64,000 bases of DNA, from assembly GCA_016706425.1 (NCBI GenBank), contig JADJJR010000001.1, forward strand, positions 491,133 to 555,132, read 5' to 3'. The position numbers and the translations under genes are program-made. Below, in pieces: positions 1 through 64,000 of the stretch. How positions within the stretch are numbered: position 1 is the first letter of the stretch; every line of letters starts with the position of its first letter. The DNA is from Elusimicrobiota bacterium (GTDB taxonomy: Bacteria > Elusimicrobiota > Elusimicrobia > FEN-1173). The notes below the pieces were generated by a model, which saw only the letters and a list, made by a program, of their open reading frames with translations, was not told the origin of the DNA and ran no database searches.

Positions 1-177
1 TTGGGCACCGCGCCCTTTGGCAGCTTGTTCGCCGGAGCCGTGGCCGAGCGTTGGGGCGCGCCTTTTGCCTTGCAGATTGGTGGGGTCTGCTGCCTGGTGG
101 GGGCCCTGTGGTTTTTCCGCCAGTTGCCGTCCATTCGAGCCGCCATACGACCCATTTACGAACGATTGAATTTTTAG
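1..177 (+). CDS. 3' end of a transporter gene (likely MFS family), truncated at the window start
   Basis: Frame 1 is open from nt 1 to TAG at 175-177. Translation ...LGTAPFGSLFAGAVAERWGAPFALQIGGVCCLVGALWFFRQLPSIRAAIRPIYERLNF is hydrophobic and helix-like, typical of an MFS C-terminus. No start codon in the window. Confidence 0.4.
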   Translation: MGTAPFGSLFAGAVAERWGAPFALQIGGVCCLVGALWFFRQLPSIRAAIRPIYERLNF

Positions 178-316
178 CGGGGGAAAGTGTGAGTTTTGAC
201 GGGAGGCAATCCATTACAACTCGTTTACAATTAATTAATGCAAATTTAACCCGAAGCCCTTAGAATACCTCCCTTGGCGTGACATTTATCGTTCGTTCCT
301 TTCCCCGGAGGTTTAA

Positions 317-3300
317 GTGAAAAAAATTCCGAGTCTGTTGGGTGCGATGTTCGTGGGAGCGTTGTCCTGGGCGGCCGCGGATTTGGAAATGGTTTCCTTC
401 GCCGCCGTGCCGGGCTACGGCGCGGCCAAGCCGGGGGAATCGATTCCCGTTAATGCCCAAATTCGGAACAACGGCGACGTTTCGGTCCCGAGCACCGTGA
501 TCCTTTTCAATTATTCCAACGGCACCTCGACCTCCACGGCGGTGGGGCCCGTCGCTCCCGGCCAAACGCGTGTCATCTCCCTCTTGCCCTTGCCCGGCGT
601 CGCGGCCGAAGGAGACCACACGATCGCGGCGACCGTGGACGGGATCAACGCCATCGCCGAGGGGAACGAATCCAACAACACCCTCTCCGCCCCCTTCACC
701 GTGGACGGGACCCCTCCCGCGTTGGCCTTCACGTCGCCCCTTAATAATCATGTGTCCACCGGTGCGGTCGCCTTTGACATCGCCGCCAACGACAACACGG
801 GGATCGTCCGCGTGGATTTGCAAATCAACGGCGGTCCTTCGATGACTTTCACAACGCCGCCGTTTCAATACGTTTGGAACACCGCGGGCGTCACCGCGGG
901 GAACCATTCGGCCGTCGCCATGGCTTTCGATAAGGCCTGGAACATCACCACATCGGTTGTGAATGTGTATGTCCCGCCGGCGGGATCCGCCCCCGATTTG
1001 GTGATTTCCACCGTCTCCCTCAGCCCCGCGGCGGTGTTGGCGGGTCAATCGGTCCCCTTGGCGATTCAGTTCACCGTGACCAACCAAGGCAATCTGCCGA
1101 TTTCGGCCCCTTTCCACGTCCGTTCGGCGAACACCGTCGCCGGCCAGGTGCGAATCAGCAGCGTGTCCGTCCCCGCGCCGTTGGCCGCCGGGGCGTCGTA
1201 CACCGGGATGTTGTATTCCCTAACGCCGTCGGTGTCGGGCTTGAACACCGTTTCGGTTTTCGCCGATCAAGGCAATCTTATCGCCGAAGGCGATGAAACG
1301 AACAACACCCGAAGGGCTTATTTGGCGGTCGACGGGTCGGGCCCCACGGTCCTCGTGTCCACCGACGCCCTGGTTTCCCCGGTCTCCGGGATCGTTGCGT
1401 TTCCCGTTCAATCCGCCGATGGGGAAAGCGGGTTGGACCGGGTTCAATTTCTTGTGGACGGCGTCGTGGTCAACACCGTCCCGGCGGCGGTGTACCCGAT
1501 CCCGGGCGCGGAATTCCCGTATTACGTCGTGGACACGACCTTTACGTGGGATTCCCGAACCGTGCAAAACGGCGCCCACGCTCTCGGGGCGCGCGGCATC
1601 GATCGGTTGGGTTTGACAACGGACGTGACGTTGCCGATCACGGTGTCCAACCCGGACCAAAGCCAATTGATTTCCGTGTCCCCCGCTGTCGGGGCCACGG
1701 TGTTGGCCAGAAAGACATTTTCCACCGTCGTGACGGTGAAAAACACGGGCACCACCGCCTGGACCCGGTCCGGGGGATACCAATTGTCCGCCGTGAACGG
1801 AACCCCCGCGCTGTGGGGCCCCACCGGTGTGTTGTTGGGGGTTTCCGAAACCATCGTCCCCGCGGTCAATAAAGCGTTTTCATTGAGTTTGGTGGCGCCG
1901 TCCACGCCGGGGGTTTATGCGCTGCAGTACCAAATGACGCACAACGGTCCGTCGTTCGGCCAGCCCGGGTTGAATCAAACGGTCACGGTGTTGGCCGACA
2001 CCGTTCCGCCGACGGTTCCGGGTTCGCCCGCGTTGTCGGCCGCGAGCACCACGACGCTGACATTGTCCTGGGGCGCGGCCTCCGACAACGTGCGGGTGGC
2101 CTCCTACGTGGTGGATGTTTCCACGAACCCCACGTTCGCCCCCGCCTGGCCGGGTTACAACGGCTTGAACGTGGGGAACGTGACCTCTCGCGTCCTCACC
2201 GGGTTGGCCACGGGCACAACGTACCACGCCCGGGTGAACGCCGTGGACGCCAACGCCCTTGTGGGCGCCAAATCCGCGACCGCTTCGCGCGCGACCTTGG
2301 CAACGGTGGACGTCACGCCGCCCGCGGTGCTCCTCTCCACCCCCACCGGCGGACAGGTGTTGACCAGCAACCTGACCGCCTCGGCGACGGCCAGCGACGA
2401 CAATCAAGTCAAGTCCGTGGTGTTTGCGATGGACGGGGCGGTGAAGCTCACGGACACGGCGGCGCCCTATCAATACGCCATCCCGGTTTCCACTCTGGTG
2501 AACGGGTCGCACACGTTGACCGCGACCGCGACCGATTACGCCAACAACGCCTCCTCCCACACCATCGTGTTTGTGGCGTCCTACGACCGCACGCCCCCGG
2601 GCGACCCCGCGTCGGTGTTTATTAAATATCCAACGGTGAGCGGGTTCACCGTCACTTGGAGTGCGGCCACCGACAACGTGGGGGTCGCGGGCCACCGGCT
2701 GGATCTTTCTCTGACGCCGACCTTCGCCACCTATGTGTCGGGTTATCAGAATCTCAACGTGGGCAACGTTTTGAGCCGCGCCATCACGGGCCTCGCCGCC
2801 GGGACGACCTATCATGCCCGTGTTCGGGCCTACGACGCCAACGGGAATGTTTCCGTCAATAACATCACCGGCGTCGGCGCCACCTTGGCCACCCCCGACA
2901 CGGTCAATCCGGTGGTGGCGATCTCCACCCCCTTCGCCGGAAGCACGGTGAGCGGGGTGGTCCCGGTGAGCGCCATCGCGTCGGACGCCAACGGGGTCAC
3001 GCAGGTTCGGTTCAACGTGGACGGTTCTTGGAAGTTCACCGACACCGAAGCGCCCTACGCCTTTGTTTGGGACACGTCGCTGTTGGCCACGGGCAATCAC
3101 AGCCTGCAGGCCGTGGCCCACGACCCCTCGGGGCGCACCGGAACCCACACCGTCACGGTGAACGTATCGCGCCCCGGCATGGCCGCGGCGGCCGTTGCGG
3201 CGCCCGAACCCGAGACGTTATTCGGTTTGAAGGAGGCCCTGGTGTTTCCCTCCCCGGTCCGTGGGTCCGCTGGGACGGTCCGGGTCGTGACGGGTTCGGC

Positions 3301-3505
3301 CGACCGGGTGCGGGCCGAAGTCGATAGCTTGCGTGGAGAACGGGTGTGGGAAATGACTTGGGAGGGGGGCTCCAACGCGGGCGGGGTCTACGAGGCCGCG
3401 ATCCCCACGTCGGGCTTGACCACGGGGGTCTACGTTCTCCGGGTGGAATCCCAAAAAGGCGGGGAAATTCAAAAAACCACGCGCAAATTCGCCGTCGTTC
3501 GATAA
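317..3505 (+). CDS. Large secreted surface protein with CARDB-like, FN3 and Ig-like domains and a T9SS-type C-terminal sorting domain
   Basis: GTG start preceded by GGAGG. The signal peptide is MKKIPSLLGAMFVGALSWAAAD. Two CARDB-like segments are present (PDLVISTVSLSP...FTVTNQGNLPISAPF...EGDETNN). FN3 motifs occur (LSWGAASDNV...TGLATGTTYHARVNAVD). The C-terminal ~85 aa (LVFPSPVRGSAGTVRVVTGS...GVYVLRVESQKGGEIQKTTRKFAVVR) resemble a T9SS CTD or FlgD Ig-like domain. A strong terminator follows. Confidence 0.75.
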   Translation: MKKIPSLLGAMFVGALSWAAADLEMVSFAAVPGYGAAKPGESIPVNAQIRNNGDVSVPSTVILFNYSNGTSTSTAVGPVAPGQTRVISLLPLPGVAAEGDHTIAATVDGINAIAEGNESNNTLSAPFTVDGTPPALAFTSPLNNHVSTGAVAFDIAANDNTGIVRVDLQINGGPSMTFTTPPFQYVWNTAGVTAGNHSAVAMAFDKAWNITTSVVNVYVPPAGSAPDLVISTVSLSPAAVLAGQSVPLAIQFTVTNQGNLPISAPFHVRSANTVAGQVRISSVSVPAPLAAGASYTGMLYSLTPSVSGLNTVSVFADQGNLIAEGDETNNTRRAYLAVDGSGPTVLVSTDALVSPVSGIVAFPVQSADGESGLDRVQFLVDGVVVNTVPAAVYPIPGAEFPYYVVDTTFTWDSRTVQNGAHALGARGIDRLGLTTDVTLPITVSNPDQSQLISVSPAVGATVLARKTFSTVVTVKNTGTTAWTRSGGYQLSAVNGTPALWGPTGVLLGVSETIVPAVNKAFSLSLVAPSTPGVYALQYQMTHNGPSFGQPGLNQTVTVLADTVPPTVPGSPALSAASTTTLTLSWGAASDNVRVASYVVDVSTNPTFAPAWPGYNGLNVGNVTSRVLTGLATGTTYHARVNAVDANALVGAKSATASRATLATVDVTPPAVLLSTPTGGQVLTSNLTASATASDDNQVKSVVFAMDGAVKLTDTAAPYQYAIPVSTLVNGSHTLTATATDYANNASSHTIVFVASYDRTPPGDPASVFIKYPTVSGFTVTWSAATDNVGVAGHRLDLSLTPTFATYVSGYQNLNVGNVLSRAITGLAAGTTYHARVRAYDANGNVSVNNITGVGATLATPDTVNPVVAISTPFAGSTVSGVVPVSAIASDANGVTQVRFNVDGSWKFTDTEAPYAFVWDTSLLATGNHSLQAVAHDPSGRTGTHTVTVNVSRPGMAAAAVAAPEPETLFGLKEALVFPSPVRGSAGTVRVVTGSADRVRAEVDSLRGERVWEMTWEGGSNAGGVYEAAIPTSGLTTGVYVLRVESQKGGEIQKTTRKFAVVR
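2003..3175 (+). repeat. Tandem duplication inside the surface-protein gene: two ~195-aa FN3 plus Ig-like modules (about 2003-2589 and 2590-3175)
   Basis: Both protein segments run P(P)xxPGxPA...(S/T)W(G/S)AA(S/T)DNVxVA...NLNVGNV(T/L)SR...TGLAxGTTYHARV(N/R)A(V/Y)DAN...TPxAV...STPxxG...V...SA(T/I)ASD(D/A)N...V.F..DG..K.TDT.APY... Confidence 0.5.
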
Positions 3506-3520
3506 CAGGATCTTTACAAC

Positions 3521-3558
3521 GGGGGTCGGGAATTTATTTCCCGACCCCCGTTTTTTTT
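3521..3558 (+). terminator. Rho-independent terminator of the surface-protein gene
   Basis: The hairpin GGGGGTCGGGAA-TTTATT-TCCCGACCCCCG is a perfect ~12-bp GC stem. An 8-T tract follows at 3551-3558. Confidence 0.85.
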
Positions 3559-3700
3559 GTGGTCCATTTGACAAAGCGATGGCGAAACCGGCATAATGGA
3601 TCTGATTTCCGGCGAGGCTTTAATTTCCAACTTGCCCCGGCCGGCCCGAACGGGCGAACAGGGCGCTAAAGCGGTCGCGATCCCACCGGCTTATTCGATG

Positions 3701-3734
3701 GCCCGCGCCGCAATCTTCGGCGCGGGCTTTTTCG
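3701..3734 (+). promoter_or_regulatory. Intrinsic-terminator hairpin inside the ~240-nt metY leader: candidate attenuator or riboswitch expression platform
   Basis: A perfect 10-bp stem pairs GCCCGCGCCG (3701-3710) with CGGCGCGGGC (3718-3727) around a 7-nt loop. TTTTT follows (3728-3732), 65 nt upstream of the metY ATG. Methionine and SAM genes are classically riboswitch-controlled. I could not match a specific SAM-riboswitch consensus by eye. Confidence 0.4.
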
Positions 3735-3798
3735 TTGCCGCCAGGCAACGTACCGGTTTGTAGGACGGGATCAAAGCCGCTCCAAAACGGAGTCTTCC

Positions 3799-5091
3799 AT
3801 GACACAGTTCGACGCGAAGTTGAAACCCGAAACCATTGCCCTGCACGGCGGCCAAGAGTCGGACCCGACCACCGGGTCCCGGGCGGTGCCGATCTACCAA
3901 ACCACCAGCTACCAGTTTAAAAGCACCGACCACGCGGCCGCCCTGTTCGGCCTGCGGGAGTTCGGCAACATCTACACCCGACTCATGAACCCCACCACCG
4001 ACGTTCTGGAAAAACGGATCGCCGCCCTGGACGGCGGTGTCGGGGCGCTGGCGGTGGCCAGCGGCCAGTCGGCCATCACCCTGGCGATCTTGAACATCGC
4101 CCAGGCGGGCGACGAGATCGTCTCCGCCGACAACCTATACGGGGGCACCTACAACCTGTTCCACTACACCCTGCCCAAGTTCGGGGTCAATGTGAAGTTC
4201 GTAAAGTCCAACGACCTCGACGCTTTCCGCAAAGCCGTCACCCCCAAAACCAAGGCGTTCTACGCCGAATCCATTGGCAACCCGAAGCTGGATGTGGCCG
4301 ATTTGGAAGGCATCGCGAAGGTGGCCCACGACGCGGGGGTTCCGTTCCTCCTCGATAATACCGTCTCGCCCTACCTCCTGCGTCCCTTCGATCACGGGGT
4401 CGACATCGCCGTCTATTCGGCCACCAAATTCATCGGCGGACACGGCACCTCCATCGGCGGGCTGATTGTGGACTCCGGCAAATTCAACTGGACCAACGGC
4501 AAGTTCCCCCTCATCGCCGACCCGGACCCGTCCTACCACGGCGTCAACTTCGTGGAGGCGTTGAAACCCATCGGCAACATCGCCTACATCATCAAAGCGC
4601 GGGTGATACTCTTGCGCGACGTGGGTCCGGCGATGTCGCCCTTCAACGCCTTCCAGTTTCTGCAGGGGTTTGAGACCTTGCACCTGCGCATGCCGCGCCA
4701 TTCGGAAAACGCCTTGGCCGTGGCCACGTTCCTGAAAAAGCACCCCAAAGTCAGCTGGGTCAACTACCCCGGTTTGGCCGACAGCCCCGAACAGGCGCGG
4801 GTCAAAAAGTATTTGCCCAAGGGCGCCGGCGCCATCCTGGGTTTCGGTATCAAAGGGGGCCAAGAGGCGGGGGTGAAGTTCATTAACGGGCTCAAGCTCT
4901 TGTCCCATGTGGCCAACGTCGGCGACGCCAAATCCCTCGCCATCCACCCCGCCACCACGACCCATTCCCAGCTGTCCGCCGAAGAGCAAAAAGCCACCGG
5001 CGTGACGCCGGACTTCGTGCGCCTTTCCATCGGCATCGAGCACATCGACGACATCCTGGCGGACATCGACCAGGCTTTGAAGGGAGCTTAA
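3799..5091 (+). CDS. metY: O-acetylhomoserine sulfhydrylase (PLP-dependent Cys/Met metabolism family)
   Basis: The N-terminus [52 protein letters not shown]... and overall 430-aa pattern are characteristic of OAH/OAS sulfhydrylases. [10 protein letters not shown] holds the PLP-lysine. An RBS is present. Confidence 0.9.
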
Positions 5092-5095
5092 TCCC

Positions 5096-6229
5096 ATGTC
5101 AGACCCCGCGCCGGTATCGGCGTTGGGCGTGGTGGAAACCCGAACGTTCACGTTCGGGGAAAGGGACCCCCTGGTCCTGGCCTCGGGCCAAACCCTGGGC
5201 CCGGTGACCCTGGCCTACGAAACCTACGGCGCGCTATCGCCGGACAAATCGAACGCGGTGCTCCTGCTCCACGCGCTCACGGGGGACGCCCACGCGGCGG
5301 GCCTGCACGCGGGCGAACCCCGCCCCGGCTGGTGGGACCCCCTGGTCGGGCCCGGCAAGGCCTTCGACACCGACAAGTATTTCGTGGTCTGCTCCAACGT
5401 CATCGGCGGCTGTCGCGGCTCGACCGGTCCCGGGGCGGCGTCCGCCGCTTTAGGAGGAAAACCTTACGGAATAACCTTCCCCGTCATCACCATCGCCGAC
5501 ATGGTGGAGGCCCAGCGACGGCTCATGGACCACCTCGGCGTCCCCGCCTGGCTCGCGGTGTCGGGCGGGTCCATGGGCGGTATGCAGGCCTTGCAGTGGG
5601 CGGCGTCCTACCCCGACCGGGTGCGGAGCGTCATCCCCATCGCGACCACGCTCAAACACTCGCCCCAACAAATCGCTTTCGATGAAGTGGGGCGCCAAGC
5701 CGTCATGGCCGACCCGGATTGGCTGGGGGGCAATTACTACGACCACGGCCAGCCCGAACGCGGCCTCGCCGTCGCCCGCATGATCGGCCACATCACCTAC
5801 ATGTCCGACCAATCCATGGAAGAGAAATTTTCACGCCGCCTCAAAAACGAGGGGTTTAAATTTTCTTTCGACGCCGAGTTCGAGGTCGAAGGCTACCTCC
5901 GCTACCGTGGGGCCAACTTCGTTCGCCGTTTCGACGCCAACAGCTATTTGTACGTCACCCGCGCCATGGACTATTTCGATCTCTCGGGCGAAAAGCTGTT
6001 CAAGCCCGGCGCGCCGGTGCCGCGCTATTTGGTGATCTCCTTCAAATCGGACTGGCTCTACCCGTCCTACCAATCCCGGGACATCGTCGCCGCTGTGCGG
6101 GCGCACCGGGGGGACGTCACCTACGTGGAAGTCCATTCCACCTACGGCCACGACGCCTTCCTGGTGGAATACGACGAGCAAACGCGCCTCATCAAATCCT
6201 TTCTGGCCAAAACCCGGGAGGGCGCGTGA
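5096..6229 (+). CDS. metX: Homoserine O-acetyltransferase
   Basis: 377 aa. LLLHALTGDAHAAG..., GGSMGGMQALQWAASYPDRV (GxSxG nucleophile) and a C-terminal DAF motif are typical of the MetX alpha/beta-hydrolase. It sits directly upstream of metW. Confidence 0.9.
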   Translation: MSDPAPVSALGVVETRTFTFGERDPLVLASGQTLGPVTLAYETYGALSPDKSNAVLLLHALTGDAHAAGLHAGEPRPGWWDPLVGPGKAFDTDKYFVVCSNVIGGCRGSTGPGAASAALGGKPYGITFPVITIADMVEAQRRLMDHLGVPAWLAVSGGSMGGMQALQWAASYPDRVRSVIPIATTLKHSPQQIAFDEVGRQAVMADPDWLGGNYYDHGQPERGLAVARMIGHITYMSDQSMEEKFSRRLKNEGFKFSFDAEFEVEGYLRYRGANFVRRFDANSYLYVTRAMDYFDLSGEKLFKPGAPVPRYLVISFKSDWLYPSYQSRDIVAAVRAHRGDVTYVEVHSTYGHDAFLVEYDEQTRLIKSFLAKTREGA

Positions 6230-6828
6230 ACGTCCGCCCCGACCACGTCGCCATCGCCGGGCTGGTCACAGAGGGCGCCCGGGTGTTGGACCTGGGCTGC
6301 GGCACCGGCGACCTCCTGGCCGTGCTGGTGCGCGAGCGCGGCGTCCAGGCCCAGGGCATCGAGCTGCGCGAAGAGTCGATCTACCAGTGTGTGGAAAAAG
6401 GCCTGTCGGTCCACCACGGCGACATCGAAAGCGGCCTGGGGGAGTTCCCCGACGGGGATTTTGATTTCGTGATCTTGAACCAGACCATGCAGGAAACCCG
6501 CAACGTCGCCTTCGTCTTGAAAGAGGCCCTGCGGGTGGGCAAAAACGTGATCGTCGGCTTCCCCAACATGTGCCACTGGAAAGCCCGCGTCGACGTGTTC
6601 TTTCGCGGCCGCACCCCGGTCTCCCCCGCCCTGCCCCATCGGTGGTACAACACGCCCAACATGCACTTCTTGAGCCTGCGGGACTTCGAGGAGTTCTGCG
6701 CCGAAAAAGGGATCCGCGTCCTCGCGGCGCGGGGGCTCACGGCGCGCGGCCCCGTGGGCTGGGCCGCCAACCTGCGGGCGGAAACCGCGGTCTATCACAT
6801 CGCCCGCGGGAACGATTTTTCGCTGTGA
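6226..6828 (+). CDS. metW: Methionine biosynthesis protein MetW
   Basis: 200 aa. The methyltransferase-like fold VLDLGCGTGDLLAVL...FDFVILNQTMQ plus the metX-metW overlap (ATGA) give the canonical metXW pair. Confidence 0.85.
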   Translation: MNVRPDHVAIAGLVTEGARVLDLGCGTGDLLAVLVRERGVQAQGIELREESIYQCVEKGLSVHHGDIESGLGEFPDGDFDFVILNQTMQETRNVAFVLKEALRVGKNVIVGFPNMCHWKARVDVFFRGRTPVSPALPHRWYNTPNMHFLSLRDFEEFCAEKGIRVLAARGLTARGPVGWAANLRAETAVYHIARGNDFSL

Positions 6829-6848
6829 CACCCGATCGGAGGCGATTC

Positions 6849-8126
6849 ATGCGAAGACATTTTTGGCTGGGATTCCTGGCTCTGTCGGCGGCGGTTCTCC
6901 GCGCCGAGGAGCCCACGCTGGAACAACGGCTGAAAGCCCTGGAAGACCGCCTGGCGGCGTCTCCGGTCCTTGCGGTGGGCCCCGAGGGCGTGGCGGTGAA
7001 ATCCGCGGATGGCCAGACCACCACCAAGCTGTCCGGTGACCTGCAGGCCGATGGGCGTTTTTATTTCAGCGACGACGCCCGGTCTTTCACGGACACGTTT
7101 TTGCTTCGCCGGGTTCGGCCGGCCTTGGACGTCGCCCTGCCGGGCGCCGTGGACCTGCGCGTCCAGGCCAATTTGGTCTCCGCGTCGCCGAGCCTGGACG
7201 ACGCCTACCTGGATATCAAGCCCGCCCCCGGCTGGCGCGCGCGGTTCGGCCGATTCAAAGCGCCCTTCGCCCTGGAGACCATCCAGTCCAGCGCGCGGCT
7301 GGTGTTCGTGGAACGAAGCCTCGCGTCGGGGTTGGCGCCGGTGTACGAAAATGGCCTTGGACTCTATCGGGATTTCCCGGCGGGCCGCGGTTTGGCGGCG
7401 GTGTCCTACGGGAACGGCGCCGTCGACGGCGCCTCGGCCGACGCGGAAGGCGCTGAGCGAAAGGACGTTTCCGTCCGGCTGTGGGGGACGCCCTTCGCCG
7501 GGGGCTCTTTCAAGACGTTGTCGGTCGGCGTGGCCGCCACGCACGGCCGTGAAGACGGCACGACCGCGGCGCCGCGCCTCCCCTCGTTTCGGACCGAGGG
7601 GCAAAACGTTTTCTTTTCCTACAAGGCGGACCACGTGGCCGCCGGCGACCGTCGCCGTTTGTCGCCCCAACTGGCGTGGTGGATGGGGCCGATGGGCCTG
7701 TGGGCGGAGCACGTGACCGCCCGCCAGGTCGTCCGCTCCACGGTGACGGCCGTCGCCGTCGATTTAACGCACCGGGCCTGGCAGGTCACGACGGCCTGGG
7801 TGTTGACCGGGGAACCGCGGACCGATCGGGGCGTGAAACCCGCCCGACCTTTCGATCCCCGCCGCGGCGGGTGGGGCGCCTGGGAAGCCGCCGCGCGCGC
7901 CAGCGCTTTTCGCGCGGACAAAGCGACGTTTGATTCCGGCGCGGCCGACCCCGATCAATCCGCCGCCGCGGCCCGCGCTTGGACGGGAGGACTCACGTGG
8001 TACTGGAGCGCCAACGCCAAAGTCCAACTGAACCTCACCCGCACGTCTTTTGACGGCGGCGCCACCGCCGGCACCGACCGTCGAGTGGAACGGGCGTTCT
8101 TCACGCGGGCGCAAGTTTCTTTCTAA
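6849..8126 (+). CDS. Anion-selective outer-membrane porin, OprO/OprP (phosphate-selective porin O/P) family
   Basis: The ATG at 6849 has a GGAGG RBS. The signal peptide is MRRHFWLGFLALSAAVLRA. The N-terminal coiled segment EEPTLEQRLKALEDRLAA and the beta-strand-rich body ending in a terminal F match OprO/P-like porins. The track ORF 6570..8126 is an N-terminally over-extended version. Confidence 0.7.
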   Translation: MRRHFWLGFLALSAAVLRAEEPTLEQRLKALEDRLAASPVLAVGPEGVAVKSADGQTTTKLSGDLQADGRFYFSDDARSFTDTFLLRRVRPALDVALPGAVDLRVQANLVSASPSLDDAYLDIKPAPGWRARFGRFKAPFALETIQSSARLVFVERSLASGLAPVYENGLGLYRDFPAGRGLAAVSYGNGAVDGASADAEGAERKDVSVRLWGTPFAGGSFKTLSVGVAATHGREDGTTAAPRLPSFRTEGQNVFFSYKADHVAAGDRRRLSPQLAWWMGPMGLWAEHVTARQVVRSTVTAVAVDLTHRAWQVTTAWVLTGEPRTDRGVKPARPFDPRRGGWGAWEAAARASAFRADKATFDSGAADPDQSAAAARAWTGGLTWYWSANAKVQLNLTRTSFDGGATAGTDRRVERAFFTRAQVSF

Positions 8127-9110
8127 ATGCTCCGCTGGACCTGGGTCGCGTTGGCGTTAACGGCGGGCGTCTTCCCCGCCGGGGCGGCGACGCCGTCCCG
8201 GGAGATCCTCAACGCCTCCTACGACGCGACCCGGGCTTTCTACCAAGACTACAACCGCTGGTTTGAAACCCACTGGCGGGAAAAAACCGGGGAAACCGTC
8301 GTCGTGCGCCAATCCCACGGGGGATCGGGCAAACAGGCCCGCGCCGTCATCGACGGCCTGGGGGCCGACGTCGTCACTCTCGCCCTGGCGGGTGACATCG
8401 ACGCCATCGTGGAGCGCTCCGGCCACATCGCGCCCAATTGGCGCGAGCGCCTCCCGTCGGGGGGCGTGTCGTATTATTCCACCATCGTGTTCTTGACGCG
8501 GCGGGGCAATCCGAAAAACATTCGCGACTGGGAGGATCTTGCCCGTCCCGGGGTGTCGGTGATCACGCCCAACCCCAAAACCTCCGGCGGCGCCCGCTGG
8601 AATTTTCTGGCCGCCTGGGCCTTCGGCCTCGACCGCGCTCACACCGAGGCCGGCGCGCGGGAGTTCGTCGCGCGCCTCTACCGCAACGTGCCGGTGTTGG
8701 ATTCCGGCGCTCGGGGCGCCGCCATGACTTTCGGCCGCCGTCGCCTGGGAGACGCTCTCATCGCCTGGGAAAGCGAAGCCCTCCTCTTGCAACGGGACTT
8801 CCCCGAAGAGGGGTGGGCACTGGTTCGGCCGTCGATCTCCGTCCGCGCGGAACCCTGCGCCGCTTGGGTGGACGACGTTGTGGCGCGCCGCGGCACGCGG
8901 GACCTGGCCGAAGCTTATTTGAAGGGCCTTCACTCTCCCGCCGCGGCGGACTTGGCGCGCCGGCATTATTTTCGCGTGGGGGAAGAAAAAACCGTCGACG
9001 GGACCCGCCTGGTGTCCATCGACGCCTGGGGCGGTTGGCGGGTGGCCCAGCGAACCCATTTTTCCGAAGGCGGCACCTTTGATGAAATTTTCGATCCCGG
9101 ACGGCGTTGA
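8127..9110 (+). CDS. sbp: Sulfate/thiosulfate ABC transporter periplasmic substrate-binding protein
   Basis: 327 aa with a signal peptide. EILNASYDATRAFYQDYNRWFETHWREKTGETVVVRQSHGGSGKQARAVIDGLGADVVTLALAGDIDAI matches the Sbp/CysP family. Confidence 0.85.
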   Translation: MLRWTWVALALTAGVFPAGAATPSREILNASYDATRAFYQDYNRWFETHWREKTGETVVVRQSHGGSGKQARAVIDGLGADVVTLALAGDIDAIVERSGHIAPNWRERLPSGGVSYYSTIVFLTRRGNPKNIRDWEDLARPGVSVITPNPKTSGGARWNFLAAWAFGLDRAHTEAGAREFVARLYRNVPVLDSGARGAAMTFGRRRLGDALIAWESEALLLQRDFPEEGWALVRPSISVRAEPCAAWVDDVVARRGTRDLAEAYLKGLHSPAAADLARRHYFRVGEEKTVDGTRLVSIDAWGGWRVAQRTHFSEGGTFDEIFDPGRR

Positions 9111-9113
9111 CCT

Positions 9114-9944
9114 GTGCTGAAGCAACGAACCCCCCTGCCCGGTTTCGGCCTTTCTCTCGGAATCACGGTTTTTTATCTGGGCGTGATGGTGTTGTTGCCT
9201 TTGGCCGCTCTTTTCGCCACCTCCGGCGCGTTGCCGTGGGAGTCCTTCGCCCGGGCGGCGGGGTCGCCCCGGGCCCTGGCCGCTTTTCGACTCACGGTGG
9301 GGACGTCCGCGCTGGCGGCCGCCCTGAACGTGTTTTTCGGCGGCCTGACGGCCTGGGCGTTGGTGCGCTACCGCTTCCCCGGGAAAAAAATCATCGATGG
9401 TTTGATCGATCTGCCCTTCGCCCTGCCCACCGCCGTGGCCGGCATCACCCTCACCGAGCTTTGCGCCCCGACGGGGTGGTTGGGCCGCCCTTTGGCGGCC
9501 TTGGGGTTGCCCGTCGCTTTCTCCCGCGCGGGCATCGTCATCGCGCTCGTGTTCATCGGGCTGCCCTTTGTCGTGCGCACGCTCCAGCCGGTCCTGGAGG
9601 ACATGGACCGCGACATGGAGGAAGCCGCCTCCACCCTCGGCGCCGGGCGCTGGCAGATCTTTCGTCGGGTGGTGTTCCCGCCCTTGGTCCCCGCGCTCCT
9701 GACCGGTTTCGCGTTGACCTTGGCCCGGGGCATCGGCGAGTACGGCAGCGTGATCTTCATCGCCGGGAACATGCCGCTCAAAACCGAGATCGTCCCGCTC
9801 CTCATCATGACCCGGTTGGAGCAATACGACACCGGCGGCGCGGCCGCGCTCGCAACGGTGCTTCTCCTGGTGTCCTTCGTCCTGCTCTTTTCGATCAACG
9901 CGCTCCAGGCCTGGGCCCGGCGGCGGCAGGGGGCGTCCGCGTGA
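9114..9944 (+). CDS. cysT: Sulfate ABC transporter permease CysT
   Basis: 276 aa, polytopic. An ABC permease EAA-like loop is present (EEAASTLGAGRWQIFRRVVFPPLVPALLTG). It is directly followed by its cysW paralogue. Confidence 0.85.
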   Translation: MLKQRTPLPGFGLSLGITVFYLGVMVLLPLAALFATSGALPWESFARAAGSPRALAAFRLTVGTSALAAALNVFFGGLTAWALVRYRFPGKKIIDGLIDLPFALPTAVAGITLTELCAPTGWLGRPLAALGLPVAFSRAGIVIALVFIGLPFVVRTLQPVLEDMDRDMEEAASTLGAGRWQIFRRVVFPPLVPALLTGFALTLARGIGEYGSVIFIAGNMPLKTEIVPLLIMTRLEQYDTGGAAALATVLLLVSFVLLFSINALQAWARRRQGASA

Positions 9945-10759
9945 ACGACAGCCATTGGGTCCGTCGTCTGGTGTTGGTTGTGGTGTTTGCCTTTTTGGGG
10001 CTTTTTCTGGCGCTGCCGCTGTTGGTCGTTTTCGCCAACGCTTTCGGCGGCGGGGCCGCGGTTTTTGTCGGGGCCCTGGTTCACCCGGACACGCGCGCGG
10101 CCCTCGGCTTGACCCTGGCCGCCGCGGCCGTGGCGGTGCCACTCAACACGCTGTTCGGCCTGGCCGCGGCCTGGGCCGTGACGCGGTTCCGCTTCCCCGG
10201 GAAAAACCTCCTGGTCACGCTCATTGATCTGCCTTTTTCGGTGTCGCCGGTCATCGCCGGCCTTTTGTTCGTGTTGTTGTTCGGCACCCATGGGTGGTTC
10301 GGCCCCTGGCTGGCGTCCCACGGCGTCAAGATCGTCTTCGCCGTGCCGGGGGTGATCCTGGTGACCGCGTTCGTCACCGCGCCCTTCGTCGCGCGCGAGC
10401 TCATCCCGCTCATGCAAACCCAAGGCATCGAGGAGGAGGAGGCCGCGCATGTCCTGGGGGCCAGCGGGGTTCAAATGTTTTGGCGCGTCACCTTGCCTAA
10501 AATCAAATGGGGCCTGCTCTACGGCGTGGTGTTGTCGGCGGCCCGGGCGGTGGGCGAGTTCGGCGCCGTCTCCGTCGTCAGCGGTCACATTCGGGGCAAG
10601 ACCAACACCCTTTCCCTGCACATTGAATCGCTCTACGACGACTACCAGTTCGCCGCGGCCTTCGCTGTGGCGTCGTTGCTGGTGGCCGGGGCGTTGTTGT
10701 CCCTGGTTCTGAAGTCCTGGTTGGAGTATCGCGTCGAACGGCGGGGTCTCTCCCGATAG
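9941..10759 (+). CDS. cysW: Sulfate ABC transporter permease CysW
   Basis: The GTG at 9941 overlaps the cysT stop (GTGA). 272 aa with the CysW-type motif (EEEAAHVLGASGVQMFWRVTLPKIKWGLLYGVVLSAARAVGEFGAV). The track ORF 9107..10759 is an artefactual upstream extension. Confidence 0.85.
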   Translation: MNDSHWVRRLVLVVVFAFLGLFLALPLLVVFANAFGGGAAVFVGALVHPDTRAALGLTLAAAAVAVPLNTLFGLAAAWAVTRFRFPGKNLLVTLIDLPFSVSPVIAGLLFVLLFGTHGWFGPWLASHGVKIVFAVPGVILVTAFVTAPFVARELIPLMQTQGIEEEEAAHVLGASGVQMFWRVTLPKIKWGLLYGVVLSAARAVGEFGAVSVVSGHIRGKTNTLSLHIESLYDDYQFAAAFAVASLLVAGALLSLVLKSWLEYRVERRGLSR

Positions 10760-10827
10760 GTCCGAGGCGTTGAAAACCGACGCTTCGCCGTGTAGGCTTG
10801 AAGACCCTTTTCACACAGGAGGTTTCC

Positions 10828-11772
10828 GTGGGCAAGCTCGAAGATCGCGTGGCGGAGGCGGGGCAACTGCTGGGGCTGCCGCCCCGCTTGAACGCCCGAG
10901 TCCCTTTTGGCGTCAAAGATTCGTTCCCGGTTCAATTGTCCGTTGTAAAAAAAGGCGATTCCCAGGCGTTCCAGTTGATCGTCCGCTGGGACGCCCCGAC
11001 CAAAGACGCTCTGGTCGTCGAACGGCTGAAAACCTCCTCCGCCCTCACGGAGGCGAAGGTCAAGGGGTCCGACGTCAAAGTGGAGAACGGTCTGTTGGTC
11101 TACACGTTGGGGTTGGCTTTCTCTTTTGGAACGCCTTCGGCCGAATCGCTCGTTCAGCGGGTGCGGGCCCTCCTGGACGAGGTGAAAGCCGCCGTGGGCG
11201 CGGCGGCGGTCGCCTGCCGCGCCTGCGGCCAGGGGACCCCCGAGGTCGCGCTGGTGAACGGCGTGGTGGACCGGATTTGCGCCGGGTGCCTGCAGAAGGC
11301 CGACACCGAGGCCCGGGCCCTGCAAGAGGCCTACGACGCCCTGCCCACGCGGTGGGGGCGGGCGATCCTGGTCGGGGGCGTTCTGGCCCTTGTCGGCGCG
11401 GTGTTGTGGGACGCCGTTCTCTTTTGGACCCAACGCATGTTTTGGCTTTTGGCCATCGCCATCGGCGGCGCCATCGGCTGGGGCACCACGAAGGCGGCGG
11501 GCAAGGGCGGCCGGGGGGTTCAATTCCTGGCGGGGGCCTTCACCTTAGTGTCCGTGGTCGGGGCGATGGTCGCCCTGTACGCGTTTGTCGCGATGGGGTC
11601 TTCCTTTGAAAACGGCCAATGGAACGCCGCCCTCTTTTGGGGCCAACTGCGGGAGGCGGTGGTCCAGGCCTGGGGCGATTTGGCCTTCACGGCCGCCGGC
11701 GCATTGATCGGCGCCTGGGTCGCCGCCGGCGCGGCGGGCAAACCGACGTTTCAAGTGACCGTGGAAAAATAA
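10828..11772 (+). CDS. Hypothetical membrane protein with an N-terminal soluble domain, a CxxC...CxxC zinc-ribbon-like motif and several TM helices
   Basis: GTG start with AGGAGG 7 nt upstream. The cysteine motifs read CRACGQG...RICAGC. Four predicted TM helices are rich in G, A and W. No family recognised. Confidence 0.5.
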   Translation: MGKLEDRVAEAGQLLGLPPRLNARVPFGVKDSFPVQLSVVKKGDSQAFQLIVRWDAPTKDALVVERLKTSSALTEAKVKGSDVKVENGLLVYTLGLAFSFGTPSAESLVQRVRALLDEVKAAVGAAAVACRACGQGTPEVALVNGVVDRICAGCLQKADTEARALQEAYDALPTRWGRAILVGGVLALVGAVLWDAVLFWTQRMFWLLAIAIGGAIGWGTTKAAGKGGRGVQFLAGAFTLVSVVGAMVALYAFVAMGSSFENGQWNAALFWGQLREAVVQAWGDLAFTAAGALIGAWVAAGAAGKPTFQVTVEK

Positions 11773-11813
11773 TCCCGTCATCCCGCCCGGGGCCAAAGAG
11801 GTATGATAGAGGC

Positions 11814-12569
11814 ATGCGGTCCTGGGTCCTCGCCCCGCTGTTGGTGTTGGCAAGCCCCGGGGTCTCCCGCGCCGAAATGTTTGTCGATGTTCTGGGCGGG
11901 GGTCTCAACACCGGCCGCGCCTCCGTCGATTGGGTCGAAGAGACCAACGGCGTCCCCACCGCGTCGGGTTCGTTACAAACCACGTTAAAAAAAGGAACTC
12001 TCGTCGGCTTCCGTGCCGGGGGCTGGGTCGAGACCGCTCCGAACTTCGGCCTCGGGATGGAGCTGTCCCACGGCAAGCTCGAGGGGGAAGGCGTCGAGGC
12101 CCTTGTCCTGCCCCTGTCGTTTTTTGTGGCCGGGCGCGCCCGCCTGTTTGCCAACGCCAAATACCCGCACGGGCGCCTGCAACCCTACGCTTTGGGGGGT
12201 CTAAGCATCACTTTCACCCGCCTTCAGCTCGATTCCAGCGCCTTGGGATGGAGCGGCATGGCCGGCGACGATTACGGGGAAAAACCGCCCACGGGCGCCT
12301 ACTTCGCCTTGGGGGCCGCGGGGGCGCTGACACCGAACCTCTTCCTCTTCGCCGAAGTCCGCCCCGGCACGCTCTCGGGCGAGGACGACGAAGTCCTCAG
12401 CTACATTTTTCCGTCCATACACCGCCGAATTGATTTTTCCTTTCACGCCACCCGCTGGGTGGTGGGAATTTCCCGGCGCTTCACGGTGCCGACCGGCGGC
12501 CGCCCCGCGGTTCCGGCGGCCCCTCCTTCGCCAGCCCCGCCTCCATCGACGGAAGAATTGCGGTTTTAA
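11814..12569 (+). CDS. Outer-membrane beta-barrel protein (OmpA-like or small porin family)
   Basis: The signal peptide MRSWVLAPLLVLASPGVSRA is followed by alternating hydrophobic beta-strand patterns. Aromatic girdle residues are present and the C-terminal residue is F (...EELRF). Confidence 0.55.
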   Translation: MRSWVLAPLLVLASPGVSRAEMFVDVLGGGLNTGRASVDWVEETNGVPTASGSLQTTLKKGTLVGFRAGGWVETAPNFGLGMELSHGKLEGEGVEALVLPLSFFVAGRARLFANAKYPHGRLQPYALGGLSITFTRLQLDSSALGWSGMAGDDYGEKPPTGAYFALGAAGALTPNLFLFAEVRPGTLSGEDDEVLSYIFPSIHRRIDFSFHATRWVVGISRRFTVPTGGRPAVPAAPPSPAPPPSTEELRF

Positions 12570-12593
12570 CGAAAGGGATGCATAATTAAGAGG

Positions 12594-12989
12594 ATGAAAC
12601 GATTCGCCGGGAGCGTCTTAACCGCTGTGTTCCTCGTGGGGGCCTTCGCCCTCCCGGGGAAGGTCTGCCCCAGCGCCCACGGTCGGCCCGTGGCCCGCGC
12701 GGCCGAAACCGACCTCCCGCCCTGTCATCGGGCCGCGCGACAAAACCCCTCCGCCACGCCCTGTGACCAAATGGTTTGTTGTCTGGTCCCCGAGGCGGAA
12801 CGTTCCGCCGTTCTTCCTCCCGCGCTCCCGGCGCCCACCGCTCTGTGGGTGGGCCGGACTCTGGAAACGGTGGAGCCCGGACCGATCTTTGATCGGGTCG
12901 TTGACGCCGTTTTTTTTCACCCCCCGCCCGGCGTCTCCGCCGGGTTTCGTCTCGCCTTTTCCCTTCGCGCCCCGCCCGCCTCGGCCTAA
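12594..12989 (+). CDS. Small secreted Cys-containing hypothetical protein upstream of czcC
   Basis: The RBS AAGAGG precedes it. The signal peptide MKRFAGSVLTAVFLVGAFALPG is followed by five Cys in the mature part. Codon usage is coding-like. The position mirrors small periplasmic accessory genes of czc/cus operons. Confidence 0.4.
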   Translation: MKRFAGSVLTAVFLVGAFALPGKVCPSAHGRPVARAAETDLPPCHRAARQNPSATPCDQMVCCLVPEAERSAVLPPALPAPTALWVGRTLETVEPGPIFDRVVDAVFFHPPPGVSAGFRLAFSLRAPPASA

Positions 12990-13072
12990 CGCCGGGGCCC
13001 GGGCTTTTCTTCCACATCCCTAAATAATTTTCGCCCGCCCCGCTGGGATCACCTTTTCCATAGGAGCGTGCG

Positions 13073-14311
13073 ATGAAACATTGGATTTTCCTTTTTCTTT
13101 TCCTGCCGTGCGGGGTTCGGTCCCTAGGGGCTGTCCCGTTGGAGACCGTTCTGATCGAGGTCGAGGCGGCGAACCCGGGTCTGGCCGCCCTGCGGGCCGA
13201 AGCGCGGGCCCTGGCGGCGGAGGCGCGGGCCCGGGGGACGTGGCCCGATCCGGAGGTCGGGCGCGCCTGGGAGAAAACCCCCGCCGGCGACCGCATGACC
13301 CATTGGCGCACGTCGCAAACGGTGCCTTTCCCCGGAAAAAAGTCCCTGGAAGCGGCGGTGGCGCGGCAGGGGGCGCGGGCCGCCGACGCTGGGGTTCGTC
13401 AACAGGCCCTCGCGCTGCGGGCCGAAGCCCGGGCCCTGGCCGCACGGGTCGCCCGGGGGGACGCGGTCATCGCCCGTTGGACGGAACAGCGAGATCTTGT
13501 GAGCGGGCTTATGGCGTCCTTGCGGGGGCGGGTCGCGGGCGTTCGGGGCGGCATGGAAACCGGCGGCGGGCCGGTCCTGGACCTCTATGCGCTGGAGGCC
13601 GAACGCGGCCGCATGGACAACATGATCCGCATGGAACGGCTGGAACGGGACACGGCGTTGTTCCGATTGAACGCGCTTGCGGGGCGGCCGTGCACCGCGC
13701 CCTGGTCCATCGAGCCGAGCCCCCTGGCCGAACCGCCCGCCGTGGACGTTCTGTTGGAACGGGCCGGGCGCGAGAACCCCTCCCTGGCCGCGGCCCGCGC
13801 CCGGGCGCACGGCGGCGACCTCGAAAAAACGCGGGCCCGCCTCGATTGGGCGCCGGACATCGGTCTCATGTGGGACGAACAGCGCATGGACGACGCGCGG
13901 GGGCGGGAAGCCGGCGTCTCCTTGATGCTGCCGCTGTGGGGCGCGCCGCGGGGGGCAAACCGCGCGGCGGGCGCCCGGACCGCGGCGGCCGAGGCTGAGC
14001 GGGCGGCCATGCAAAACGAGGTTGCCCGGGATGTCCGGACGGAGCACACCGAAGTCCGGACGCGCCTGGACGCGGTCCGGTCCTACGAGCGGGACATTCT
14101 GCCCGCGTCCCGCAGCGCCCTCGCCTTGACCCGCCGTCAATACGAAGCCGGCCGCGCCGACTTTCTCCGCATGCTGGAGGCGTTGCGGAGCGCGTCGCAG
14201 GCGGAGGTGGAACACCAAGACGCGCTCCACGAATACGCGCGCCATTGGGGCATGTTGGAAGTCGCCGCGGGCGCCCCCTTGGACCCTTTACCGACAGGAG
14301 ATCGACGATGA
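13073..14311 (+). CDS. czcC: Outer-membrane efflux protein (TolC-like OMF) of a heavy-metal RND system, CzcC/CusC-like
   Basis: 412 aa with a signal peptide. Two OEP-like helical repeats carry conserved L..A......A motifs (AANPGLAALRAEARA...). It sits first in a C-B-A RND operon. Confidence 0.8.
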   Translation: MKHWIFLFLFLPCGVRSLGAVPLETVLIEVEAANPGLAALRAEARALAAEARARGTWPDPEVGRAWEKTPAGDRMTHWRTSQTVPFPGKKSLEAAVARQGARAADAGVRQQALALRAEARALAARVARGDAVIARWTEQRDLVSGLMASLRGRVAGVRGGMETGGGPVLDLYALEAERGRMDNMIRMERLERDTALFRLNALAGRPCTAPWSIEPSPLAEPPAVDVLLERAGRENPSLAAARARAHGGDLEKTRARLDWAPDIGLMWDEQRMDDARGREAGVSLMLPLWGAPRGANRAAGARTAAAEAERAAMQNEVARDVRTEHTEVRTRLDAVRSYERDILPASRSALALTRRQYEAGRADFLRMLEALRSASQAEVEHQDALHEYARHWGMLEVAAGAPLDPLPTGDRR

Positions 14312-15324
14312 AAACCTTGATATTGGCGATGGGATTGCTGACGGGCGCCGTTCTTTTCACGGCCTGCGCGCCGGCGTCCGCCCCCAGCGACGTTAAAAAA
14401 GCGATGGTCCACTGCCCCATGCATCCGACGTACACGTCGGACCGGCCCGGGGAATGCCCCATCTGCCACATGAGCCTGGTGCCCATCGAACCGGCGGCCC
14501 CCGCGGCCGACGGCGCGCCGGCGATGGCGGACCGCGCCGAGGTCTTCGTTCCCGCCGACAAGGAACAGTGGATCGGCGTACGGACGGCCCCGGTGGAAAC
14601 CCGGGACCTCGAATTGTGGGTGCGGGCCAGCGCCCGGGTCTCCCACGACCCGGATCTCTTCGCCGCTTTGGCGGAACACCGCGAGGTGCTCGCCACCCGG
14701 GAACGGGACGGCGCGCGCGCCGAGGAATTGTTGCGCTCATCGCGCCTGCGGCTGGCCCAATTCGGCCTGACCGAGGGACAAATGGACCGCATGGCCCGGG
14801 CGGGGGGCGCGGGTCTTCTGGCCGGCACGGGGCCGGGGCTCGTGTACGTCCAGGTTTACGAGGACGAGGCGGGGGTCGTCAAGCCCGGCCAATCCGTGGA
14901 CTTGACCTCCCCCGCGCTGCCAGGCGAAACCTTGAGGGGCCGGGTGGAGTCCCTCGACCGGGTGGTGGACCCGGCGACGCGGACCTTGCGGGCGCGCGTG
15001 CGCGTCGCCGCGGGGGCGGAGCGCCTGCGGCCGGAAATGTTCCTCGAGGCGGTCCTCCATGTCTCCCTGGGAAAGCGCCGCGTCCTGCCCAAGGAGGCCG
15101 TGATCGACACGGGTCTGCGCCGCCTTGTCTACGTCAAGACCGCCCCGGGGCATTACAGGCCCCGCGAAGTCACGCTCGGCCGCGAGGGGGAGGACGCCTT
15201 CGAGGTGTTGGCGGGGGTGGCGGACGGGGACGAGGTGGTGGCGTCGGCCCAATTCCTGATCGACTCGGAATCGCGGCTCAAGGCGGTGGTGGGCCCGGCG
15301 ACCGGCGGACACGCCCATGATTAA
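14308..15324 (+). CDS. czcB: Efflux RND periplasmic adaptor (membrane fusion protein) with an N-terminal metal-binding motif, CzcB/CusB-like
   Basis: The ATG at 14308 overlaps the czcC stop. A lipoprotein-like signal reads LFTAC. The motif HCPMHPTYTSDRPGECPICHM is typical of CusB/CzcB/SilB N-termini. An MFP barrel-sandwich signature follows. Confidence 0.8.
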   Translation: MKTLILAMGLLTGAVLFTACAPASAPSDVKKAMVHCPMHPTYTSDRPGECPICHMSLVPIEPAAPAADGAPAMADRAEVFVPADKEQWIGVRTAPVETRDLELWVRASARVSHDPDLFAALAEHREVLATRERDGARAEELLRSSRLRLAQFGLTEGQMDRMARAGGAGLLAGTGPGLVYVQVYEDEAGVVKPGQSVDLTSPALPGETLRGRVESLDRVVDPATRTLRARVRVAAGAERLRPEMFLEAVLHVSLGKRRVLPKEAVIDTGLRRLVYVKTAPGHYRPREVTLGREGEDAFEVLAGVADGDEVVASAQFLIDSESRLKAVVGPATGGHAHD

Positions 15325-18300
15325 TAAAATCATCGCTTTTTCGGCCCACAACAAGTTTCTGGTCCTTCTCCTGACCTTGATCGGGGCCCTGGCGGCCACC
15401 TGGTGCGTCAAGAACGTGCCCCTGGACGCGTTGCCCGATTTGTCGGACACACAGGTCATCGTCTATTCCCAATGGGACCGAAGCCCGGACATCATTGAGG
15501 ACCAGGTCACCTACCCCATCGTGTCCTCCCTTTTGGGCGCCCCCCGGGTGAAGGCGGTGCGCGGGTTCTCGGATTTCGGGTTTTCCTACGTCTACGTGAT
15601 CTTCCAAGACGGGACCGATCTCTATTGGGCGCGGAGCCGCGTGTTGGAATATTTGTCGAAGATCCAGTCGCGCCTGCCCGACGGGGTCAAGACGGAGCTG
15701 GGCCCCGACGCCACCGGCGTGGGGTGGGTGTACCAATACGCCCTCGTCGATAAAACCGGTCGGCACGACCTGGCCCAGCTGCGGGGTTTCCAGGACTGGA
15801 CCCTCCGCTATTGGTTGCAATCGGTGCCGGGCGTGGCCGAGGTGGCGTCCCTGGGGGGCTTTCAAAAACAATACCAGGTGAACGTGAACCCCCACGCCCT
15901 GGCGGCCCACGGGGTGCCGCTCCTGAAGGTCGTCGAGGCCGTGCGCCAGGGCAACAACGATGTCGGGGCCCGGCTGGTGGAATTCGCCGGCGCGGAATAC
16001 ATGGTCCGCGGGCGGGGTTACGCCCGGGGGGTCGCCGACATTGAAAACATCGCGGTGGGGCGGGGCGCGGACGGCACGCCGGTGTTGGTGAAAAATGTCG
16101 CCCGCGTGGTCGTGGGGCCCGACATCCGCCGGGGGGTGGCCGACCTGGACGGTCTGGGGGAAACCGTGGGCGGGATCGTGGTCATGCGCTCGGGGGAAAA
16201 CGCCCTCAACGTGATTGACCGGGTGAAGGCCAAGATCCGGGATGTGAAGGCGTCCCTCCCCGAAGGGATGGAGATCGTTCCCGTCTACGACCGGTCGGAT
16301 CTCATTCACCGGGCCATCGACACCCTCACGCACGAATTGGTCCTGGCCATGATCGTCGTGAGCGTGGTGATCCTCCTGTTCCTCTGGCACATTCCGTCGG
16401 CGCTCGTGCCCATCCTCACCATCCCGGTGAGCGTGTTGCTGGCTTTCATCCCCATGTACGGCTTGGGGCTCACGACCAACATCATGTCCCTGGCCGGCAT
16501 CGCCATCTCCATCGGGGTCCTCGTGGACGGGGCCATCGTCGAGGTGGAAAACGCCTACAAGCGTCTCGAGGAATGGGAGGCCGGAGGACGGAAGGGGGAC
16601 TTTCACGCCGTGCGTTTGGCCGCGCTCCAGGAAGTGGGTCCGTCGGTGTTCTTTTCCCTGCTCGTGATCGCGGTGGCCTTCCTCCCCATCTTCACCTTGG
16701 TGGACCAGGAGGGGCGGCTCTTTAAACCCCTGGCCACCACGAAGAACCTGACGATGTTCCTGGCGGCGGTCCTGGCGATCACTCTCGACCCGGCCATGCG
16801 CATGCTCTTCACGCGCATGAACCCCTGGCGGTTCAAACCGGCCTGGGCCGCCCGGATCGCGAACGCCGTGACGGTCGGGACCTATTACCCGGAGGAGAAA
16901 CACCCCGTCAGCCGGCGCCTCTTCGCCCTTTACGACCCCGTCTGCCGATGGACCCTGCGGCATCCCATGCGCACGCTCGGGGCCGCGCTCCTGTTGATGG
17001 CGGCGACGGCGCCGGTTTTTTTCAAGCTCGGGTCCGAGTTCATGCCGCCCTTGAATGAGGGCGTCCTGCTTTACATGCCGACCACGATGCCGGGGATTTC
17101 CGTCACCGAGGCCCAGCGGCTGCTGCAGACCCAGGACAAAATCCTCAAAAGCTTTCCCGAAGTCGACCGGGTGCTCGGCAAGGCGGGGCGCGCCGAGACC
17201 GCCACGGACCCCGCGCCCTTTTCCATGATGGAGACGACGGTGGTCCTCCAGCCCAAGGGAAAATGGCGAAAGGAATTCGGCGGGGAATTGGATCGGTTGG
17301 TCGCCGCGCTGGACAAGGCCCTCAAGTTGCCCGGGGTGGTCAACGCCTGGACGATGCCGATCAAGGCCCGCATCGACATGCTCACCACCGGCGTTCGCAC
17401 GCCCGTGGGGATCAAGGTGTTCGGCGACGACCTGGGAAAAATCGAAAAAGTGGGGGCCGAACTCGAGCGGTTGCTGCCCGCCGTCCCGGGCACGCGCAGC
17501 GTCTACGCCGAGCGGGCCGCGGGCGGTTACTTCCTCGATGTGGACCTGCGGCGGGACCGGCTGGCCCGTTTCGGGCTCACCGTGGAGGAGGCGCAAAGGG
17601 TGTTGATGTCGGCGGTCGGTGGGGAGACCGTCACGACGACCATCGAGGGCCGCGAACGTTACGGGGTGAGCGTGCGCTACGCCCGGGAATTCCGCGATGA
17701 TTTGCCCAAATTGAAGAGGGTGCTCGTGACCGCGATGTCCGGGGCCCAGGTGCCCCTGGGCCAATTGGCGGAGTTCCGCCTGGTGGCGGGACCCGCCATG
17801 ATCCGCGACGAGGACGGGCAATTGGCGGGCTACGTTTACGTCGATATCGAGGGCCGCGACGTGGGCGGGTACGTCGAGGCCGCGAAGAAACGGGTGGACG
17901 AGGGGCTGTCCTTGCCCCCGGGGATCGCCTTGGTTTGGAGCGGGCAATACGAAAATATGTTGCGGGTGCGACAACGGCTCAAAATCGTGGTCCCCGTGAC
18001 GCTCTTCCTGATTTTCGTCCTGCTCTACATGAACACGGGTTCCGCCGCCAAGACCTGGATCGTTCTGTTGGCCGTGCCGTTTTCCATGGTCGGCGCGGTG
18101 TGGTTGCTTTGGGCGTTGGATTACAACCTGTCCATCGCCGTGGGAGTGGGGCTCATCGCGCTGTTGGGCCTGGACGCCGAAACCGGGGTTTTCATGCTCC
18201 TTTACTTGGACCTTTCGTACGAAGACGCCAAAAAGCGCGGGGGCCTGGGACGCCCCGGCGCTCTGGAGGAGGCCCTCGTGCACGGCGCCGTCAAGCGCAT

Positions 18301-18499
18301 CCGCCCCAAACTCATGACGGTCCTGACGTCCATGGTCGGTCTGTTGCCCATCATGTTCAGTTCCGGCACCGGGGCCGATATGATGAAGCGCGTCGCCGCG
18401 CCGCTCGTCGGTGGCCTCGCGACGAGTTTCGTCCTGGAATTGTTGGTGTACCCGCCGCTTTACCTGCTGTGGAAACGACGCAAAGGAGACAACGCATGA
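15317..18499 (+). CDS. czcA: Heavy-metal efflux RND pump, CusA/CzcA (HME-RND) family
   Basis: 1060 aa with 12 TM helices. The N-terminus MINKIIAFSAHNKFLVLLLTLIGALAATWCVKNVPLDALPDLSDTQVIVYSQW is a hallmark of CusA/CzcA. Confidence 0.9.
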   Translation: MINKIIAFSAHNKFLVLLLTLIGALAATWCVKNVPLDALPDLSDTQVIVYSQWDRSPDIIEDQVTYPIVSSLLGAPRVKAVRGFSDFGFSYVYVIFQDGTDLYWARSRVLEYLSKIQSRLPDGVKTELGPDATGVGWVYQYALVDKTGRHDLAQLRGFQDWTLRYWLQSVPGVAEVASLGGFQKQYQVNVNPHALAAHGVPLLKVVEAVRQGNNDVGARLVEFAGAEYMVRGRGYARGVADIENIAVGRGADGTPVLVKNVARVVVGPDIRRGVADLDGLGETVGGIVVMRSGENALNVIDRVKAKIRDVKASLPEGMEIVPVYDRSDLIHRAIDTLTHELVLAMIVVSVVILLFLWHIPSALVPILTIPVSVLLAFIPMYGLGLTTNIMSLAGIAISIGVLVDGAIVEVENAYKRLEEWEAGGRKGDFHAVRLAALQEVGPSVFFSLLVIAVAFLPIFTLVDQEGRLFKPLATTKNLTMFLAAVLAITLDPAMRMLFTRMNPWRFKPAWAARIANAVTVGTYYPEEKHPVSRRLFALYDPVCRWTLRHPMRTLGAALLLMAATAPVFFKLGSEFMPPLNEGVLLYMPTTMPGISVTEAQRLLQTQDKILKSFPEVDRVLGKAGRAETATDPAPFSMMETTVVLQPKGKWRKEFGGELDRLVAALDKALKLPGVVNAWTMPIKARIDMLTTGVRTPVGIKVFGDDLGKIEKVGAELERLLPAVPGTRSVYAERAAGGYFLDVDLRRDRLARFGLTVEEAQRVLMSAVGGETVTTTIEGRERYGVSVRYAREFRDDLPKLKRVLVTAMSGAQVPLGQLAEFRLVAGPAMIRDEDGQLAGYVYVDIEGRDVGGYVEAAKKRVDEGLSLPPGIALVWSGQYENMLRVRQRLKIVVPVTLFLIFVLLYMNTGSAAKTWIVLLAVPFSMVGAVWLLWALDYNLSIAVGVGLIALLGLDAETGVFMLLYLDLSYEDAKKRGGLGRPGALEEALVHGAVKRIRPKLMTVLTSMVGLLPIMFSSGTGADMMKRVAAPLVGGLATSFVLELLVYPPLYLLWKRRKGDNA

Positions 18500-18837
18500 A
18501 AAAGCGCGTTCTGTGGGGAACGTTGTTGTTGGGGGGGATGACCGCCGTCGCGGCGCCCGTGAAAAAAGCGGCGCCGCTCGCGCCGGGGGAATACGGGGCG
18601 ACGCTCCCCGCCTTCGTCTGCGGCGGGTGCGCCGAATGGGTCCAAAGCCGTCTGGAAAAAGACAAGCGCCTGACGGCCGTGGCCGTCGACCCGATCCCCC
18701 GGGCGTTGCGGTTTCGGGTCAAGCCCGGCCCCGGTGTGACGTCCGCCGAACTTCAAGAGGTCCTCGACGGGGCCGCGACCCAAATGGGCATGGGGGCGGA
18801 TTACACGATGAAGAATTTGAAACCGCGGGGGCGCTGA
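18496..18837 (+). CDS. Small periplasmic HMA-like metal-binding protein (CGGC motif), candidate metallochaperone of the RND system
   Basis: The ATG overlaps the czcA stop (ATGA). The signal peptide is MKKRVLWGTLLLGGMTAVAA. The ferredoxin-like HMA pattern ATLPAFVCGGCAEWVQSRLEKDKRLTAVAVD...ALRFRV follows. The track ORF 17935..18837 is over-extended. Confidence 0.5.
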   Translation: MKKRVLWGTLLLGGMTAVAAPVKKAAPLAPGEYGATLPAFVCGGCAEWVQSRLEKDKRLTAVAVDPIPRALRFRVKPGPGVTSAELQEVLDGAATQMGMGADYTMKNLKPRGR

Positions 18838-18844
18838 GAGGGGG

Positions 18845-19267
18845 TCAGGGCGCCGGTTCGGGGAGCCGGTCCTGATCCTTAAGCCAATCGGTGAACTGGG
18901 TGTCCTGCTCGATGATGTGGTGGGTGATCCAATCCGAGACGAAAAGCGTCAGCTCCGTCGTCAGGATGATCAGCCCTTCGGCGTGCAGCTCGATGAAACG
19001 CTGGACGCGCTCGGCGAAATCGTTGTGGAGCGCGCGGTGGGCCTCGAGTCCGGGATAGCCGGCCGCGCGCATCTGTTTTTCCTCTTCGTGGAAGTGGATG
19101 CGGGTGTAGGAGGCCAAAAACGCCAGGGTTTTCGGGACAACCTCCTTCTCCGCGGGATCCACCAGCGCGTCGTGAAGGGCGTTAAGGCGGCGGAATAATT
19201 CCTGGTGTTGAGCGTCGATGGTCTTGTAACCCGTGGCGAATTTGTCCGACCAGGCGATCAATGGCAT
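18845..19267 (-). CDS. Hemerythrin-like (bacteriohemerythrin) metal-binding protein
   Basis: 140 aa from MPLIAWSDKFATGYKTIDAQHQELF...HFHEEEKQM...HNDF...DWITHHIIEQD. It carries the H/HxxxE/HxxxD iron-ligand pattern of hemerythrin. The true start has an AGGAAA RBS; the first 38 codons of the track ORF are an extension. Confidence 0.8.
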   Translation of the reverse strand: MPLIAWSDKFATGYKTIDAQHQELFRRLNALHDALVDPAEKEVVPKTLAFLASYTRIHFHEEEKQMRAAGYPGLEAHRALHNDFAERVQRFIELHAEGLIILTTELTLFVSDWITHHIIEQDTQFTDWLKDQDRLPEPAP

Positions 19268-19277
19268 GGATTTCCTC

Positions 19278-19622
19278 TCAGCCGCGAAAAATAAAGTAGA
19301 CGGCGCCCAGAACGCAAAGGCCGGCCCACACGTAATTCCATTTGAGGGGCTGGCCCATGTAATAGACCGTGAAGGGGACAAAGACCGTCAAACTCACGAC
19401 TTCCTGGAGGATTTTGAGTTGGGGAAGGGGCATCGCCCCGTGGCCGATTCGATTGGCGGGCACTTGCAGGCAGTATTCAAAAAACGCGACGCCCCAACTG
19501 ACCAGGGCGACGAAAAACCAAGGGCGGTGGGCCATGTCCTTCAAATGGGCGTACCACGCGAAGGTCATGAACAGGTTGGAGCCGATCAAAAGGCCCGTGG
19601 TCTTGAGGAACACCGGATTCAT
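19278..19622 (-). CDS. Small DMT-superfamily membrane protein (DUF486-like)
   Basis: 114 aa, MNPVFLKTTGLLIGSNLFMTFAWYAHLKD..., with 4 TM helices. It starts at an ATG with a GGAGG RBS. The upstream 86 codons of the track ORF are an artefact overlapping the opposite-strand gene. Confidence 0.65.
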   Translation of the reverse strand: MNPVFLKTTGLLIGSNLFMTFAWYAHLKDMAHRPWFFVALVSWGVAFFEYCLQVPANRIGHGAMPLPQLKILQEVVSLTVFVPFTVYYMGQPLKWNYVWAGLCVLGAVYFIFRG

Positions 19623-19725
19623 CGTGCCTCCCTGGGGCGACGCGGCGCCATTATATCTTTTGTTGTTTGCGAAACGCCCTCCGCTTTGTTTAAAATCATG
19701 GATACGATCGATTGAAGGAGGACCC

Positions 19726-20181
19726 ATGGCGCCCCAAAAGAAAAAAACGGTTCGACGTTCGGCCCCGAAGAAAAAAGCGGTGAAAAAGGCCGTCGCCCGC
19801 GCGAAAAAGCCCGCGGCGAAGAAGACGAAGAAAACCCCGGCGAAAAAGACCGCGGCCCGCGCCGCGAAGCCGGCGCGCAAGACCGCCGTGGCGGAGGCCG
19901 CCGTTCTGCCCTGGCGCCAACCCTTGGCCGGCGAAACATGGATCGGCGTGGTCGAAGACTATTTTTCCCATGTCGGGGTGATCGCGGCCACGCTCAAGGC
20001 CGCGCTCGCCGTGGGGGACAAGATTCACGTGCGCGGCCACACCACCGACATGGCCGAAACCGTGGAATCCCTCCAGATCGACCACGCGCCCGTGGCGGCG
20101 GCGGCCGCCGGGGATTCCGTGGGCATCAAGGCGATCGGCAAATGCCGTGCGGGGGATTACATTTACAAGGCCAAGGCGTGA
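19726..20181 (+). CDS. Histone H1-like Lys/Ala-rich DNA-binding N-terminal region fused to an EF-Tu domain-2-like beta-barrel
   Basis: GAAGGAGGA RBS. The N-terminal region MAPQKKKTVRRSAPKKKAVKKAVARAKKPAAKKTKKTPAKKTAARAAKPARK has H1/Hc1-like low complexity. The C-terminal region VGDKIHVRGHTTDMAETVESLQIDHAPVAAAAAGDSVGIKAIG matches the EF-Tu domain 2 barrel pattern. Confidence 0.55.
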   Translation: MAPQKKKTVRRSAPKKKAVKKAVARAKKPAAKKTKKTPAKKTAARAAKPARKTAVAEAAVLPWRQPLAGETWIGVVEDYFSHVGVIAATLKAALAVGDKIHVRGHTTDMAETVESLQIDHAPVAAAAAGDSVGIKAIGKCRAGDYIYKAKA

Positions 20182-20813
20182 CCCCGCGCGTTCGCCGCGC
20201 CGCGACCGCGGCGGGGCTCTTGACCACCCTGGCCGTCGCCGTGGCGATCGGGCGGCAGACCCCGTCCGTCGCCTCGGGCGCGCCCCCCTACCGTTGGTTG
20301 GGCCCCCCCAACGCGACGGTCGTCTTGGAGGAGTTCTCGGATTTCGAGTGCCCCAAGTGCGCCCAAGCCCAGACCGATATTAAAAATCTCCAGAACGCCG
20401 CCCCCGACCGGATCGCCCTGGTGTTTCACCACGCGCCGCTCCGCCAGCACGCGCACGCGGTTCCCGCGGCCCGGGCCGCCGAGGCGGCCGGGCTCCAGGG
20501 CAAGTTTTGGGAATACGCGGAGCGGTTGTTTGAACGCCAAAAAGAGTGGGCGCCCCACCCGCCGGTGGCGGGGCACGACCCGCGCCCTTTTCTGTTGGCC
20601 TACGCCCGGGACCTCGGCCTCGACGCGGCGCGCTTCACGGCGGACATGGACGGGACGTTGACCGCCGACCGCGTCCGTCAGGACCGGGAAACCGCCGACC
20701 GGATCGCCATCCCCGCCACGCCGACGGTGTTTGTGAAAGACCGGATGCTGGTGGGGTCCTCCCAAATCGCTTCCCTGGGCCCCCGGTTCGTGCAGTGGGC
20801 GCTGGACCAATGA
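20178..20813 (+). CDS. DsbA-family thiol:disulfide oxidoreductase (thioredoxin fold, CPKC active site)
   Basis: The GTG overlaps the preceding stop. A signal/TM segment is followed by EEFSDFECPKCAQ (CxxC). The pattern ...FHHAPL...KFWEYAERLFERQKEW is DsbA-like. Confidence 0.75.
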   Translation: MTPRVRRAATAAGLLTTLAVAVAIGRQTPSVASGAPPYRWLGPPNATVVLEEFSDFECPKCAQAQTDIKNLQNAAPDRIALVFHHAPLRQHAHAVPAARAAEAAGLQGKFWEYAERLFERQKEWAPHPPVAGHDPRPFLLAYARDLGLDAARFTADMDGTLTADRVRQDRETADRIAIPATPTVFVKDRMLVGSSQIASLGPRFVQWALDQ

Positions 20814-21292
20814 CCCCGCGCGTCCGCACCGGGGTGGGTTTGGCGGCGGCCGTCCTTCGGATTTTGCCGGGAGCCGTTCTGGTGTTTTCCGGATTTCTGA
20901 AGGCCATCCGGCCCCCCGAGGAATTCGCCGCCCTGCTGTCCGATTATTGGATCCTGCCGCCGGCCTTGCTTGTGCCCTTGGCCCGGGGGGTGCCCTGGGT
21001 GGAAATGTGGGTCGGTCTTTGCCTGTTGACGGGGTTCGGCGTGCGTCGCGCGGCGACGGCCGCGGCGGTCCTGTACGGGGCCTTCATCGTTTTCCTGGCG
21101 CAGTCCTTGCTCCGCCAATTGCCCATGAACGACTGCGGCTGTTTCGGTCGCCTCGGCCCGGCCCTGCGGCCGGCGCAAACCCTGGTCATGGACATCGTTC
21201 TGGGGGCCCTGTGCGTTTTGGCGGCCTGGGACCGCGAGGCGCGCTTCAGCCTCGACCGTTGGATCGATCCCGCGCGGTTCAATAAAAATTGA
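20810..21292 (+). CDS. MauE/DoxX-family membrane protein (typical partner of DsbA-like proteins)
   Basis: 160 aa with 4 TM helices. A Cys pair in the MNDCGCFG motif is characteristic of MauE-like proteins. The ATG overlaps the upstream stop. Confidence 0.6.
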   Translation: MTPRVRTGVGLAAAVLRILPGAVLVFSGFLKAIRPPEEFAALLSDYWILPPALLVPLARGVPWVEMWVGLCLLTGFGVRRAATAAAVLYGAFIVFLAQSLLRQLPMNDCGCFGRLGPALRPAQTLVMDIVLGALCVLAAWDREARFSLDRWIDPARFNKN

Positions 21293-22569
21293 ACCGCCCC
21301 CGTTTCGCCCTGCGCCTCCTCGTCGTGGGGACGCTCGCCCTTTCCGCCTGCGCCCGCAACCCCGTCACCAACCGGGCGCAAACCAAACTCATTTCCGAAG
21401 CCACCGAGCGGCAAATCGGCGCGGAGACCAAAAAAAACCTTCTCAAGGAATACGGCGAAATCAAAGACCCGGTGGTGCGCCAATACGTCGCCAACCTGGG
21501 CCGCCGTCTCGTGGCCGTCAGCGATCGACCGCGCCTTCCCTACGAGTTCACGGTGCTCGACGCCGATTTGGTCAACGCCTTCGCCGCCCCCGGCGGCTAC
21601 ATTTTCGTGACGCGGGGTTTGTTGGAGGAGGTTGAAAACGAGGCGGAGTTGGCGTCGGTGCTGGCCCACGAGATCGTGCACGTGGCGGGTTGGCATTCCA
21701 TCGGGATGATCCAACGCCAAATGGGGATGGGCACCCTGACGACCCTCGGGGCCATCGCCTCGGGGGTGAGCCTCGGCCCCGAAGCCATGCTCCTGGTGAT
21801 GCAGACCGGGCAACTGTTCACCGGCCTTTACTTGTTGGGGTACAGTCGGGAGCACGAGTTGGAGGCCGACCGGGTGGGGCTGCGTTACATGCTTTCGGCG
21901 CGCTACGACCCGGAGGCGGCCCTGAGTTTCTTTGAGCGTTTGGCGACCCTGGAGAAAAAAGAAGGGCCCGATGAGTGGGAACCCTACCTGCGCTCCCACC
22001 CGCCCACCGAACAACGCATTCGGGAAGCCAAAGCCTATCTCAACAGGCCGTATTTTTTCAGGCGGGAAACCGAGCGCGGCGAGCGCGTTTACCGGGAGCT
22101 CAAGAGCCGCTTGCCCCGCTTGAAGCCCGAAGAACGGGGGGAAATCAAGGGGCGACGGTTCGAGCTGGCGCAACAGGGCGTGGTGCTGACGATCCCGGAG
22201 GGGTTTTCCTGGGAACCGGTGGGCGCGACCACCCTGGTGGCGTTCCGTCGGGACGGCGGCGAGGCCTTTGGCGAGCTCCGACGGGAGGTCCTGACCGAGA
22301 CCTTGACCCCCGAAGAATTCGCAAAAAAATTCTCCGAAGACCGGAAGTGGCGGTTCCTCCAGGGGCGTCCCGTCCTTTACCCCGCCGGGTACGGTTACCT
22401 GGGCCAATTCGCCGGACCGAGCGCCCTGGGCGGCCTTTACGTGTTCCGGGGCCTCTTTTTGGTCCGGGACGGGGCCGGGTGGGCGGTTTTGTTCGCCGCC
22501 AAACCGGACCGGGCCTTTGAATCCCTCGTTCCCGCCGAACAAATTTTCCGCGGTTTCGAGCTTCGTTAG
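21289..22569 (+). CDS. M48-family zinc metalloprotease (BepA/HtpX-like, periplasmic)
   Basis: Signal peptide or lipobox (LALSAC). HExxH occurs in ELASVLAHEIVHVAGWHS. The third ligand lies in GYSREHELEADRVGLRYM, the M48 signature. Confidence 0.8.
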   Translation: MNRPRFALRLLVVGTLALSACARNPVTNRAQTKLISEATERQIGAETKKNLLKEYGEIKDPVVRQYVANLGRRLVAVSDRPRLPYEFTVLDADLVNAFAAPGGYIFVTRGLLEEVENEAELASVLAHEIVHVAGWHSIGMIQRQMGMGTLTTLGAIASGVSLGPEAMLLVMQTGQLFTGLYLLGYSREHELEADRVGLRYMLSARYDPEAALSFFERLATLEKKEGPDEWEPYLRSHPPTEQRIREAKAYLNRPYFFRRETERGERVYRELKSRLPRLKPEERGEIKGRRFELAQQGVVLTIPEGFSWEPVGATTLVAFRRDGGEAFGELRREVLTETLTPEEFAKKFSEDRKWRFLQGRPVLYPAGYGYLGQFAGPSALGGLYVFRGLFLVRDGAGWAVLFAAKPDRAFESLVPAEQIFRGFELR

Positions 22570-22642
22570 AGGGAGTCCCGGCCCGGGGCGGGGGCCTTGG
22601 GTGTCGGCGGAACCGGCCCGGCTTTGCTATAATGCGATCGCG

Positions 22643-22715
22643 GCCGAGGTAGCTCAGTCGGTAGAGCACAGGTCTGAAAAACCTGGTGTCGTCAGTTCGA
22701 TTCTGACCCTCGGCA
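22643..22715 (+). tRNA. tRNA-Phe (anticodon GAA)
   Basis: A 73-nt cloverleaf: the acceptor stem GCCGAGG pairs with CCTCGGC. The D-arm is GCTCAGTCGGTAGAGC. The anticodon stem-loop is CAGGT-CTGAAAA-ACCTG with GAA at positions 34-36. The T-arm is GTCAG-TTCGATT-CTGAC and the discriminator is A. There is no encoded CCA. The sequence is near-identical in architecture to canonical bacterial tRNA-Phe. Confidence 0.85.
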
Positions 22716-22725
22716 CATTTTAAAA

Positions 22726-22780
22726 CAAGTCGGCTTCGGACCGCGGACCGCGTCCTCCGGGCCGACTTTTCCATTTTTAT
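22726..22780 (+). terminator. Possible terminator hairpin downstream of tRNA-Phe
   Basis: An 8-bp stem pairs AAGTCGGC (22727-22734) with GCCGACTT (22761-22768). The loop is GC-rich and structured. TTCCATTTTT follows. Confidence 0.3.
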
Positions 22781-23255
22781 GGCTTGGCCCCCGCACGTTT
22801 TTGAATCGGCGTTCCTTTTGCCCCGGCCCCGGTCGGAGGTCTTTCCCTTTTTCGCCAACGCCGAAAATCTTGAGCGCCTGACTCCCCGGGAACTCCGTTT
22901 CAAAATCCTCACCCCCACGCCCATCACGATTCAAACGGGGGCCCTCATCGATTACCGGATACGGCTTTTTGGTTTTCCGCTTCGCTGGCGGACCGGAATC
23001 TCCCTCTGGAACCCGCCTTTTGAATTCGTCGACACCCAATTGAAGGGGCCCTACGCCCAATGGGTCCACCATCATGTGTTCGATGAAAAAGGGCCCCGCG
23101 AAACCCGGATAAGGGACCGCGTGACGTACCGGCTGCCTTTGGATCCCTTGGGACGTGTGGGCCTGCCCTTGGTGCGCCGCGAATTGAAGCGCATTTTCGA
23201 ATTCCGCCGCCGCGCGGTGGCCGATGCCTTCGGGGTCGATGCGCGCCCGTGTTGA
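22779..23255 (+). CDS. SRPBCC-superfamily (polyketide cyclase/dehydrase-like) protein
   Basis: 158 aa with Bet v1-like fold hallmarks. It is co-oriented with, and overlaps, the photolyase gene. Such a small SRPBCC gene is commonly found 5' of phr genes. Confidence 0.55.
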
Positions 23256-24607
23256 AACCCTTTCCCGCCTCGCGACGGGTCCGCGCCCTCAACGCCGCGC
23301 CTCCCGGTCCCGGGCCGGTGGTCTATTGGATGAGTCGTGACCAACGCGTGGCCGCCAATTGGGCCCTGTTGCACGCGCGGGCGCTGGCGGGGGAGCGGGG
23401 CGTGCCCCTGGGGGTCGTCTTTTGCTTGACCGAAAACTTCCCCGGCGCCACCCGCCGGGCCTACGATTTTATGCTGGGCGGCCTGGAGGCGTTGGAGGCG
23501 CGTCTCGCCGCCCTTAAAATCCCGTTTTTCCTTTTGATCGGGGACCCGCCGGCGACGTTGGCCGCCTTTGTCGTCAAAAACAAAATCGGCGCCGTGGTGA
23601 CGGATTTCGATCCCCTTCGAATCAAACGACGATGGAAATCGCGTTTGGCGGAAACCCTTCCTGTGGCCTTCATCGAGGTGGACGCCCACAACGTCGTGCC
23701 CGCTTGGGTGGCGTCCCCCAAACGGGAATACGGGGCCCACACCCTGCGGCCCAAAATCCATAAGTTGTTGGAGGAATTCCTGACGGATTTTCCGCCGTTG
23801 GCGGCGGCGACCGTTCCCTGGACGACGCCGGTTCCCCGGGTGAATTGGGCGCGCGTGAAGGTCGCCCCGCGGGTGGACGAGCGGGTGGGCCCGGTGGCGC
23901 GCTGGACGCCGGGGGAGGCGGCGGGCGCAAAAAAGATGGGGCGGTTCCTGACCGATGGTCTGTCCGCCTACGCGGAACAACGCAACGACCCGACGCGCGC
24001 GGGCCCATCGGATCTGTCGCCCTATTTGCACTTCGGTCAGGTTTCGGCGCAAAAATTGGCTTGGGAGGTTCGCCGCCGGGCGCTCGACACCCCGTCGGGG
24101 GGCGCCTTTCTGGAGGAGTTGATCGTTCGCCGGGAGTTGGCGGACAATTTTTGTTGGTACAACGAGCGCTACGACGCCTTCGAGGGGTTCCCCGATTGGG
24201 CGAAAAAAACCCTCAACGCCCACCGGCGCGACAAGCGGGCTTGGCTCTACACCCGCGCGCAATTTGAAAACGCGGCGACCCACGACGCCCTTTGGAACGC
24301 CGCCCAACGGGAAATGGTCGTCAAGGGGAAAACCCACGGCTATATGCGGATGTACTGGGCGAAGAAAATCTTGGAATGGTCGGAGAGTCCTGAAGAGGCC
24401 CTGGCGACCGCCATTGAGCTCAACGACCGCTACGAACTTGACGGGCGGGACCCCAACGGGTACGCGGGCGTGGCCTGGTCCATCGGCGGCGTCCACGACC
24501 GGCCCTGGTTCGACCGCCCGGTATACGGCCAAATTCGTTACATGAGCGAAGGGGGATGCCGCTCGAAATTCAATGTCGACCGTTACATCGCGACCGTCGA
24601 TGAATAG
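23249..24607 (+). CDS. phr: Class II CPD deoxyribodipyrimidine photolyase
   Basis: 452 aa. [20 protein letters not shown] (N-terminal alpha/beta domain) and C-terminal [15 protein letters not shown]...[17 protein letters not shown] are class II photolyase signatures. Confidence 0.85.
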
Positions 24608-24747
24608 TCCTTTGTTTCTTGGGGCCCCTGTCTGATCCGGTTTCCGAACAGAAGAACCATTGAAAATACCCCCTCCCGGGGGTAGGCTTTAATAGGGGTT
24701 TCCATGGCGGCAACGGTCGGAAAAAACTGTTGGTTTCTGAGGGGATT

Positions 24748-26745
24748 ATGAGCCAGAATCGCGGCGTTTTGGGACAAAAGAATCACGGAGTTACCCTCTT
24801 CGAAGTGGTTATTTCCATGGCCGTGATCGGCATTATGATTATTGTCTTCGTGGGATCGTTGCGTGTCGCCTCGACCAGCATGGTGAAAAGTCGAGAACTC
24901 ATTCGGCGCAGCCGCGTGGCCAAACACACCTACACCCAAGTAAAAGCCATGAATTTTTTTGACCTCTTTTCGTGCGATTCTTCGCTCCCTCAATACGGGT
25001 TTCTCTCCATCGCCGATGGCGGTCTCCATTCCCGGGCGTACAACGGCATTAACGCGACGTCTTTCGCCGATTTTAAGAGCTCCGCTTCCCTGTTGGCCGT
25101 TCAGGCATCGGTGGAAGAAAACGGCTTCGGCCATTTTGATCTGACCGTTGAGCACATGCGCAGAGACAAAACAGCGAGTGTGACGCCCGGCGTCGTCACG
25201 AATTTGGTCCCCTTCGCGGACTCTCTGCTCACCATTGTCCCCATTCCCCCCGCCGCCCTGACCAATTACACGACCGGGGACGGCTACGACGACTTGGACG
25301 CCGGCATCCGATACAATGATTGGAACGGCGACGGTGATTATTACGACAGTTGGTTGGTGTTTTATGTTAATCCGCCCATAGGCGCTCTGCCGCCCGACAC
25401 GTTCGTCGTTCCCCCGGCTTTTATGGGTGTGGGCCCTCAGATTTACGCCTTGCACTCGAAGGACGAGATTCCCGGGGGCAGCGTTTTCCTCAATATAGTG
25501 CCGTCGCGGATCGTCGAGATGCCGGACACGCGCTTGAAACGGGTGACCTTTCGTTTGTGGAACAGGAAGGGGGGGCTGGTGTCGACGGAAGTCTGGTTGA
25601 TCTCCGAAAAGGACATCACCGGGGAAACCACGGACGACATGGAGTCCCCGCTGCTCTTGGACGTCACGAACCCGCTCCCCGGCATTTTCCTCTTTGAAAG
25701 GATGAATCTTCTCCAAATCAACGCCCTGGATCTGCCGATCAACAACAGTTACGCGGCGAGCAATATTTCCGTGCGGGCCGATGCGGGCCAACCTCTGGTT
25801 GTCACGGGGAAAACCGGACCTTTGGCGAACGTTTTCCTCAGCAGCGCGCCCTATTGGACTCCGGGGTTTATCCTTTCTGTCTTGGACAACGGGTCCGCGG
25901 ACGTTTTGGGGGCCTTTTCCATCCCCGCCAACAACATCTCTTTGAACATTGTCGAAGGCACCAACACTCTGGGCGGAATCGCCCAAAACCCCGTCAGCGG
26001 GGCTCTTTCGCCCTTTTGGAAGGTGAACGTCACTTATGACCGCCGGGCTCCGGTTTTTGATCCGGGGGCCGAAATCCCCACCGACAACACCGCGGTCGTA
26101 ACACGAACGCCCTTTGTCGGCGTTCGTTTTTTTGATGACACCGCGTTCACCCCCGCGGTCGCGGGAATCGCGCGCGAAACGGTATGGGTCGGGACCGGTC
26201 CCGCGGCCGTCTCCATCAGCACGACGACGGGGCTGTACATGGACAACTGGGCCGTTTACAGCGACAGCTGGGTGGTTGTGGCCAGCTCCGTGTCGGGATT
26301 GATTGAGCCGCTTCCGAACGGGGCCTGGGTTTATGTCAAGGCGGAAGGCGGGGACCGGGCCGGGTACAAGGCCGACAAGTCCTGGAGGTTTTTTGTCAAC
26401 AGCAACCCGGCCGATGTAACACCGCCGGACATTGACACCATCAACATCGCGCCCGGATATCCAACGGAGATCTCCTGCCACATCTACGACAATCAATCCG
26501 GCGTGGACTGGCGGACGGTGGATTTGACGGTGCGCGATTCGGCGCTGAATGTGAAAGCACGGGTCAACAGGGTGTCCACCCCGCGCATGGCCGATTATTT
26601 CAACCCGATGACGGTGCCCAACGGGGGGGTCCTGGTCTTTCGGTCAACGGAGCCCTGGAGCGCCGGGAATTACACGGCGACGATCTCCGCGGAAAATTTT
26701 AACGGGATCAGTTTCAGCGTCTCCCCGGGTTTTGTGGTGCCATAA
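24748..26745 (+). CDS. Large (about 665 aa) prepilin-type protein: class III (type IV pilin-like) signal peptide followed by a long beta-rich domain
   Basis: The N-terminus MSQNRGVLGQKNHG|VTLFEVVISMAVIGIMIIVFVG has Gly at -1, Glu at +5 and a hydrophobic helix (prepilin peptidase motif). The remainder is Thr, Ser, Asn and Val-rich. The ATG at 24748 is preferred over the upstream TTG of the track ORF. Confidence 0.6.
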   Translation: MSQNRGVLGQKNHGVTLFEVVISMAVIGIMIIVFVGSLRVASTSMVKSRELIRRSRVAKHTYTQVKAMNFFDLFSCDSSLPQYGFLSIADGGLHSRAYNGINATSFADFKSSASLLAVQASVEENGFGHFDLTVEHMRRDKTASVTPGVVTNLVPFADSLLTIVPIPPAALTNYTTGDGYDDLDAGIRYNDWNGDGDYYDSWLVFYVNPPIGALPPDTFVVPPAFMGVGPQIYALHSKDEIPGGSVFLNIVPSRIVEMPDTRLKRVTFRLWNRKGGLVSTEVWLISEKDITGETTDDMESPLLLDVTNPLPGIFLFERMNLLQINALDLPINNSYAASNISVRADAGQPLVVTGKTGPLANVFLSSAPYWTPGFILSVLDNGSADVLGAFSIPANNISLNIVEGTNTLGGIAQNPVSGALSPFWKVNVTYDRRAPVFDPGAEIPTDNTAVVTRTPFVGVRFFDDTAFTPAVAGIARETVWVGTGPAAVSISTTTGLYMDNWAVYSDSWVVVASSVSGLIEPLPNGAWVYVKAEGGDRAGYKADKSWRFFVNSNPADVTPPDIDTINIAPGYPTEISCHIYDNQSGVDWRTVDLTVRDSALNVKARVNRVSTPRMADYFNPMTVPNGGVLVFRSTEPWSAGNYTATISAENFNGISFSVSPGFVVP

Positions 26746-26757
26746 AAGGAGCGACGA

Positions 26758-27558
26758 TTGAAACCGACCAACCGAGGCGTCACTTTGGTGGAATTGACAA
26801 TCGTATCCGCCCTCGTCGCCGTATTGGCCGTTTTCGCCGGTCGGATCCTCACCGGGGGCACGCGGACCACGGTGCGGTGGACCTTGAGCGCCGACGCCAT
26901 GGAAAAAACCCAGGTGGCCTTAACCAAAATTGAATTTGACCTGGAGGAAATGACGGTGGTGTCTTCCAGCACCCCCCGGTTCCTTGAATTTCAATTGGAT
27001 TCGAACCGATTGCCCGGGTATAACCCAACCGGGGACTTCGACGCCGACGGATTGACCAACGAATTCGACGTGGACGACGACGCCGATATGATCGGGGTGG
27101 GGGGCGTTCCCATCCCCGCCACCGACATGAACGGGAACGACCTCTGGGACCAAGACGACGACAACGATGGGAACATCGATGTCCAATGCCGTTATTACAT
27201 CGACGCGAACCAAAATTTGGTTCGGGATTTCAATTACCAGGAATCGGGATGGGGCAACAACGTTGAAATTCTGTTGGATTCAATTTCCGGTTCCATTTTC
27301 AAATATTTTGGATCCGTCAACCAAATTCCCGGGCCCAGCGCGGACAGCAATCGAGACAACATCGTGACCTGGCAGGAAATCGATCAAAACCCCGCGACCG
27401 GCAACAGCAACGGAGTGATCGACACCACCGCGGAGCGGCTTTACATCAATTCAATCAGCGTCCACTTGGTTATAGATAAAAACAACGACACGCTCCCCGA
27501 TTTTTCGACGGAGCTTCGGATTCGTCCGCCGTTGTTGATGGTCAACCGGAGGGTGTGA
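26758..27558 (+). CDS. Prepilin-type (pseudopilin-like) protein with Asp-rich calcium-binding-type repeats
   Basis: The N-terminus MKPTNRG|VTLVELTIVSALVAVLAVFAG is a class III signal. Repeated DxDxDG-like motifs occur (DFDADGLTNEFDVDDDADMIGVGG...DLWDQDDDNDGNIDV). AAGGAG precedes a TTG start. Confidence 0.6.
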   Translation: MKPTNRGVTLVELTIVSALVAVLAVFAGRILTGGTRTTVRWTLSADAMEKTQVALTKIEFDLEEMTVVSSSTPRFLEFQLDSNRLPGYNPTGDFDADGLTNEFDVDDDADMIGVGGVPIPATDMNGNDLWDQDDDNDGNIDVQCRYYIDANQNLVRDFNYQESGWGNNVEILLDSISGSIFKYFGSVNQIPGPSADSNRDNIVTWQEIDQNPATGNSNGVIDTTAERLYINSISVHLVIDKNNDTLPDFSTELRIRPPLLMVNRRV

Positions 27559-28913
27559 TGAGGAAATTCCAGGTAAAGGGTTTCGCCCTGGGAATGGTCG
27601 CCCTGTTTATGCTGTTCCTCATCCCCATGGCCTTCACTTTGATTCAGCGCACCGTTCGTTTAAACCGGACGGTCTGGCGGGAGCAGGCCTCCGGCGTGGG
27701 TCGCCGTTTGGCCAGCGAGGTCATGGTGGACTACATGAGCCAATTCTCCAAAGGGTCCGGGTACTATGAAGACCACTTCAGCGCCTCGAGTTTGGCCCGG
27801 ACGGCCTCGATTTTCTCGGCCGGGGGCTCGACGGCCACCGTGATCCCGAACCCGGCGGCGCGGACAATTCTGATCCGCGCCCAAGGGAAGGCGAGGACAA
27901 CGGGCCAATCCACCCCGGAAAAAAACATCGAGGCGCTGATCCGTTTCATCCCCCTGGTGGGACAATTTGCCTTTGAGTTTCCCTTTAATTTTACGGACAA
28001 CGTTCCCGGGGATGTTTACGACGGTCCGGTCCGGGTGGGCATGAATTTTAATGTCGCCGGGGCGAACATTATTTTCAATCAGCCCGTGCTGGTGGGGCAA
28101 AACTTGAACGCGCGGATGGACACTCGATTCAATTCCCAGGTGTATCACGGCGGGACCCTCAACCCCGCGTACACCCCCGTGGTCTACACGGCCGGAGTTC
28201 CGATCCCCGATGTCTCTCCGACAAAATATTTCTCCATCGATCCCGTCTACTACGCCAACATATGCACGACGAGCTCCTTGGTCACGACCTGGTGGGAGTT
28301 TCAGGACAACGCGGGCGTGGGGGAATTCCGGTCCACCATGGATCAAAACGGGGATTTTAATATTGATGGGGCCGATGGGCTCCCAGGGCCTTGGACCCCC
28401 GTTCCCGCGTCCGGCGGCGTGTTTTTCACGTGGAACGTGAAAACCTTCGTGTCGGGCACCGTTCGGGGGAGAGTGACCATCGTTTCGGGATGCAGCGGGG
28501 GGGCCCCCAACGACGGTGTGCGCGGGGCCATCGAGGTTGTCGGGGCGTTTGGGTATCCCGGGGCCCAACTTTACGCCAACCCGCAGAGTTCTATTTTTCT
28601 CCTTGCGGGTCGACGGTTCATCTTGGACATCGTGGTGAATGGTCCGACAACCATGGCGGGGGCTTTCTATGTGGAAAACCCGATTTACAACAGCCCGGAA
28701 TGCGGGGGGGGGGGCGACGCCAGCCTTATAAGAAGGCGGGGGGTGGGGGCTGTGGGGGGCGACCAAATCAATATTTACGGTTCTTGGAACAACTCAGGCT
28801 CATGCGAGGCCTTTAATTGGAGGGTTTTCCACGATCCCAGTTTAACCCTTTATCCCGCTCCCGGCGTCCCCGAATACCCGGCCCTCATGAGCTGGCGGCG
28901 TTACAGGAATTAG
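27558..28913 (+). CDS. PilX-like N-terminal hydrophobic-helix protein (minor pilin or pilus assembly-like), third gene of the pilin-like operon
   Basis: GGAGG RBS. MMRKFQVKGFALGMVALFMLFLIPMAFTLIQ resembles PilX N-terminal domains. The 451-aa beta-rich body carries a Gly-rich stretch. It overlaps the previous gene's stop. Confidence 0.45.
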   Translation: MRKFQVKGFALGMVALFMLFLIPMAFTLIQRTVRLNRTVWREQASGVGRRLASEVMVDYMSQFSKGSGYYEDHFSASSLARTASIFSAGGSTATVIPNPAARTILIRAQGKARTTGQSTPEKNIEALIRFIPLVGQFAFEFPFNFTDNVPGDVYDGPVRVGMNFNVAGANIIFNQPVLVGQNLNARMDTRFNSQVYHGGTLNPAYTPVVYTAGVPIPDVSPTKYFSIDPVYYANICTTSSLVTTWWEFQDNAGVGEFRSTMDQNGDFNIDGADGLPGPWTPVPASGGVFFTWNVKTFVSGTVRGRVTIVSGCSGGAPNDGVRGAIEVVGAFGYPGAQLYANPQSSIFLLAGRRFILDIVVNGPTTMAGAFYVENPIYNSPECGGGGDASLIRRRGVGAVGGDQINIYGSWNNSGSCEAFNWRVFHDPSLTLYPAPGVPEYPALMSWRRYRN

Positions 28914-29191
28914 ATCGGCCGAATCGCCCGTCGGGGATCTCCACCGGTCGACGCTTTCCCTGTGTTTAATCGCCCAGAATCGGTTCACGGCGCTCCCCCT
29001 TTGGCTTGGGTTAGAGCCCGGATTTTTCAATAGAACGCGGGATTCGACGAACGACGTCGGACATTTTCTTCCTCAAAAAGCTCGTCCGATGTCCCTGTGA
29101 CCGCGCTAGCGGAAGTGCCGTAGGGGAACGGCCGTCGACCTCGCTTTTTTCGTCGAAAATGCCACAGCCTCGTTCGTCTCGGTCCACACGC

Positions 29192-29692
29192 CTATTGCAA
29201 AGTCCGGGTTAGAACGCTCCGGGGAATTTGGGTTTCCCGGGCGGGTCGCAACCAGCGCGGCGGGGGCCGACGGGTCCAGGTGGCGAACCCCAATTTTTCT
29301 CCCCGGTAAAAAGCGCGATAGGCGGCCACCGCGTCCCCCGGGACCCGGTATTTTTCGGGCATGGCCTGGGCGAAGGGCGTCAATCCGCGCCGCGGGAAAC
29401 GCGCCCCGGCGATGGCCTTTAACACCGCGATGGATTTGTGATCGGTGCTTTTAGGATATCGGTGCCGGTATTCCTCGTTCAGCGCCAGGGCCAAGGACCG
29501 CAACCAACAAAAGTTGTCGTGGGATTCACCCGCCCAGAGCACGCAGGGGTGGTTGACGTGGGTGGAACGGTAGGGGGTTTTGAATCCCTTCCCATTGAGG
29601 ACGGTGCAGAGAATCTGCACGCTCTCCAAGATCATCTTGATCACGTGCTGGTCGCAGTGGGCGCGCGCGCAGCGGGCAATGGCGCGATCCAA
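29192..29692 (-). CDS. Candidate pyrimidine-dimer DNA glycosylase (T4 endonuclease V / DenV-like, Pyr_excise family)
   Basis: 166 aa. The N-terminus ...RAHCDQHVIKMILESVQIL... and HVNHPCVLWAGESHDNFCWLRSLALALNEEYRHRYPKS parallel T4 endoV (..ADQHLMAEYRELPRV.., ..HVTFFYDKLEFLRKRQIEL..). This is weak, motif-level similarity only. Confidence 0.4.
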   Translation of the reverse strand: MDRAIARCARAHCDQHVIKMILESVQILCTVLNGKGFKTPYRSTHVNHPCVLWAGESHDNFCWLRSLALALNEEYRHRYPKSTDHKSIAVLKAIAGARFPRRGLTPFAQAMPEKYRVPGDAVAAYRAFYRGEKLGFATWTRRPPPRWLRPARETQIPRSVLTRTLQ

Positions 29693-29718
29693 AATAAAAA
29701 TGTTCAGAGTGCCCCCGT

Positions 29719-32700
29719 TTAGGCTTGGGTGAGGAGGGTCCGGAGGTTCTCGATTTCCCGGGCGATGGCCGCGGACAGCCGGGCCACACCGATGATAACA
29801 AAACCCTCGAGCGGGACGACCGCCTCGTCGTTGCGCGCGATGACGCGCGAACCCCGACCGATGGGGTTCTCGGCGCCCGCGGCGTTCCAGCGGTCAATCC
29901 AATCCACCAACGCCGTGAGCACCAACCGACCCGCGCCGTCCGCCAGGCCCGGGGCTTCGCCGGGGGTGACGAAACGGACGCGCGCGCCACGCCGCGCCGC
30001 TTCGGTCCAAAGGTCCCCCAGGGGGCCCGGTCGGTCCGCCGGCACCACCAGCGTCGTCCCCGGTTGGAGGGCGCCGACGAGGCCGGAGAGATAACGCCGG
30101 GTTCGATCCCGTTCTTCCGCTTCCCAGGAGTCAAACCCCAAGAGGTTCACGTGCAGAGTGGTTTCATTGCGCCTCTCCGCTTCCCGCGCGGCGGCGGCGC
30201 CGGTTTCCCGCAGGGCCGACCCTTCCAGGGCCGCCGCGGTCACCCGGCCGTCGAGAATCGCCCGGGCGGTGGGCGCGTCCGCCGCCAAAAGGCGGACGGT
30301 GGGGACAAATCCTTCTTCCAGTTGATCATCGGAAGCCCCGACGACGCGCCGGCGCAGGTCCTCCAGACCGGTGGCCCCCCAATAATTGTCCCCGTTCTTA
30401 AAGACGGCGGGGGGCACGTCGAAACGGACGGGCCCGGCCTCGCCCAAAAGCAAGGATCGCAACAGCGCCGCGCGCGCGGCGCTGTCGTCCGTCAGTCGGC
30501 CGGTCCCGCGCCGCAGGAAAACGACGCCTCCCAGCATGGCCAAAGCCGTGGCGGGCGTCCCCGGGGCCTCGGACACCCGTTGCGGTTTGACGTCCACCAC
30601 GATTTCCGCCCCGCTGTAGGGCACCCGGAAACGGACTTCGTACCGCCCCCCGCCCAGATTTTTCGAACTCAGATAGACAACGCCCGGGTAACGCCGCTGT
30701 TCGGCCAGGCGAACGGCCGCCCGCAGGGGGGCCGTGAGCAGGTCCACCTCCTTGGGGGAGAGGACGTGGGGAGCCGCGGTAATACTTCCATCGAGAAAAC
30801 GGTGGGCCATCCAGCGTTGTGCGTTGATTTGATTTTGGTCGTAGGCGATCCGAACCACGGACAAACCCGCGTAAAACTCCATGGCGCGGGCGGTGTCTTC
30901 AAGCGCCATGCCCTCGTCCTGGGTGGGTGTGATTTTCTTGGAGCGGAGCCGCTCGCTCCGTTCCAAATGGGACAGTTCGTGAACCAGGGCCACAAACACA
31001 TACGCCGGTTGAGCGTCCGCCCCCCCGATGTAAATAACAGAACGTCCGTTTCTTAATTCGGCCGCGGCCGCGGCCTCCGGCCCTTTCGGCGCCACGACGA
31101 TGTGGGGGCGCGTCTTTTCCAGGACGTGGCGAAAACGTCCCTTTTCGAATCTCCCCAAATGTTCGATGGTGGAGGCCAGGACGGAGGCGCTGGTGGCGTC
31201 GTTCGCGTTCCTCAGGAGGGCCGCGAGGTCGGTCCCGGCCGGAAGCGACCTGGCCAACTCCTTTTTTAAAGCCGGAGCAATTTTTTGCGTCACCAGGGCT
31301 TCGTTGAGGGACCAGGCCGGGGGGGGCGTCCCTTGGGCAACGACCAAAAGGGGAAGAACGAACAACGCCGCGGCCAGCATCAATGGAGCGACGGCGCGCG
31401 CCAACGGGCCGCCCAGCCGGGGCATGTTCTCGATAACGTTTCGTGCGGCCCGGGACCAACGACGCATCCCGGCCAACACCGCCCCCGCCGGTGGAATGGC
31501 GGGGGGGATCGTTGCCTCCGCGGTGGGGACCCGACGCGGCGCCCGGGCGATCGTCTCGCTGAGCGCCATCCGGACCGAAACGATTTGGGGAACCAGCCGG
31601 GCGCGGGTTTCAGGGCCCGCGTCCGTTCCCGCCATCTTCCAGGACAGGGCCAAACTCATTTCAAGGCCGACAGCGGCGGGCGCGCCCAGGGAGAGGGCCC
31701 GCGCCGCCGCGGAGGCGTGGGCGGCGGTGACTTTTTCACGAATCTCCTCTCGAAGCTTCGCGATCAATTCGGCGCGCGACTCCTCCGGGGAGCGGTCGGG
31801 GCGGTCGGCCAGGCCCGCCAGTTCCGCGGGTGCGAAATGCAACAACACATAGTCCGCCACGGCATCCAGACTTCCCAGATGGATGTTCTCCGAACGGAGG
31901 GATTCGCCAATTCCCCAGGCGACTTCCACCTGGGTCACCAGGGGCTCCCCGGAGGGAAACCGCAGGGTTTCCCCTCCAAAAAAAGCCTGTTCCTCCCGGG
32001 GCGATAAACCGACGCCGCGGGGGTAGCCCTCGCGGGTCCCACGCCACCACATCTTGAAGAAGAAGGGCCACGCCGCCCACGCGGGGATGTTGACCAGCAA
32101 TTTTTCGGCGGAGGGATCGTGCATGACACCCCCGGTGATTTTGTCCCTCAACAGAGCCGCGAGGCGAACGGGGAACCGATCGGGGGTGTTCGCGCCCCGC
32201 GCTTCCCCCGGAAGGCGCAGCCAACCCTCGTTGTTCAGAAAAGTCAGAGCGTAGCCCAAATCTTTTCCCAGGGGCACGCCCAGCCAACGGCGCGCGGCCA
32301 ACCGGAGTCGAATCGCCCGAACGGCCGCGCGGGGGAAAGGGATTTCAATCAACACATTTTCGCCGTCGCCGTAGGTCATGAGGGACGGCGGCACGTCGAA
32401 CAATCCCTCCTCTTGCCATTTCTCGGCCAGACGGCCGCTTTGCCCGTTCAAGGCCCGGTCCATGGAGGACAACGACCCCAGCGGGGCGGGGGTCGCGTCG
32501 GGCATGGCTTCGAGGGCCCCCAGGGTGAGGTCGGGGGCGATGGCCAAGGCCTCGCGGCCCCCGGCGGGGACGGCCGGGGGGCGGCGGTTTATCCAGCCAT
32601 ACAATGTCGCGGCAAACCGGCTCATTCGCGTGGGTTCCACGGCCGGGGACGGCCCGGCCGGATCGCCAAAGCCGGTGCGGGTGTGGGCGAAGAAGGTGGA

Positions 32701-35700
32701 CGGGTCCTCGTAACCGGCCCGGTGTTTTTCATACCGGGTTTTCAATCGGTGGGGGGTGTCGAAGAGCCAGTGAATTCCATTGCCCAAGAACGTCCCCAAT
32801 CCCAGGGCCCCTCGAATGGGGGCGCGCCATAAAGCGTTGAACGCATGGGGCAGAGCGCGCCTCGCCCAACGGGCCGCGACGACGGCCGTTAACGCCCACG
32901 GAAGGGGGGACCCAATTTGGTGTGGAGCGGGTGGGCCCGCCGGCGGGGTCGCCGGCGAGTCGCCAAAGTCCGCCACGCTTTCCCAATGGATCTGGGAATC
33001 CAAGAAGGTTGTGTCCGATGGGGGGCGGGGTTTTTGCCGCGCCCACCGCGCCACGATCGCGCCGGCCAACCCCAATCCTGTCACCGCCATCAAAATCGGG
33101 TTGGTCAGGCGGAAAGTCGCCGCTGCCAGGCCGCCTGTTTCAGAAACGGGGGCGACCGCGAGGGAGCCGACCGACGGGACCAAGGGAACCGCCGCGCCCG
33201 CCGCGGCGGTTTCAACGGCCGCCGGCGCCCCCTCGATCGCCGCGCGCAGGAAGATTTCCTGGCCGGGGAAGATCAAATTGGGATCGACCAAACCGTTTAA
33301 GCGGGCCACGTCCATCACGCGGGCGACGAGTTCCGCGTTGTTGCCCCCCTCCGCGAATTGGAGGATGCGCCACAGGGAATCGCCCTGTTCGACGAGAGCT
33401 TTCAGACCGCCTCCTTCCAACGGGATCAGAGTGGCGGCGCCGGCGACGTCAACGGGCGCCAAAAACAGGGCGGTCAGGAGGAGGGCGCCTAAAGCGACGC
33501 CCCAAAGGCTCCCTCGCCGCGTCGGCAAAGGATCGAAAACGGTGGCCTCCCGGGTCTCGGCAAAGTCCCGCCGGGCGGGGGTCAGAGTGCCGTTGGTGGA
33601 AAAATCATGGATGATGATGTCGTTGCCGTCGCGAACCACCTCAAAGTGGAGCCGGGACACCCCCCCCAACATCGCGGGGGCGAGGCCCAGGCGACGTTCC
33701 ATCACCCCCCGACCCATCACAAGGGGGCGTTGACCGTCCCCTCCCGTCGGCGCGTCGCGGCGCGCCCCGTTGGGCGCGAGGAGGAAAAGCGCTCCGTTCG
33801 TCGGATCGATGTCGAGTACGAAAGTCGGGCCGGCGACCACGGGAACCGGCAAATCCGATATGGGCAATCGCGAGACGCGGCGCTCGCTGTTTCGCAAAAG
33901 ACGGACGGTTTGGGTCGCATGGCCCCAGGCTTCAACGACCCGGGTCTCATAAAGCGTGGGGTCGGCTGTGGTTTTGAAAGCGTTCCGCAACCGGACCACC
34001 CCGGGTTTGAGGGCCTCCGGGCTCAGGGGTTCCCGGGCCAAATCGAGGAGGGCCGCGGTCAAATGGTCCTGGGCGGGGACGGTGGGGGGACGCGGGGTCT
34101 CGAGGCCGGGGTTCGCCGGGGCCCGCCGGTCCTGAAAAAGCGCGTTCGGGGAAGGCGCAAGCACGGTGGGCTCGAAGGATGGCCCCACGGGGGGCCGGGC
34201 CCCATCGGGGGAGGGCGATCCCGCGAATGGGTTCCATCGCGTTTCTTCCACGCCCTCCATCAACCAACGGAAAAAGGCGGACCCCCGCAACGCCGCGGGC
34301 AGCGGACGCGCCCCAAACCAGGTCGTGACGGGGGCCGCCAACCAGGTCACCAAGAGAAAAATCACCAAAGGGGTAAAGGAGATGTTGTACGCCCAGAAGG
34401 CGACGATCCAAGCGGTTGCGGCCAATGCGACGATGCCGGTGGATCGAAAAGCGTCCGCGAGCGTGAGCCCCCGGGAGGCCCTTTCGGCCTCGGATTGAAC
34501 TTTCCAGGTCAATCGGTTTCCAAGGATTCGAGCCGTTGCTCGGAAAGCGCGCAAGGGCCCGAAAACGATTTCCGGGAAATACATGAAGGGGGATGTCACT
34601 ATTTCCATCCCGCCGATCAAGAGGTCCCGGGCCGCGTTGGTCCCCGCCCGAGCGGCGGTTGACCGGTCGCCCGCCCACAACGCTCGAAGCGCGTCGATCG
34701 CGGAGCGGGCGGGCTGGTACAGTTTGGGCAAGAGAACCAACCCCACCCCGACGATCAAGAACGAAGCCCACATTAAAACGGGGTTGGAGTGCACGATCGG
34801 GGAGCCGGGAAAAGCCGACAGCATTGTCATGGATGTCCAGACAATGAAAAGGGGCGCTTGCACGAAAATGCGCGTGGAGTAATGGGCGATATAAAGCGCC
34901 TCAAAAGAGAAAGGAACGACCTCCTTGGACCACGACCAACTCCAGGGCGCCTTTTGCCCCGCGGTGCGGGCGGTTCCGCGAGCGAAGAGGTCGAACAGGC
35001 GCCCGAAAATCCCCGGCGATAAGTAGGCGGCGTTCAACAGGTCGCCGACGGTCCATCGAAGGGCCTGTTCTTGTCGACTGATCGGGTTGGCCGGGGTGTC
35101 CTCGTAGAACGCAACATCTCCGGTGTACGCCGGGTTGAGAAACAGAGCTTCAATCGTGTCGTGGCTGAGCAGGGCGGGGGGCAAAACCTCCCGGGGGGAG
35201 GCGGGGGTCCCGACAAATTGGTCCAAAAAGGTTTCGTTGCGGGCGAGTCCTTTGCCGTAGGCCCCTCCCCGCCCGAGAAGTTGAAACTGGGTTTCCGGGA
35301 TGCGGGACATCCACCGGTGGGTCAGGGTGCTGCGGAATTGGGTCCACGTTTCGAGGCGGGCCGGAAGAAGGCCGGGTTGAATGAACCCACGGTCCGGGTT
35401 GGCGGCGCCGATTTCAACCAAACGGCGAATTGTTCCCGGTGGCGCTCGGTTGTCGGCGTCCATTAAAATGCTGAAGACAACGGGACGGGGGTTTTCCCCG
35501 AACGAGGAGCGCCCTTCCCGCAGGCCGGCAATGTCCGCGGCCATTCGTTGGTCCAACGCGTCGATTTCGGGGTCGTTGGGGCCGGGGGGCGGTTCAATGT
35601 TGCCGCGCGCGCCGAACGTCGGTTTCTCCGCGCTGCGATCGCCCCGGTCCAAATAGTTGATCGGGCGTTCTTGGCCCCGCGTCGCCAACGCCATGAAATC

Positions 35701-38700
35701 AAGGTACTGACCGGGTTTCTTTAATACGGTCGAGGCGCGGTGGAGGTATTTGAGACCTTGGGCGGTCCGCTCGATCAGATCGAGAACGGCGGCGTCCCGC
35801 GCGCCTCCCGTCAGACCCGCGGCCTCCCAGCGGGTCTCATGGAACAACCAAAAATCGTCCCGCGGTCCGGGGACGGCCCGACCCGCGCGTCGTGCCCCGG
35901 CTTCTTCGGATAAAATCCGCCGTATCTGTTCACGCGCGTTTTCGATCGAATCCAATTCGTGGGTCACGATGCCCCGGGGCGCGGAGGCGCTGACGAGCAC
36001 GGCGATCACGTTCCCCCGGGGATCCAGATTGTCGAGGTACGACCGCGTCATATTGTCCACGGCTTCCGCCGAGCTTTCCCGGTGGGTCGACCGGAGCATG
36101 TACGTCAACGCCGTCCGGGCACCGTCGGGGACACCGTCGCTGAAATTCGAACGCCGCAACACCGCGGCGCCCTTCACGGGGAAAGCGGAACGAAGCGTGA
36201 GGAGAATCAAATCGGCCACGCCCCCGTTCAAAACGAAGGTGATGGCCAAATACAGCGCGGCGATCGGGGTCGAGGAGGCCGACCAATCGAGCGTCAGCGC
36301 GAAGAGCCCGGTCAAGGCCGTTGCGAGAACGAGGACTTCTCCCAGATAACGACGCGTCGCGGGCAATGCGGGAGCCGTCCGGCGGCCCGGCTCCATCGGT
36401 TGGTTTCGAAAATCCGCCCCCCGCCCTTCGCCGTCCCGGCCGCGCAGGCCATCCACAAAGCCCGCCCAGGCCGCCGTTAGCACGCGGGGATTCCGGGTCC
36501 GGACCGCCACCCGGAGGACTCGGAGAATGGTTAACGTTGTTTCGACCAGTCGCAACAGGGGTTTGGAAGCGAGGGGGGAATTGTAAGTGAAGATCAAAAC
36601 CATAGATCGGACAATGTAGTAAGTGCGCGCGGGAGAAAAATTGCCATAAAGGTCCCCGTCCAAACTCTGATGGACGTTGTGTAAAATTTTTTCCCGCACG
36701 GGCGCCATGGCGATTTGGTCGCCGCCTTGTCGCACACGGGAAAACCAATCGCGGTCTTCGTTGCCGAAAAAGTAGCCTGATTTAAAAAGCCCGTGTTTGG
36801 AAAAAGCCTCCAAACGGACCAGGACCGCCGCTGTGGCCACCCCATCCACAGCGGCCTTCTCCCCGGTGGGGACGCCGTTGCCCCGGTCCGAGGCCCATTG
36901 CCCGGGCCAGCGCCACACGTTGTGGTACCAGTTTCGCCACACCCGATCGGGACGGTTTTCAAAGTGGAGGGGCGGCGCCCAGGCCACCCGGTCCGGGGAA
37001 TCGGACTCCGCCGCCACGACCATATCCTCCAAGCTGGACGCCGTGAGGCGCACATCGCTGTCGACCAGGAAAACATAATCCGGTCTGTCGGCGGGCGCCC
37101 GTTCGAGGAGGCGCCTCAGTCCGACGTTGCGACCCTCCGCGGCCCCGGTGTTCCGGTCGTTGACGATCAATGTGCTCCGGGGGACTTGCGCCACGGCCCG
37201 GGCCAGGGTTTCGGCCGGCGCGTCGGTCGAGGCGTTGTCGACCACGATCAACTCCCAAGGGGTTTTCCCAGCGGGCCAGGCGGCCATTCGTTCGATGGCG
37301 CGCACCGTGTCGCCGGTGTCGTTGTGGGTCAATATCAGGATCGCCGCCCGGGGGACGGTGCCAACGGGGCGCGCGGGTCGGGGGGTGGGAGGCGTGGGTC
37401 GTCCCGCGCGGGGGAATCGAATGACGAGAAGGTTCACGGTCGCGTGCAGGCCGAGAAAAACGAGATAGGCCACTTGGGCGGGGGTCAAACCCACGACGGC
37501 CGTTCCATCGGCGGGCAGGCCCAACAGGAGACCCGCCACCGCGACGAGCCCCGCCGCCAAGGCGGCGTTGCCCTTGGCACGGCGGCGATCGCGGGTGAGG
37601 AAATCCCCGAGGTGGAGCACGGCGTAAGCGGCGAGGGACAGACGGACGAACAAATCGAAATCCCCCGGCAGGCCGACGGCCGCGCCGATCCCGGCGGCGA
37701 TGAGCCCGGCGAGACCGGCTTCCGTCGGCACCGAAAGGCCTCGGTAGCGGGCCGCGGTGACATGCAACGCCTTGGGGGTGGACGCGTTCCACAATCGCGG
37801 GAGCCAGAACATCATTCCGCCGACCGTGTTTGGTCCCGGGTCGAAGTTGTTTCGCCAGCGGGCCGCCCAGGTTTCGGCGGCGTCGTTGAACCGGGCGTGG
37901 AGGTCGTTGGTGCCGATGCGGAACGACACGCCGCCCCGCAGGGGGTCGCGGGACACCGTCACGCCGGGTTCGGCGACGGTGGTCCGTCCGGTTTGCATCA
38001 GGTGCTGGAGGGCCAAGTAAAAACGCTGAACCACGCCCGGCCCCGCCAGCGCGATGGGGCGCGAGAGGTAAACCCGCTCGCCCGAGACCAGCTTTTCGAT
38101 GGGCAGGGGGTCCTGGGCGAGGAGGTCCAGATAGGGGTTGTCGGCGGGGATCTCGCGCATCGCGGGAGCGACCACCACGTAGGACACCTGTTGGCGCCGC
38201 CAGAGGGCCATCAAACCGTCGGTGTGGAAGCCCCCCGCCACCAGCACGCCCCGGTCGGCGCCGCGGGCGGCGATGGCGTCGAGGAGGTTTTGGGACAGGG
38301 CCGCGTTCCGGCTCAAGGCCAATTCGCAGAAATCCTCAAAGGGTTTTAATTCCGCGGCCGTGAAGTCCGTCGCGTCCGCGGCCGGGTCAAGGCCCTGGTA
38401 CCGGGCGTTCAGGGCGAGGAGCCCGTCGCGCCGCGCCGTGTAATCGCGCCAGTCCGTCGGGGCCAGCGTGTGGGCGAAGGCTTTTTCCAAAAGCGCCAGG
38501 TCCCGCGCGATTCCGACCAGCGCCCGTTCCCGGGGGGTCCGGGCCAAGGCGTTTTGGACGCGATTTCGACGGACGGCGATTTCCTCCAAAAGGGCCGCGC
38601 GATCGATGGCGTCGGCCGAGGACACGTAATCGATGTAAGCGGAAAGGGGGGCGAAGGCGCGGAGGTCGACGCCGTGGGCGCGCGCCACGGACCGGAGGCG

Positions 38701-39735
38701 CGCGTGGTATCGACCCACGCTCATCCGGCCCGCCCGCACGTCGAGGCCGCTGGAAACGAGGTCCGCCAAGGCGGGCCTTGGCAGACGGTCCACCAGGGCG
38801 TTGACCAGTCGGCGCCGCTCGACTTCCACCGCCTTGAAATCCAGCGTTCTTTCGAGTCGGGCGATTTTATTCAGCGCCTCGATGTTGGGCGCCTTCGGTA
38901 ACGCGCGCGCCGGAACCGCTCCGTTCAAATACTCCAAATACGCCGTGAGCGACAATCGACCTTCGTCGTGGTCGCGCGTCCGCCGGTGAAACGCCCGCAG
39001 GGCCGGCGAAGCGTGGGCGAGCTCCGCGCGGTCGAGGCGGTCTTGGAATCGCCGGAGACGGTCCCGAAGCGGGGCCGCGTTGGCCCGCGCGGCGCGGAGC
39101 GCGGCCACGTTTTGGTGGTAAAGGTCGTCGTCCTCGGCGCCGATGACGAGAGGGCTTCGGGGCGCGGTGAGCGCCGCGTGTTCCGGGCCGGCGATGAGGC
39201 CCCGCTGAAGGAGAAAATCGGCGATGGTTCCGGTTGTCGCGCTGTCGGGAAAACGCCGCAGGGCTTCGACATCGATGGGGCCCGAAGCCCCTTCGAGCGC
39301 CACGGGGCCCGCGGGATCGGCGTCGGCCAGGCGGCCCACCAAGGCGGCGATGTGCCGTTGGGCGTCCTCAACGCCGTGGGCGTCTTGAATGTGGACGATG
39401 AGCGGCGCTCCGGAACGCGGGGAAATGTGTGCTTCGCGCACCCAGCCGTGTTCGGCCACCAGGGCCGAGAGCCAATCGGACGGCGAAGCCGGTGGGGCGG
39501 CTGGTCGGTCGAAAGCGAGGGGAGCCGCGCCCGGGAGGGCCGCCAGAAGGGGGGAAGGATTCACACTCGGGGCGTGTGTCGATTCTTGTGATCGCAACCG
39601 GCGGGAAATCTCCCGCCGGGAATCCCAAAGAGAGCTTTCTTGGGCGTAGAGGCCCACCCCTTGAACCGCGAAAACAACGGCGGCCAGGGCGAAACGCAAA
39701 ACAGGGGCGGGGCGGGGAATCAAAGTAAAGTTCAT
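29719..39735 (-). CDS. Giant (about 3338 aa) membrane-anchored multidomain protein. Order: signal peptide, conserved N-terminal module, TM cluster, GT2 glycosyltransferase, OpgH-like processive glucan synthase with TM helices, FHA domain, TM, LysM domain, large unknown region, zincin-like HExxH, C-terminal region
   Basis: The ORF is continuous. Its start is taken at ATG 39735 (MNFTLIPRPAPVLRFALAAVVFAVQGVGLYAQE, a signal-like segment with an AGGAA RBS) rather than the track's upstream ATG at 39858. Domain evidence is given in the separate domain entries. Confidence 0.8.
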   Translation of the reverse strand: MNFTLIPRPAPVLRFALAAVVFAVQGVGLYAQESSLWDSRREISRRLRSQESTHAPSVNPSPLLAALPGAAPLAFDRPAAPPASPSDWLSALVAEHGWVREAHISPRSGAPLIVHIQDAHGVEDAQRHIAALVGRLADADPAGPVALEGASGPIDVEALRRFPDSATTGTIADFLLQRGLIAGPEHAALTAPRSPLVIGAEDDDLYHQNVAALRAARANAAPLRDRLRRFQDRLDRAELAHASPALRAFHRRTRDHDEGRLSLTAYLEYLNGAVPARALPKAPNIEALNKIARLERTLDFKAVEVERRRLVNALVDRLPRPALADLVSSGLDVRAGRMSVGRYHARLRSVARAHGVDLRAFAPLSAYIDYVSSADAIDRAALLEEIAVRRNRVQNALARTPRERALVGIARDLALLEKAFAHTLAPTDWRDYTARRDGLLALNARYQGLDPAADATDFTAAELKPFEDFCELALSRNAALSQNLLDAIAARGADRGVLVAGGFHTDGLMALWRRQQVSYVVVAPAMREIPADNPYLDLLAQDPLPIEKLVSGERVYLSRPIALAGPGVVQRFYLALQHLMQTGRTTVAEPGVTVSRDPLRGGVSFRIGTNDLHARFNDAAETWAARWRNNFDPGPNTVGGMMFWLPRLWNASTPKALHVTAARYRGLSVPTEAGLAGLIAAGIGAAVGLPGDFDLFVRLSLAAYAVLHLGDFLTRDRRRAKGNAALAAGLVAVAGLLLGLPADGTAVVGLTPAQVAYLVFLGLHATVNLLVIRFPRAGRPTPPTPRPARPVGTVPRAAILILTHNDTGDTVRAIERMAAWPAGKTPWELIVVDNASTDAPAETLARAVAQVPRSTLIVNDRNTGAAEGRNVGLRRLLERAPADRPDYVFLVDSDVRLTASSLEDMVVAAESDSPDRVAWAPPLHFENRPDRVWRNWYHNVWRWPGQWASDRGNGVPTGEKAAVDGVATAAVLVRLEAFSKHGLFKSGYFFGNEDRDWFSRVRQGGDQIAMAPVREKILHNVHQSLDGDLYGNFSPARTYYIVRSMVLIFTYNSPLASKPLLRLVETTLTILRVLRVAVRTRNPRVLTAAWAGFVDGLRGRDGEGRGADFRNQPMEPGRRTAPALPATRRYLGEVLVLATALTGLFALTLDWSASSTPIAALYLAITFVLNGGVADLILLTLRSAFPVKGAAVLRRSNFSDGVPDGARTALTYMLRSTHRESSAEAVDNMTRSYLDNLDPRGNVIAVLVSASAPRGIVTHELDSIENAREQIRRILSEEAGARRAGRAVPGPRDDFWLFHETRWEAAGLTGGARDAAVLDLIERTAQGLKYLHRASTVLKKPGQYLDFMALATRGQERPINYLDRGDRSAEKPTFGARGNIEPPPGPNDPEIDALDQRMAADIAGLREGRSSFGENPRPVVFSILMDADNRAPPGTIRRLVEIGAANPDRGFIQPGLLPARLETWTQFRSTLTHRWMSRIPETQFQLLGRGGAYGKGLARNETFLDQFVGTPASPREVLPPALLSHDTIEALFLNPAYTGDVAFYEDTPANPISRQEQALRWTVGDLLNAAYLSPGIFGRLFDLFARGTARTAGQKAPWSWSWSKEVVPFSFEALYIAHYSTRIFVQAPLFIVWTSMTMLSAFPGSPIVHSNPVLMWASFLIVGVGLVLLPKLYQPARSAIDALRALWAGDRSTAARAGTNAARDLLIGGMEIVTSPFMYFPEIVFGPLRAFRATARILGNRLTWKVQSEAERASRGLTLADAFRSTGIVALAATAWIVAFWAYNISFTPLVIFLLVTWLAAPVTTWFGARPLPAALRGSAFFRWLMEGVEETRWNPFAGSPSPDGARPPVGPSFEPTVLAPSPNALFQDRRAPANPGLETPRPPTVPAQDHLTAALLDLAREPLSPEALKPGVVRLRNAFKTTADPTLYETRVVEAWGHATQTVRLLRNSERRVSRLPISDLPVPVVAGPTFVLDIDPTNGALFLLAPNGARRDAPTGGDGQRPLVMGRGVMERRLGLAPAMLGGVSRLHFEVVRDGNDIIIHDFSTNGTLTPARRDFAETREATVFDPLPTRRGSLWGVALGALLLTALFLAPVDVAGAATLIPLEGGGLKALVEQGDSLWRILQFAEGGNNAELVARVMDVARLNGLVDPNLIFPGQEIFLRAAIEGAPAAVETAAAGAAVPLVPSVGSLAVAPVSETGGLAAATFRLTNPILMAVTGLGLAGAIVARWARQKPRPPSDTTFLDSQIHWESVADFGDSPATPPAGPPAPHQIGSPLPWALTAVVAARWARRALPHAFNALWRAPIRGALGLGTFLGNGIHWLFDTPHRLKTRYEKHRAGYEDPSTFFAHTRTGFGDPAGPSPAVEPTRMSRFAATLYGWINRRPPAVPAGGREALAIAPDLTLGALEAMPDATPAPLGSLSSMDRALNGQSGRLAEKWQEEGLFDVPPSLMTYGDGENVLIEIPFPRAAVRAIRLRLAARRWLGVPLGKDLGYALTFLNNEGWLRLPGEARGANTPDRFPVRLAALLRDKITGGVMHDPSAEKLLVNIPAWAAWPFFFKMWWRGTREGYPRGVGLSPREEQAFFGGETLRFPSGEPLVTQVEVAWGIGESLRSENIHLGSLDAVADYVLLHFAPAELAGLADRPDRSPEESRAELIAKLREEIREKVTAAHASAAARALSLGAPAAVGLEMSLALSWKMAGTDAGPETRARLVPQIVSVRMALSETIARAPRRVPTAEATIPPAIPPAGAVLAGMRRWSRAARNVIENMPRLGGPLARAVAPLMLAAALFVLPLLVVAQGTPPPAWSLNEALVTQKIAPALKKELARSLPAGTDLAALLRNANDATSASVLASTIEHLGRFEKGRFRHVLEKTRPHIVVAPKGPEAAAAAELRNGRSVIYIGGADAQPAYVFVALVHELSHLERSERLRSKKITPTQDEGMALEDTARAMEFYAGLSVVRIAYDQNQINAQRWMAHRFLDGSITAAPHVLSPKEVDLLTAPLRAAVRLAEQRRYPGVVYLSSKNLGGGRYEVRFRVPYSGAEIVVDVKPQRVSEAPGTPATALAMLGGVVFLRRGTGRLTDDSAARAALLRSLLLGEAGPVRFDVPPAVFKNGDNYWGATGLEDLRRRVVGASDDQLEEGFVPTVRLLAADAPTARAILDGRVTAAALEGSALRETGAAAAREAERRNETTLHVNLLGFDSWEAEERDRTRRYLSGLVGALQPGTTLVVPADRPGPLGDLWTEAARRGARVRFVTPGEAPGLADGAGRLVLTALVDWIDRWNAAGAENPIGRGSRVIARNDEAVVPLEGFVIIGVARLSAAIAREIENLRTLLTQA
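30800..31200 (-). other. Zincin-like HExxH motif region (DUF4157-like) near the C-terminal third
   Basis: AQPAYVFVALVHELSHLERSE (about 30961-31020) is an HExxH motif with a downstream Glu. This is motif-level evidence only. Confidence 0.35.
33270..33420 (-). other. LysM (peptidoglycan/glycan-binding) domain
   Basis: GLKALVEQGDSLWRILQFAEGGNNAELVARVMDVARLNGLVDPNLIFPGQEIFL matches the LysM consensus (..V..GDTL..IA.......l..lN.l..p.l..GQ.l.iP). A predicted TM helix precedes it. Confidence 0.65.
33560..33850 (-). other. FHA (forkhead-associated, phosphothreonine-binding) domain
   Basis: PLVMGRGVMERRLGLAPAMLGGVSRLHFEVVRDGNDIIIHDFSTNGTLTP shows the GR...D..L....VSR.H..I.......i.D.gStNGT pattern. 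Confidence 0.7.
34100..36400 (-). other. OpgH/MdoH-like processive beta-glucan synthase region (GT2 with QxxRW) flanked by TM helices
   Basis: The motifs read ...ILMDADNRAPPGTIRRLVEIGAANPDRGFIQPGL..., LLSHDTIEAL (about 35150-35176, compare OpgH LSHDfvEA) and QEQALRWTVGDL (about 35041-35075, compare RDRRWCQGNL). Multiple hydrophobic helices lie on either side. Confidence 0.7.
36650..37350 (-). other. GT2 (GT-A fold) glycosyltransferase domain of the giant protein
   Basis: AAILILTHND...WELIVVDNASTDAP...NDRNTGAAEGRNVGL...DYVFLVDSDVRL: DNASTD at about 37221-37240, a DxD-like motif and a nucleotide-sugar binding pattern. Confidence 0.75.
38150..39450 (-). other. Conserved N-terminal module shared with the plus-strand giant protein (unknown function)
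   Basis: Colinear with the plus-strand gene: ..HIQDAHG.E.AQRH...LV..L......V.LEGA.G..., APRSP, LDFK.VE.ER..L..ALV, GRY.A.L, L.AYI.Y, L.P.EW..Y, L.PFE.FC..AL.RN.AL..NLL, GVLV.GGFHT.GL, VV.AP. Confidence 0.6.
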
Positions 39736-39857
39736 TCCTAATAGCTTAATGACCCTAGGCGAATGTCGCATTAAGTGGATGTAAATTGCTTGTAACAGTG
39801 AGCCGGCGGGGAAATCGGAAAAATTTCGTGTATGATTCCCTGGAAAGGAGGAAATCA

Positions 39858-40229
39858 ATGCTTTGGCGATTGGCGGCCGATGGGGTCGCCCTCATTCACG
39901 GTTTGTGGGTGCTGGCGGTGGTCCTGGGACCCTTTTGGGCTTTGCGGCGACCGGTGGGTCGGACCTGGGTGGTGACTCTCTTGCTCGCGACGGCTTTTTT
40001 TTGGGCGTTTTATTGCCCTCTGACCGTCCTTGAAAATTTCCTCCGTTCAAATTACGATCCCGCCGGGGTGTACACCGAGGGTTTCCTGGCCCGTTACGTG
40101 CGGCCCTGCGCCGACGCCCGCCGCTGCGGTCCCGCCCTGGCGTGGGGGGTTCGTTTGTGGGCGGGCCTGTGGGTGGTCGTGTACGCTTTTTTGTGGGGGC
40201 GGGAACGCCGCCGAGCGTTGCGGAATTAA
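39858..40229 (+). CDS. DUF2784-like small membrane protein, divergent from the giant minus-strand gene
   Basis: A strong RBS GGAAAGGAGGAAATCAATG precedes it. 123 aa from MLWRLAADGVALIHGLWVLAVVLGPFW... with 3-4 TM helices. Confidence 0.55.
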   Translation: MLWRLAADGVALIHGLWVLAVVLGPFWALRRPVGRTWVVTLLLATAFFWAFYCPLTVLENFLRSNYDPAGVYTEGFLARYVRPCADARRCGPALAWGVRLWAGLWVVVYAFLWGRERRRALRN

Positions 40230-40768
40230 TTCGCCGTTTTCGGTTGTTGGACTTTGGCCTTCCGGGGGACCCCCGCGTTCACCCGGTCCAACACCTTTTG
40301 CCGGTGGGTGGGCACAAGCCATTCGAGGATCAGCCAAATCTCCCTTTTGTCGGTGGATTGAAGCACCAGGGCGGCGTTGCTTTGGTCGGGGGCCCGGTCG
40401 TCGAAACGGACCGAGGCCACCTCCGACCAGGCCATTTTGGCCGGCCCGTTCAAGCTTTGAATCGCAAGGCCGTCCTTGGTAAAACGCCACTCGATCACCG
40501 GCCGGGCGGGTCGAGCGAATAACAATCCCACCCCGCAAAGGATGGACAGCGTCGGGGCCAAAAACCCCAGGGCGCGCGCGCTCAATCCCCAATGCAAATG
40601 ACGGACCGTCCAAGGCGCCACCCGCGCGCGGAAGAAAAACGCCAAAGGCATCAACACCAACCCGACCATGGCCAGCACCGTGAAAAACAACGGCAGGGTG
40701 GGGCTCATCCAAATCAGGGTCAAATCCGCCCCTTTTTCCATCAAAGTGTAACCGGTGGAAAGCGTCAT
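40226..40768 (-). CDS. Membrane protein with two N-terminal TM helices and a PH-like (bPH/YdbS-like) soluble domain
   Basis: 180 aa. TM segments LPLFFTVLAMVGLVLMPLAFFF and ALGFLAPTLSILCGVGLLF are followed by the beta-rich ...VIEWRFTKDGLAIQSLNG...SVRFDD.... The stop overlaps DUF2784 (TTAA). Confidence 0.45.
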   Translation of the reverse strand: MTLSTGYTLMEKGADLTLIWMSPTLPLFFTVLAMVGLVLMPLAFFFRARVAPWTVRHLHWGLSARALGFLAPTLSILCGVGLLFARPARPVIEWRFTKDGLAIQSLNGPAKMAWSEVASVRFDDRAPDQSNAALVLQSTDKREIWLILEWLVPTHRQKVLDRVNAGVPRKAKVQQPKTAN

Positions 40769-40795
40769 GGGTCTCCTATCCTAGCATAGCCGCCG

Positions 40796-42406
40796 TCAAA
40801 ACACGTGCCCGGTGGCGAACGTGAAAACCGGGGAACGGTTTCCGTCGTCGTGCGCCCGCGTTGGCCAGGCCAAATCGAACCGCAGGACGTTGCCCAGGCT
40901 CGCCCGGGACAGGTGAAGGCGGAGCCCCACGCCGTAATCGCCCCGCAGATCGGCGGCTTTGACGGGCTCGCCCCGGGCCCAGGCGTATCCCACGTCGGCG
41001 AAGGCCGCCGCGCCCAGACCGAAGAAGTTCAAAATGTCGTCGACAATGAAAATCCGGTTTTCCAGGTTGGCGACAAACAGGCGGTTGCCCTCGAACGCGC
41101 TCACGGGGTAACCGCGCAGGCCCCGGTCCCCGCCCAGAAGAAGTTGGGTGTCCACCGAGGGGTTCAGCACGTTCTCCCAGGCCGCGTGGGCCGCCCAGGT
41201 CGTCCATTTTTTCGCGTGATTGTAATATTCGAGGTCCCACCGCTGTTGGGCGTTTTCCCACCCGTTTTCGTAGCGGCCGCGCCCGGCGACGGTCAGCAAC
41301 GCGAACGCGTGGCGGGACCGGGCGATCCCCCGGCTCCAGACGCCTTCAACGGAGGTCGCGTTGCGGGATCCCGTGACCCATCGTTGGCTTGAGAAGCCCG
41401 CGCGCAGGTCCAGCGTGGGGCCCATGTTGTAGTCCTCCTCGCGGCTGAACAATCGGATGTGGTCGGTCGTGATGAACCGGTTGCGGCTCCATTCCAGGGT
41501 CGGGCCGAAATAATGGTAGACCCGGTCGGTCTCCAGGCCGGGGACGGGGACCGGGGTTTCCAGCCGTTCGTGTTCGTACCGGTAGGCCACGCCCAGGCGG
41601 CGGATCCGACGGGGGGTGGACCAGAGGGACACGCCCACGCCGCCGCCCAAGGACCGGTCCTCGTTGGTGAACCGGGCGACTTCGTCCCCGTCGGCGTAGA
41701 GGAGGGTGTCTTTTTTATTGTAGTCGCCGGAACCCTTGAAAGCGAAAGGGGTCAAGCTGGAAAAGAAGGGCCGCTCCAGTTTGAGCGCCCGCGCGGAGCC
41801 CTCGTCGGTGTCCTCGTAGACCCCGGCCAGGCGCAGGCGCGTGCCGAACAAGCCGGGGTCGTCGTAGGAAAGCCCGCGGCTGATGTTGTCGAGGTCTTTT
41901 TTGTACGACACGTTGATCTGCTTGCCGAGCCCGAAGAGGTTGCGTTCGCGCACCCCGAACCGGTACTTGGTTTCCCCGCCCGTGCTCGAGACCGAGGCGT
42001 AGGGTTCCGTGGTCCAGGTGTCCTGGGTTTCCACCACCACATCCACCCGCCGGTTGCCGACCGGCATCGGGCGGACGTGCACGTCGCGCAAGCGGAGGAT
42101 CCGCCGCAACGCGCGTTCGGTCTCCTCCGCGAGATCCGGGTCGTAAGGGTCGCCCGGTTTGAAAAGCAATTGATTGCGAATGGTGTTGTCCCGGGTGGAA
42201 AAATGCAGATGGTTGACGAACCGGTACAAACGCTTGTTTTCCGAGGGGACGCTCGTGTCGAAAATGGCCCGCCGCAAAATATAGACCCGGGCGATGCGGT
42301 GGCCCCGGAAGGACGGGGGCGCGGCGGTCGCGGCGGGGGGGAAAGCCAGCGCCAGGCCCAAAAGAGAGGCCAGAGCGGGGCGGGGGAGGGCCCAACGGGG
42401 TTTCAT
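40796..42406 (-). CDS. Short Omp85-family outer-membrane protein (bacterial surface antigen D15 beta-barrel; TamA/TpsB-like size with 1-2 POTRA)
   Basis: 536 aa with the signal peptide MKPRWALPRPALASLLGLALAFPPAATAA and a POTRA-like N-terminal region. A long beta-barrel follows, with alternating strands, G-rich turns and the terminal ...FATGHVF (C-terminal F). Confidence 0.7.
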   Translation of the reverse strand: MKPRWALPRPALASLLGLALAFPPAATAAPPSFRGHRIARVYILRRAIFDTSVPSENKRLYRFVNHLHFSTRDNTIRNQLLFKPGDPYDPDLAEETERALRRILRLRDVHVRPMPVGNRRVDVVVETQDTWTTEPYASVSSTGGETKYRFGVRERNLFGLGKQINVSYKKDLDNISRGLSYDDPGLFGTRLRLAGVYEDTDEGSARALKLERPFFSSLTPFAFKGSGDYNKKDTLLYADGDEVARFTNEDRSLGGGVGVSLWSTPRRIRRLGVAYRYEHERLETPVPVPGLETDRVYHYFGPTLEWSRNRFITTDHIRLFSREEDYNMGPTLDLRAGFSSQRWVTGSRNATSVEGVWSRGIARSRHAFALLTVAGRGRYENGWENAQQRWDLEYYNHAKKWTTWAAHAAWENVLNPSVDTQLLLGGDRGLRGYPVSAFEGNRLFVANLENRIFIVDDILNFFGLGAAAFADVGYAWARGEPVKAADLRGDYGVGLRLHLSRASLGNVLRFDLAWPTRAHDDGNRSPVFTFATGHVF

Positions 42407-42503
42407 GGCCTTTCAGTATAATGGATTTGGTCGCCTCGGCGAGGGGTTTTCCGGGGCCGACGCATCTGTTAAAATGCCCCATTCGCTTTTAAAGGAGCCG
42501 CGC

Positions 42504-43241
42504 ATGTCGGGCCACAGCCGTTGGGCAGGGATCAAGCACAAAAAAGGCGCCGCGGACGCTAAACGAGGGAAGGTGTTCACGCGCATCGTCCGCGAATTGA
42601 CCATCGCCGCCAAAACGGGGGGCGGTTTACCGGAAAACAACCCCCGCCTGCGCAAGGCGATCGAGGACGCCAAGGCGGCGAATATGCCGTCGGACAACGT
42701 CAAAAAGGCCATTCAACGCGGCACCGGGGAAATCCCCGGCGTGGTGTTCGAAGAGGTCTCCTACGAAGGCTACGGCCCCGGCGGGGCCGCCGTCCTGGTG
42801 ACGGGCACGACCGACAACAAAAACCGGACCACCTCGGAGTTCCGCAAAATGTTTTCCACCCACGGGGGCAATCTCGGGGAATCGGGTTGCGTGGGCTGGA
42901 TGTTTCAGGCCAAGGGCCAGATCGTGGTGGAAAAAAGCGCTTGGAAGGACGAGGACAAATTGATGACCGTGGCCCTGGACGCCGGCGCCGAGGACATGAA
43001 GTCCGACGACCCCGAAGTCTACGAAGTGCTGTCGGCGCCCGCCGATTTTGAAAAAGTCCGGTCCGCCGTGGCCGCCGCCGGGATCCCGACCGCGGTCGCC
43101 GCGGTCACGTTGGTGCCCTCCACGCGGGTGGCGTTGGCGGGCGCCGACGGCGGCAAGATGGCGCAACTGCTGGAGGATTTGGAAAACCACGACGACGTCA
43201 AGGACGTTTACGCCAACGCCGATGTCGAGGACCGGGACTGA
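42504..43241 (+). CDS. yebC: YebC/PmpR-family transcriptional regulator
   Basis: [49 protein letters not shown] is the universal YebC N-terminus. 245 aa, upstream of ruvC as in many bacteria. The track ORF 42294.. is over-extended. Confidence 0.9.
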   Translation: [245 protein letters not shown]

Positions 43242-43257
43242 GCCGCCGGCCGACGGC

Positions 43258-43740
43258 ATGAAAGTTCTCGGCATCGACCCCGGCATGGCCACCACCGGCT
43301 GGGCCGTGGTCGAGCGGGCCGGGGACGGCTACCGCGCTCACGGGTACGGCGCCATCGTCACCGGCCCCCGGACCCCCTGGCCCCAGCGCCTTCAGGAAAT
43401 CGCCCGGGCCCTGCGCGACGTGGTCGCTCGGGAAGCCCCCGCCGTGGCCGCCATCGAAGATTTGTTCATCGCCAAGGACAGCCGCACCGCCAGCTCCGTG
43501 GGCCACGGGCGCGGCGTCCTCTTGTACACCCTGGCCGAACTGGGTCTGCCCATCCACGAATACAACCCCCGCCAGGTGAAGGTCGCCTTGACCGGCTACG
43601 GCGCGGCCGACAAATCCCAAATGCAAAACATGGTGCAAAGGCTGCTGCGCCTGCCCGCCCCGCCCAAACCCGACGACGCGGCCGACGCCTTGGCCATCGC
43701 TCTCTGCCACTTGAACACGGCGGCGGTGCTCGTTCGATGA
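43258..43740 (+). CDS. ruvC: Crossover junction endodeoxyribonuclease RuvC
   Basis: MKVLGIDPGMATTGWAVVE...LVAAIEDLFIAKDSRTASSVGHGRGV...DAADALAIALCH matches the RuvC catalytic D/E/D/D pattern. 160 aa. Confidence 0.9.
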   Translation: MKVLGIDPGMATTGWAVVERAGDGYRAHGYGAIVTGPRTPWPQRLQEIARALRDVVAREAPAVAAIEDLFIAKDSRTASSVGHGRGVLLYTLAELGLPIHEYNPRQVKVALTGYGAADKSQMQNMVQRLLRLPAPPKPDDAADALAIALCHLNTAAVLVR

Positions 43741-44348
43741 TCGCCCGACTGCGGGGCGCCGTGGTGGAACGCCGCGACGGGGGGGTCGTGCTGGACGTCG
43801 CCGGCGTGGGGTACGAGGTCGCGCTCGGCGCCTCGGCCGTCGCGCGGCTGCCCCCCGACGGGCAGGAGGTCCGGCTTTTTGTCGTGGAGTCCACCGCCAT
43901 GTACGGCGGGGGCACCACCCTCTACGGTTTCCTGTCCGAGGACGAGCGCCGCCTCTTCGACGTTTTTCGGGACCACATCCCCAACACCGGCGCCAAAAAA
44001 GCCCTGGAACTGCTCGACAAAGCCGTCAAATCCCTGCCCGATTTTCACCGCGCGGTGTCCACCAAGACCCCCGCCGCGCTCGTGGGCCTGTTCGGCTTCA
44101 CGGCCAAAACGGCCGAAAAATTGGTGGTCGCCCTGCAGGGCAAGCTGGACGCCGCCCTCCCCGCCGCGCCGGGCGCCCCGCTCCTCGACAGCGCTTTTGA
44201 GGAAGCCGTCGCCGGCCTGGTCGCGCTCGGCTACCGCGAACCCAGCGCCCGCGCCGCCGCCGAGGCGGCCCGCGCCGCCCGGGGCACCGAGGGATCCCCG
44301 CAGGACTTGATTCGCGACGCCCTCGGTCGGCTGGTGGGTCGGTCGTGA
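43737..44348 (+). CDS. ruvA: Holliday junction DNA helicase RuvA
   Basis: MIARLRG.VVE...[12 protein letters not shown]...LFV.E.....[18 protein letters not shown], then [11 protein letters not shown]-type HhH motifs. 203 aa. Confidence 0.9.
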
Positions 44349-45400
44349 CGGAGGCGATCCGGCCCGTCGGGCCCGAGCTCCTCGGCGGCGAGGAACCGGT
44401 GGACACGGCCCTCCGCCCGAAACGCCTCGCGGATTTCGTGGGCCAGGACAAACTCAAGAAAAATCTCTCCGTGTTCATCCAGGCGGCCCGTCAGCGGAAC
44501 GAACCCCTGGACCATTGCCTTTTTTCCGCGCCGCCGGGCCTGGGGAAGACCACCCTGGCCCACATCATCGCCCAGGAAATGGGCGTCGGGCTTCGGCAAA
44601 CCTCCGGGCCAGTGCTCGAGCGCGTCGGCGATCTGGCCGCGATTTTGACGGGCCTCAAAGAGGGGGACGTTTTTTTCATCGACGAGATCCACCGCCTGAA
44701 CCACGCGGTCGAGGAGGCCCTCTACCCCGCCATGGAGGATTTTGCCCTCGACATCATCATCGGGCAGGGGCCCTCGGCCAAGACGATCAAACTGCCCCTG
44801 CCGCGGTTCACCCTCGTGGGGGCCACCACCCGGGCCGGGCTTTTGACCGGCCCCCTGCGGGACCGGTTCGGCATCGTGGCGCACCTGGATTTTTATGACG
44901 AGGCGGACCTCGGCGTCATCGTCGAGCGGTCGAGCGCGCTTCTGAACGCGCCCATCGACGGCGAGGCCGCCCGGGAAATCGCCCACCGCGCCCGGGGCAC
45001 GCCCCGCGTCGCCAACCGCCTGCTTCGCCGGGTCCGGGATTTCGCGACCGTTGAAACCGGCGGTCGGATCGTGCCGGCCGTGGCCCGCCAGGCGCTCGAC
45101 GCCCTGGAGGTGGACCGCGTGGGGCTTGACGCCATCGATCGGAAAATCCTTTCGACCCTGATCACGAAATTCGCGGGCGGGCCCGTGGGGGCGGACACCC
45201 TCTCCGTCGCCGTCAGCGAGCAGCGGGACACCCTGGAGGACGTGTACGAGCCGTTTTTAATCAAGGCGGGGTTCCTGCTGCGCACCCCCCGCGGTCGAGT
45301 GGCCACCCCCGCGGCCTGCGCCCACCTGGGCCTCAAGCCTCCGCCCTCCGTCCAGGGCGCTCTTTTTCCCTCCGCCGAGCCCGAAACCCCCACGGCGTGA
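44345..45400 (+). CDS. ruvB: Holliday junction branch-migration ATPase RuvB
   Basis: [18 protein letters not shown]...[26 protein letters not shown] (Walker A) and [11 protein letters not shown] (Walker B) are present. 351 aa. The GTG start overlaps the ruvA stop. Confidence 0.92.
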
Positions 45401-46572
45401 ACCCATCGACGCGCATCGCCGCGGCGCTGGTCGTCTCCCTCGCCGTGGCCGGAACAAGTCCCCTCGCCGCGCCGTCGGCGGATCTGCGGGCGCCCGATCC
45501 CCGGCGCGACCGGTCCACGGTCCTGCGGGTCGGCCTGGCCGACGCCGCTCCCGAAATCGTCCTGGGTCCCGGGGCCTATCGCGTTCGGGCCAAGGGCCTG
45601 GACCGCGTCCACCGATGGAAAGACGAGCAACGCCTGCGTTTGACCGACCGGGGTTTCTCCCTGGGGAAAGTCCTCTGGTCCTCTCCCGTCGTCCTGAGCG
45701 CCCCAAAGGAGGACGACCCCGTCTTGATCAACCGGCGCCCCTACCGGGGAAAAGTGGAATTGGAACGGGTGGGGCGCGCGGTGCGAATCGTCAATGTCGT
45801 GGGGGTGGAGACCTATTTGCGGGGGGTTCTCCACATGGAAACCAACGAGGCCTGGCCCACCGAAGCGCTGAAAGCCCAGGCCGTCATCAGTCGGACCTAT
45901 GCCGTTTTGAACCGCGGCCGACACGGGAGCCGCGGCTACGATTTGTGCGCCACCCCCCATTGCCAGGCCTACGGCGGCGCGGCGGCGGAACGGCCCGCCA
46001 CCGACGCGGTCCTTCGCCGCACGCGCGGCGAGGTGGTCATGGACCGCAAAAAACGGTTGGTCAGCACGGTCTATCATTCCTGTTGCGGAGGCTCGACCGA
46101 ATCCGCCCAGAACGTCTGGCGGCACGCGGGGCAACCCCATCTCAAAGCGGCCCGTTGCGGCTGGTGCCGGGGTTCGCCCCACTATTTTTGGAAGGCGCGC
46201 GTTCCGACGGAACTGGTGACCGCTCGCCTGAACGCCGCCGGTTACGATTTGGGCGAGGTGCGCGCCATCGGCGTCCTCAGCCGGACCGGGACGGGGCGCG
46301 TGCACCGCTTTCGCGTGTACGGGCAAAAAAGGTCCCGGGACATTCCCGCCAACGAATTCCGCAACATCGTCGACCCGCGCCGAATCCGCAGCACGCTCAT
46401 CGCCGGAATCTCCAAGCTCGACGGGGCGTGGCAGTTTCACGGGCGCGGCTGGGGGCACGGTGTGGGGCTGTGCCAGTGGGGCATGAAGGAATTGGCCGAC
46501 CAAAGCATGGCCTACGGGCAGATTTTGCGCATTTATTACCGCGCGGTCGAGGTGCGCGATTGGAAGGATTGA
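45397..46572 (+). CDS. SpoIID/LytB-domain protein (lytic transglycosylase or amidase-enhancer family)
   Basis: A signal peptide is present. ...[39 protein letters not shown]...[14 protein letters not shown]...[19 protein letters not shown] is the SpoIID signature. Confidence 0.8.
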
Positions 46573-47639
46573 CCCCCCCCGCCGCGGACTTGGGTTTTCC
46601 CGCTTTGCCCGAGGACTTGATCGCCCAGACCCCGTTGGCGGAGCGGGACGCGGCGCGCCTGTTGGTGGTCGATCGATCCACCGGGCGGCTGGACCACCGC
46701 GTGTTCCGTGACCTGCCCGACTGGTTGGCCCCCGGCGACGCTTTGGTTTTGAACGACGTGCGCGTGGCGCCCGTTCGGTTGCGGGGACGCAAGGGCACGG
46801 GCGGGAAAATCCAGTTTTTGCTGCTCGCGCGGTTTCCCGGGGGGGACGCGCGGTGGACGTCCCTGGTCACGCCGCGGCCGAAAGTCGGTCAAGCGGCCAC
46901 CCTGTCCGACGGAACGACCGTTCGTGTCGCCGCCGCGCGCCCCGAGGGGGAATACGAGCTGGTGTTCGATCGTCCCCCGGACCTGGAGCGGTGCGGGGAA
47001 GTCCCCCTGCCGCCCTACATCAAGCGGCCGACGGGCGACGCCCCCGGCGATCGGGAGTACTATCAAAACGTTTACGCCCGGGCGACGGCCGCGGAGTATC
47101 CCGCCGCCGGACCGGCGGCGCCGCTCCCCCCGGGGGCCGTGGCCGCGCCGACCGCGGGGCTCCATTTCACCCCGGCTTTGTTGAAAAAAATTGAGGACGC
47201 CGGGGTCGATGTGGTCCGTGTGACCCTGTGGGTCGGCTGGGGCACCTTCCGCCCGGTGACCGCTTCCGATTACCGGGCCCACCCAATGCTGCCCGAACTT
47301 TACCGAGTGACCGAGGACGCCGCCCGGCGGATCAACGCCGCCCGGTCCGCCGGGCGCCGCGTTTGGGCGGTGGGCACCACCGTGGTCCGCACGTTGGAAT
47401 CGGCGTTCCGGGGCGGGGCGGTTGTTCCCGAAACGGCCGAAGCGCGCCTTTTTATCACCCCCGGCCACAGGTTTCGATCCGTCGATCGATTGGTGACCAA
47501 CTTCCACATGCCGGGGCACACCCCGTTGCTGTTGACCGCGGCTTTCACGGGCGTTCCCCTCCTCCGTTCCGCCTACCAAGAAGCCATGGACCGTCGCTAC
47601 CGTTTCCTTTCTTACGGCGACGCCATGGCCGTCCTTTAA
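46569..47639 (+). CDS. queA: S-adenosylmethionine:tRNA ribosyltransferase-isomerase QueA
   Basis: RLLVVDRSTGRLDHRVFRDLPDWLAPGDALVLNDVRV, ...LPPYIKRP... and ...AAPTAGLHFT...VTLWVGWGTF..V are QueA hallmarks. The TTG start overlaps the upstream stop. The track ORF 45615..47639 has a spurious 318-codon N-terminal extension. Confidence 0.85.
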   Translation: MTPPAADLGFPALPEDLIAQTPLAERDAARLLVVDRSTGRLDHRVFRDLPDWLAPGDALVLNDVRVAPVRLRGRKGTGGKIQFLLLARFPGGDARWTSLVTPRPKVGQAATLSDGTTVRVAAARPEGEYELVFDRPPDLERCGEVPLPPYIKRPTGDAPGDREYYQNVYARATAAEYPAAGPAAPLPPGAVAAPTAGLHFTPALLKKIEDAGVDVVRVTLWVGWGTFRPVTASDYRAHPMLPELYRVTEDAARRINAARSAGRRVWAVGTTVVRTLESAFRGGAVVPETAEARLFITPGHRFRSVDRLVTNFHMPGHTPLLLTAAFTGVPLLRSAYQEAMDRRYRFLSYGDAMAVL

Positions 47640-47777
47640 ACAAACGCGTTCTTTTTAACGGCACGCTCGCCCACACCGGCGGGAATATTGTTTACAACTT
47701 ATTTACATTTCCAAAAGGTCATCTTAAGGGCGGTTGGGTTTAATAGGGGTGTCGGGAAGGCGTCCAAGGAGGCCTTT

Positions 47778-47990
47778 ATGGGAAACACCACGATCGAAAA
47801 TACCTCTTGCAAAGAACCCCAAATCGCTTATCTTTGGATCAACGGTCCTCGACGGCGAATCCATCCGGTGGACGCCGACCTGCCCCTTCCGTTGGGGCGC
47901 GGCGTCGGCGGGAGCGGGATCTGTCGCCTTTGTGAAAAATTATTGACACCTTTTTATGCGGACAAACGAGACAAAAACCAAGTCCATTAA
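47778..47990 (+). CDS. Speculative small ORF (70 aa) with a strong Shine-Dalgarno, immediately upstream of and overlapping the start of the giant plus-strand gene
   Basis: AGGAGG lies 6 nt before the ATG. The product is MGNTTIENTSCKEPQIAYLWINGPRRRIHPVDADLPLPLGRGVGGSGICRLCEKLLTPFYADKRDKNQVH. It lies in a lower-GC intergenic region, has no homolog recognised and could be non-coding. Confidence 0.2.
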   Translation: MGNTTIENTSCKEPQIAYLWINGPRRRIHPVDADLPLPLGRGVGGSGICRLCEKLLTPFYADKRDKNQVH

Positions 47991-50900
47991 CCTTCATCGG
48001 CGTATAACGGCGGGCGGCCTGGCGGTCGCCTACGTTTTTAGCAACGTCGTTGGCGCCCACGCCGCGGAAGCGAGCGTGTGGAAGGAGCGCCGCGCGGCCG
48101 CCGTTCGGCAGCGCGCCGCCGGGGCCCAATACGCCCGTCTGCCCGGGGGATTGGCCTCCCCGGCGACCGACGCCATTTTCCCCACCCGACCCTCAACCCT
48201 GTTCCCGACCGACAACCCGCCCGGGACGGAAGAAAACGCCCCCCTGTCTCCGGCGGCGACCCGGGCCTTCGGCTGGTTGCCGGCGGCGGTGACTGCCCAC
48301 GGCGAAATCCGGCGGTTGCATGTGGCCCCCGGGGCGAACACGCCGGTGGTCATTCACCTGCAGGACGTGCACGAAATCGAAGAGGCGCAGCGCCACCTCG
48401 GGGGATTGGTGGAAGCGTTGTCCGCCGCGCGGCGCGCCGACGTGGTGGGCCTCGAAGGCGCCGTCGGCGCATTCAATTTAACCCCCTATCGCGCCGCGTC
48501 CCCCGACGTGGCCCGCGCCCTGGCCGGTGAATTTGTCCGCCTGGGTTACCTCACGGGACCCGAAGCCGCCGCCGTCGCGGCCCCCCGGTCCCCGACCCTT
48601 TGGGGGGTGGAGGACGCCGCCCTCTACAAAAAACACGTGGATGCTTTCGTCGCGTCGGAGCGGACGCGCGCCGTTTTCCTCAAACGCCTTGAGGCGCTGG
48701 ACGCCTCGGCCGCGGCCTTGCGCGGCCGGGTTTACCCCCCGGCCCTGCGCGCCTTGGACGACCGTCGCCTGGCCCACCTTGCGAAAAAGGAATCCCTGGG
48801 GGAATACACCCAATCCCTCTGGGCGGTCGCGGCCGACAAGGCCCGATTTCCGAACGTCGAGCGGTTGGTGAAGGTTTTGATGGAGGAAAAACGCCTCGAT
48901 TTTAAACGGGTGGAAGCGGAGCGGCAGGTCCTTATAGAGGCGTTGGTGCGGGTTCTTTCCCCGGCCGCCCTCGACCGCCTCATCAACCAAAGCCTGCGTT
49001 TCCGGGCCGGCGCGATGACCCACGGCCGATACTTCGCGTTTCTCCAGAATTTCTGCCGGGATCACGGCCTGCGCCTCGCCGCTTACCCGGCCCTTAACGC
49101 CTACATCGCCTACAGCCTATCGGCCGAAACGATTCACCGCGAACGGCTTTTGGAGGAGTTGGACGCCCTGGAACGGACCGCCCTGAAGGGTCTTGCCACC
49201 ACGGACGAGGCCCGGCGTCTTGTGGCGGCCCGCCGCGGTTTGGTTTTGCTTGAGAAACTCGCCCGCCACACCCTGACGCCCGCGGAGTGGGACGCCTATC
49301 GCGGGGACCGCGACGCCCTGCGTCAAATTCCAACCATCCTGGCCGGGTTGACGGGGAAAGGCGCCGAGGCCGAATTGCCCGAGGACTTGCTGGCCCCCTT
49401 CGAAGGTTTTTGCGCCGCCGCGTTGGAGCGCAACCGCGCCCTGGCCGAGAACCTCTTGAATAAAATGAAGGTTGAAAAAGCCTCGACCGGGGTGTTGGTC
49501 ACGGGAGGGTTTCACACGGCGGGCTTGTCCGAGATTTTGCGTGAAAAAGGCGTGTCGTTCGCCGTGGTCGCGCCGCGCTTGTCCCGTGTTCCCGAGGCGT
49601 CCCGCCCGCTGGACGTCTTCGCCCGCGCGCCGCTCCCCATCGAGACGCTGCTCGCCGGGGACGTCATCAATTTGGCCTACGCGCCGCTCACCCAAGTGGA
49701 GGGGACGCTGGCCGACGTCCCCCAGGGGGACGCCCGGCGGCAGGCGGCGGAAGCCCTGTGGGACACGCTTGATTCATTCCTTGGCGAAGTCAAAACCGGT
49801 TTCCAAGGCGAAGACCAAGCCCGGTTTGAGACCTGGGCCTCGGGGTTCAAGTCCATCAAGGCCGTGACCGCCCGGCCCGTAAAATTCCGCGAAACGCTCG
49901 ACGCCGTTTCCATCTATCTTGAGACGCGGTCGGGGGTGCAAAAACCCTTTGTTGTGCTGGCGGCGCCTTTGGGGGGCGAAGAAAGTTTTCCCGCCGCGAC
50001 CCCGGTCTACAGCGGTCGGTTCGCGCTGGATGGAATGGAGGCGAACGTCCGGGTTTACGATGCGCAAGACATTCCCCGCGGCGATTTGGGCGCGGTCGCC
50101 TGGGTGGACGCGGCGTCCGCTCTGCCCCGCCGTTTGTTTGCCGCGCTGCGGCGTCAGATCAACCTTCGCCGTTTGACGTCGGAGGAGCGCCGCATCGAAA
50201 GGGCCCACCGCGTCGCGATCGAAGAGGTTTCGAGGAAGAACGGCATCCCCGTCGAGAAATTGAGTCCTATTTTGGGCCACATCCGGCGCACGCGGGACCT
50301 GGTTTTGCGTTTGGGGGAAGAGCAAAACCTCCCCCTCGTGGACCGACAAATTCTTGCCGTGGCGGCCGCCGCCCACGACATGGGCAAGTTTCACGAAGAT
50401 TGCGCGGAAAGTATATTGGAAAAGCGGTACCACGAGCGCGGGTCGGCGGCGCACAGGGCGCTCGCCGCCCACGAGGAAGCGGTGTTTGAAATGTTGGCCC
50501 GGCACCAATTGAATCTGGGGCCGGACGCTGAATTGGTCCTTCGCGCCCACAGCGCCATCGGACCGCTGGGCCAACACCCGCCGAACGCCATCGAGGGCAT
50601 GACCGAACGCCACGTCCGAATGGCGTTGATCCTCGCCATGGCCGACGTCGGGGACGGTTACCGGGACATGAACCGCGATTATTTGAGAACCCGAATTGAG
50701 ACGGCCGGCTTCCCGGACACGACGGCCCTTTCGACGGAATTTCAAAAGTACGTCCGGGGAGCGGACCGCGGCGGGTTCGGCGGCGCCGCTTCCACCGCCC
50801 AGGCCGCCTTCCAAGAAACGCTGGGTCGCGGCTGGTTCGGCGTGGCCACGGAGCGGACCCTGATCGATCACGCGGTGCGCACGGTCGAAGAGGGGTTGGC

Positions 50901-53900
50901 CGCGGGGACCGATCCAAGCGACGCTCGTCGGTTGGCGCTGACGGTCGCGGCCGTTCAGAAATACAATCTCCCCGGTCTCGCCACGCCCCCGGATGTTTGG
51001 TGGCCACGGCTCGTGGAGTCCCTTTGGCTGCGGGGCGCCACGGGAGCCCCCCGCGGGGAACGTCTCGGGGCCCTGCGGGAAGAGATCAAAAAAGTCGTTG
51101 AGGGGAATCCTTCTCTGGACGCCCTGGGGTTGGACCTGCTGACTCTTTCCCTCCTGTCGCCCGACCGCGTCATCGGGTCCGCCCTCTGGAAAACCCGCGC
51201 CGAAGCGGAATCCTCCGAGACCGGGTTTGTTGAGTCGGTGCGGGGGGAACTTTCGGACGCGGAATACGAACAGATCCGATTCGTTTTAACTTTGACGATT
51301 CAAAACATCCTTCAACACGGGGCTTTTGATCCCCGAACACCGGTGGCCTTGACGGTCTCGCGCAAGGCCGGGTATCTCGTGATCGAGGCGTCCAACGGTT
51401 CTTTCTCCGAATTGCCGCTCCATCCCGACGCGGGCGCGCGAAAGACTCCGTCGGATACGATCACCTTGCCCGGCCGCGTCTACACCAAAACATCCTCCTT
51501 GCTTTTTGGGTTAATGGCCGATGAAAATCTACGGGGGCCCAGCACCAACGACGGGGAAGGGACGTCTTACGTGATCGGCGAGGTTCGTCAAAGCCCGGGG
51601 CCGGTCTCCCGGAAAGCCCTGTGGAGCGATTCCGGTCCCGTGATTAAACGTGCGGAGGGGGCGCCGCTGCGCAAAGTGTCATTCACTTACGTGGCTCCGG
51701 TGATAGAGGCGGACACGCCGACGGCGGTCTCTCTTTTAATGGCGGACGAAGCGTGGAAAAGCGCCGAGAACGCCGCGATCGCTTGGCGGACCGCGCTGGA
51801 CAACCAATTTTTGAAGAATCTGAGCGATCGGGACCGGGAAATGCGAATCGAGGAAATCTTCAACACGCTAACGTCTCTGCGGTCGCGTTTCCCCGACATC
51901 GATCGGTTCAACCTGGAAGCGGAAACGTTGTCTTTGGCCCGTGGGCCCGTGACTCTGTTGGAATGGACGGGCGCGGGTCATGCCGTGGCGGCCAAACGCG
52001 GTGAAATGGAAAACGCCCCCGACCTGGCGCGCCTCGCCCGCGTGGTGCCGACTTTGAACCTGTACCGGTTTTCCAAAATCTTGGAACAGCCCCTGGACAA
52101 TATCGCCCAGCACGGGGACCCCAATGGACCGGCGGCGGTCCGTCTGGTGTTCAATCGCGGCGCCCTCTCTTTGACGGTGTCCAACAGGACCTCGGAACCC
52201 CTTCCGGCGGAATTGGCGGCCGTTCTGTTAAAAACGCACACGCCGGCCGATGAGACCCCCCGTTTTCCCCGGGGACCGCGGTCCGGCCACGGCATCGGGG
52301 CGGCGAGCATGATCATCATGGCCAAGGGACTTTTCGCGCCCGAGGCGCAAGAGCGGCACGCGCGGGACATCCGCATCCGGTTCGCCCGGGAGGAACAGGG
52401 GGACCAGGCCCTGTTTACAACCGCGGTGGATATTCCGGCCCTGCCCCTCGGGGATTCCCAAACAAACACCAACGACGGCCAATCCGGCGCCGCGGCGGTG
52501 GCCCGTTGGTTGAACGATCACCGCGCCGAATTCCGTTTGGTGGCCACGGTCGCCAAAGCGAGCCGTGACACGGACGCGGCCATAACCACCGAGCGGGGGT
52601 CCCAAGGCTACACCGCCGTTGCGCTCCATCCTTATCCGGTGTGGCGCCACCGCGCCAAACTCGATGAACTGGTGGCCGGTTTGGAAGCGGCCGCCCCGGC
52701 CTTAACGGAACCCGGCCTTTTGCGGAACGAATGGCGGGCGCTTCTCTGGCGGGAGTTGGGGCACGCGCGCGCCGCGATCGGACCCGCCGAACCGACCGCG
52801 CCCGGGGCCGCCATCCGACTGGTGGGGGGCGACCTGTCGTCCGCGGAACACGCGCGGGTCAACCGGGCCATCCAGGCCCTCATCAAAGCGGGAAAAGCGG
52901 CGGCCGTTTACGGGGATCGCCCCGGGGTTCAAGAAAACGACAAAGCCCTCGCGACCTTGTCCCCCGCCGAGGCGACCGACGGTTTCGTCCTGGGGTTGCG
53001 CGGGATTTTGCGCCACGCTTTCGACACCGGGGAATGGCCCTCGGATTTCGATTTGATCGTGGTGGAGGGGGACATCCCGGCGGATGTGGCTTTGCACCCC
53101 GGCCATCGTCGCCACCAGGCCTATTTGCCCCGGGCCCTCTTTGACGGGTTGAGGAACCTGCTCCCCACGCTTTCCGGGCGTGCCGACCGAGAGAGCTTCT
53201 GGGAATTGATCCGGGAAATGATTCGCCACGAAATGGAACACATCCGCCACTTTGAAAAAACGGGGAAACCGGGGGGGGAGTCCGCGGTCGACGCGGTGGC
53301 CGCGTCCTCGCGGCCGCGGGCGCTCTTCCGGGTTTTGCACAGCGCGGTGGCCGCGCGGGCGGCGGGGGCCGCGCCGCGGTGGGACAATTTTTTTGACCGT
53401 TTTCGCGGAGAACGGACTTCTTATTTGCACGCCTACCTCCACCTGACGCCGGACCAACACCTGGCCATGGCCACGACCCTGGTCCGGCGGCAATACACCC
53501 GGGAAGACCGGGTCTTGGCGCAGCTTCACCTGGGGGCTGTGTTCGGCGGGTCCGACCCCTGGTCCGTCGTGTTCAAGAAAGCGCTCGCCCTGCTTAAAAA
53601 GAAGAACCTCGTCGACCAGGACCCCGAAACGGGAGACGCGTTCCCTCTCTGGAAGTTCGTTCAAGAATTGACCCGCCAGCACGCCCTGATCCGCGATCCG
53701 CGTCCGATCGGTGAAATCAACGTGATCGCGCAATCCCTGGACCAGTTCGACCCCTGGACACGGGGGGACGACGCCCGCGTCGGCGATTCCCTGCGGTTCC
53801 CCGGCCCCGGTCAATCGATGGCTTTGCCGTTGACGCGGGAGCAATTTGAAAAGCTCTTGGCGGACGGATGGTCGTCGATGAAAACCGCCGACCGGGCGGC

Positions 53901-56900
53901 GTTGTTGGCCCGGGTGTCGTACAACGAGGAAGGCCATTTACGAATAACGCGGGAGGATCTGGATCTGCTGGGCCGGCCGCTCGAGAAATTGAGCCTGGCG
54001 TCCCGGAGCGCGGCCGGTAAAGGCACGCGCTACGCGCGGGAAGATTTCGATGAGACGGGCCAAAAAATCATCCTCGACATCGCCAAGGGTGTTTACACCG
54101 TGCCGGTCGAAGAAGGCTCGCCCCGGGGGATCCTGGAGATCGTTTTGGCCCAGGCGCGGGCCCGCAACCTCGAGACCGGGGCGGGTTTCGAGGTGGATGT
54201 CCACACCAGCCATTTGACCGACCAACAAATCCGCTTAGAGCTCATCCGGCTCGGCTACGAGCCCAATTTCATGGAACGCTTCATGCCCGGATTTGTTCTC
54301 GAAAACCTGCCGGAATGGTTGTACACGCCCGGACTGTACACGCACCCCGCCGAAGGCTCCGCGCCGGTGAAAGTGCTTCGGGTGCGGGAAGCCCATCTCT
54401 TGGACGCGCGGTCCGGCGACTTTTACAAACACAGCGTGCCGGACCTCGATCTGTTGGAGGTGATGTGGCCCGACGCCCACGACACATCCTTCATCGACTT
54501 CATCGTCAGCGGACGGGCTTACGAGGTGTTCAAGCAAGGCAAACGTTTTCAGTTCATCGCCAACATCGACAACTTGGCGGCGGTCCCCTCCCCGGCGTTG
54601 CTCGCGGTGATGCGCCTGACCGGCGCCCCGCTCATCAACGAAGTCGCCCAAAAGCCGAAAGGCGCCAAGGGCGGTTCGGCCATCAAGTTTAGAGCGGGGC
54701 GGGTCCCGGGACCGGTCAATTTCGGCCAGCGGCGGGGTTTGGCCGAAGAGTTCCAGTTCGACGCGGCCTTCTTAAAGGGGTTGTCCCCCGATGAGGCTTC
54801 GGCCTATTTCCCGATGTTCAATACGGCCAACTACGTGGTCGACATCGCGCAATTCTCACGACGGTTCTTCAACGCCCCGGACGCCACGGAATCGGATGTC
54901 GAAGGGATGCTCAAGCGGTTTTACGACGCGCGCAACGACCCGGAGGAACTGCTGGCGATGCGGTTTGATTTGATCAACGATTACCGCCGCCAGACCCAGT
55001 TGTGGGAAAAAGACAAAACCCACCCCGCCCTCCAACCGGCGAGCTTGGCGGGCATGGTGACCTGGCGGGTTCCGACGCTCTTTGTGGAGGTGCCGGCGGG
55101 CGTGGCCGGGGGCTCGGATTCGCGTTTCGAACCCTTAAAAGAGAACATCGATAATTTCACCGCGAACCTCGCCCTGGTGGAACGTTTGGCGGGGGCCGGG
55201 CTTTCCGCCGGGACCCCGGTCGAGACCCTGCGCCCCGACGGCCTCTCCCCGGCCGACGCCGCCCGGTGGAAAAGTCTGGTGACGAAATTCAAAGGCAAGA
55301 CGTTGACGCAGGCGCAAGCGGATTTGGCGTCCAACGTCCGCTCGATTCGGGATTCCTTGGCCCGGGTCGCCGGCAAGCAAGCGCGGGACTACGCGGTCGG
55401 GCCCCCTCCCGCGGCGCCAAAGCCCCGGGCTCCCCCGATCGAACCGATCATCCCGGATTTGGGGGCCGTGAGCGCGGACATCGACCCTCTCGGCAAACTG
55501 AACCAGAGCATTCACAGCCTGAAGAGCATCGGGGACGTGGTTCTTCCCTCCGATCACCCGCTTTACGACCGGGGCGTTCCCCGGGACTTCGAAGTCCACC
55601 TGATCGGCGGCAAGGGCAATTTTCAATATGTGTTCAACGGTCCCTTCGGCCGCGTCCGCGCCCACGCCAGCGGTTTGACGTCCAAGAACAGCGACGATCC
55701 CCGGAAAATCCTTTACGTCGCCCAGGCTTATTTTGATGAGAACTTCGTCCAAGTCCCGGACCGCGTGGCCGCCGATCTGATCCGGGAGACGGACCGGTTT
55801 GATAAGTGGTGGCAAGCGACCCACCCTCCGTTGGAAGGCGCCGGTGATTTCGTCGGCTGGCTGGGGGCCTGGGCGCGAAAATTGCTCACCAACGTCGATT
55901 CCGGTCTCGAAGGCGGCGTCCAGGTGGCGCGTCCACAAGACGCGGCCATCCACGGGGAGGTCGTGCACATTTCCTACGAGGGCCCCTTTTGGGGGGCGGG
56001 GGGGGTGCAGGACGTCGTCACGGAACTGTTGCCGGAATTATCGCGGCAAGGGGTCAAAACCCGTCTTTTCGTTCCTCTTCATCAATTGGGTGTTTCGCGG
56101 GAGGTTCGTGACCTCTTCTTGAGCCGGGGGGTGGAGGGGGTGTCCCAATTCCCCTTGACCCGGGGCAAACACACCCACACCGCCCTGCGGGTAACGACGG
56201 TGGTTGTGGACGGAAAAACTTTTGGCGTTTACGAAACGGAATTCGAGGGCGTGACCGTGAATTTCATCGCCCACCCCGAAATGTTCTCGAATGGCTACGA
56301 GGGCCAGGAAGCCTTTTGGTCGAACGTCCCCGCGGACGTGCGCGAGCGGGTGGCGAACGGGGAAGCGGTGGAATCCTTCCGGTGGGCCTACGCCGGGAAA
56401 GAATACGACGCCCGCCTTCTTCGAACGGCCACGGTGGACGGTCGGGGGTCCTTTGTGTACCGGACCAACTACGGCGGGAAGGAAATCGATTTCGCCGGAT
56501 CCGTCGAGATGTTCCGGGCGCAGCGCACCACACGGGACCTTTATTGGGAAGCCACGTTGTTCTCGGCGGTTTCCGTCCGAGCGATGGAGGCCTTGAATCT
56601 GAAGCCCAGCGTCGTCCAGGCCCACGATTGGCAAGCCGCACAGGCCCTGGCGTACGTTCGAGGACACGCCCCGACCCGGGCGATTCCCGGGCGACGGGCG
56701 TTCCGGGTGGCGGTCAGTGACCGGTACGGGCACGAGCTTTTGACGGAACTGGGCAGCGGGGAGCTGGTCGGGGTTTTCCGCGAAGACGAAGAGGGCCTTT
56801 TGGGCATCACCAACGGGATCAGCCACAAAGGTTGGGACCCCGCCCAGCCCAAGCCCCGTCGGCAACAGCCGGCCCCGGAGGAGAACAAGCCGGTCTTGCT

Positions 56901-59900
56901 CGATTACGACTACGCCCCCTTCAGCGCGGAGAGCCCCGGCGGGAAGGTCAAGAACAAAACACAATTTCAGGAGGCGTCCGGGTTGACGGTGGATCCCACC
57001 GCCCCCCTGTTCGCGAGCGCGTTTCGCATCACCGGTCAAAAAGGCATCGAGGAAATCCTCGGCGCCGCGGCGCGGATCCTCGACAGCGGTGGGCAGATCG
57101 CCATTCAAGGGGTCGCCCACCCCGAAGAGGAGAAGCAGTACAAATACGTCGCGCGGCTGAAGGAATTGCAGAACCGGTTCCCCGGGAAGATGGTGTTCCG
57201 CGAGACCTTCGATAAAGACGCCGTCCCCTATTTGCTCGCGGCCGCGGATTTCTCCCTTTGGCCCTCGGAGTTCGAGCCCTGCGGGGTGGCCCACCAACAA
57301 GCCATGCGCTACGGGGCGGTGCCCATCGGTCGACGCGTTGGCGGTCTGGACACGACGATCATCGATGAGCGGGAGTACCCGGGGCACGGGACGGGATTCA
57401 AATTTAATTTAAAAACGGCGGATTCCCTTTGGTCCGCGGTGGAGCACGCTCTGGCCGTTTACCAAACCGACCCCGCCGCTTACGGGGATATTCAAAAGCG
57501 GGCCATGGTCGGCCCCCGGGATTGGTCGGAGGTCGCGCCGGAATATCTTGACGCCTACACGGCCCTGGACCGGGGCGAAATCCGCGAGACGGACGGGTTG
57601 GGGGACGCCGCCTTGATCACCGTGATTCACAACGCGGGCGCCGGTTACCAAGGGCGTTTGCCGCCGGGCGAGGCCGCGGGCCGGTTCGCCTGGGCCAAAA
57701 GTTTGACCGGGGGGTTCCCCCCGGGATTGAATTTCGACCCGCAGGGCGGGGAGTTTTATGGGTACTTGAACGCGTTGAAAATCGGCCTGGTCGCGCAGAA
57801 CCACCAGCGCCCGGTGCAGTCCGACGCGCTCATCGGCCACCTGCCCGTCGGGGTGGACTTGGCCGCCATCCCCCTTCAACGGGCGGCCGAGGTCCGGTCT
57901 GTCTATTCGGCCTTGGAGGGTTGGTTGGCGACCAAACTGGCCGGCCCCCCGCCCGCCACGGGAAAACAGAACCGGGCGGACACCGTCTGGAACAAGGCGG
58001 CCCTGTTGCGGGACGAGGTCGCCGGGCTGCTTCAAAACACCGATGTGGGCGTCTTCGACGCCGATGGAATTCAACGCCATTCCCAGGCCCGTGTTTTGGG
58101 GTATGGGTTCTCTCAGGATCCGACGGGCGGCGCCCGCGGTCGGTTGGGCCTGAGCGATGAGTTCTTTGAAAGAAACTCCGTCTTGCACCCCCACCTTTTG
58201 GAAGCCGCTTTTCACGAAGCGTACCACGTTCTTTTTGGTCTCGACGCCAAAACCACCCATCACCGCGACGCCCTGCGTCTGCAAGCCGTGCTTTTCTGGG
58301 GGCTTTCGGTCGAGGAGGCCTTCGCCCTTTCTTTAGACCAACTCGAAAACCACCCCAAAAACGCCCTGGGCCGCGCCCTCCGCATTCGCCGGCTCATGCG
58401 GGATTTCCGGGGCGAAGACATTTACGCCCTCCGCGCGCTCCTGCGCGAAAAAATGGTCCAGGGGCGGTTGATCGAGTTTTTGTCCGAAGCCGACGACGCC
58501 CTGTTCGCACCGCTCGCCCTGTCGCCCACCTCCCTGGAACGGCGCGTCCAGGAGCGGATTGATTTGATGCGCCGGGTGGAGGGGGAGGCCCCCCGTTCCC
58601 CTGGACAGGACGACCCCCGTTACGCCGAAGCCCGGCGCACCGAAGAGGATTGGGCCAAGCCCCTCATGGATACGGGCCCCGTGGAGGCGATCCATCCTGT
58701 TTTGAAAGCCATCGCGCTTTTGGACGATGTTGAGGAAACCCAATTGCTGGACGCCCTGGGCGCCGCGGTTGTCAAAGACGCGAAACTCGCGGATCGCCCC
58801 CTGGTGGACAGCGTTTTGTTGATGACCGGCCGCGTCCCCGCCAAATGGGCGAAGTTGCACGGCATCGCTTACCAACGCGTCTACCACCTATCGGCCGAAG
58901 GTCGGAAAGTGTGGGCCGGGGGCCTGGGTCCGGTGCAGGTGTTTCACAGCGACGCGGAGCGCGAAATCACCCGGGATTCTTCGGTCGATATTGCCGACAT
59001 CGAGCCCGATTACACCCATCGGCGCACGGCGGAGGGGTTGGTGCCCGCGGACGGCGTGGCCCCTTCGACCCCGCTCCTGCCCTCCGACGAACCGGTTTTT
59101 GATCTGGAAGTGGTGTTCGAGGACCGTCCGGTGAAAATCCGGGTGCGGCCCATGAAAGGCCCCGAGGGCAACCCGGTGTACCTCTTCCGCGACAACCCGG
59201 ACGGAGAGGCGTTTTTCACGAAACAACTCTACGATTACCGCGGCGGGGGGGACAACCCCGCCAGTTGGGAGGATTTCACCGCTTTTTTCAGCGTCGCCTC
59301 CTTGGCCATCATCGCGCATTTGGAAGAGGCCCGGCTCCGCGTGTTGGGGGCGGCCTGGCGTCCCCCGGTCATCCACGGCAACGACGCCCAGACGGCCATG
59401 GTCAACGTGCTGGTGTCCGAAGCCGTGGCGGGCGGCAACCCGCGGGCCGAGGCCCTGGCGAAAAAAATCCCATTTTTTAAACCCTTGGCCCGGTGGATCG
59501 CGCCCAGTTTTAAAACCCACACCTACGGCAACCGGCAGGGTTACACCTGGGGCCGCCCCACGGATCATTTCGGACTCCTCTCGTTTTTGAGCGGCATTCC
59601 GGCTTGGGACCACAATCGATTGATGGGTTATTTCGCGCGCAGGGGTCCCGAACAGAACGGGTACCCCGACGTCACCTCGGCGGGTATCGCCGCGACCCCC
59701 GGCCACGTGCAGGGTGTGGCCCGCAAGCACGCCTGGGACGTGGCCCGGAAATACGACGATCCCCATCGGGTGGTCGGTATCACCAACGGCGCCAATTTGG
59801 AATGGTCGGCCGGCTTGTTTCGCCGTCTATTGAAACAGGTGGGGGGAGAGAGCGTCGACCAGAACCGGCCCACCGCCGCCCAGGTGAAGGACGCCAAACG

Positions 59901-62900
59901 GTTCGCCAAACAGGAATTTTTCACGGAGCTTTTGGCCGTCAACGACCAAGGCCAACCCAAACATTTGGAATCGGAAGTCTTCAACCGGTTCCAGGATGTC
60001 CTGCGGGACCGCACCACCGGCACCCCCGCGCGGGTGGACCCCGCGATTTTGGCCCAGCCGACCGTCGGTTTTGTCGGTCGTTTGGTGGTTGAAAAGTTCA
60101 ACATGGGCCGGGCCTGGGCGCGTTTTGTGATCCGCGCGTTGGTTCGCGCGGGGGTCAACGTGGTTCTTTTCGCGCCGATTCAGCAAAAAAGCGACCCCTC
60201 GAGCCCCAGCTCGACCATCGCTCTCGCGCTCACGCAATTGGCCGCCAACCTTGACCGCGAATGGAAACCGGGGCACGGTCGCCTTTTGTTTATCGATTCC
60301 CGGGATTCGGAATTGAAAAAGAAGGCGTTGACCTCGCTCGATATCCTCGTTTTGGATTCCGACAAAGACACCGAAGCGAACGGCTACACCGAAGTGGCGG
60401 CCTCCGCGTCGGGCGCTTTGGTGATGGCCCCGCCGTTCCACAACGGCGAGGGGCTGATCCGCGGGCAGGGGATTCCCATCGACTGGTCGGCGCCGGGGCA
60501 CGGCAACACCATTTTGCCCGAAAATCAAAAATCCGAAGCCTACTTGCAATCCCTGCTCCAGGCGACGGAAGTGTATTTTGATCGACCCGACGATTTTGCC
60601 GCCCATCAGGCCACCTCGGTGCGTTTGAGTCGGCCCCTGGAAGCCCGGTTGACGGCGGCGGCCTCCCTGCGCGATTTCAACTTGAGCTACCAACTGCCGG
60701 TGGATGTTCGCAGCGACGGGCGGTGGCGGACGGGCGTTGTGGCCCCCGCGGGCGTCCCGGTCAAGATCGACGCCGTCGTGCGGCTCCGACCGGGAGTGGA
60801 CACACGCCACGTGGAGACCCGCGTTCGCCTGGCCCCGGTGCGGGCCTGGGGCATGGACTGGGGCGCGGTCCAGGAAATAACCCTCCAGCCCACGAATTGG
60901 GTGGTGACGGGCGAACTCGGGTCCCAAAACGTCACCTACGCCGTGGAAGTGGAATTGGCGCCCGGGCAATATGAATTTATCGTGGAAACCCGCGACCGAC
61001 GCGAACGGGAATGGCTGGTGCAGGAGGGGATTTCCTGGGGACAAAACAATCGTTTGACGATCGGGGCGCCCTCGGACCCCGCGGGGCTTCTGCCCTTCTG
61101 GCGTCCCGTGATTCAACAGCTCCGCTTCCTGGGGTGGTCGGATCGGCGGATCGGCGCGGGTCTGGGTTTCCTGGAGGAAGTGCTCCTGATGGGGGGCGTT
61201 TCCTTGATCGCCGGGGCGATGGGGGGCCTGTTCGGCCTGGGGGCGACGGCGGGTTTCTTGTCCGCCTCCGCGGCCGCGGCGGTCCTCTTCCCGTTGGGGC
61301 ACGTCGGCCGTATTTTCTATTACGATTATTCCGGACGGTTGAAGACGCGGCAAACGTCCGCGCGCGAGCTTGTCCGTCTTTTGACGGTGGGCGGGCTGTT
61401 GCGCGCGATCCACGCCGGGCTCTTTTTCGCTTTGCCGTGGGTGTTGACTCTCCTGGCCGGGGCGCCGTTGGCGGGTCCGCCGAGCGGGGTGGTGATCTGG
61501 GCCGCTCAAATCCTTCCTTTCCTGGTTGTTCCCGCTCTCCACGCGCGTTACGATTTCCGCCCCCCGGCCGGCTGGCCGCTCGCCGTTTTCGACCCCCTCG
61601 CCCCTGTAAAAAAATTGGTCCCTGTTCTTCGAGCCATTCGATTCATCCCGACGACAGGCGCGCCGGTAGACGGCGGCGCCTACAACGCGAACCCCCAACG
61701 CACGCGAATTTTGGACAAGGCCTTCGCCCGCTTGGTCAAAGCCGATCCGGCGGCTTTGGCCCAGGTGAACATGACCGCCTTGCGCGCCATCGCCGAATTG
61801 GTCCTCGAAAACACGGAACAACACGGGACACCGGGGGCGGAGGCCTCCCTCGGGCTCCGAATCCAGGATGGCCTAATCCGACTGGAAATATTTAACGAAT
61901 CGGCCGAAGCGCTTCCGACGGCGTTGAACGGGGAATTTTCGGTGGAGCGCCCGAACGGCGCCGTTCCTGAAGCCGAACGGGGCGTCGGCACGCGCTGGGG
62001 ACAAGGCGTGTCAAAAATCCCCACGCTCGCCGGGGTTCTTTACCGCGACGCGGAATCGGACCTTTCTTCAAAAATTCGTTGGTCTTGGCGGCGGGACCCG
62101 TCGGACGGAAAAATTGCCTTTGTCTTCACGGCCCCCGTCCCCGCCGCTCGACCCCAACGGCCGTCCCCCACCGAGTTCGCGACCGAATGGCAGATGTCCG
62201 GTCCCGCGTGGCGACAGGCCAAAACCGCCGCCCGGTCCGTGGTCTTGGTTCTGTTCCTTTCACTGGCCGGTTGGGGCCTGCCGGTGGAATCACCCCGGGC
62301 CCAACCCCCCATCGCCGCGCCCGCGGCGAGCGCAGACCACTACATTGACGCCGAGGCGTACCAGGCCTTCCTGCTCCAGCGCCCCGCCACGCCGGCGATC
62401 CCGCGGGAATACGCCCGGGCGATTTTGTTGGGTCTTTTGCAGGACCTGATCCCGAATCTTCTGGATAAATCAACGCCCGAGAGCTCCACGCCCTCGATCG
62501 AAGAATCCCTTTATTTCTATTCCAACGCCCGGCAGGCCATCGAGGCCATCTTGGATTCCCCGGCCCTCTTGAAGAACATCCAAGCGCCCGAAATCGTGGA
62601 CGCGCTGAAAGCGTTGCGCGCGGATCTTTACGACGAATTCGTTAATAAAGAGGTGGGAGCTCCGGACATCGTTTACTGGAAGAAACGCTTCGCGGCGGTG
62701 CGCGGTCTCCTCGAATTGAGCGCCCCGTTGGTCCGGGAGTTCCTGCGACGGCAACCGGCCGTTCCATCCACCGCCGGCACACGATTGGGGTCTTTGTCGC
62801 CCCTTCGGTCGGAGCGGGAAACCTTGCTGGCCATGGTCGGGGTGCTTGCGGCGGCTCCGCGACCGCGGCGGCGCAGCCTCTGGGAGAAAGCGGGGGCGAT

Positions 62901-64000
62901 AGACGAGGATCGGCCGGCCGAATGGTTGGGTTGGGAAGTGCGGTCCATTCAGTTGCCGGACGGGCAGACCCTGCGCGTGGCCCTGCGGCCGGGCAACCCG
63001 GCGGTCCCCGGCGTGGTTTACATATACGGAGGGGGGGAAGCGGCGTTCAACCCCGCCTTGGATTTTGGCGAAGCCACCGTCGTGATCATCGAGCGGCGCA
63101 CCGAGGTGAAAGCCCAAGAACTGATTCTGAAAGCCGCCGCGGATATTCGTCTGGTCCTTCCCCGACTCGAAAGCCAGAACATCCATTTCCCGCAGGGATT
63201 TTTCCTGGTGGGCCACTCCTTGGGGGGGCACATCGCGGCGGAACTGGCCACCGCGTCGCCGACGGCCTTCGCCCGGAAAATCCGCGGGATTGCCACCATC
63301 AATTGGGCGGTGCCGCAGCCGGCTTTCATCGGGCAAATGAACGCGGTGATCGGGTGGATGAATCAGTCGGTGCGGGTCTTCTCGCTGTTCACTTTCTGGC
63401 CTTTCGTGCCCGCCCAATGGGCGAAGTTCCGTGAAACCGCCATCAAAAATCTCGACCGTTTGATTGTTCCCCTCACGGCGCACGCCTATCAAATCGTGAC
63501 AGGCCGTACCCTGGTGTTCGACAAACACTTCGCGCCCCTCAGCCAGGCCGCGGCGGAATCGGAAGCTCTGCAGCACTATTTGCGGGACCGATTTTCTCAA
63601 ACTTGGGCAACTTTTGAACGGGAAAACACCCTCCCCATCCTCCTCATTCGGAACACAAACGATCCCTTGACCTACGGATTGGCGGCCCGCGTTCGCGACC
63701 TCCACGTTTCCGATGAATTCTCCGACCAACGTCCGGTCCGTTGGGCGGTCAATTTGATGACGGGCGACCACCCGGCGGAGTGGCACAGTCCTCACATGGA
63801 CGCGAGCCAAGTGGCGCTGGTGGCGGACGCCCTAAAGCAGTTTATGAAGCACGCGACGGCGCCGGCGGGGGAAAACGTGCTCGACTTCCCGCCCGCGGTG
63901 GCCCGCGCTCCCCGCGTTGAATTTCGCCAATGGGGCCTCTTGGGTTCCCTGGGTTTTGCGGTGGGGCTCGCGACCCTGTCGATGGTCTATTTGGCCGGTG
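47956..64000 (+). CDS. Giant multidomain protein, 5' part (at least 5348 codons open to the window end, so not in the ORF track). Order: signal-like N-terminus, conserved N-terminal module, HDIG, GHKL kinase-like x2, UGPase-like, glycogen-synthase-like GT-B, alpha-glucan-phosphorylase-like GT-B, beta-rich domain, TM cluster, GHKL #3, GxSxG alpha/beta-hydrolase, TM helix
   Basis: Frame 1 has no stop from the ATG at 47956 to nt 64000. The previous frame-1 stop is at 47944-47946. The N-terminus is [42 protein letters not shown]. I spot-translated multiple segments (listed in the domain entries) and all are in frame 1. Confidence 0.8.
   Translation, partial: [5348 protein letters not shown]
48250..49600 (+). 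other. Conserved N-terminal module paralogous to the minus-strand giant protein
   Basis: ...[26 protein letters not shown]...VVGLEGAVG...APRSP...[18 protein letters not shown]...GRYFAFL...[15 protein letters not shown]...[10 protein letters not shown]...[23 protein letters not shown]...[13 protein letters not shown]...FAVVAP. Confidence 0.6.
50250..50720 (+). other. HDIG-type HD phosphohydrolase domain
   Basis: [40 protein letters not shown] (HD at 50374-50379) with downstream conserved His/Asp (..[10 protein letters not shown].., ..[10 protein letters not shown]..). Confidence 0.6.
51230..51650 (+). other. GHKL/HATPase_c-like domain 1 (RsbW/SpoIIAB-type Ser kinase fold)
   Basis: The N-box-like motif is [42 protein letters not shown]. 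A G-rich segment lies downstream ([11 protein letters not shown]). Confidence 0.5.
52000..52450 (+). other. GHKL/HATPase_c-like domain 2
   Basis: [37 protein letters not shown]...[15 protein letters not shown]. Confidence 0.5.
53980..55000 (+). other. UDP-glucose pyrophosphorylase (UDPGP/UGPase family)-like nucleotidyltransferase domain with a divergent G-loop
   Basis: [16 protein letters not shown] corresponds to UGPase [30 protein letters not shown] corresponds to [36 protein letters not shown]...[15 protein letters not shown] corresponds to YIFVSNIDNLGATVDL...EVTNKTRADVKGGTL. Confidence 0.6.
55960..57600 (+). other. Glycogen/starch-synthase-like GT-B (GT5-like) domain
   Basis: The N-terminal motif is [40 protein letters not shown] (compare GlgA EvAPfaKtGGLgDVvgaLPkaL). 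The C-terminal half reads ...[37 protein letters not shown]... then ...[37 protein letters not shown]. Confidence 0.7.
58870..60520 (+). other. Second GT-B domain resembling the alpha-glucan phosphorylase (GT35/GlgP-like) and glycogen-synthase family
   Basis: [30 protein letters not shown] (compare aYFSmEfgl...YsGGLGvLAGD), ...[14 protein letters not shown]..., ...[20 protein letters not shown]... and the C-terminal Rossmann half [15 protein letters not shown]...VVLFAPI... Confidence 0.5.
61740..61960 (+). other. GHKL/HATPase_c-like domain 3 (clearest anti-sigma-factor-kinase-like N-box)
   Basis: [46 protein letters not shown] polytopic TM cluster precedes it (about 61130-61560). Confidence 0.55.
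62950..63800 (+). other. Alpha/beta-hydrolase (lipase/esterase-type) domain
   Basis: The nucleophile elbow is [16 protein letters not shown] (GHSLGG at about 63211-63228). It is preceded by [12 protein letters not shown] (an oxyanion-region-like motif). Downstream Asp/His candidates are ...NTNDPLT... and ...GDHPAEWH. Confidence 0.55.

Follow-up and report, generated by a model that had tools for sequence, protein, structure and literature searches.

What are three consecutive pilin-like genes for in the most AT-rich part of their neighbourhood, and did they come there by horizontal transfer? The question is raised by positions 24608-29191 of the stretch of DNA analysed here (the window, 64,000 nucleotides), which the earlier note had described as a low-GC island of orphan minor-pilin-like genes, possibly horizontally acquired. 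The features of this region are as follows.

24608..24747, + strand: upstream leader from the photolyase stop to the P1 start, with a Shine-Dalgarno-like GAGGGG 4 nt before the ATG
24748..26745, + strand: P1, 665 aa from ATG, modular pilin-like protein
24748..24789, + strand: P1 class III leader (aa 1-14), predicted prepilin-peptidase cleavage after Gly14
25267..25347, + strand: P1 Asp/Asn-rich loops YTTGDGYDDLDAGIRYNDWNGDGDYYD (aa 174-200), candidate Ca2+ site
26080..26742, + strand: P1 C-terminal tandem Ig-like (BIg/cadherin-like) domains (~aa 445-665)
26758..27558, + strand: P2, 266 aa, pilin-like protein, TTG start
27034..27180, + strand: P2 loop block 1 (aa 93-141), DFDADG, DVDDDAD and DQDDDNDGNID
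27343..27507, + strand: P2 loop block 2 (aa 196-250), DSNRDNIVTWQEID, GNSNGVIDTTAE and DKNNDTLPDF
27558..28913, + strand: P3, 451 aa (452 aa if the GTG at 27555 is used), resembling ComZ/PilX/GspK
27972..28874, + strand: P3 predicted beta-solenoid (~aa 140-440), including a conserved RS..D.NGDF loop (aa 259-268)
28914..29191, no strand: convergent intergenic region between P3 and the DenV-like gene, with weak terminator-like hairpins at 29003-29061

The three genes are adjacent on the + strand and translationally coupled. The gap from the P1 stop to the P2 TTG is 12 nt, with an AAGGAG site before the TTG, while the P3 ATG shares 1 nt with the TGA stop of P2. This spacing, together with the order of two pilins and a K/X-like protein last, is consistent with an operon of the I-J-K or V-W-X type. 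No convincing sigma-70 promoter candidate is found in the leader 24608..24747.

As to base composition, the GC content of the region is 0.572 against 0.651 in the remaining window. In a scan of all 4584-bp windows, accompanied by a 1-kb profile, the minimum falls exactly on 24608-29191 and only 0.3% of windows are equally low, so the profile is not uniform and the low GC reported earlier is well borne out. AT-rich 17-mers are about 2.6-fold enriched in the region, although the earlier description of such runs as rare elsewhere does not hold; the run quoted there is present as GATTTTAATATTGATGG at 28353-28369 (+ strand), with one mismatch to the string as quoted. About two thirds (60-70%) of the GC deficit of the triad is due to amino-acid composition, and codon choice adds about -0.03 GC on top of this effect. 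The cassette is thus lower in GC because it encodes N/D/T/S/I-rich secreted proteins with a weaker codon bias.

P1 and P2 both have N-termini of the class III (prepilin) type, in which a short basic leader with Gly at its end precedes some 20 hydrophobic residues. P1 begins with MSQNRGVLGQKNHG/VTLFEV (the slash marks the cleavage site; leader of 14 aa, mature start VTLFEVVISMAVIGIMIIVFVG) and P2 with MKPTNRG/VTLVEL (leader of 7 aa, mature start VTLVELTIVSALVAVLAVFAG). Gly at -1 is invariant among the close relatives of both proteins (G14 in P1), Glu at +5 of the mature protein (E19 in P1, E12 in P2) is invariant or at least 90% conserved, with E19 unchanged in all close relatives and kept in at least 90% of 49 relatives, and at the family level both positions are invariant or nearly so. 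When all six frames of the window are scanned for a G-x-[TS]-L-x-E motif followed by a hydrophobic stretch, the P1 and P2 N-termini are the only matches. Scores to Pfam N_methyl (PF07963) lie slightly under the cut-off (20.9 bits for P1 and 20.8 for P2; cut-off 21.2), and for TIGR02532 P2 is above the cut-off of 16.3 with 21.6 while P1 is below with 14.3. The signal is clear in the families as a whole: relatives of P1 and P2 attain N_methyl E-values of 1.7e-8 and 7.4e-7 respectively, and the domain is matched by 28 of the 49 relatives of P1 and by 15 of the 17 of P2. The family profiles also align with alpha-1 of type IV pilins of known structure (E 2.6e-4 for P2), and hhalign relates them at 70-92% to alpha-1 of E. 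coli GspG/H/I/J and PpdB. In the comparisons with E. coli pseudopilins and Ppd proteins 15-82 N-terminal residues are aligned, with the globular domain outside, and against GspG/H/I/J/K and PpdA/B/C/YgdB neither protein shows a preference that would place it in a GspI/J/K or PilV/W/X subclass.

Behind these N-termini the two proteins differ. In P1, the largest of the three at 665 aa, as noted before, a hydrophobic alpha-1 helix (aa 15-67) follows G/VTLFE. D181 and D195 of its Asp/Asn-rich loops are at least 90% conserved in the 49 relatives, and DWNGDG there fits the DxDxDG pattern. The P1 family profile matches SiiE BIg domains. The AF2 model of P1 is poor as a whole (pLDDT 39.7) and gains confidence in the helix and in the sandwich domains at the C-terminus; Foldseek relates the model to SiiE and cadherins at E about 2e-4. 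The named relatives of P1 are annotated as Elusimicrobiota prepilin-type proteins. In P2, G/VTLVE and the alpha-1 helix are followed by six Asp/Asn-rich EF-hand/DxDxDG-like loops, among them DFDADG, DDDNDG and other D/N-x-D/N-x-D/N loops, which agrees with the Asp repeats seen earlier in one of the proteins. These loops form the most conserved columns of the family alignment, in which T+2 and E+5 are nearly invariant; invariant or nearly so are D95, D106, D108, D110, D131, D133, D141, D196, D200, E207, D209, N216, E226, D240, N242 and D244. The P2 profile matches CDPK EF-hands weakly (E 0.011), and EF-hand HMM matches are weak as well (E 0.17-0.2). Calcium-dependent adhesion, as suggested in the earlier note, is a plausible hypothesis; calcium sites in pilins more often serve fold stabilisation or the regulation of filament dynamics.

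The third protein had been taken as PilX-like from its helix, and P3 indeed has a GspK/PilX-type N-terminus, MRKFQVKG/FALGMVALFMLFLIPM, with Met at +5 and without Glu5, like GspK. Its family begins with (K/R)G-F/I/V-A-L and a hydrophobic helix, and KGFALGMVALF in P3 parallels QRGVALLIVLM in E. coli GspK. Neither P3 nor its 8-member family has a sequence match in Pfam (including PilX_N), NCBIfam or PDB. The AF2 model built on an 8-sequence alignment, of moderate confidence (pLDDT 75, pTM 0.71), comprises a helix at 9-65, strands at 93-131, short periodic strands at 140-425 and a last strand at 443-451. It thus predicts a small beta-sheet with a beta-solenoid of ~300 residues inserted before the last strand, the insertion point being taken from DSSP only. 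The only significant fold match in the PDB is ComZ of Thermus thermophilus (6QVI; Foldseek E 1.9e-6, prob 1.0), with a low global TM-score of 0.25; the second-best match is an ice-binding beta-solenoid at E 0.22, and every match other than ComZ has E >= 0.2. In ComZ, whose pilin domain is GspK-like, a beta-solenoid interrupts the fold ahead of the last strand; PilFind does not detect this protein, and its placement at the tip was argued on steric grounds (PMC6561018). P3 and ComZ would share the hydrophobic N-terminal helix, the small pilin sheet, the large beta-solenoid and the last strand. Both are missed by sequence-based pilin detection, and both are encoded last, behind smaller pilin genes. 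The predicted link is purely structural, as P3 is without detectable sequence similarity to ComZ. In addition P3 is shorter, its locus has no adjacent major pilin gene, and it has two partners rather than the three of ComZ (PilA1-3), one of them being the 665-aa modular pilin.

No machinery for such a filament is found close by, as the earlier note had observed for the ATPase, platform and secretin. Searches of the window by tblastn detect no homologues of GspD/E/F/G/O, and its main ORFs contain no pilus-machinery Pfam domains. In the window and ~260 kb of related loci no ATPase or platform for assembly, no secretin, no major pilin and no prepilin peptidase is seen, and no GspH/FimU-like gene is recognised with the triad.

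The history of the triad can be followed in its relatives. The order P1-P2-P3 is kept down to about 31-40% identity, and the triad is found in seven distinct housekeeping contexts on Elusimicrobia-type contigs. Being at different genomic sites in different relatives, it has therefore moved; in an 86%-identical relative it is present at the same site. In comparison with this relative, dS of the triad (0.26-0.28) is similar to that of the neighbouring photolyase and M48 genes (0.31-0.33), and all three genes are under purifying selection, with dN/dS of 0.19-0.28 for P1, ~0.12 for P2 and 0.13-0.19 for P3. In the three relatives measured, GC of the triad lies 5-8 points below the left flank while GC3 follows the host, at ~0.73 in 65%-GC genomes and ~0.50-0.55 in a 57%-GC genome. 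All named homologues belong to Elusimicrobia. Around the triad neither integrase, transposase nor flanking direct repeats are found; the sole tRNA (tRNA-Phe) lies 2 kb upstream, with two normal-GC genes in between. On the whole, the triad is conserved and vertically inherited in the Elusimicrobia lineage, and a recently acquired island is not supported; its lower GC is an intrinsic and long-standing property of the cassette, of which recent transfer is not the cause. The horizontally acquired island of orphan minor pilins proposed at first is thus very improbable and recent transfer largely refuted, for its lowest GC in the window, its codon-choice residue, its changing sites and the tRNA-Phe upstream are outweighed by the seven contexts, the host-tracking GC3, the neighbour-like dS, the mostly amino-acid-driven GC dip, the restriction to Elusimicrobia and the missing integration signatures.

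We consider it probable that the three-gene operon encodes the "minor pilins" that prime a type IV filament or form its tip in a free-living Elusimicrobia bacterium. The filament is best read as a type IV pilus, or else as a pseudopilus of the related T2SS/competence kind, with its machinery encoded elsewhere. For P1-P3 we infer the cleavage step, the formation of a complex, its place at the tip, the binding of Ca2+ and the ligand, and the course of events would be as follows. P1 and P2 would enter the inner membrane by their class III signal peptides, and a prepilin peptidase whose gene lies elsewhere would cut them behind the conserved Gly. P3, GspK/PilX-like and without Glu5, would associate with both via the hydrophobic alpha-1 helices, and the trimer would nucleate filament assembly and stay at the tip, since the P3 beta-solenoid would be too bulky anywhere except at the apex, an argument made before for ComZ of Thermus and PilX of cyanobacteria. 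Exposed there, the Ig-like arm of P1 and the P2 domain with the Asp loops might bind a surface, polysaccharide or DNA, and Ca2+ in the DxDxDG-type loops would stiffen both. As a counterpoint, the triad has only three proteins while canonical core sets have four.

Known systems resemble this proposed complex in several respects. The GspI-GspJ-GspK and PilV-PilW-PilX sets likewise consist of three co-transcribed pilin-like genes, and their last member is also without Glu5 and begins with (R/K)G-x-A-L. GspK and other pseudopilins bind Ca2+. Unlike these sets, the triad shows hhalign similarity within the N-terminal 30-50 residues, its proteins are 2-5 times larger, and it is without a GspH/FimU partner and without adjacent gsp or pil genes. 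Minor-pilin operons apart from the machinery are normal: in E. coli, ppdA-ppdB-ygdB-ppdC is a stand-alone operon distant from the machinery and beside a DNA-repair gene, recC, like the triad here, although its four products are small (107-187 aa) and have none of the solenoid, Ig or Asp-loop modules. A solenoid like that predicted for P3 is present in all PilX proteins of cyanobacteria, for which a role as tip plugs is proposed; compared by description, PilX(Com/EPS) is a pilin fold interrupted by a triangular, ice-binding-like beta-solenoid (bioRxiv 10.64898/2026.02.12.705559), and P3 shares the ice-binding resemblance in its second-best match. The cyanobacterial protein is proposed as both plug and primer, and the genes of its minor-pilin sets often lie apart from those of the machinery; these sets comprise the FimT, PilV, PilW and PilX families, while the triad has three genes and belongs to a different phylum. 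For P1, a pilin N-terminus with grafted adhesin-type beta-domains is also found in S. sanguinis PilB/PilC, ETEC CofB and V. cholerae TcpB, among which CofB is an initiator of assembly whose pilin domain precedes beta-repeat and beta-sandwich domains. P1 has no sequence relation to them, and carries SiiE/cadherin-like Ig modules and a middle region of ~370 aa.

The triad lies near DNA-repair or recombination genes in four of the seven contexts (photolyase and DenV-like here; UvrC and MGMT; AddAB-like; RuvCAB). It is conceivable, though unlikely, that the complex is an Elusimicrobia-specific DNA-receptor tip of a competence pilus, with P3 as a functional analogue of ComZ, or a new priming-complex architecture replacing the canonical four pilins plus PilY1. 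In the former case these neighbours would mean co-regulated DNA uptake and processing; in the latter, a three-protein set would include a pilin of 665 aa with an Ig arm and a Ca2+ pilin with six loops.

Two other readings of the function compete with the tip/priming complex. The triad may be the tip of a T2SS-like pseudopilus, as an analogue of GspI/J/K, serving secretion rather than an extended pilus, with the neighbouring giant glycosyltransferase-containing proteins possibly as cargo. We hold this to be unlikely. The pilin domain of ComZ is nearest to GspK, the P3 N-terminus is GspK-like, and P2 matches TIGR01711 gspJ, but weakly (E 0.014) and in the common N-terminus only. A gene of 3379 aa adjoins the triad in two different arrangements, for which the giant genes reported in Omnitrophota, beside T2SS/T4P-like systems and genes with class III signal peptides, offer a parallel (bioRxiv 10.1101/2023.11.21.568195); however, five of the seven contexts are without a giant gene nearby. 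No GspD/E/F is found near the triad, and the big Ig-like and solenoid modules suit surface display over a periplasmic piston. Quite unlikely, too, is that the proteins are not filament subunits and use the class III signal only to export a cell-surface complex and anchor it in the membrane; precedents are the archaeal bindosome proteins and the many proteins with prepilin motifs in the PVC group and related bacteria. The lack of linked machinery in the loci searched, the sizes of 665 and 451 aa, far larger than ordinary pilins, and the occurrence of several triads per genome as well as analogous unrelated ones (for example L001, 871/167/476 aa), more like expanded families than one tip, would fit such a complex. 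Nevertheless, P1 and P2 have an invariant Glu5, the hallmark of filaments in which subunits pack against each other; an architecture like that of ComZ, as predicted for P3, is known from pilus-associated proteins only; and three partners that are strictly inherited together and whose N-termini complement each other suggest a complex held by a helical bundle.

The triad is best read as a lineage-specific minor-pilin set, a variant of the known filament-tip complexes, and it provides an example of a local GC dip that comes from protein composition and weak codon bias and not from horizontal transfer. Hardly any Elusimicrobia have been cultivated, and their cell-surface biology is poorly known. 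A conserved minor-pilin triad, self-contained as it is, would carry the recently recognised "solenoid tip plug" solution of Thermus ComZ and cyanobacterial PilX to another phylum, and its ComZ-like solenoid, calcium-loop and Ig-armed giant pilin subunits are candidates for particle attachment or DNA uptake.

The three adjacent pilin-like genes P1, P2 and P3, together called the triad, lie within 24608-29191 and are arranged as follows:

24748-26745, plus strand: P1, 665 aa from its ATG, with GAGGGG preceding the start
26758-27558, plus strand: P2, 266 aa, starting 12 nt past the P1 stop at a TTG preceded by AAGGAG
27558-28913, plus strand: P3, 451 aa, whose ATG shares one base with the TGA stop of P2

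An in-frame GTG at 27555 would alternatively give P3 a length of 452 aa. A 637-aa minus-strand ORF across P1 is rejected as a shadow ORF, as is common in high-GC DNA, and no convincing promoter is found around the triad. The earlier note read three class III signals here, one of them on an unusually large protein, and the size of P1 bears out the latter. Of the three proteins, P1 begins with MSQNRGVLGQKNHG/VTLFEVVISMAVIG and P2 with MKPTNRG/VTLVELTIVSALVA (the slash marks the putative cleavage site), each having Gly-1, Glu+5 and a hydrophobic helix, and these are the sole matches of a six-frame regex scan over the whole 64 kb. With the Pfam N_methyl model, whose cut-off is 21.2 bits, P1 scores 20.9 and P2 20.8; TIGR02532 is passed by P2 and not by P1. 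The third, MRKFQVKG/FALGMVALFMLFLIPM in P3, is without Glu+5, which agrees with E. coli GspK (QRGVALLIVLM). In NCBI, the P3 ortholog IPN65_04605 (419 aa, 99% identity) starts further downstream (window 27555-27660), probably through a mis-called start, and leaves out the conserved N-terminal hydrophobic helix.

The prepilin motifs are kept in the families of P1 and P2. P1 has an invariant G14 and E19 and, over 49 sequences, the consensus GFxLVE; a distant member reads NAG/FTLIE, and N_methyl matches 28 of the 49 members; G/x-T-L-x-E is kept across the P2 family, 15 of whose 17 members match N_methyl. The P2 profile matches the alpha-1 helices of solved pilins (Geopilin at 2.6e-4, MshA and PilA), and the deep P1 profile matches pilin helices together with SiiE BIg domains in the PDB; the profile of the 4-sequence P1 family gives nothing meaningful against PDB sequences. 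P1 and P2 share only their N-termini, and a comparison of P1 with P3 shows nothing in common. The AF2 model of P1 from 4 sequences is poor overall (pLDDT 39.7) and usable only for the N-terminal helix and the C-terminal Ig-like sandwiches; with this low-confidence model Foldseek returns the tandem Ig domains of SiiE and cadherin (E about 2e-4 to 1e-3), and a few P1 relatives have Big_5, Big_6 or Big_13 domains. A conserved DxxDDxDP...DxNxDGDY block at aa 174-200 of P1 is, from its sequence, a further candidate metal site. P2 is the protein with the DxDxDG-type repeats reported earlier: it contains 10.9% Asp and 8.6% Asn, and carries six Asp/Asn loops (DFDADG, DVDDDAD, DQDDDNDGNID, DSNRDNIVTWQE, GNSNGVIDTTAE and DKNNDTLPDF). 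Nearly all invariant columns of its family are Asp, Asn, Gly or Glu within these loops, which therefore form the functional core, and residues 195-250 weakly match the EF-hands of calcium-dependent kinases (0.011).

P3 has no match in Pfam, NCBIfam or PDB sequences, either alone or as a family. Its AF2 model (8 sequences, pLDDT 75, pTM 0.71) opens with an N-terminal helix of 57 residues, followed by a sheet of three strands, some 300 residues of short periodic strands and, at the extreme C-terminus, a last strand. Foldseek against the PDB places it with ComZ of T. thermophilus (E 1.9e-6, probability 1.0); an ice-binding beta-solenoid (E 0.22) and tapirin come next. Globally the TM-score to ComZ is only 0.25, a low value that is to be expected when the crystal is without the N-terminal helix and the domain orientations differ. 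The predicted fold match is good but not definitive. ComZ is described as a pilin of GspK-like fold in which a beta-solenoid of some 380 residues is placed ahead of the last strand; an ice-binding protein is its nearest structural relative, PilFind misses it, steric limits confine it to the pilus tip, and its binding partners are PilA2 and DNA (PMC6561018). The same solenoid is reported in all cyanobacterial PilX proteins and proposed to be a tip plug replacing PilY1 (bioRxiv 10.64898/2026.02.12.705559). As to subunit classes, the hhalign alignments of P1 and P2 with E. coli GspG-K and PpdA-C/YgdB cover no more than 15-82 residues at the N-terminus, and scores are similar whether the class is G, H, I, J or PpdB; the sequence supports neither a PilV/GspI nor a PilW/GspJ label for P1 or P2.

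The closest database proteins come from Elusimicrobia MAGs, such as IPN65_04605, and from metagenomes. Word-indexed searches give 4, 17 and 8 homologue clusters for P1, P2 and P3, and an exhaustive HMMER search with the P1 alignment gives 138 representatives of 50%-identity clusters at E <= 1e-3 (45 at E <= 1e-30), most of them 550-720 aa long; the three named ones are all Elusimicrobiota, some of them annotated as prepilin-type. Scans with the P2 alignment of genome contigs and of metagenome contigs give one locus each. Look-ups of gene neighbourhoods recover the P1-P2-P3 order in seven distinct contexts, with membership of the first and third genes confirmed by profiles and with sizes of 554-698, 258-295 and 413-470 aa for the P1, P2 and P3 families (L numbers denote related loci on Elusimicrobia-type contigs):

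Window and L006 (86% identity): photolyase, triad, DenV-like gene and giant gene
L003-5 (60% identity): giant gene and DUF2784, triad, Omp85, YebC and RuvCAB
L001, L002 and L012: UvrC, MGMT and NTP-transferase, triad
L009, L010, L013-15 and L016: four further contexts

The dN/dS of the triad genes is 0.12-0.28, and P1-P3 are therefore functional genes. The MAG GCA_016714745.1 has two paralogous triads (L009 and L012); the third gene of L009 is split into ORFs of 203 and 229 aa, each matching the P3 profile, which is either a frameshift/pseudogene or an assembly error. L001 contains in addition an unrelated but analogous triad (14465-19004, minus strand; 871, 167 and 476 aa), convergent to P1-P2-P3, whose first two genes begin with the class III motifs RG/LTLVE and SG/LTLIE and whose third has a PilX/GspK-like N-terminus and no match to the P3 profile.

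According to the window annotation, the triad sits in ordinary chromosome. Upstream are RND efflux genes, a DsbA-like gene, an M48 peptidase, tRNA-Phe, SRPBCC and a class II photolyase; downstream are the DenV-like gene (Pyr_excise, sub-threshold) and a giant gene, beyond which lie Omp85, YebC, RuvA, RuvB, SpoIID and QueA. The features concerned are:

317-3505, plus strand: CARDB/Big_7/fn3 surface protein, 1062 aa, with a sub-threshold Por_Secre_tail (T9SS C-terminal sorting domain); a weak PorV match is seen in the related locus L010
22643-22716, plus strand: tRNA-Phe(GAA), the sole tRNA in the window, 2 kb upstream of the triad
29719-39858, minus strand: giant GT2 ORF, 3379 aa, with a GT2 domain at aa 840-983 and a sub-threshold LysM
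47947-63999, plus strand, running past the window end: single open frame, 5351 aa or longer, containing Glyco_transf_5, GT1 and UDPGP-like domains

In L004 the ortholog of the last frame is called as 9179 aa. A minus-strand set of 665, 292, 291 and 449 aa at 56-62 kb resembled a paralogous cassette and is rejected: its R/G/P-rich translations mark shadow ORFs within the plus-strand frame, as are the long minus-strand ORFs at 56-64 kb in general, the coincidental 665-aa one included.

In agreement with the earlier note, a Pfam search of the main ORFs and tblastn queries from E. coli (GspC/D/E/F/G/L/M/O) find no pilus ATPase, platform protein or secretin in the window, nor a prepilin peptidase or major pilin, and tblastn finds no Gsp-type machinery in roughly 260 kb of related loci. 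Such separation is not unusual: E. coli ppdAB-ygdB-ppdC likewise stands apart from its machinery, beside recC, and cyanobacterial minor-pilin sets are often unlinked from theirs (bioRxiv 10.64898/2026.02.12.705559). Literature support for pilus machinery in Elusimicrobia is indirect: Tad systems have been reported in Elusimicrobia, and PilD and pilins in Endomicrobium; the Méheust preprint makes no mention of pili.

On the best-supported reading, P1-P3 are minor pilins that together make up a tip or priming complex for a type IV filament. The triad could instead be the tip of a T2SS-like pseudopilus, perhaps tied to the giant gene next to it. Two arrangements bring the triad and the 3379-aa gene together, with the gene on one side in the window and L006 and on the opposite side in L003-5, and Omnitrophota giant genes are reported beside T2SS/T4P-like loci with class III signal genes (bioRxiv 10.1101/2023.11.21.568195), but any giant gene is missing from the five other triad contexts, and we regard this role as unlikely. 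In 4 of the 7 contexts the triad has genes for DNA repair or recombination no more than a few genes away, an adjacency noticed post hoc (rough binomial p about 0.01):

Window 23249-24607 and 29192-29692: photolyase and DenV-like gene
L001/L012, about 7100-8800: UvrC and MGMT
L016, 11473-17804: AddAB-like UvrD/PDDEXK
L003, 17222-19364: RuvCAB

With the resemblance to ComZ, these neighbours hint at a competence pilus, a role that we consider doubtful. It is also improbable that P1-P3 form a surface complex apart from any filament, with the class III signal serving for anchoring only.

The base composition bears on how the triad came to its site. The drop in GC noticed from the sequence is real and a long-standing feature of the cassette. 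GC is 64.5% over the whole window, and 24608-29191, with 57.2% versus 65.1% elsewhere, is the minimum among all 4584-bp windows. The AT-rich run quoted for it is present, with one mismatch, as GATTTTAATATTGATGG at 28353-28369, where it encodes the conserved P3 loop D-F-N-I-D-G; such runs were said to be rare elsewhere, yet AT-rich 17-mers are about 2.6-fold enriched in the region and not unique to it. In the three relatives measured the triad lies 5-8 GC points under its left flank (0.576 vs 0.65, 0.597 vs 0.64-0.66 and 0.51 vs 0.57), while its GC3 tracks the host, being about 0.73 in high-GC genomes and 0.50-0.55 in the lower-GC genome. Recoding P1-P3 with the codon usage of the window predicts a GC of 0.575-0.614, so that amino acids account for -0.04 to -0.08 of the deficit and a weaker GC3 bias adds -0.03. 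From its counterpart in the 86%-identity relative the triad differs by a dS of 0.26-0.28, and the photolyase and M48 genes next to it by 0.31-0.33; the triad therefore diverged together with its flanks. No integrase is found, direct and inverted repeats at the flanks do not exceed chance, and the tRNA-Phe is separated from the triad by the SRPBCC and photolyase genes of normal GC, with no att-like copy of its 3' end near 29.2 kb. The earlier note had held horizontal acquisition to be possible; recent transfer is very improbable in view of the host-tracking GC3, the flank-like dS and the amino-acid-driven deficit; the evidence is that the triad relocated during Elusimicrobia evolution, with no sign of recent import. 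That note was correct and useful as annotation and wrong in its evolutionary gloss.

The P1-P3 families are unnamed, appear to be specific to Elusimicrobia and have no better annotation than [quoted passage not shown]. Minor pilins of which one is a ComZ/PilX-type solenoid subunit, modular pilins and calcium loops are of an already known kind; the architecture, with just three genes, an Ig-armed first pilin of 550-720 aa and a second pilin with six loops, is not described in the literature searched. The motifs, the conserved triad, the selection on it and the fold resemblances are shown. As a minor-pilin complex, for which we infer cleavage, assembly, tip position, metal binding and a ligand, the triad would work as follows. 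Prepilin peptidase would process P1 and P2, and P3 would be the Glu5-less member, the counterpart of GspK, PilX or ComZ. The three proteins would nucleate filament assembly via their alpha-1 helices and finish at the apex, where they would expose the solenoid of P3, the Ig arm of P1 and the loop domain of P2, and Ca2+ in the DxDxDG-type loops may steady these exposed domains.

Follow-up and report, generated by a model that had tools for sequence, protein, structure and literature searches.

OpgH (MdoH) is the GT2 synthase of osmoregulated periplasmic β-1,2-glucans in E. coli. In Actinobacteria, control of the envelope involves FHA proteins such as EmbR and FhaA, the latter binding phosphorylated MviN/MurJ, and the FHA domain sits on a protein of its own whose Hanks-kinase partner is known. 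The long multi-TM, multi-enzyme ORFs of Omnitrophota, described as 'Archaeovorin'-type giants, are rich in GT5/GT1 domains and also carry PGM/PMM, PPDK, SecA-like, methyltransferase and HEAT domains (West-Roberts et al. 2023, bioRxiv 10.1101/2023.11.21.568195). Their N-terminal regions were found to have no identifiable domains except C39/S8 peptidases (bioRxiv 10.1101/2023.11.21.568195). RRSP and Tiki, both of the TIKI group, are endopeptidases that cut at specific sites, and the reference His-Glu spacing in this superfamily is seen at H3902/E3930 in RRSP and H85/E113 in Bcr135 (PMC6254334).

The present analysis was carried out on a window of 64,000 nucleotides (the whole stretch of DNA analysed) from an uncultured wastewater Elusimicrobiota bacterium. 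BamA/Omp85, OEP, porin and SpoIID genes in the window point to a diderm context. One gene in this window, giant1, encodes a genuine single polytopic inner-membrane protein of 3338 residues. On balance, we consider it probable that giant1 is a scaffold carrying glycosyltransferase cargo, for the tethered synthesis and export of a glucan-type polymer.

Integrity of the giant1 reading frame

The minus-strand reading frame is open throughout 29719-39858. From the first ATG at 39735 it gives a complete CDS of 3338 aa (29719..39735, minus strand, stop codon included; ORF listing and translation), exactly the single ORF of about 3338 aa given in the preliminary description. GC3 is 0.72-0.87 across all 200-codon blocks. 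The identical 3338-aa protein is encoded on 15 contigs of the NCBI, JGI and Logan assemblies, from independently assembled activated-sludge Elusimicrobiota MAGs. A frameshift artefact, including the undetected frameshifts that had been thought able to split the ORF, is therefore ruled out. Full-length giant1 is present in at least six NCBI MAG records, with copies in pieces in some others, and its product name in Elusimicrobiota MAGs is merely 'glycosyltransferase'. The motifs claimed earlier were each located, DNAS(TD) at residue 833, LSHD at 1523, QxxRW at 1557 and HExxH at 2919.

Modules of giant1 and their predicted topology

Topology was assigned by the positive-inside rule from the distribution of Arg/Lys around all 14 TM helices, and the resulting assignment is self-consistent. 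By these charge rules GT2a, the GT domain of GT2b and the FHA domain would be cytoplasmic, and the LysM and HExxH domains periplasmic. The orientation proposed in the preliminary description, with GT2 and FHA inside and LysM outside, is thus the one predicted.

An N-terminal hydrophobic segment at residues 12-30 (39646..39702, minus strand) forms a hydropathy peak, with Arg/Lys commoner after it than before. Most probably it anchors the protein in the membrane and keeps the head domain behind it (residues ~52-560; 38056..39582, minus strand) in the cytoplasm. The model of the head suggests, though not firmly, a TIKI/ChaN/erythromycin-esterase-like fold with an α/β core and a large helical insert. 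A (D/E)xH-27-E...H set is present in the head as D88-x-H90, E118 (spacing 28) and GGFH474 in the numbering of the model, and these residues are invariant in 14 sequences and in 12 further ones. Comparison of the head with superfamily members by sequence profile (Pfam, PDB) gave no match, and a Foldseek search of the head model against PDB returned nothing significant.

The head is also the sole region of giant1 that is paralogous to the plus-strand giant gene, giant2 (47956..64000, plus strand; head at 48193-49677), which runs past the end of the window and encodes 9577 aa in GCA_016702405.1. The two giant genes had been described as paralogues; this holds for residues 52-558 (39% identity, E 6e-81), but no match was found elsewhere. 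After its head, giant2 encodes HD-like, UDP-glucose pyrophosphorylase and starch-synthase GT5/GT1 domains. A cytoplasmic location of the head is favoured because in giant2 the same head is followed by ~4000 TM-free residues of nucleotide-sugar enzymes. An alternative in which the segment is a signal peptide that is cleaved off and the head is periplasmic was rejected, since both GT domains of giant1 and the UDP-glucose pyrophosphorylase/starch-synthase of giant2 would then be extracellular. The head opens more than 500 metagenomic ORFs, the majority of which are giant. In very long multi-enzyme ORFs it is always N-terminal, and it is also found alone as proteins of ~520-590 aa. When GT2b, the middle domain or the C-terminal domain was sought in 80 head-bearing ORFs, the orthologue L018 was the sole match.

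A cluster of four TM helices at residues 671-772 (37420..37725, minus strand) was recognised by hydropathy and flanking charge, with RDRRRAK between TM2 and TM3 and RFPRAGRP after TM4. GT2a (residues ~786-1111; 36403..37380, minus strand) is a soluble GT-A family-2 glycosyltransferase with DNASTD, DSD and NED motifs, matched by PF00535 with E 1e-14 to 9e-16. The score of 55-59 bits over residues 799-942 against a cut-off of 23.3 strongly upholds the GT2 domain with DNASTD named in the preliminary description. DSD (892-894) and NED (~992-994) are invariant in the alignment that covers them. The rhamnosyltransferase model TIGR01556 matches GT2a over nearly its full length, with a score far under its cut-off.

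In GT2b (residues ~1112-1851; 34183..36402, minus strand) an OpgH-like cytoplasmic GT2 domain (~1185-1620) with DAD, LSHDTIEA and QALRW is preceded by two TM helices and followed by four. A profile built from four family sequences was compared with E. coli OpgH, and hhalign gave a probability of 97% (E 1.3e-10, 313 columns) for a match spanning the DAD, SHDxxEA and RWxxG motifs and the C-terminal TM helices. In hmmsearch with the same profile at equal database size, OpgH was matched with E 4e-9 and Cgs (8rf9) with 1.6e-4, and the BcsA control gave no match. A Pfam scan of GT2b in giant1 returned nothing. With the NCBIfam OpgH/MdoH equivalog NF003958, GT2b scored 10.5 bits (E 0.12) where the cut-off is 419, so that it does not count as an orthologue of OpgH. 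An AF2 model made from 4 sequences of GT2b has a pLDDT of 41, too low for use, and the assignment rests on the profile comparisons; by these, GT2b is a remote but specific OpgH homologue, and the OpgH-like module proposed earlier stands in this form. The processive-GT2 motifs DAD, SHD and QALRW are present. The first UDP-binding Asp (LSDS in OpgH) is replaced by Ala (VSAS) and KSGN of OpgH by KPGQ, both VSAS and KPGQ being invariant across the GT2b family. With these donor-site residues substituted, the donor of GT2b may differ or its activity may be altered; if the substitutions matter, a new donor specificity is possible.

An FHA-like domain, predicted to be cytoplasmic, lies at residues ~1985-2060 (33556..33783, minus strand). 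The cut-off of PF00498 is 20.7 bits. On giant1 this profile scored 18.7, 19.7 or 21.7 bits depending on the segment cut, with only its positions 17-45 of 67 aligned, and on the L013 orthologue 22.9 bits (positions 3-47 of 67). The pThr-binding residues G-R, S-x-x-H and N-G are present as MGRG...SRLH...STNGT and are kept in three orthologues (P0048, P0049 and P0050; 44-50% identity). A 142-aa fragment is labelled 'FHA domain-containing protein' by PGAP; in phmmer of the segment against PDB the best match, Rad53 FHA1, reached E ~1 only. The FHA domain of the preliminary description is thus retained at threshold, with all key residues conserved. A TM helix at residues 2077-2095 (33451..33507, minus strand; hydropathy 2.16; three Arg/Lys flanking its N-terminal end, none its C-terminal end) would take the chain to the periplasm. 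There a LysM domain is predicted at residues 2115-2162 (33250..33393, minus strand). PF01476, with a cut-off of 20.9, gave 28.1 bits for this domain as a lone segment, 20.5 in the whole protein and 34.7 on the orthologue P0048, in agreement with the earlier assignment of a LysM.

A further TM helix at residues 2212-2232 (33040..33102, minus strand) would, by hydropathy and charge analysis, return the chain to the cytoplasm. The middle domain that follows (residues 2233-2780; 31396..33039, minus strand), predicted to be cytoplasmic, is conserved in the orthologue group only and had no Pfam match and no PDB profile match. After a TM helix at residues 2781-2799 (31339..31395, minus strand; hydropathy 2.64), the C-terminal domain (residues 2800-3338; 29722..31338, minus strand), predicted to be periplasmic, carries an invariant HExxH and ends in ...TQA, which is likewise invariant. 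Alignment of homologues places HExxH at residues 2919-2923 (30967-30981, minus strand), with H2919, E2920 and H2923 invariant in four homologues, including the stand-alone 641-aa P0052 (30% identity). From amino-acid composition, ~0.05 occurrences of HExxH are expected by chance in giant1. The motif noted in the preliminary description is thus present and invariant in orthologues, in a domain for which Pfam and PDB profile searches (E<=10) detected no zincin homology. Among 1.84 billion representatives, residues 2233-3338 were matched by only seven clusters.

Variation among orthologues and the proposed mechanism

Three states of this locus are seen among orthologues, without any GT, with GT2a alone, and with GT2a and GT2b, and all these differences fall in one cytoplasmic Pro-rich linker. 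Both GTs are missing from P0050, at the syntenic locus, and from L013, where residue ~785 is joined straight to ~1852 and the head, FHA, LysM, middle and C-terminal domains are kept. In L018 GT2a is kept and only GT2b is missing, residue ~1111 being joined to ~1852, while P0049 is a mosaic. In Gammaproteobacteria the GT2a-GT2b pair occurs as a free-standing gene of ~1100 aa (P0001-3 and L006-8) that covers exactly GT2a through the last TM helix; no conserved neighbours of this gene were found. Insertion of a two-GT cassette in a single step was dropped as the only scenario, since L018 has GT2a alone. Direct repeats at the module junctions were sought as a sign of transposition-like insertion, and the longest common word, 7 nt, did not exceed the shuffled expectation. 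As GT2a and GT2b both start and end in the cytoplasm, the scaffold would have one and the same topology whether they are present or absent. The locus is a clean natural series of zero, one or two GT modules in one linker, in which whole enzymes are present or absent in frame with the membrane topology undisturbed, and it bears on how giant bacterial genes originate.

These comparisons suggest a protein in two layers. The scaffold, which exists alone in sister lineages, would consist of the anchor, the cytoplasmic TIKI/ChaN-like hydrolase-type head, the four TM helices and a Pro-rich cytoplasmic linker. It would continue through FHA, a TM helix, periplasmic LysM, a TM helix, a cytoplasmic domain of ~550 aa, a TM helix and the periplasmic HExxH domain of ~540 aa. 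The second layer would be the cargo of the linker, the soluble GT-A enzyme GT2a and the membrane-embedded OpgH-like GT2b with its 2 + 4 TM helices. On the cytoplasmic side of the membrane GT2b would polymerise the sugar of a nucleotide donor, most likely glucose in view of the homology to OpgH and Cgs, and would then move the chain to the periplasm through its own TM helices. GT2a may prime or decorate the polymer. The product would emerge beside LysM, which may hold the machine at the peptidoglycan, and beside the periplasmic HExxH domain. The GT2a and OpgH-like pair is a rare, unannotated family of putative two-enzyme synthases, through which a new way of making periplasmic or envelope glucan could come to light.

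The FHA domain may dock onto a phosphothreonine carried by a partner or by the linkers of giant1 itself and could switch the assembly, probably serving the scaffold generally and not the synthase specifically. FHA and LysM are assigned to the scaffold because P0050 and L013 keep them without the GTs and because neither was found in other giant proteins carrying GT2b. The preliminary description took FHA together with glycan synthesis to imply a phosphorylation-gated synthase. Such gating may occur, but it is not implied, as the scaffold occurs without GTs and no Ser/Thr kinase is present in the 64-kb window, where no PP2C phosphatase or opgG-like gene was found either. Phosphothreonine gating of glycan production is plausible but unproven.

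Three other explanations of the locus were weighed. An assembly or annotation artefact, with several genes fused into one long ORF, would fit the pieces of 142 to 2537 aa into which giant1 is broken in some MAG records and the frameshifts and one stop in the L013 copy. It is extremely improbable, as the same uninterrupted sequence recurs in the 15 contigs across different assemblers and samples, GC3 is uniform, and intact orthologues (3289, 2740 and 2410 aa) with 50-90% identity have conserved ends. The broken copies are cluster members more than 90% identical, consistent with indel errors of long-read assemblies. If the ORF is genuine, GT2b could still be a degenerate, non-catalytic relic that makes no polymer, leaving giant1 as an envelope-spanning signalling or peptidoglycan-associated scaffold. 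Loss of the first nucleotide-binding Asp and the change in KxGN, the large insertions relative to OpgH, the lack of a Pfam match and the absence of GT2b from sister orthologues would all be explained in this way. However, the substitutions are common to the whole family and not peculiar to giant1, and further giant proteins, from Planctomycetota, Elusimicrobiota and Omnitrophota, also contain GT2b. DAD, SHD and QxxRW do not vary, and between phyla 40% identity is maintained over ~1050 residues of the GT2a-GT2b family; such conservation argues for purifying selection on a working enzyme. We therefore regard a relic as quite unlikely.

Somewhat less unlikely, though still doubtful, is that giant1 is a polyprotein cut by the TIKI-type head and/or the HExxH domain into units (the head, the GT cassette, the FHA-LysM piece and the C-terminal domain), so that the coupling of domains is transient only. 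The head retains the TIKI catalytic set (D-x-H, Glu 28 residues on, distal GGFH) and always stands at the N-terminus of very long multi-enzyme ORFs, endopeptidases are known among TIKI members, long Pro-rich linkers separate the modules, and West-Roberts et al. suggested that the C39/S8 peptidase domains at the N-termini of Omnitrophota giants act in this way. Against this, neither cleavage sites nor processed products are known, ChaN and PMT have the same fold and are non-proteolytic, two of the domain borders are periplasmic whereas the head is predicted to be cytoplasmic, and the head also stands alone. A scaffold with tethered glycosyltransferases remains our preferred reading of giant1.

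A wider proposal is made tentatively, and we think it somewhat improbable as a whole. The head may represent a large undescribed family of membrane-anchored TIKI-type hydrolases that marks the starts of giant proteins with several enzyme domains, spread over Elusimicrobiota, Omnitrophota, Planctomycetota and relatives, 'Archaeovorin'-like giants included. Such genes would grow and shrink by in-frame, topology-neutral gain and loss of whole enzyme genes in cytoplasmic Pro-rich linkers, giant1 being an example caught mid-process, and the head could cut polyproteins or control them. The previously 'domain-less' N-terminus of hundreds of giant ORFs would then have a name and a testable catalytic motif.

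Comparison with known systems

Like OpgH, GT2b has a cytoplasmic GT2 domain between TM helices, a homologous C-terminal TM region and the collinear motifs P-x-x-RTAL, DAD, (I/L)LSHDxxEA and RWxxG(N/D)L. It differs in being ~21% identical over the aligned part, in a big insert in the N-terminal half of its GT domain and in its 2 + 4 predicted TM helices, where OpgH has a larger set. It is also fused downstream of a second GT2 within a giant scaffold, with no opgG nearby. Cgs/NdvB (PDB 8rf9, 8rf0; GT84 domain) is the only solved structure matched by the GT2b profile, in three collinear pieces (the GT start GIPxxxRT...LVS, ILSHDxxE...RWxxGD and the last TM helices). It resembles giant1 in its great size, its several domains and its place in the membrane, and in both the synthase forms part of a longer chain. 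The match to it is, however, weaker than to OpgH (23 vs 38 bits), and the phosphorylase and cyclase domains of Cgs were not detected in giant1.

As in the Actinobacterial FHA systems (FhaA, EmbR), a predicted cytoplasmic FHA domain would be placed at a membrane machine, which in those systems exports envelope glycan precursors. In giant1, unlike these systems, FHA is in cis, no kinase lies nearby and the scaffold also occurs without GTs. The head shares with the TIKI/ChaN superfamily an acidic-x-His, a Glu exactly 28 residues on and a distal G-x-x-H, corresponding to the 2His/2Glu set of RRSP and Bcr135. Its first acidic residue is Asp and not Glu, the head of giant1 has a helical insert of ~290 residues, and it is membrane-anchored and fused to giant multi-enzyme chains. 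Compared by domain content, the head-bearing giants sampled share the repertoire of the Archaeovorins; giant2, with its UDPGP, GT5 and GT1 domains, has part of it, and giant1 has only GTs from that repertoire. Giant1 (3338 aa) and giant2 (9577 aa), both from Elusimicrobiota, do not reach the size of the Archaeovorins.

Integrity and genomic setting of giant1

Translation of the minus strand gave an ORF without interruption at window positions 29719-39858, whose first ATG (39735) yields the 3338-aa product giant1. Such a length could arise as a frameshift or fusion artefact; the gene is full-length in several MAG records, and in others it is broken into 2 to 5 pieces, 142 to 2537 aa long. PGAP annotated fragments as an 'FHA domain-containing protein' and as a 'LysM peptidoglycan-binding domain-containing protein'. 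An exact-sequence look-up found the identical protein encoded on 15 contigs (NCBI, JGI and Logan assemblies), including a 2.5-Mb contig of GCA_016702405.1, and intact orthologues of 3289, 2740 and 2410 aa exist. The artefact was therefore rejected. GC3 is even along the gene (0.72-0.87 in each 200-codon block). The single giant ORF of the preliminary description is thus borne out, and all the motifs named there were found where it had placed them. Indel errors of long-read assembly are the probable cause of the split records, which illustrate how annotation hides giant genes of this kind. In the cluster listing the members come from Elusimicrobiota MAGs and bear only the name 'glycosyltransferase'.

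Upstream of giant1 and on the same strand (40226-42406, minus strand) are genes for a BamA/TamA-family Omp85 protein and for a bacterial-PH-like protein of 180 aa, with a divergent DUF2784 gene standing between them and giant1. A pyrimidine-dimer-glycosylase-like gene (171 aa; 29192-29707, minus strand) starts 11 nt downstream; this downstream gene and DUF2784 are syntenic at all orthologous loci seen. Three plus-strand genes beside giant1 (671, 266 and 452 aa; 24730-28913), two of them with type IV pilin-like N-terminal methylation motifs, are present in the source genome and at locus L017 and absent from the syntenic locus L013. The sole Rfam match in the window is a tRNA gene (22643-22715, plus strand).

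Two glycosyltransferase modules in a variable linker

The predicted GT2 domain was confirmed in the soluble module GT2a (residues ~786-1111), which matched PF00535 at 55-59 bits (cut-off 23.3) over residues 799-942 and whose DSD and NED motifs are invariant among homologues. The proposed OpgH-like module, GT2b (~1112-1851, with TM helices), was upheld as a case of specific remote homology, although the region had no Pfam match and reached the NCBIfam MdoH model at E 0.12 only. A search with a segment of giant1 returned just three homologues (about 1030-1107 aa, 40% identity), annotated as GT2 and originating from a Gammaproteobacteria MAG and metagenomes. The profile of these four sequences aligned by hhalign with E. 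coli OpgH (probability 97%, E 1.3e-10, 313 columns), taking in DAD, LSHDxxEA, RWxxG and the C-terminal TM helices. With database size held equal, hmmsearch with this profile matched OpgH at E 4e-9 and gave no match to BcsA; against PDB the profile matched cyclic beta-1,2-glucan synthase (E 1.6e-4, three collinear pieces). The N-terminal half corresponds to OpgH motif by motif, but LSDS and KSGN of OpgH are replaced by VSAS and KPGQ, both changes being invariant in the GT2b family. Judged by these profile comparisons, GT2b is related to OpgH and Cgs specifically but remotely, and it is not an OpgH orthologue.

In a genome scan, three Gammaproteobacteria MAGs had the GT2a-GT2b block as a gene in its own right, about 1100 aa long. 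As a second setting, GT2b occurs in giant ORFs that start with the N-terminal head domain of giant1, one from Planctomycetales (4371 aa) and another from Elusimicrobia (1825 aa). The Planctomycetales ORF (L010 4034-17149) carries an intein splicing domain as well (PF14890, E 4e-16, residues 3243-3630).

Orthologues of giant1 vary precisely in one linker. In P0050 (2410 aa, intact), at a syntenic locus flanked by DUF2784 and a 173-aa gene, giant1 residue ~785 is fused directly to ~1852 and there is no GT module; syntenic L013 has the same junction, RFPR(A/V)GRP...FQDRRAP. The intact 2740-aa orthologue at L018 keeps giant1 residues 7-1111, GT2a among them; only the part comprising two TM helices, GT2b and four TM helices is absent. 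Every module is present in P0049 (L017 10001-19870; 3289 aa), the closest full-architecture orthologue. Because its identity to giant1 shifts from 91% before residue ~2125 to 74% after it, and its C-terminal domain is nearer to the GT-less L013 copy (82%) than to giant1, P0049 is, by sequence comparison, a mosaic. The pattern points to recombination between populations that occur together, its breakpoint lying close to the LysM region. No repeats were found flanking the module junctions. Each GT module is predicted to begin and end in the cytoplasm and to contain an even number of TM helices; the scaffold would thus keep its topology in every variant.

Scaffold domains, topology and the shared head

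LysM was detected by profile scan, as had been claimed, at 28.1 bits in giant1 and 34.7 bits in an orthologue. The FHA claim holds for the key residues (G-R, S-x-x-H, N-G), which are kept in all aligned giant1 orthologues, but the PF00498 score of 18.7 to 21.7 bits by segment straddles the cut-off of 20.7 and the C-terminal third of the profile is unaligned; the L013 orthologue scored 22.9 bits. The HExxH motif is present and invariant in homologues, even in a stand-alone protein of 641 aa that shares 30% identity, but profile searches linked its domain to no family in Pfam or PDB. All four homologues of this C-terminal domain, the stand-alone protein included, end in ...TQA (window 29722-29730 in giant1). 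Relatives of the middle domain (2233-2780) were detected in the giant1 orthologue group only. Cysteine is extremely scarce: giant1 has one in 3338 residues and the second giant protein, giant2, four in 5348, where the figure for 19 neighbouring proteins is 0.40% (binomial P about 2e-5 for giant1 and 5e-6 for giant2); P0049 has one and P0050 two.

Hydropathy indicated fourteen TM helices and one N-terminal hydrophobic segment, and flanking Arg/Lys counts fit one self-consistent model. The predicted order is head inside, four TM helices, GT2a inside, two TM, GT2b inside, four TM, linker and FHA inside, TM, LysM outside, TM, middle domain inside, TM, and HExxH domain outside. GT2 and FHA are thus predicted to be cytoplasmic and LysM periplasmic, in agreement with the sidedness expected earlier.

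The plus-strand gene giant2 (window 47956-64000, continuing past the window; 9577 aa in GCA_016702405.1) begins with the same head as giant1, after which come HD (weak), UDP-glucose pyrophosphorylase and the starch-synthase domains GT5 and GT1. The two giants had been called paralogues; this applies to giant1 residues 52-558 (39% identity, E 6e-81), but the rest of giant1 has no match to giant2. Behind the head of giant2 come about 4000 residues, the sugar-nucleotide and starch-synthase domains among them, and no TM helix occurs before about residue 4400. This, too, speaks for a cytoplasmic head and for an N-terminal hydrophobic stretch that acts as an anchor and not as a cleaved signal peptide.

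The head (window 38056-39582, minus strand) has no sequence match in Pfam or PDB. An AF2 model from 14 homologues was usable (pLDDT 78.5, pTM 0.71); Foldseek with it found nothing significant in PDB, and in fold comparison generic P-loop kinases score nearly as high as the TIKI/ChaN/erythromycin-esterase fold. The invariant residues QDxH, EG and GGFHT reproduce the family set of acidic-x-His, Glu and distal His, and the His-to-Glu spacing of 28 equals that of RRSP and Bcr135 (PMC6254334). A TIKI/ChaN/erythromycin-esterase-like fold is considered reasonably probable.

A candidate glycan factory among giant proteins

The best-supported reading is that giant1 is a tethered glycan factory. GT2b would polymerise and translocate a glucan-type chain that GT2a primes or decorates; LysM would hold the machine at peptidoglycan, and the periplasmic HExxH domain may act on the envelope or the product. 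FHA would be a pThr-dependent docking site serving the scaffold. Phosphorylation-gated polysaccharide production, as proposed in the preliminary description, is possible but not implied, because FHA and LysM persist in orthologues without GT modules, no FHA was found in other GT2b-bearing giant proteins, and no kinase was found near giant1 in the 64-kb window. Shared sugar-nucleotide supply or co-assembly with the neighbouring giant2 is hinted at by its UDP-glucose pyrophosphorylase and GT5, which stand behind the same head, but is speculative.

A metagenome scan found the head encoded at more than 508 loci. In the best 80 (L018-L097) it is always N-terminal, starting 8-157 residues from the ORF start, and 8-69 residues in four ORFs truncated at a contig end. 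In this set ORFs reach at least 1500 aa in 50 of 80 and at least 3000 aa in 24 of 80, up to over 3900 aa, many extending past the 10-kb flank; about 16 of 80 are short (<700 aa), some truncated at a contig end. Among the domains of twelve giants sampled from the set are SecA-like, PPDK, PGM/PMM, hexokinase, UDPGP, GT2, methyltransferase, HEAT and LysM.

Multi-enzyme giants broadly like these are already described, and the giant1 sequence is public and uncharacterised. Apparently new are the OpgH-like two-GT family and its placement within an FHA/LysM scaffold, the orthologue series with none, one or two GT modules, and the TIKI-like head that giant ORFs share as their start. By published description, the domain repertoire of the head-bearing giants is that of the Archaeovorin proteins of Omnitrophota, whose N-terminal regions are reported to be without identifiable domains (West-Roberts et al. 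2023, bioRxiv 10.1101/2023.11.21.568195).

Follow-up and report, generated by a model that had tools for sequence, protein, structure and literature searches.

The window analysed here, a 64,000-nucleotide stretch of contig JADJJR010000001.1 from an Elusimicrobiota bacterium, contains two giant genes, A and B, which are divergent and lie 8 kb apart (Table 1). Between them are housekeeping genes: ruvABC, queA, yebC, spoIID, and an Omp85 gene. Both of the giant open reading frames (ORFs) originally predicted from the sequence exist, with 3338 aa for A and 9577 aa for B in sibling assemblies (L151, L152, L155, and L158-160 for the latter). The longest ORF of A spans 29719-39858 and has 3379 aa from the first TTG at 39858. 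The likely start is the ATG at 39735, in agreement with 8 sibling assemblies, whose 3338-aa annotation of A corresponds to this codon. Residues of A are counted from TTG 39858 and residues of B along the ORF that opens at 47947. Of B, the initial 5348 aa fall inside the window; its last ~4200 aa lie beyond it and were partly seen through locus L161. The short ORF that overlaps the start of B was also called in L151, L159, L161, and L001, with 70-81% identity across three lineages.

Table 1. Coordinates of giant genes A and B, their domains and associated elements, given as positions in the window.
Feature	Position	Strand	Remarks
Giant gene A	29719..39735	-	3338 aa from ATG 39735
LysM domain of A, aa 2156-2203	33250..33393	-	Pfam 22.6 bits vs gathering score 20.9
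Transmembrane helix, FHA-like domain to LysM	33418..33516	-	hydropathy 2.16
FHA-like domain, aa about 2012-2115	33514..33825	-	core signature aa 2049-2091 (33586-33714)
Strain-variable cassette, 3.3 kb	34117..37412	-	A aa about 816-1914
N-terminal family module of A, aa 93-599	38062..39582	-	blastp vs B
TTACAA-N4-ATTTACA direct repeat	39779..39795	-	44-60 nt upstream of ATG of A
TTACAA-N4-ATTTACA direct repeat	47691..47707	+	about 250-265 nt upstream of ATG of B
70-aa ORF preceding B	47778..47990	+	overlaps start of B
Giant gene B	47956..64000	+	ATG 47956, runs off window end
N-terminal family module of B, aa 83-577	48193..49677	+	blastp vs A
HD-superfamily phosphohydrolase-like domain, aa 776-905	50272..50661	+	motif AAAHDMGKF
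GHKL-fold module g1, aa 1095-1262	51229..51732	+	N-box IQNILQHG; EASNGS at G1; NDGEGT at G2
GHKL-fold module g2, aa 1356-1503	52012..52455	+	LDNIAQHG, TVSNRTS, GHGIGA
UDPGP-family NDP-sugar pyrophosphorylase match, partial	54460..54687	+	Pfam PF01704, 28.8 bits
GlgA-like glycogen/starch synthase, GT5 + GT1	55960..57456	+	Pfam
Second GT5-like stretch of B	59137-59424	+	
GHKL-fold module g3, aa 4597-4745	61735..62181	+	LENTEQHG, EIFNESA, RWGQGV
Alpha/beta-hydrolase-like domain	63139..63804	+	Abhydrolase_6 8e-5, below gathering score

Backbone and cassette of gene A

The GT2 glycosyltransferase domain predicted in A (aa 840-983) was recovered by Pfam (1e-14). The label 'OpgH' was not borne out: the MdoH model matched with E 0.073 and 10.8 bits against a cutoff of 1037, and Glyco_trans_2_3 (E 0.005) stayed under its gathering score. 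Besides the GT2 domain, the strain-variable cassette encodes transmembrane helices and a further, weak GT2-like region bearing a QxxRW-like motif. This cassette was present in 9 of 10 assemblies and exchanged for 203 bp in GCA_016706945.1, and the A ortholog of a sister species (L081) cleanly lacks it, the missing segment corresponding to ~aa 830-1895. It was the GT2 block that gave A its 'glucan' identity; since this block is a cassette, the argument for a specific A-B link that was built on it dissolves.

The FHA domain ascribed to A stood in its core and fell short as a profile match. Pfam FHA (PF00498) aligned to 27 residues (profile positions 17-45 of 67) with 17.2 bits, below the gathering score of 20.7. 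The usual GDxIxxG strand is missing, and only ~26 residues separate the NGT motif from the transmembrane helix. The residues that contact phosphothreonine are nevertheless present (G2049-R2050, S2068-x-x-H2071, and S-T-N2089-G2090-T), and GR, SxxH, and NG are kept in L081, where the stretch is 44% identical. Searched as a regular expression in a six-frame translation of 3.2 M aa, the signature retrieved A orthologs only, and it appeared in 2 of 20000 shuffles. A PDB profile search with the FHA region gave 8 weak matches, all of them FHA domains and Rv0020c among them. The AF2 model of this region, built from 2 sequences, was unreliable (pLDDT 43.7, pTM 0.33), with the C-terminal third unstructured.

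The FHA signature, the transmembrane helix, and LysM are all kept in L081. The conserved backbone of A would run from an N-terminal head through transmembrane helices, the FHA-like domain, and one transmembrane helix to LysM, with the GT2 cassette, which varies by strain, apparently inserted into it. Judged from a crude hydropathy scan and from N-termini read by eye, A would be a membrane protein with its outer side tethered to peptidoglycan and its FHA-like docking domain in the cytoplasm. A metagenome scan with the FHA-LysM alignment, for which LysM peptide patterns had been chosen, returned generic LysM proteins only, and the longer matches (L089, L144, L149, and L119) showed no FHA domain on inspection.

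Enzyme cargo of gene B

The UGPase and GlgA parts of B were borne out by Pfam matches to UDPGP, Glyco_transf_5, and GT1. The GlgA-like unit scored above gathering with both PF08323 (83 bits) and PF00534 (33 bits); TIGR02095 matched B at 1.9e-66 and 224.7 bits, under its equivalog cutoff of 328. The recorded Pfam matches of the 6912-aa fragment of B found in L157 were to GT5, GT1, and UDPGP only, and L001, an ortholog, aligns with B over aa 1-3728. What had been described as an HDIG phosphohydrolase is probably an HD domain: the metal ligands H...HD...D are present and identical in L001, where the region is 71% identical. The motif reads HDMGK rather than HDIGK, the PF01966 score of 20.7 bits is below the gathering score of 22, and NCBIfam gave weak Cas3-HD matches only. 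The cargo of B may constitute an alpha-glucan synthesis line made up of the NDP-sugar pyrophosphorylase-like domain, two GlgA-like GT5 units, the HD domain, the hydrolase, and a CofD domain further downstream. The original prediction had proposed a look for phosphorylatable Thr-containing linkers. Thr/Ser-rich linkers were found in neither A nor B; the one Thr-rich stretch lies inside the GlgA domain.

From its N-terminal hydrophobic segment to the first transmembrane cluster B extends over 4350 aa. Should this segment be a cleaved signal peptide, these 4350 aa would be extracytoplasmic, a placement hard to square with NDP-sugar enzymes.

GHKL-fold modules of gene B

The three RsbW-type kinase-like domains predicted in B correspond to three copies of a GHKL-fold module, the last of them between transmembrane clusters. 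An AF2 model of the module has the Bergerat fold, and a profile built from g1-g3 matched SpoIIAB (E about 8e-4). Among the Foldseek matches were ChpT and DivL, whose catalytic domains are degenerate. No segment of B was matched at E<=1 by Pfam models of the HATPase_c family (PF13581, PF02518). The N-box Asn followed by (Q)HG is invariant in every copy from the three lineages as well as in stand-alone relatives. A G1 box of the form DxGxG is missing; an Asn aligns with the G1 Asp of SpoIIAB, and the next Gly is replaced by S, T, or R. As an Asn also occupies this position in solved structures of the catalytic domains of two histidine kinases, CusS (7zp0) and 8dx0, both of which keep the Gly, the Asp-to-Asn exchange was dropped as proof of a dead ATP site. 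At G2, the three modules of the window have G-x-G; g3 of L161 has GRA in its place, and in g2 of L001 the motif is shifted. Identity between g1 and its counterpart in L001 was 42%, compared with about 81% for the enzymes. Rather than being randomly degenerate, the variant motifs are kept in three lineages, and the module is an undescribed GHKL subfamily.

In an exhaustive search the module was also found in glucan-enzyme giants, P0004 (GT5+GT1) and P0006 (GH77+HAD+GNAT), in small stand-alone proteins, and in P0013, a true HATPase_c. Three of the five stand-alone relatives start with signal-peptide-like segments (read by eye), which speaks against the family acting in an ATP-dependent way. No FHA domain was found by Pfam at E<=0.001 in other giants with the GHKL module. 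Signatures of STAS, PP2C, and Hanks kinases were absent from the window and from the retrieved loci, and Pfam identified no sigma factor, STAS, or PP2C partner among the window genes or in the 5348 visible aa of B. Three orthologs were combined into a profile of B aa 880-1800, which had no match in the PDB, and no hidden STAS-like partner was detectable by sequence.

A family-wide head and upstream element

The N-terminal module that A and B were said to have in common is real (39% identity, E 7e-81 in blastp) and is family-wide rather than specific to the two genes. It heads at least 473 tblastn-confirmed loci in Elusimicrobia and Omnitrophota, with 8-9 copies per MAG and up to about 9 per genome. 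Its invariant motifs are HxQDxH, LEGA, and GGFH. PF04187 (Cofac_haem_bdg) matched weakly in 21 of 41 members at E<=1, the best at 4e-6 and all below the gathering score (17.5 bits for the head of B, against 27.7), and the module profile had no relative in the PDB. In a word-indexed search for homologs, Ala-rich words dominated the result, and the N-module, FHA-LysM, and GHKL regions had 1, 2, and 0 matches. With the exception of L001, the retrieved loci match A or B over at most ~340 aa beyond the head. The cargo of sibling giants consists of PPDK, or of PMI with PGM/PMM; NTP_transferase occurs in one of them.

The direct repeat upstream of A and B is likewise a property of the family. The copy of B lies ~70 nt upstream of the 70-aa ORF and is conserved upstream of L001 and L161. 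The window has 3 occurrences of TTACA-N6-TTACA, where 0.00 would be expected. We counted 34 sites of the element in 52.8 kb upstream of heads and 10 in 2.41 M other strand-bases, an enrichment of ~155-fold, and 33 of the 75 upstream regions of family members carry it. The consensus of the composite element continues with a TCTTAAG repeat and a TAnAAT-like box. Since A and B both carry this family-wide element, their co-regulation appears plausible from the sequence, as members of the family rather than as a pair.

In a sister species A and B are both present and their flanking synteny is conserved, whereas a third-lineage ortholog of B is surrounded by other genes, with no A in the 10 kb upstream of it. 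A functional A-B pair, too, would be expected to have a shared promoter and a neighbourhood kept in two species.

Discussion

The list of parts on which the original prediction was built (a three-copy GHKL fold, an FHA-like core, an HD domain, and a shared N-terminal module) was largely right. The phospho-coupling of A and B that it derived from these parts is neither supported nor refuted. Under the refuting conditions that the prediction itself set, it is not overturned: the GHKL motifs are not randomly degenerate, A and B are found together in a sister species, and the two have the upstream element in common. Because both the N-module and the promoter element belong to the family at large, the argument they offered for a specific A-B link dissolves as well; every argument for such a tie does so, and the common features are those of the family.

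With slightly more confidence than doubt, we favour the reading that A and B are paralogous giants with sugar-metabolism cargo and a family-wide regulon, in which the GHKL modules act in cis and the backbone of A carries an FHA-like docking domain. The two proteins would be paralogs in a lineage-specific, multi-copy family of giant mosaic proteins associated with the cell envelope of Elusimicrobia, and Omnitrophota have relatives of this family. Its members would share a signal-peptide-like N-terminus, a ~500-aa Tiki/ChaN-like head, and, in Elusimicrobia, the composite upstream element, and their sugar-metabolism cargo would vary from member to member. Of this reading, the sequences establish the domains, the family, the promoter element, the cassette, and the synteny. 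A and B are probably part of the family-wide regulon and not a dedicated kinase/reader pair. The GHKL modules would most likely serve in cis as nucleotide- or partner-binding regulators of the glucan enzymes, and the FHA-like domain would bind phosphothreonine made by a kinase encoded elsewhere.

Spelled out in full, the original prediction would have B carry active RsbW-type GHKL kinases and the FHA domain of A read the phosphothreonine they make, whether that residue belongs to B, to A, or to another protein; the two giants would then form one phosphorylation-controlled machine for the synthesis and remodelling of glucan. We consider this quite unlikely. The N-box Asn and HG are invariant, and an Asn at G1 does not by itself exclude ATP binding, given its presence in CusS, an active kinase, and in 8dx0; yet the G1 glycine is absent from all copies, G2 decays in g3 of L161, and g1 is far less conserved than the enzymes. 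The conserved phosphothreonine contacts of the FHA-like domain would suit a reader. However, classical FHA partners are Hanks-type kinases, neither a STAS-type substrate nor PP2C was found, other module-bearing giants had no FHA match at the Pfam threshold used, and 'FHA domain' and 'partner-switching' did not occur together in the literature searched. The shared promoter element and the flanking synteny in the sister species speak for this model, against which the N-module and the promoter are common to the whole family. A bolder variant, in which the GHKL modules with N-x-S/T make up a novel class of active protein kinases that phosphorylate Thr residues of the giants for docking by the FHA-TM-LysM part of A under the TTACA regulon, we judge very improbable; in that variant, docking would tether a glucan factory to peptidoglycan.

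It is also conceivable, if on balance unlikely, that these domains are relics with structural roles only, the GHKL modules being pseudokinase-like binding modules without nucleotide chemistry and the FHA-like domain being truncated and phospho-independent. The FHA folds of the YscD/EscD type in type III secretion are such phospho-independent interaction modules. This would agree with the failure of every GHKL module to match Pfam, the absence of DxGxG, the Foldseek matches to ChpT and DivL, and the sub-threshold FHA score with its missing strand and unstructured C-terminal part. Against it, the Mg-ATP N-box Asn and the phosphothreonine-binding Arg, Ser, and Asn are invariant between diverged orthologs, which argues for retained ligand binding. 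An origin of the giant genes, or of the way their domains are combined, in misassembly or chimerism seems to us next to impossible. Related Nanopore MAGs do contain many frameshifts and one assembly is without the cassette, but the reading frames are intact with coding-type GC3 and the architecture is kept in orthologs of other species. This explanation was rejected on the identity of at least 99.8% over 17.8 kb in 9 independent assemblies (NCBI, JGI, Logan).

Were the coupling genuine, control of polysaccharide synthesis through a GHKL kinase together with an FHA reader would be without precedent. The data support instead a multi-copy family of giant mosaic proteins in Elusimicrobia, with a Tiki/ChaN-like head, varied sugar cargo, and a shared upstream element. 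The regulon motif, the head domain, and the cassette-type exchange of domains provide handles on the function of giant proteins.

Comparison with known systems

The GHKL modules of B differ from the anti-sigma Ser/Thr kinases RsbW and SpoIIAB (HATPase_c_2) in having no Pfam match, in the replacement of DxGxG at G1 by N-x-S/T, in the lack of a STAS partner, sigma factor, or PP2C nearby, and in being embedded three times within a glucan-enzyme giant. The head module resembles the Tiki/ChaN/TraB/EreA superfamily in its HxQDxH, E, R, and GGFH motifs at both ends; it departs from it in a large helical insertion and has no sequence match in the PDB.

FhaA and FipA are mycobacterial FHA-domain membrane proteins of Hanks-kinase pathways, and A has the same core residues GR, SxxH, and NG. 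Like FHA membrane proteins of these pathways, A would be an envelope-linked membrane protein with its FHA-like domain on the cytoplasmic side. Unlike in them, its FHA-like domain is below threshold with an atypical C-terminal third and is joined by a single transmembrane helix to LysM within a 3.3-kaa protein, and neither a Hanks kinase nor PP2C was seen in the 64-kb window.

A further parallel is with the 'Archaeovorins' of Omnitrophota, as described in the accessible part of that report (10.1101/2023.11.21.568195). Their criteria there are at least 30,000 aa and a set of GT, methyltransferase, GH, peptidase, and NUDIX domains (10.1101/2023.11.21.568195); A and B fall outside them, with 3338 and 9577 aa, cargo of the GT type only, and an Elusimicrobia host. 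Unlike in Archaeovorins, as that text presents them, no SecA-like or C39/S8 domains were seen in A or B, and no mention of a Tiki/ChaN-like head or the TTACA-repeat element was found in the searched passages of two papers on such giant proteins. The likenesses, within the same part of the report, are very long ORFs, a signal-peptide-like N-terminus, numerous transmembrane helices, an N-terminal stretch in which no domain was identified, and glycosyltransferase and central sugar-metabolism cargo (10.1101/2023.11.21.568195). PPDK_N and HATPase_c are given there among the frequent domains, and cytoplasmic-type enzymes are predicted to lie outside the cell, the same puzzle as met here (10.1101/2023.11.21.568195).

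The two giant genes and their locus

Giants A and B are transcribed divergently, with genes on both strands between them (see table). A sibling-assembly annotation places the start of A at ATG 39735, giving 3338 aa, and the full length of B in six sibling assemblies is 9577 aa. The remaining genes of the window, of transport, methionine-synthesis, pseudopilin and repair type, included no Hanks kinase, PP2C, STAS domain or sigma factor. The locus was found in ten public assemblies (uncultured Elusimicrobia MAGs from NCBI, JGI contigs and Logan contigs), nine of which matched the window at 99.8-100% identity. A conserved 70-aa ORF lies before B and runs across the start codon of that gene; it has a strong AAGGAGG ribosome-binding site and 70-81% identity across three lineages (including the loci L001 and L161), without a known domain.

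Features of the window (residues of A counted from TTG 39858, those of B from 47947)
Feature	Position	Strand	Remark
A	39858 (first TTG) to 29719	-	giant ORF
B	ATG 47956 to window end	+	giant ORF, 5348 aa inside window
Genes between A and B		both	DUF2784, bPH-like, Omp85/POTRA, yebC, ruvC, ruvA, ruvB, SpoIID-like, queA
70-aa ORF	47778-47990	+	conserved
N-module of A	38062-39582	-	sequence comparison
N-module of B	48193-49677	+	sequence comparison
Direct repeat	39779-39795	-	44-60 nt upstream of A's ATG
Direct repeat	47691-47707	+	~250-265 nt upstream of B's ATG
Direct repeat, third site	214-230	+	before 1062-aa CARDB/Big_7/fn3 surface-protein gene 317-3505
GT2	A aa 840-983		Pfam 1e-14
LysM	A aa 2156-2203		Pfam 22.6 bits, above gathering score
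HD	B aa 776-867		Pfam 20.7 bits, gathering score 22
UDPGP	B aa 2172-2247		Pfam
Glyco_transf_5 + GT1	B aa 2672-3170		Pfam
Second GT5-like stretch	B near aa 3731-3826		Pfam
Alpha/beta hydrolase	B near aa 5065-5286		Pfam

Both genes were present in 10/10 assemblies of the species. In a sister species, where the orthologs of A (L081) and B (L161) lie on separate contigs from sister samples and synteny was read on each contig alone, the flanks were those of the window: bPH and DUF2784 upstream and photolyase, M48, MauE and DsbA downstream of A, SpoIID and QueA upstream of B. In a third lineage, the B ortholog (L001) has different neighbours and no A ortholog within 10 kb upstream. One of these neighbours is a separate 2667-aa giant gene upstream that bears a CofD domain; in L161, B continues beyond the equivalent of the window end into a CofD-like domain (17995-19827), which suggests cargo fission or fusion.

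GHKL modules of B

The original prediction placed three RsbW-type kinase-like domains in B. Pfam returned no HATPase_c-type match in B even at E<=1, yet reading of the sequence revealed three segments (g1, g2 and g3) with the common motifs xxNxxQHG, phi-x-phi-x-phi-N-x-S/T-x-x-LP and RG....G.G. A profile of g1-g3 matched SpoIIAB (E ~8e-4); in this alignment the G1-box Asp pairs with the conserved Asn of the modules. An exhaustive profile search of 1.84 billion proteins gave 14 matches at E<=1e-3, among them a bona fide HATPase_c protein (P0013, 3e-26), two further glucan-enzyme giants (P0004 with GT5+GT1, P0006 with GH77+HAD+GNAT) and five small stand-alone proteins in which these motifs recur (P0009, P0010, P0011, P0014 and P0015). 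An AF2 model of g2 from a 10-sequence alignment reached pLDDT 78.6 and pTM 0.76, and its top 50 Foldseek matches were histidine-kinase catalytic domains, ChpT, DivL and SpoIIAB. That the modules have a GHKL fold is thus established, and the label "RsbW-like, stand-alone catalytic domain" suits them.

The stand-alone relatives (137-216 aa) come from unrelated metagenome contigs (L083 for P0014) and carry the GHKL variant N..QHG / LN(D/P)S..PLP / ER...G.G with little or no Pfam signal; three of the five have signal-peptide-like N-termini when read by eye. They are a GHKL subfamily not described before.

The ATP site of the modules is altered. The N-box Asn is invariant, while the G1 box DxGxG is absent and every copy has N-x-S/T instead, or N-x-R in some relatives. 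The copies of the window share this G1 change with those of the orthologs L161 (76-82% identical) and L001 (65-71% identical), so it is conserved and does not reflect decay. Solved histidine-kinase catalytic domains, CusS 7zp0 (VENPGTPI) and 8dx0 (TNRGKTI), likewise have Asn at the G1 position, so that Asn alone is compatible with ATP binding. These two structures retain the G1 glycine, whereas the modules of B have lost it. The G2 G-x-G is present in all three copies of the window and lost from g3 of L161. Nowhere in B is conservation lower than in g1 (42% identity to L001 vs. ~81% for the enzyme domains), and the signal-peptide-like starts of three of the five stand-alone relatives would be unusual if these were ATP-dependent kinases. 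On these sequence grounds we lean against kinase-type catalytic competence of the modules.

The predicted HDIG phosphohydrolase of B corresponds to the HD match; an ortholog of 71% identity has exactly the same ligand residues, AAAHDMGKF included. Both giants have signal-peptide-like starts (AHA/AE and YA/QE; B aa 1-40, A aa 42-72), and B has no transmembrane helix over ~4350 aa after its N-terminal segment (aa 40-4400), a stretch that holds NDP-sugar-dependent enzymes.

Variable GT2 cassette and FHA-like domain of A

Giant A had been named a GT2/OpgH protein with an FHA domain. The OpgH label was not accepted, as Glyco_trans_2_3 matched only at E 0.005 and MdoH only at E 0.073 (10.8 bits). 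A 3.3-kb block (34117-37412, minus strand) contains the entire GT2 and the GT2-like part with transmembrane helices. In GCA_016706945.1, whose sequence upstream of the junction is otherwise 99.7% identical, 203 bp stand in its place; the block is a presence/absence polymorphism, present in 9/10 assemblies of the species. L081 lacks it cleanly, with RFPRxGRPxPP joined straight to SPNAxFxDRRAP. The GT2 identity of A is therefore a variable insertion; the conserved backbone consists of the head (N-module), transmembrane helices, FHA-like domain, transmembrane helix and LysM.

The FHA match covered 27 residues and scored 17.2 bits, below the Pfam threshold of 20.7. Its core, PLVMGRG...GGVSRLHFEVVRDGNDIIIHDFSTNGT, includes the Gly-Arg, Ser-x-x-His and Asn-Gly that serve as phosphothreonine-contact and structural residues in FHA domains, and L081 retains the signature (FGRE...YSQNHF...DLSTNGT) at 44% identity over the stretch. 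A regular expression for the signature, composed after inspection of the A sequence, was, among 3.2 M residues of six-frame translation, confined to A and the A orthologs; it also matched 2/20000 shuffles of A. All eight weak PDB matches of a two-sequence profile were FHA domains (E 0.1-1.5). On the other side, the usual GDxIxxG strand is missing from the region, only ~26 residues separate NGT from the transmembrane helix, and AF2 gave no usable model (pLDDT 43.7). The region is probably a divergent FHA domain, though not proven. As a single transmembrane helix separates it from LysM, it would be cytoplasmic if LysM faces peptidoglycan.

Shared head module and upstream element

The N-terminal module common to A and B is real (39% identity, E 7e-81) but is not a private link, since a genome-collection scan confirmed at least 473 relatives, in Elusimicrobia and Omnitrophota MAGs, some labelled Planctomycetia, with 8-9 copies in several MAGs. 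Among the fetched loci, resemblance to A or B beyond the module was at most ~340 aa (L069), except in L001, a true B ortholog. Cargo of the siblings included PPDK, or phosphomannose isomerase with phosphoglucomutase/phosphomannomutase, and in one a nucleotidyltransferase (NTP_transferase). PF04187 (ChaN family, Tiki superfamily) matched 21/41 members weakly, all below threshold; together with the invariant HxQDxH, E (LEGA), R and GGFH, which are consistent with the Tiki superfamily, the module looks like a Tiki/ChaN-superfamily domain by its motifs.

A search for words common to the upstream regions of A and B found the direct repeat (T)TTACAA-N4-(T/G)TTACA. TTACA-N6-TTACA occurred 3 times in the window (expected 0.00). 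In the family loci, 34 sites lay <= 700 nt upstream of the head module, spread over 33/75 loci, against 10 in the other 2.41 M strand-bases, a ~155-fold upstream enrichment; all came from Elusimicrobia MAGs (at ~9470-9670 in loci L002-L080). Aligned, the composite element reads repeat, cTTCTTAAGg, a second TCTTAAG and a TAnAAT-like box, and it is conserved upstream of both B orthologs and the A ortholog. With its 7-nt direct repeats set 4 nt apart, the element looks similar in layout to OmpR/PhoB-type response-regulator sites. Given the same element at many family genes, co-regulation of A and B is likely, but as part of a large set of giant and surface-protein genes, not as a pair.

Coupling of A and B

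A phosphorylation-controlled glucan machine formed by A and B had been proposed. Its domain parts exist, in atypical form. The arguments for a two-protein relay are family-wide properties, however, and no pair-specific link was found, so that the relay has no specific support, nor is it refuted. A and B may best be read as two genes of one giant-protein family under common regulation, with the GHKL modules acting in cis on the glucan enzymes and the FHA-like domain of A serving either a kinase whose gene lies elsewhere or an interaction independent of phosphorylation.

Three HExxH zincin-like motifs lie in unannotated regions: HELSH in A (aa ~2960, ~30978), HEMEH in B (aa ~1762, ~53230; conserved in L161 and L001) and HEAYH in B (aa ~3423, ~58213). 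By motif they may mark processing peptidases of the giants.

The Omnitrophota giant mosaic proteins described by West-Roberts et al. (2023, bioRxiv 10.1101/2023.11.21.568195) share the design of A and B, which are much shorter than the 30-kaa class of that paper. Processing peptidases are proposed there too, with the HExxH motifs as a candidate counterpart, and the localisation paradox of B, NDP-sugar enzymes behind a signal-peptide-like start, is one noted for those giants.
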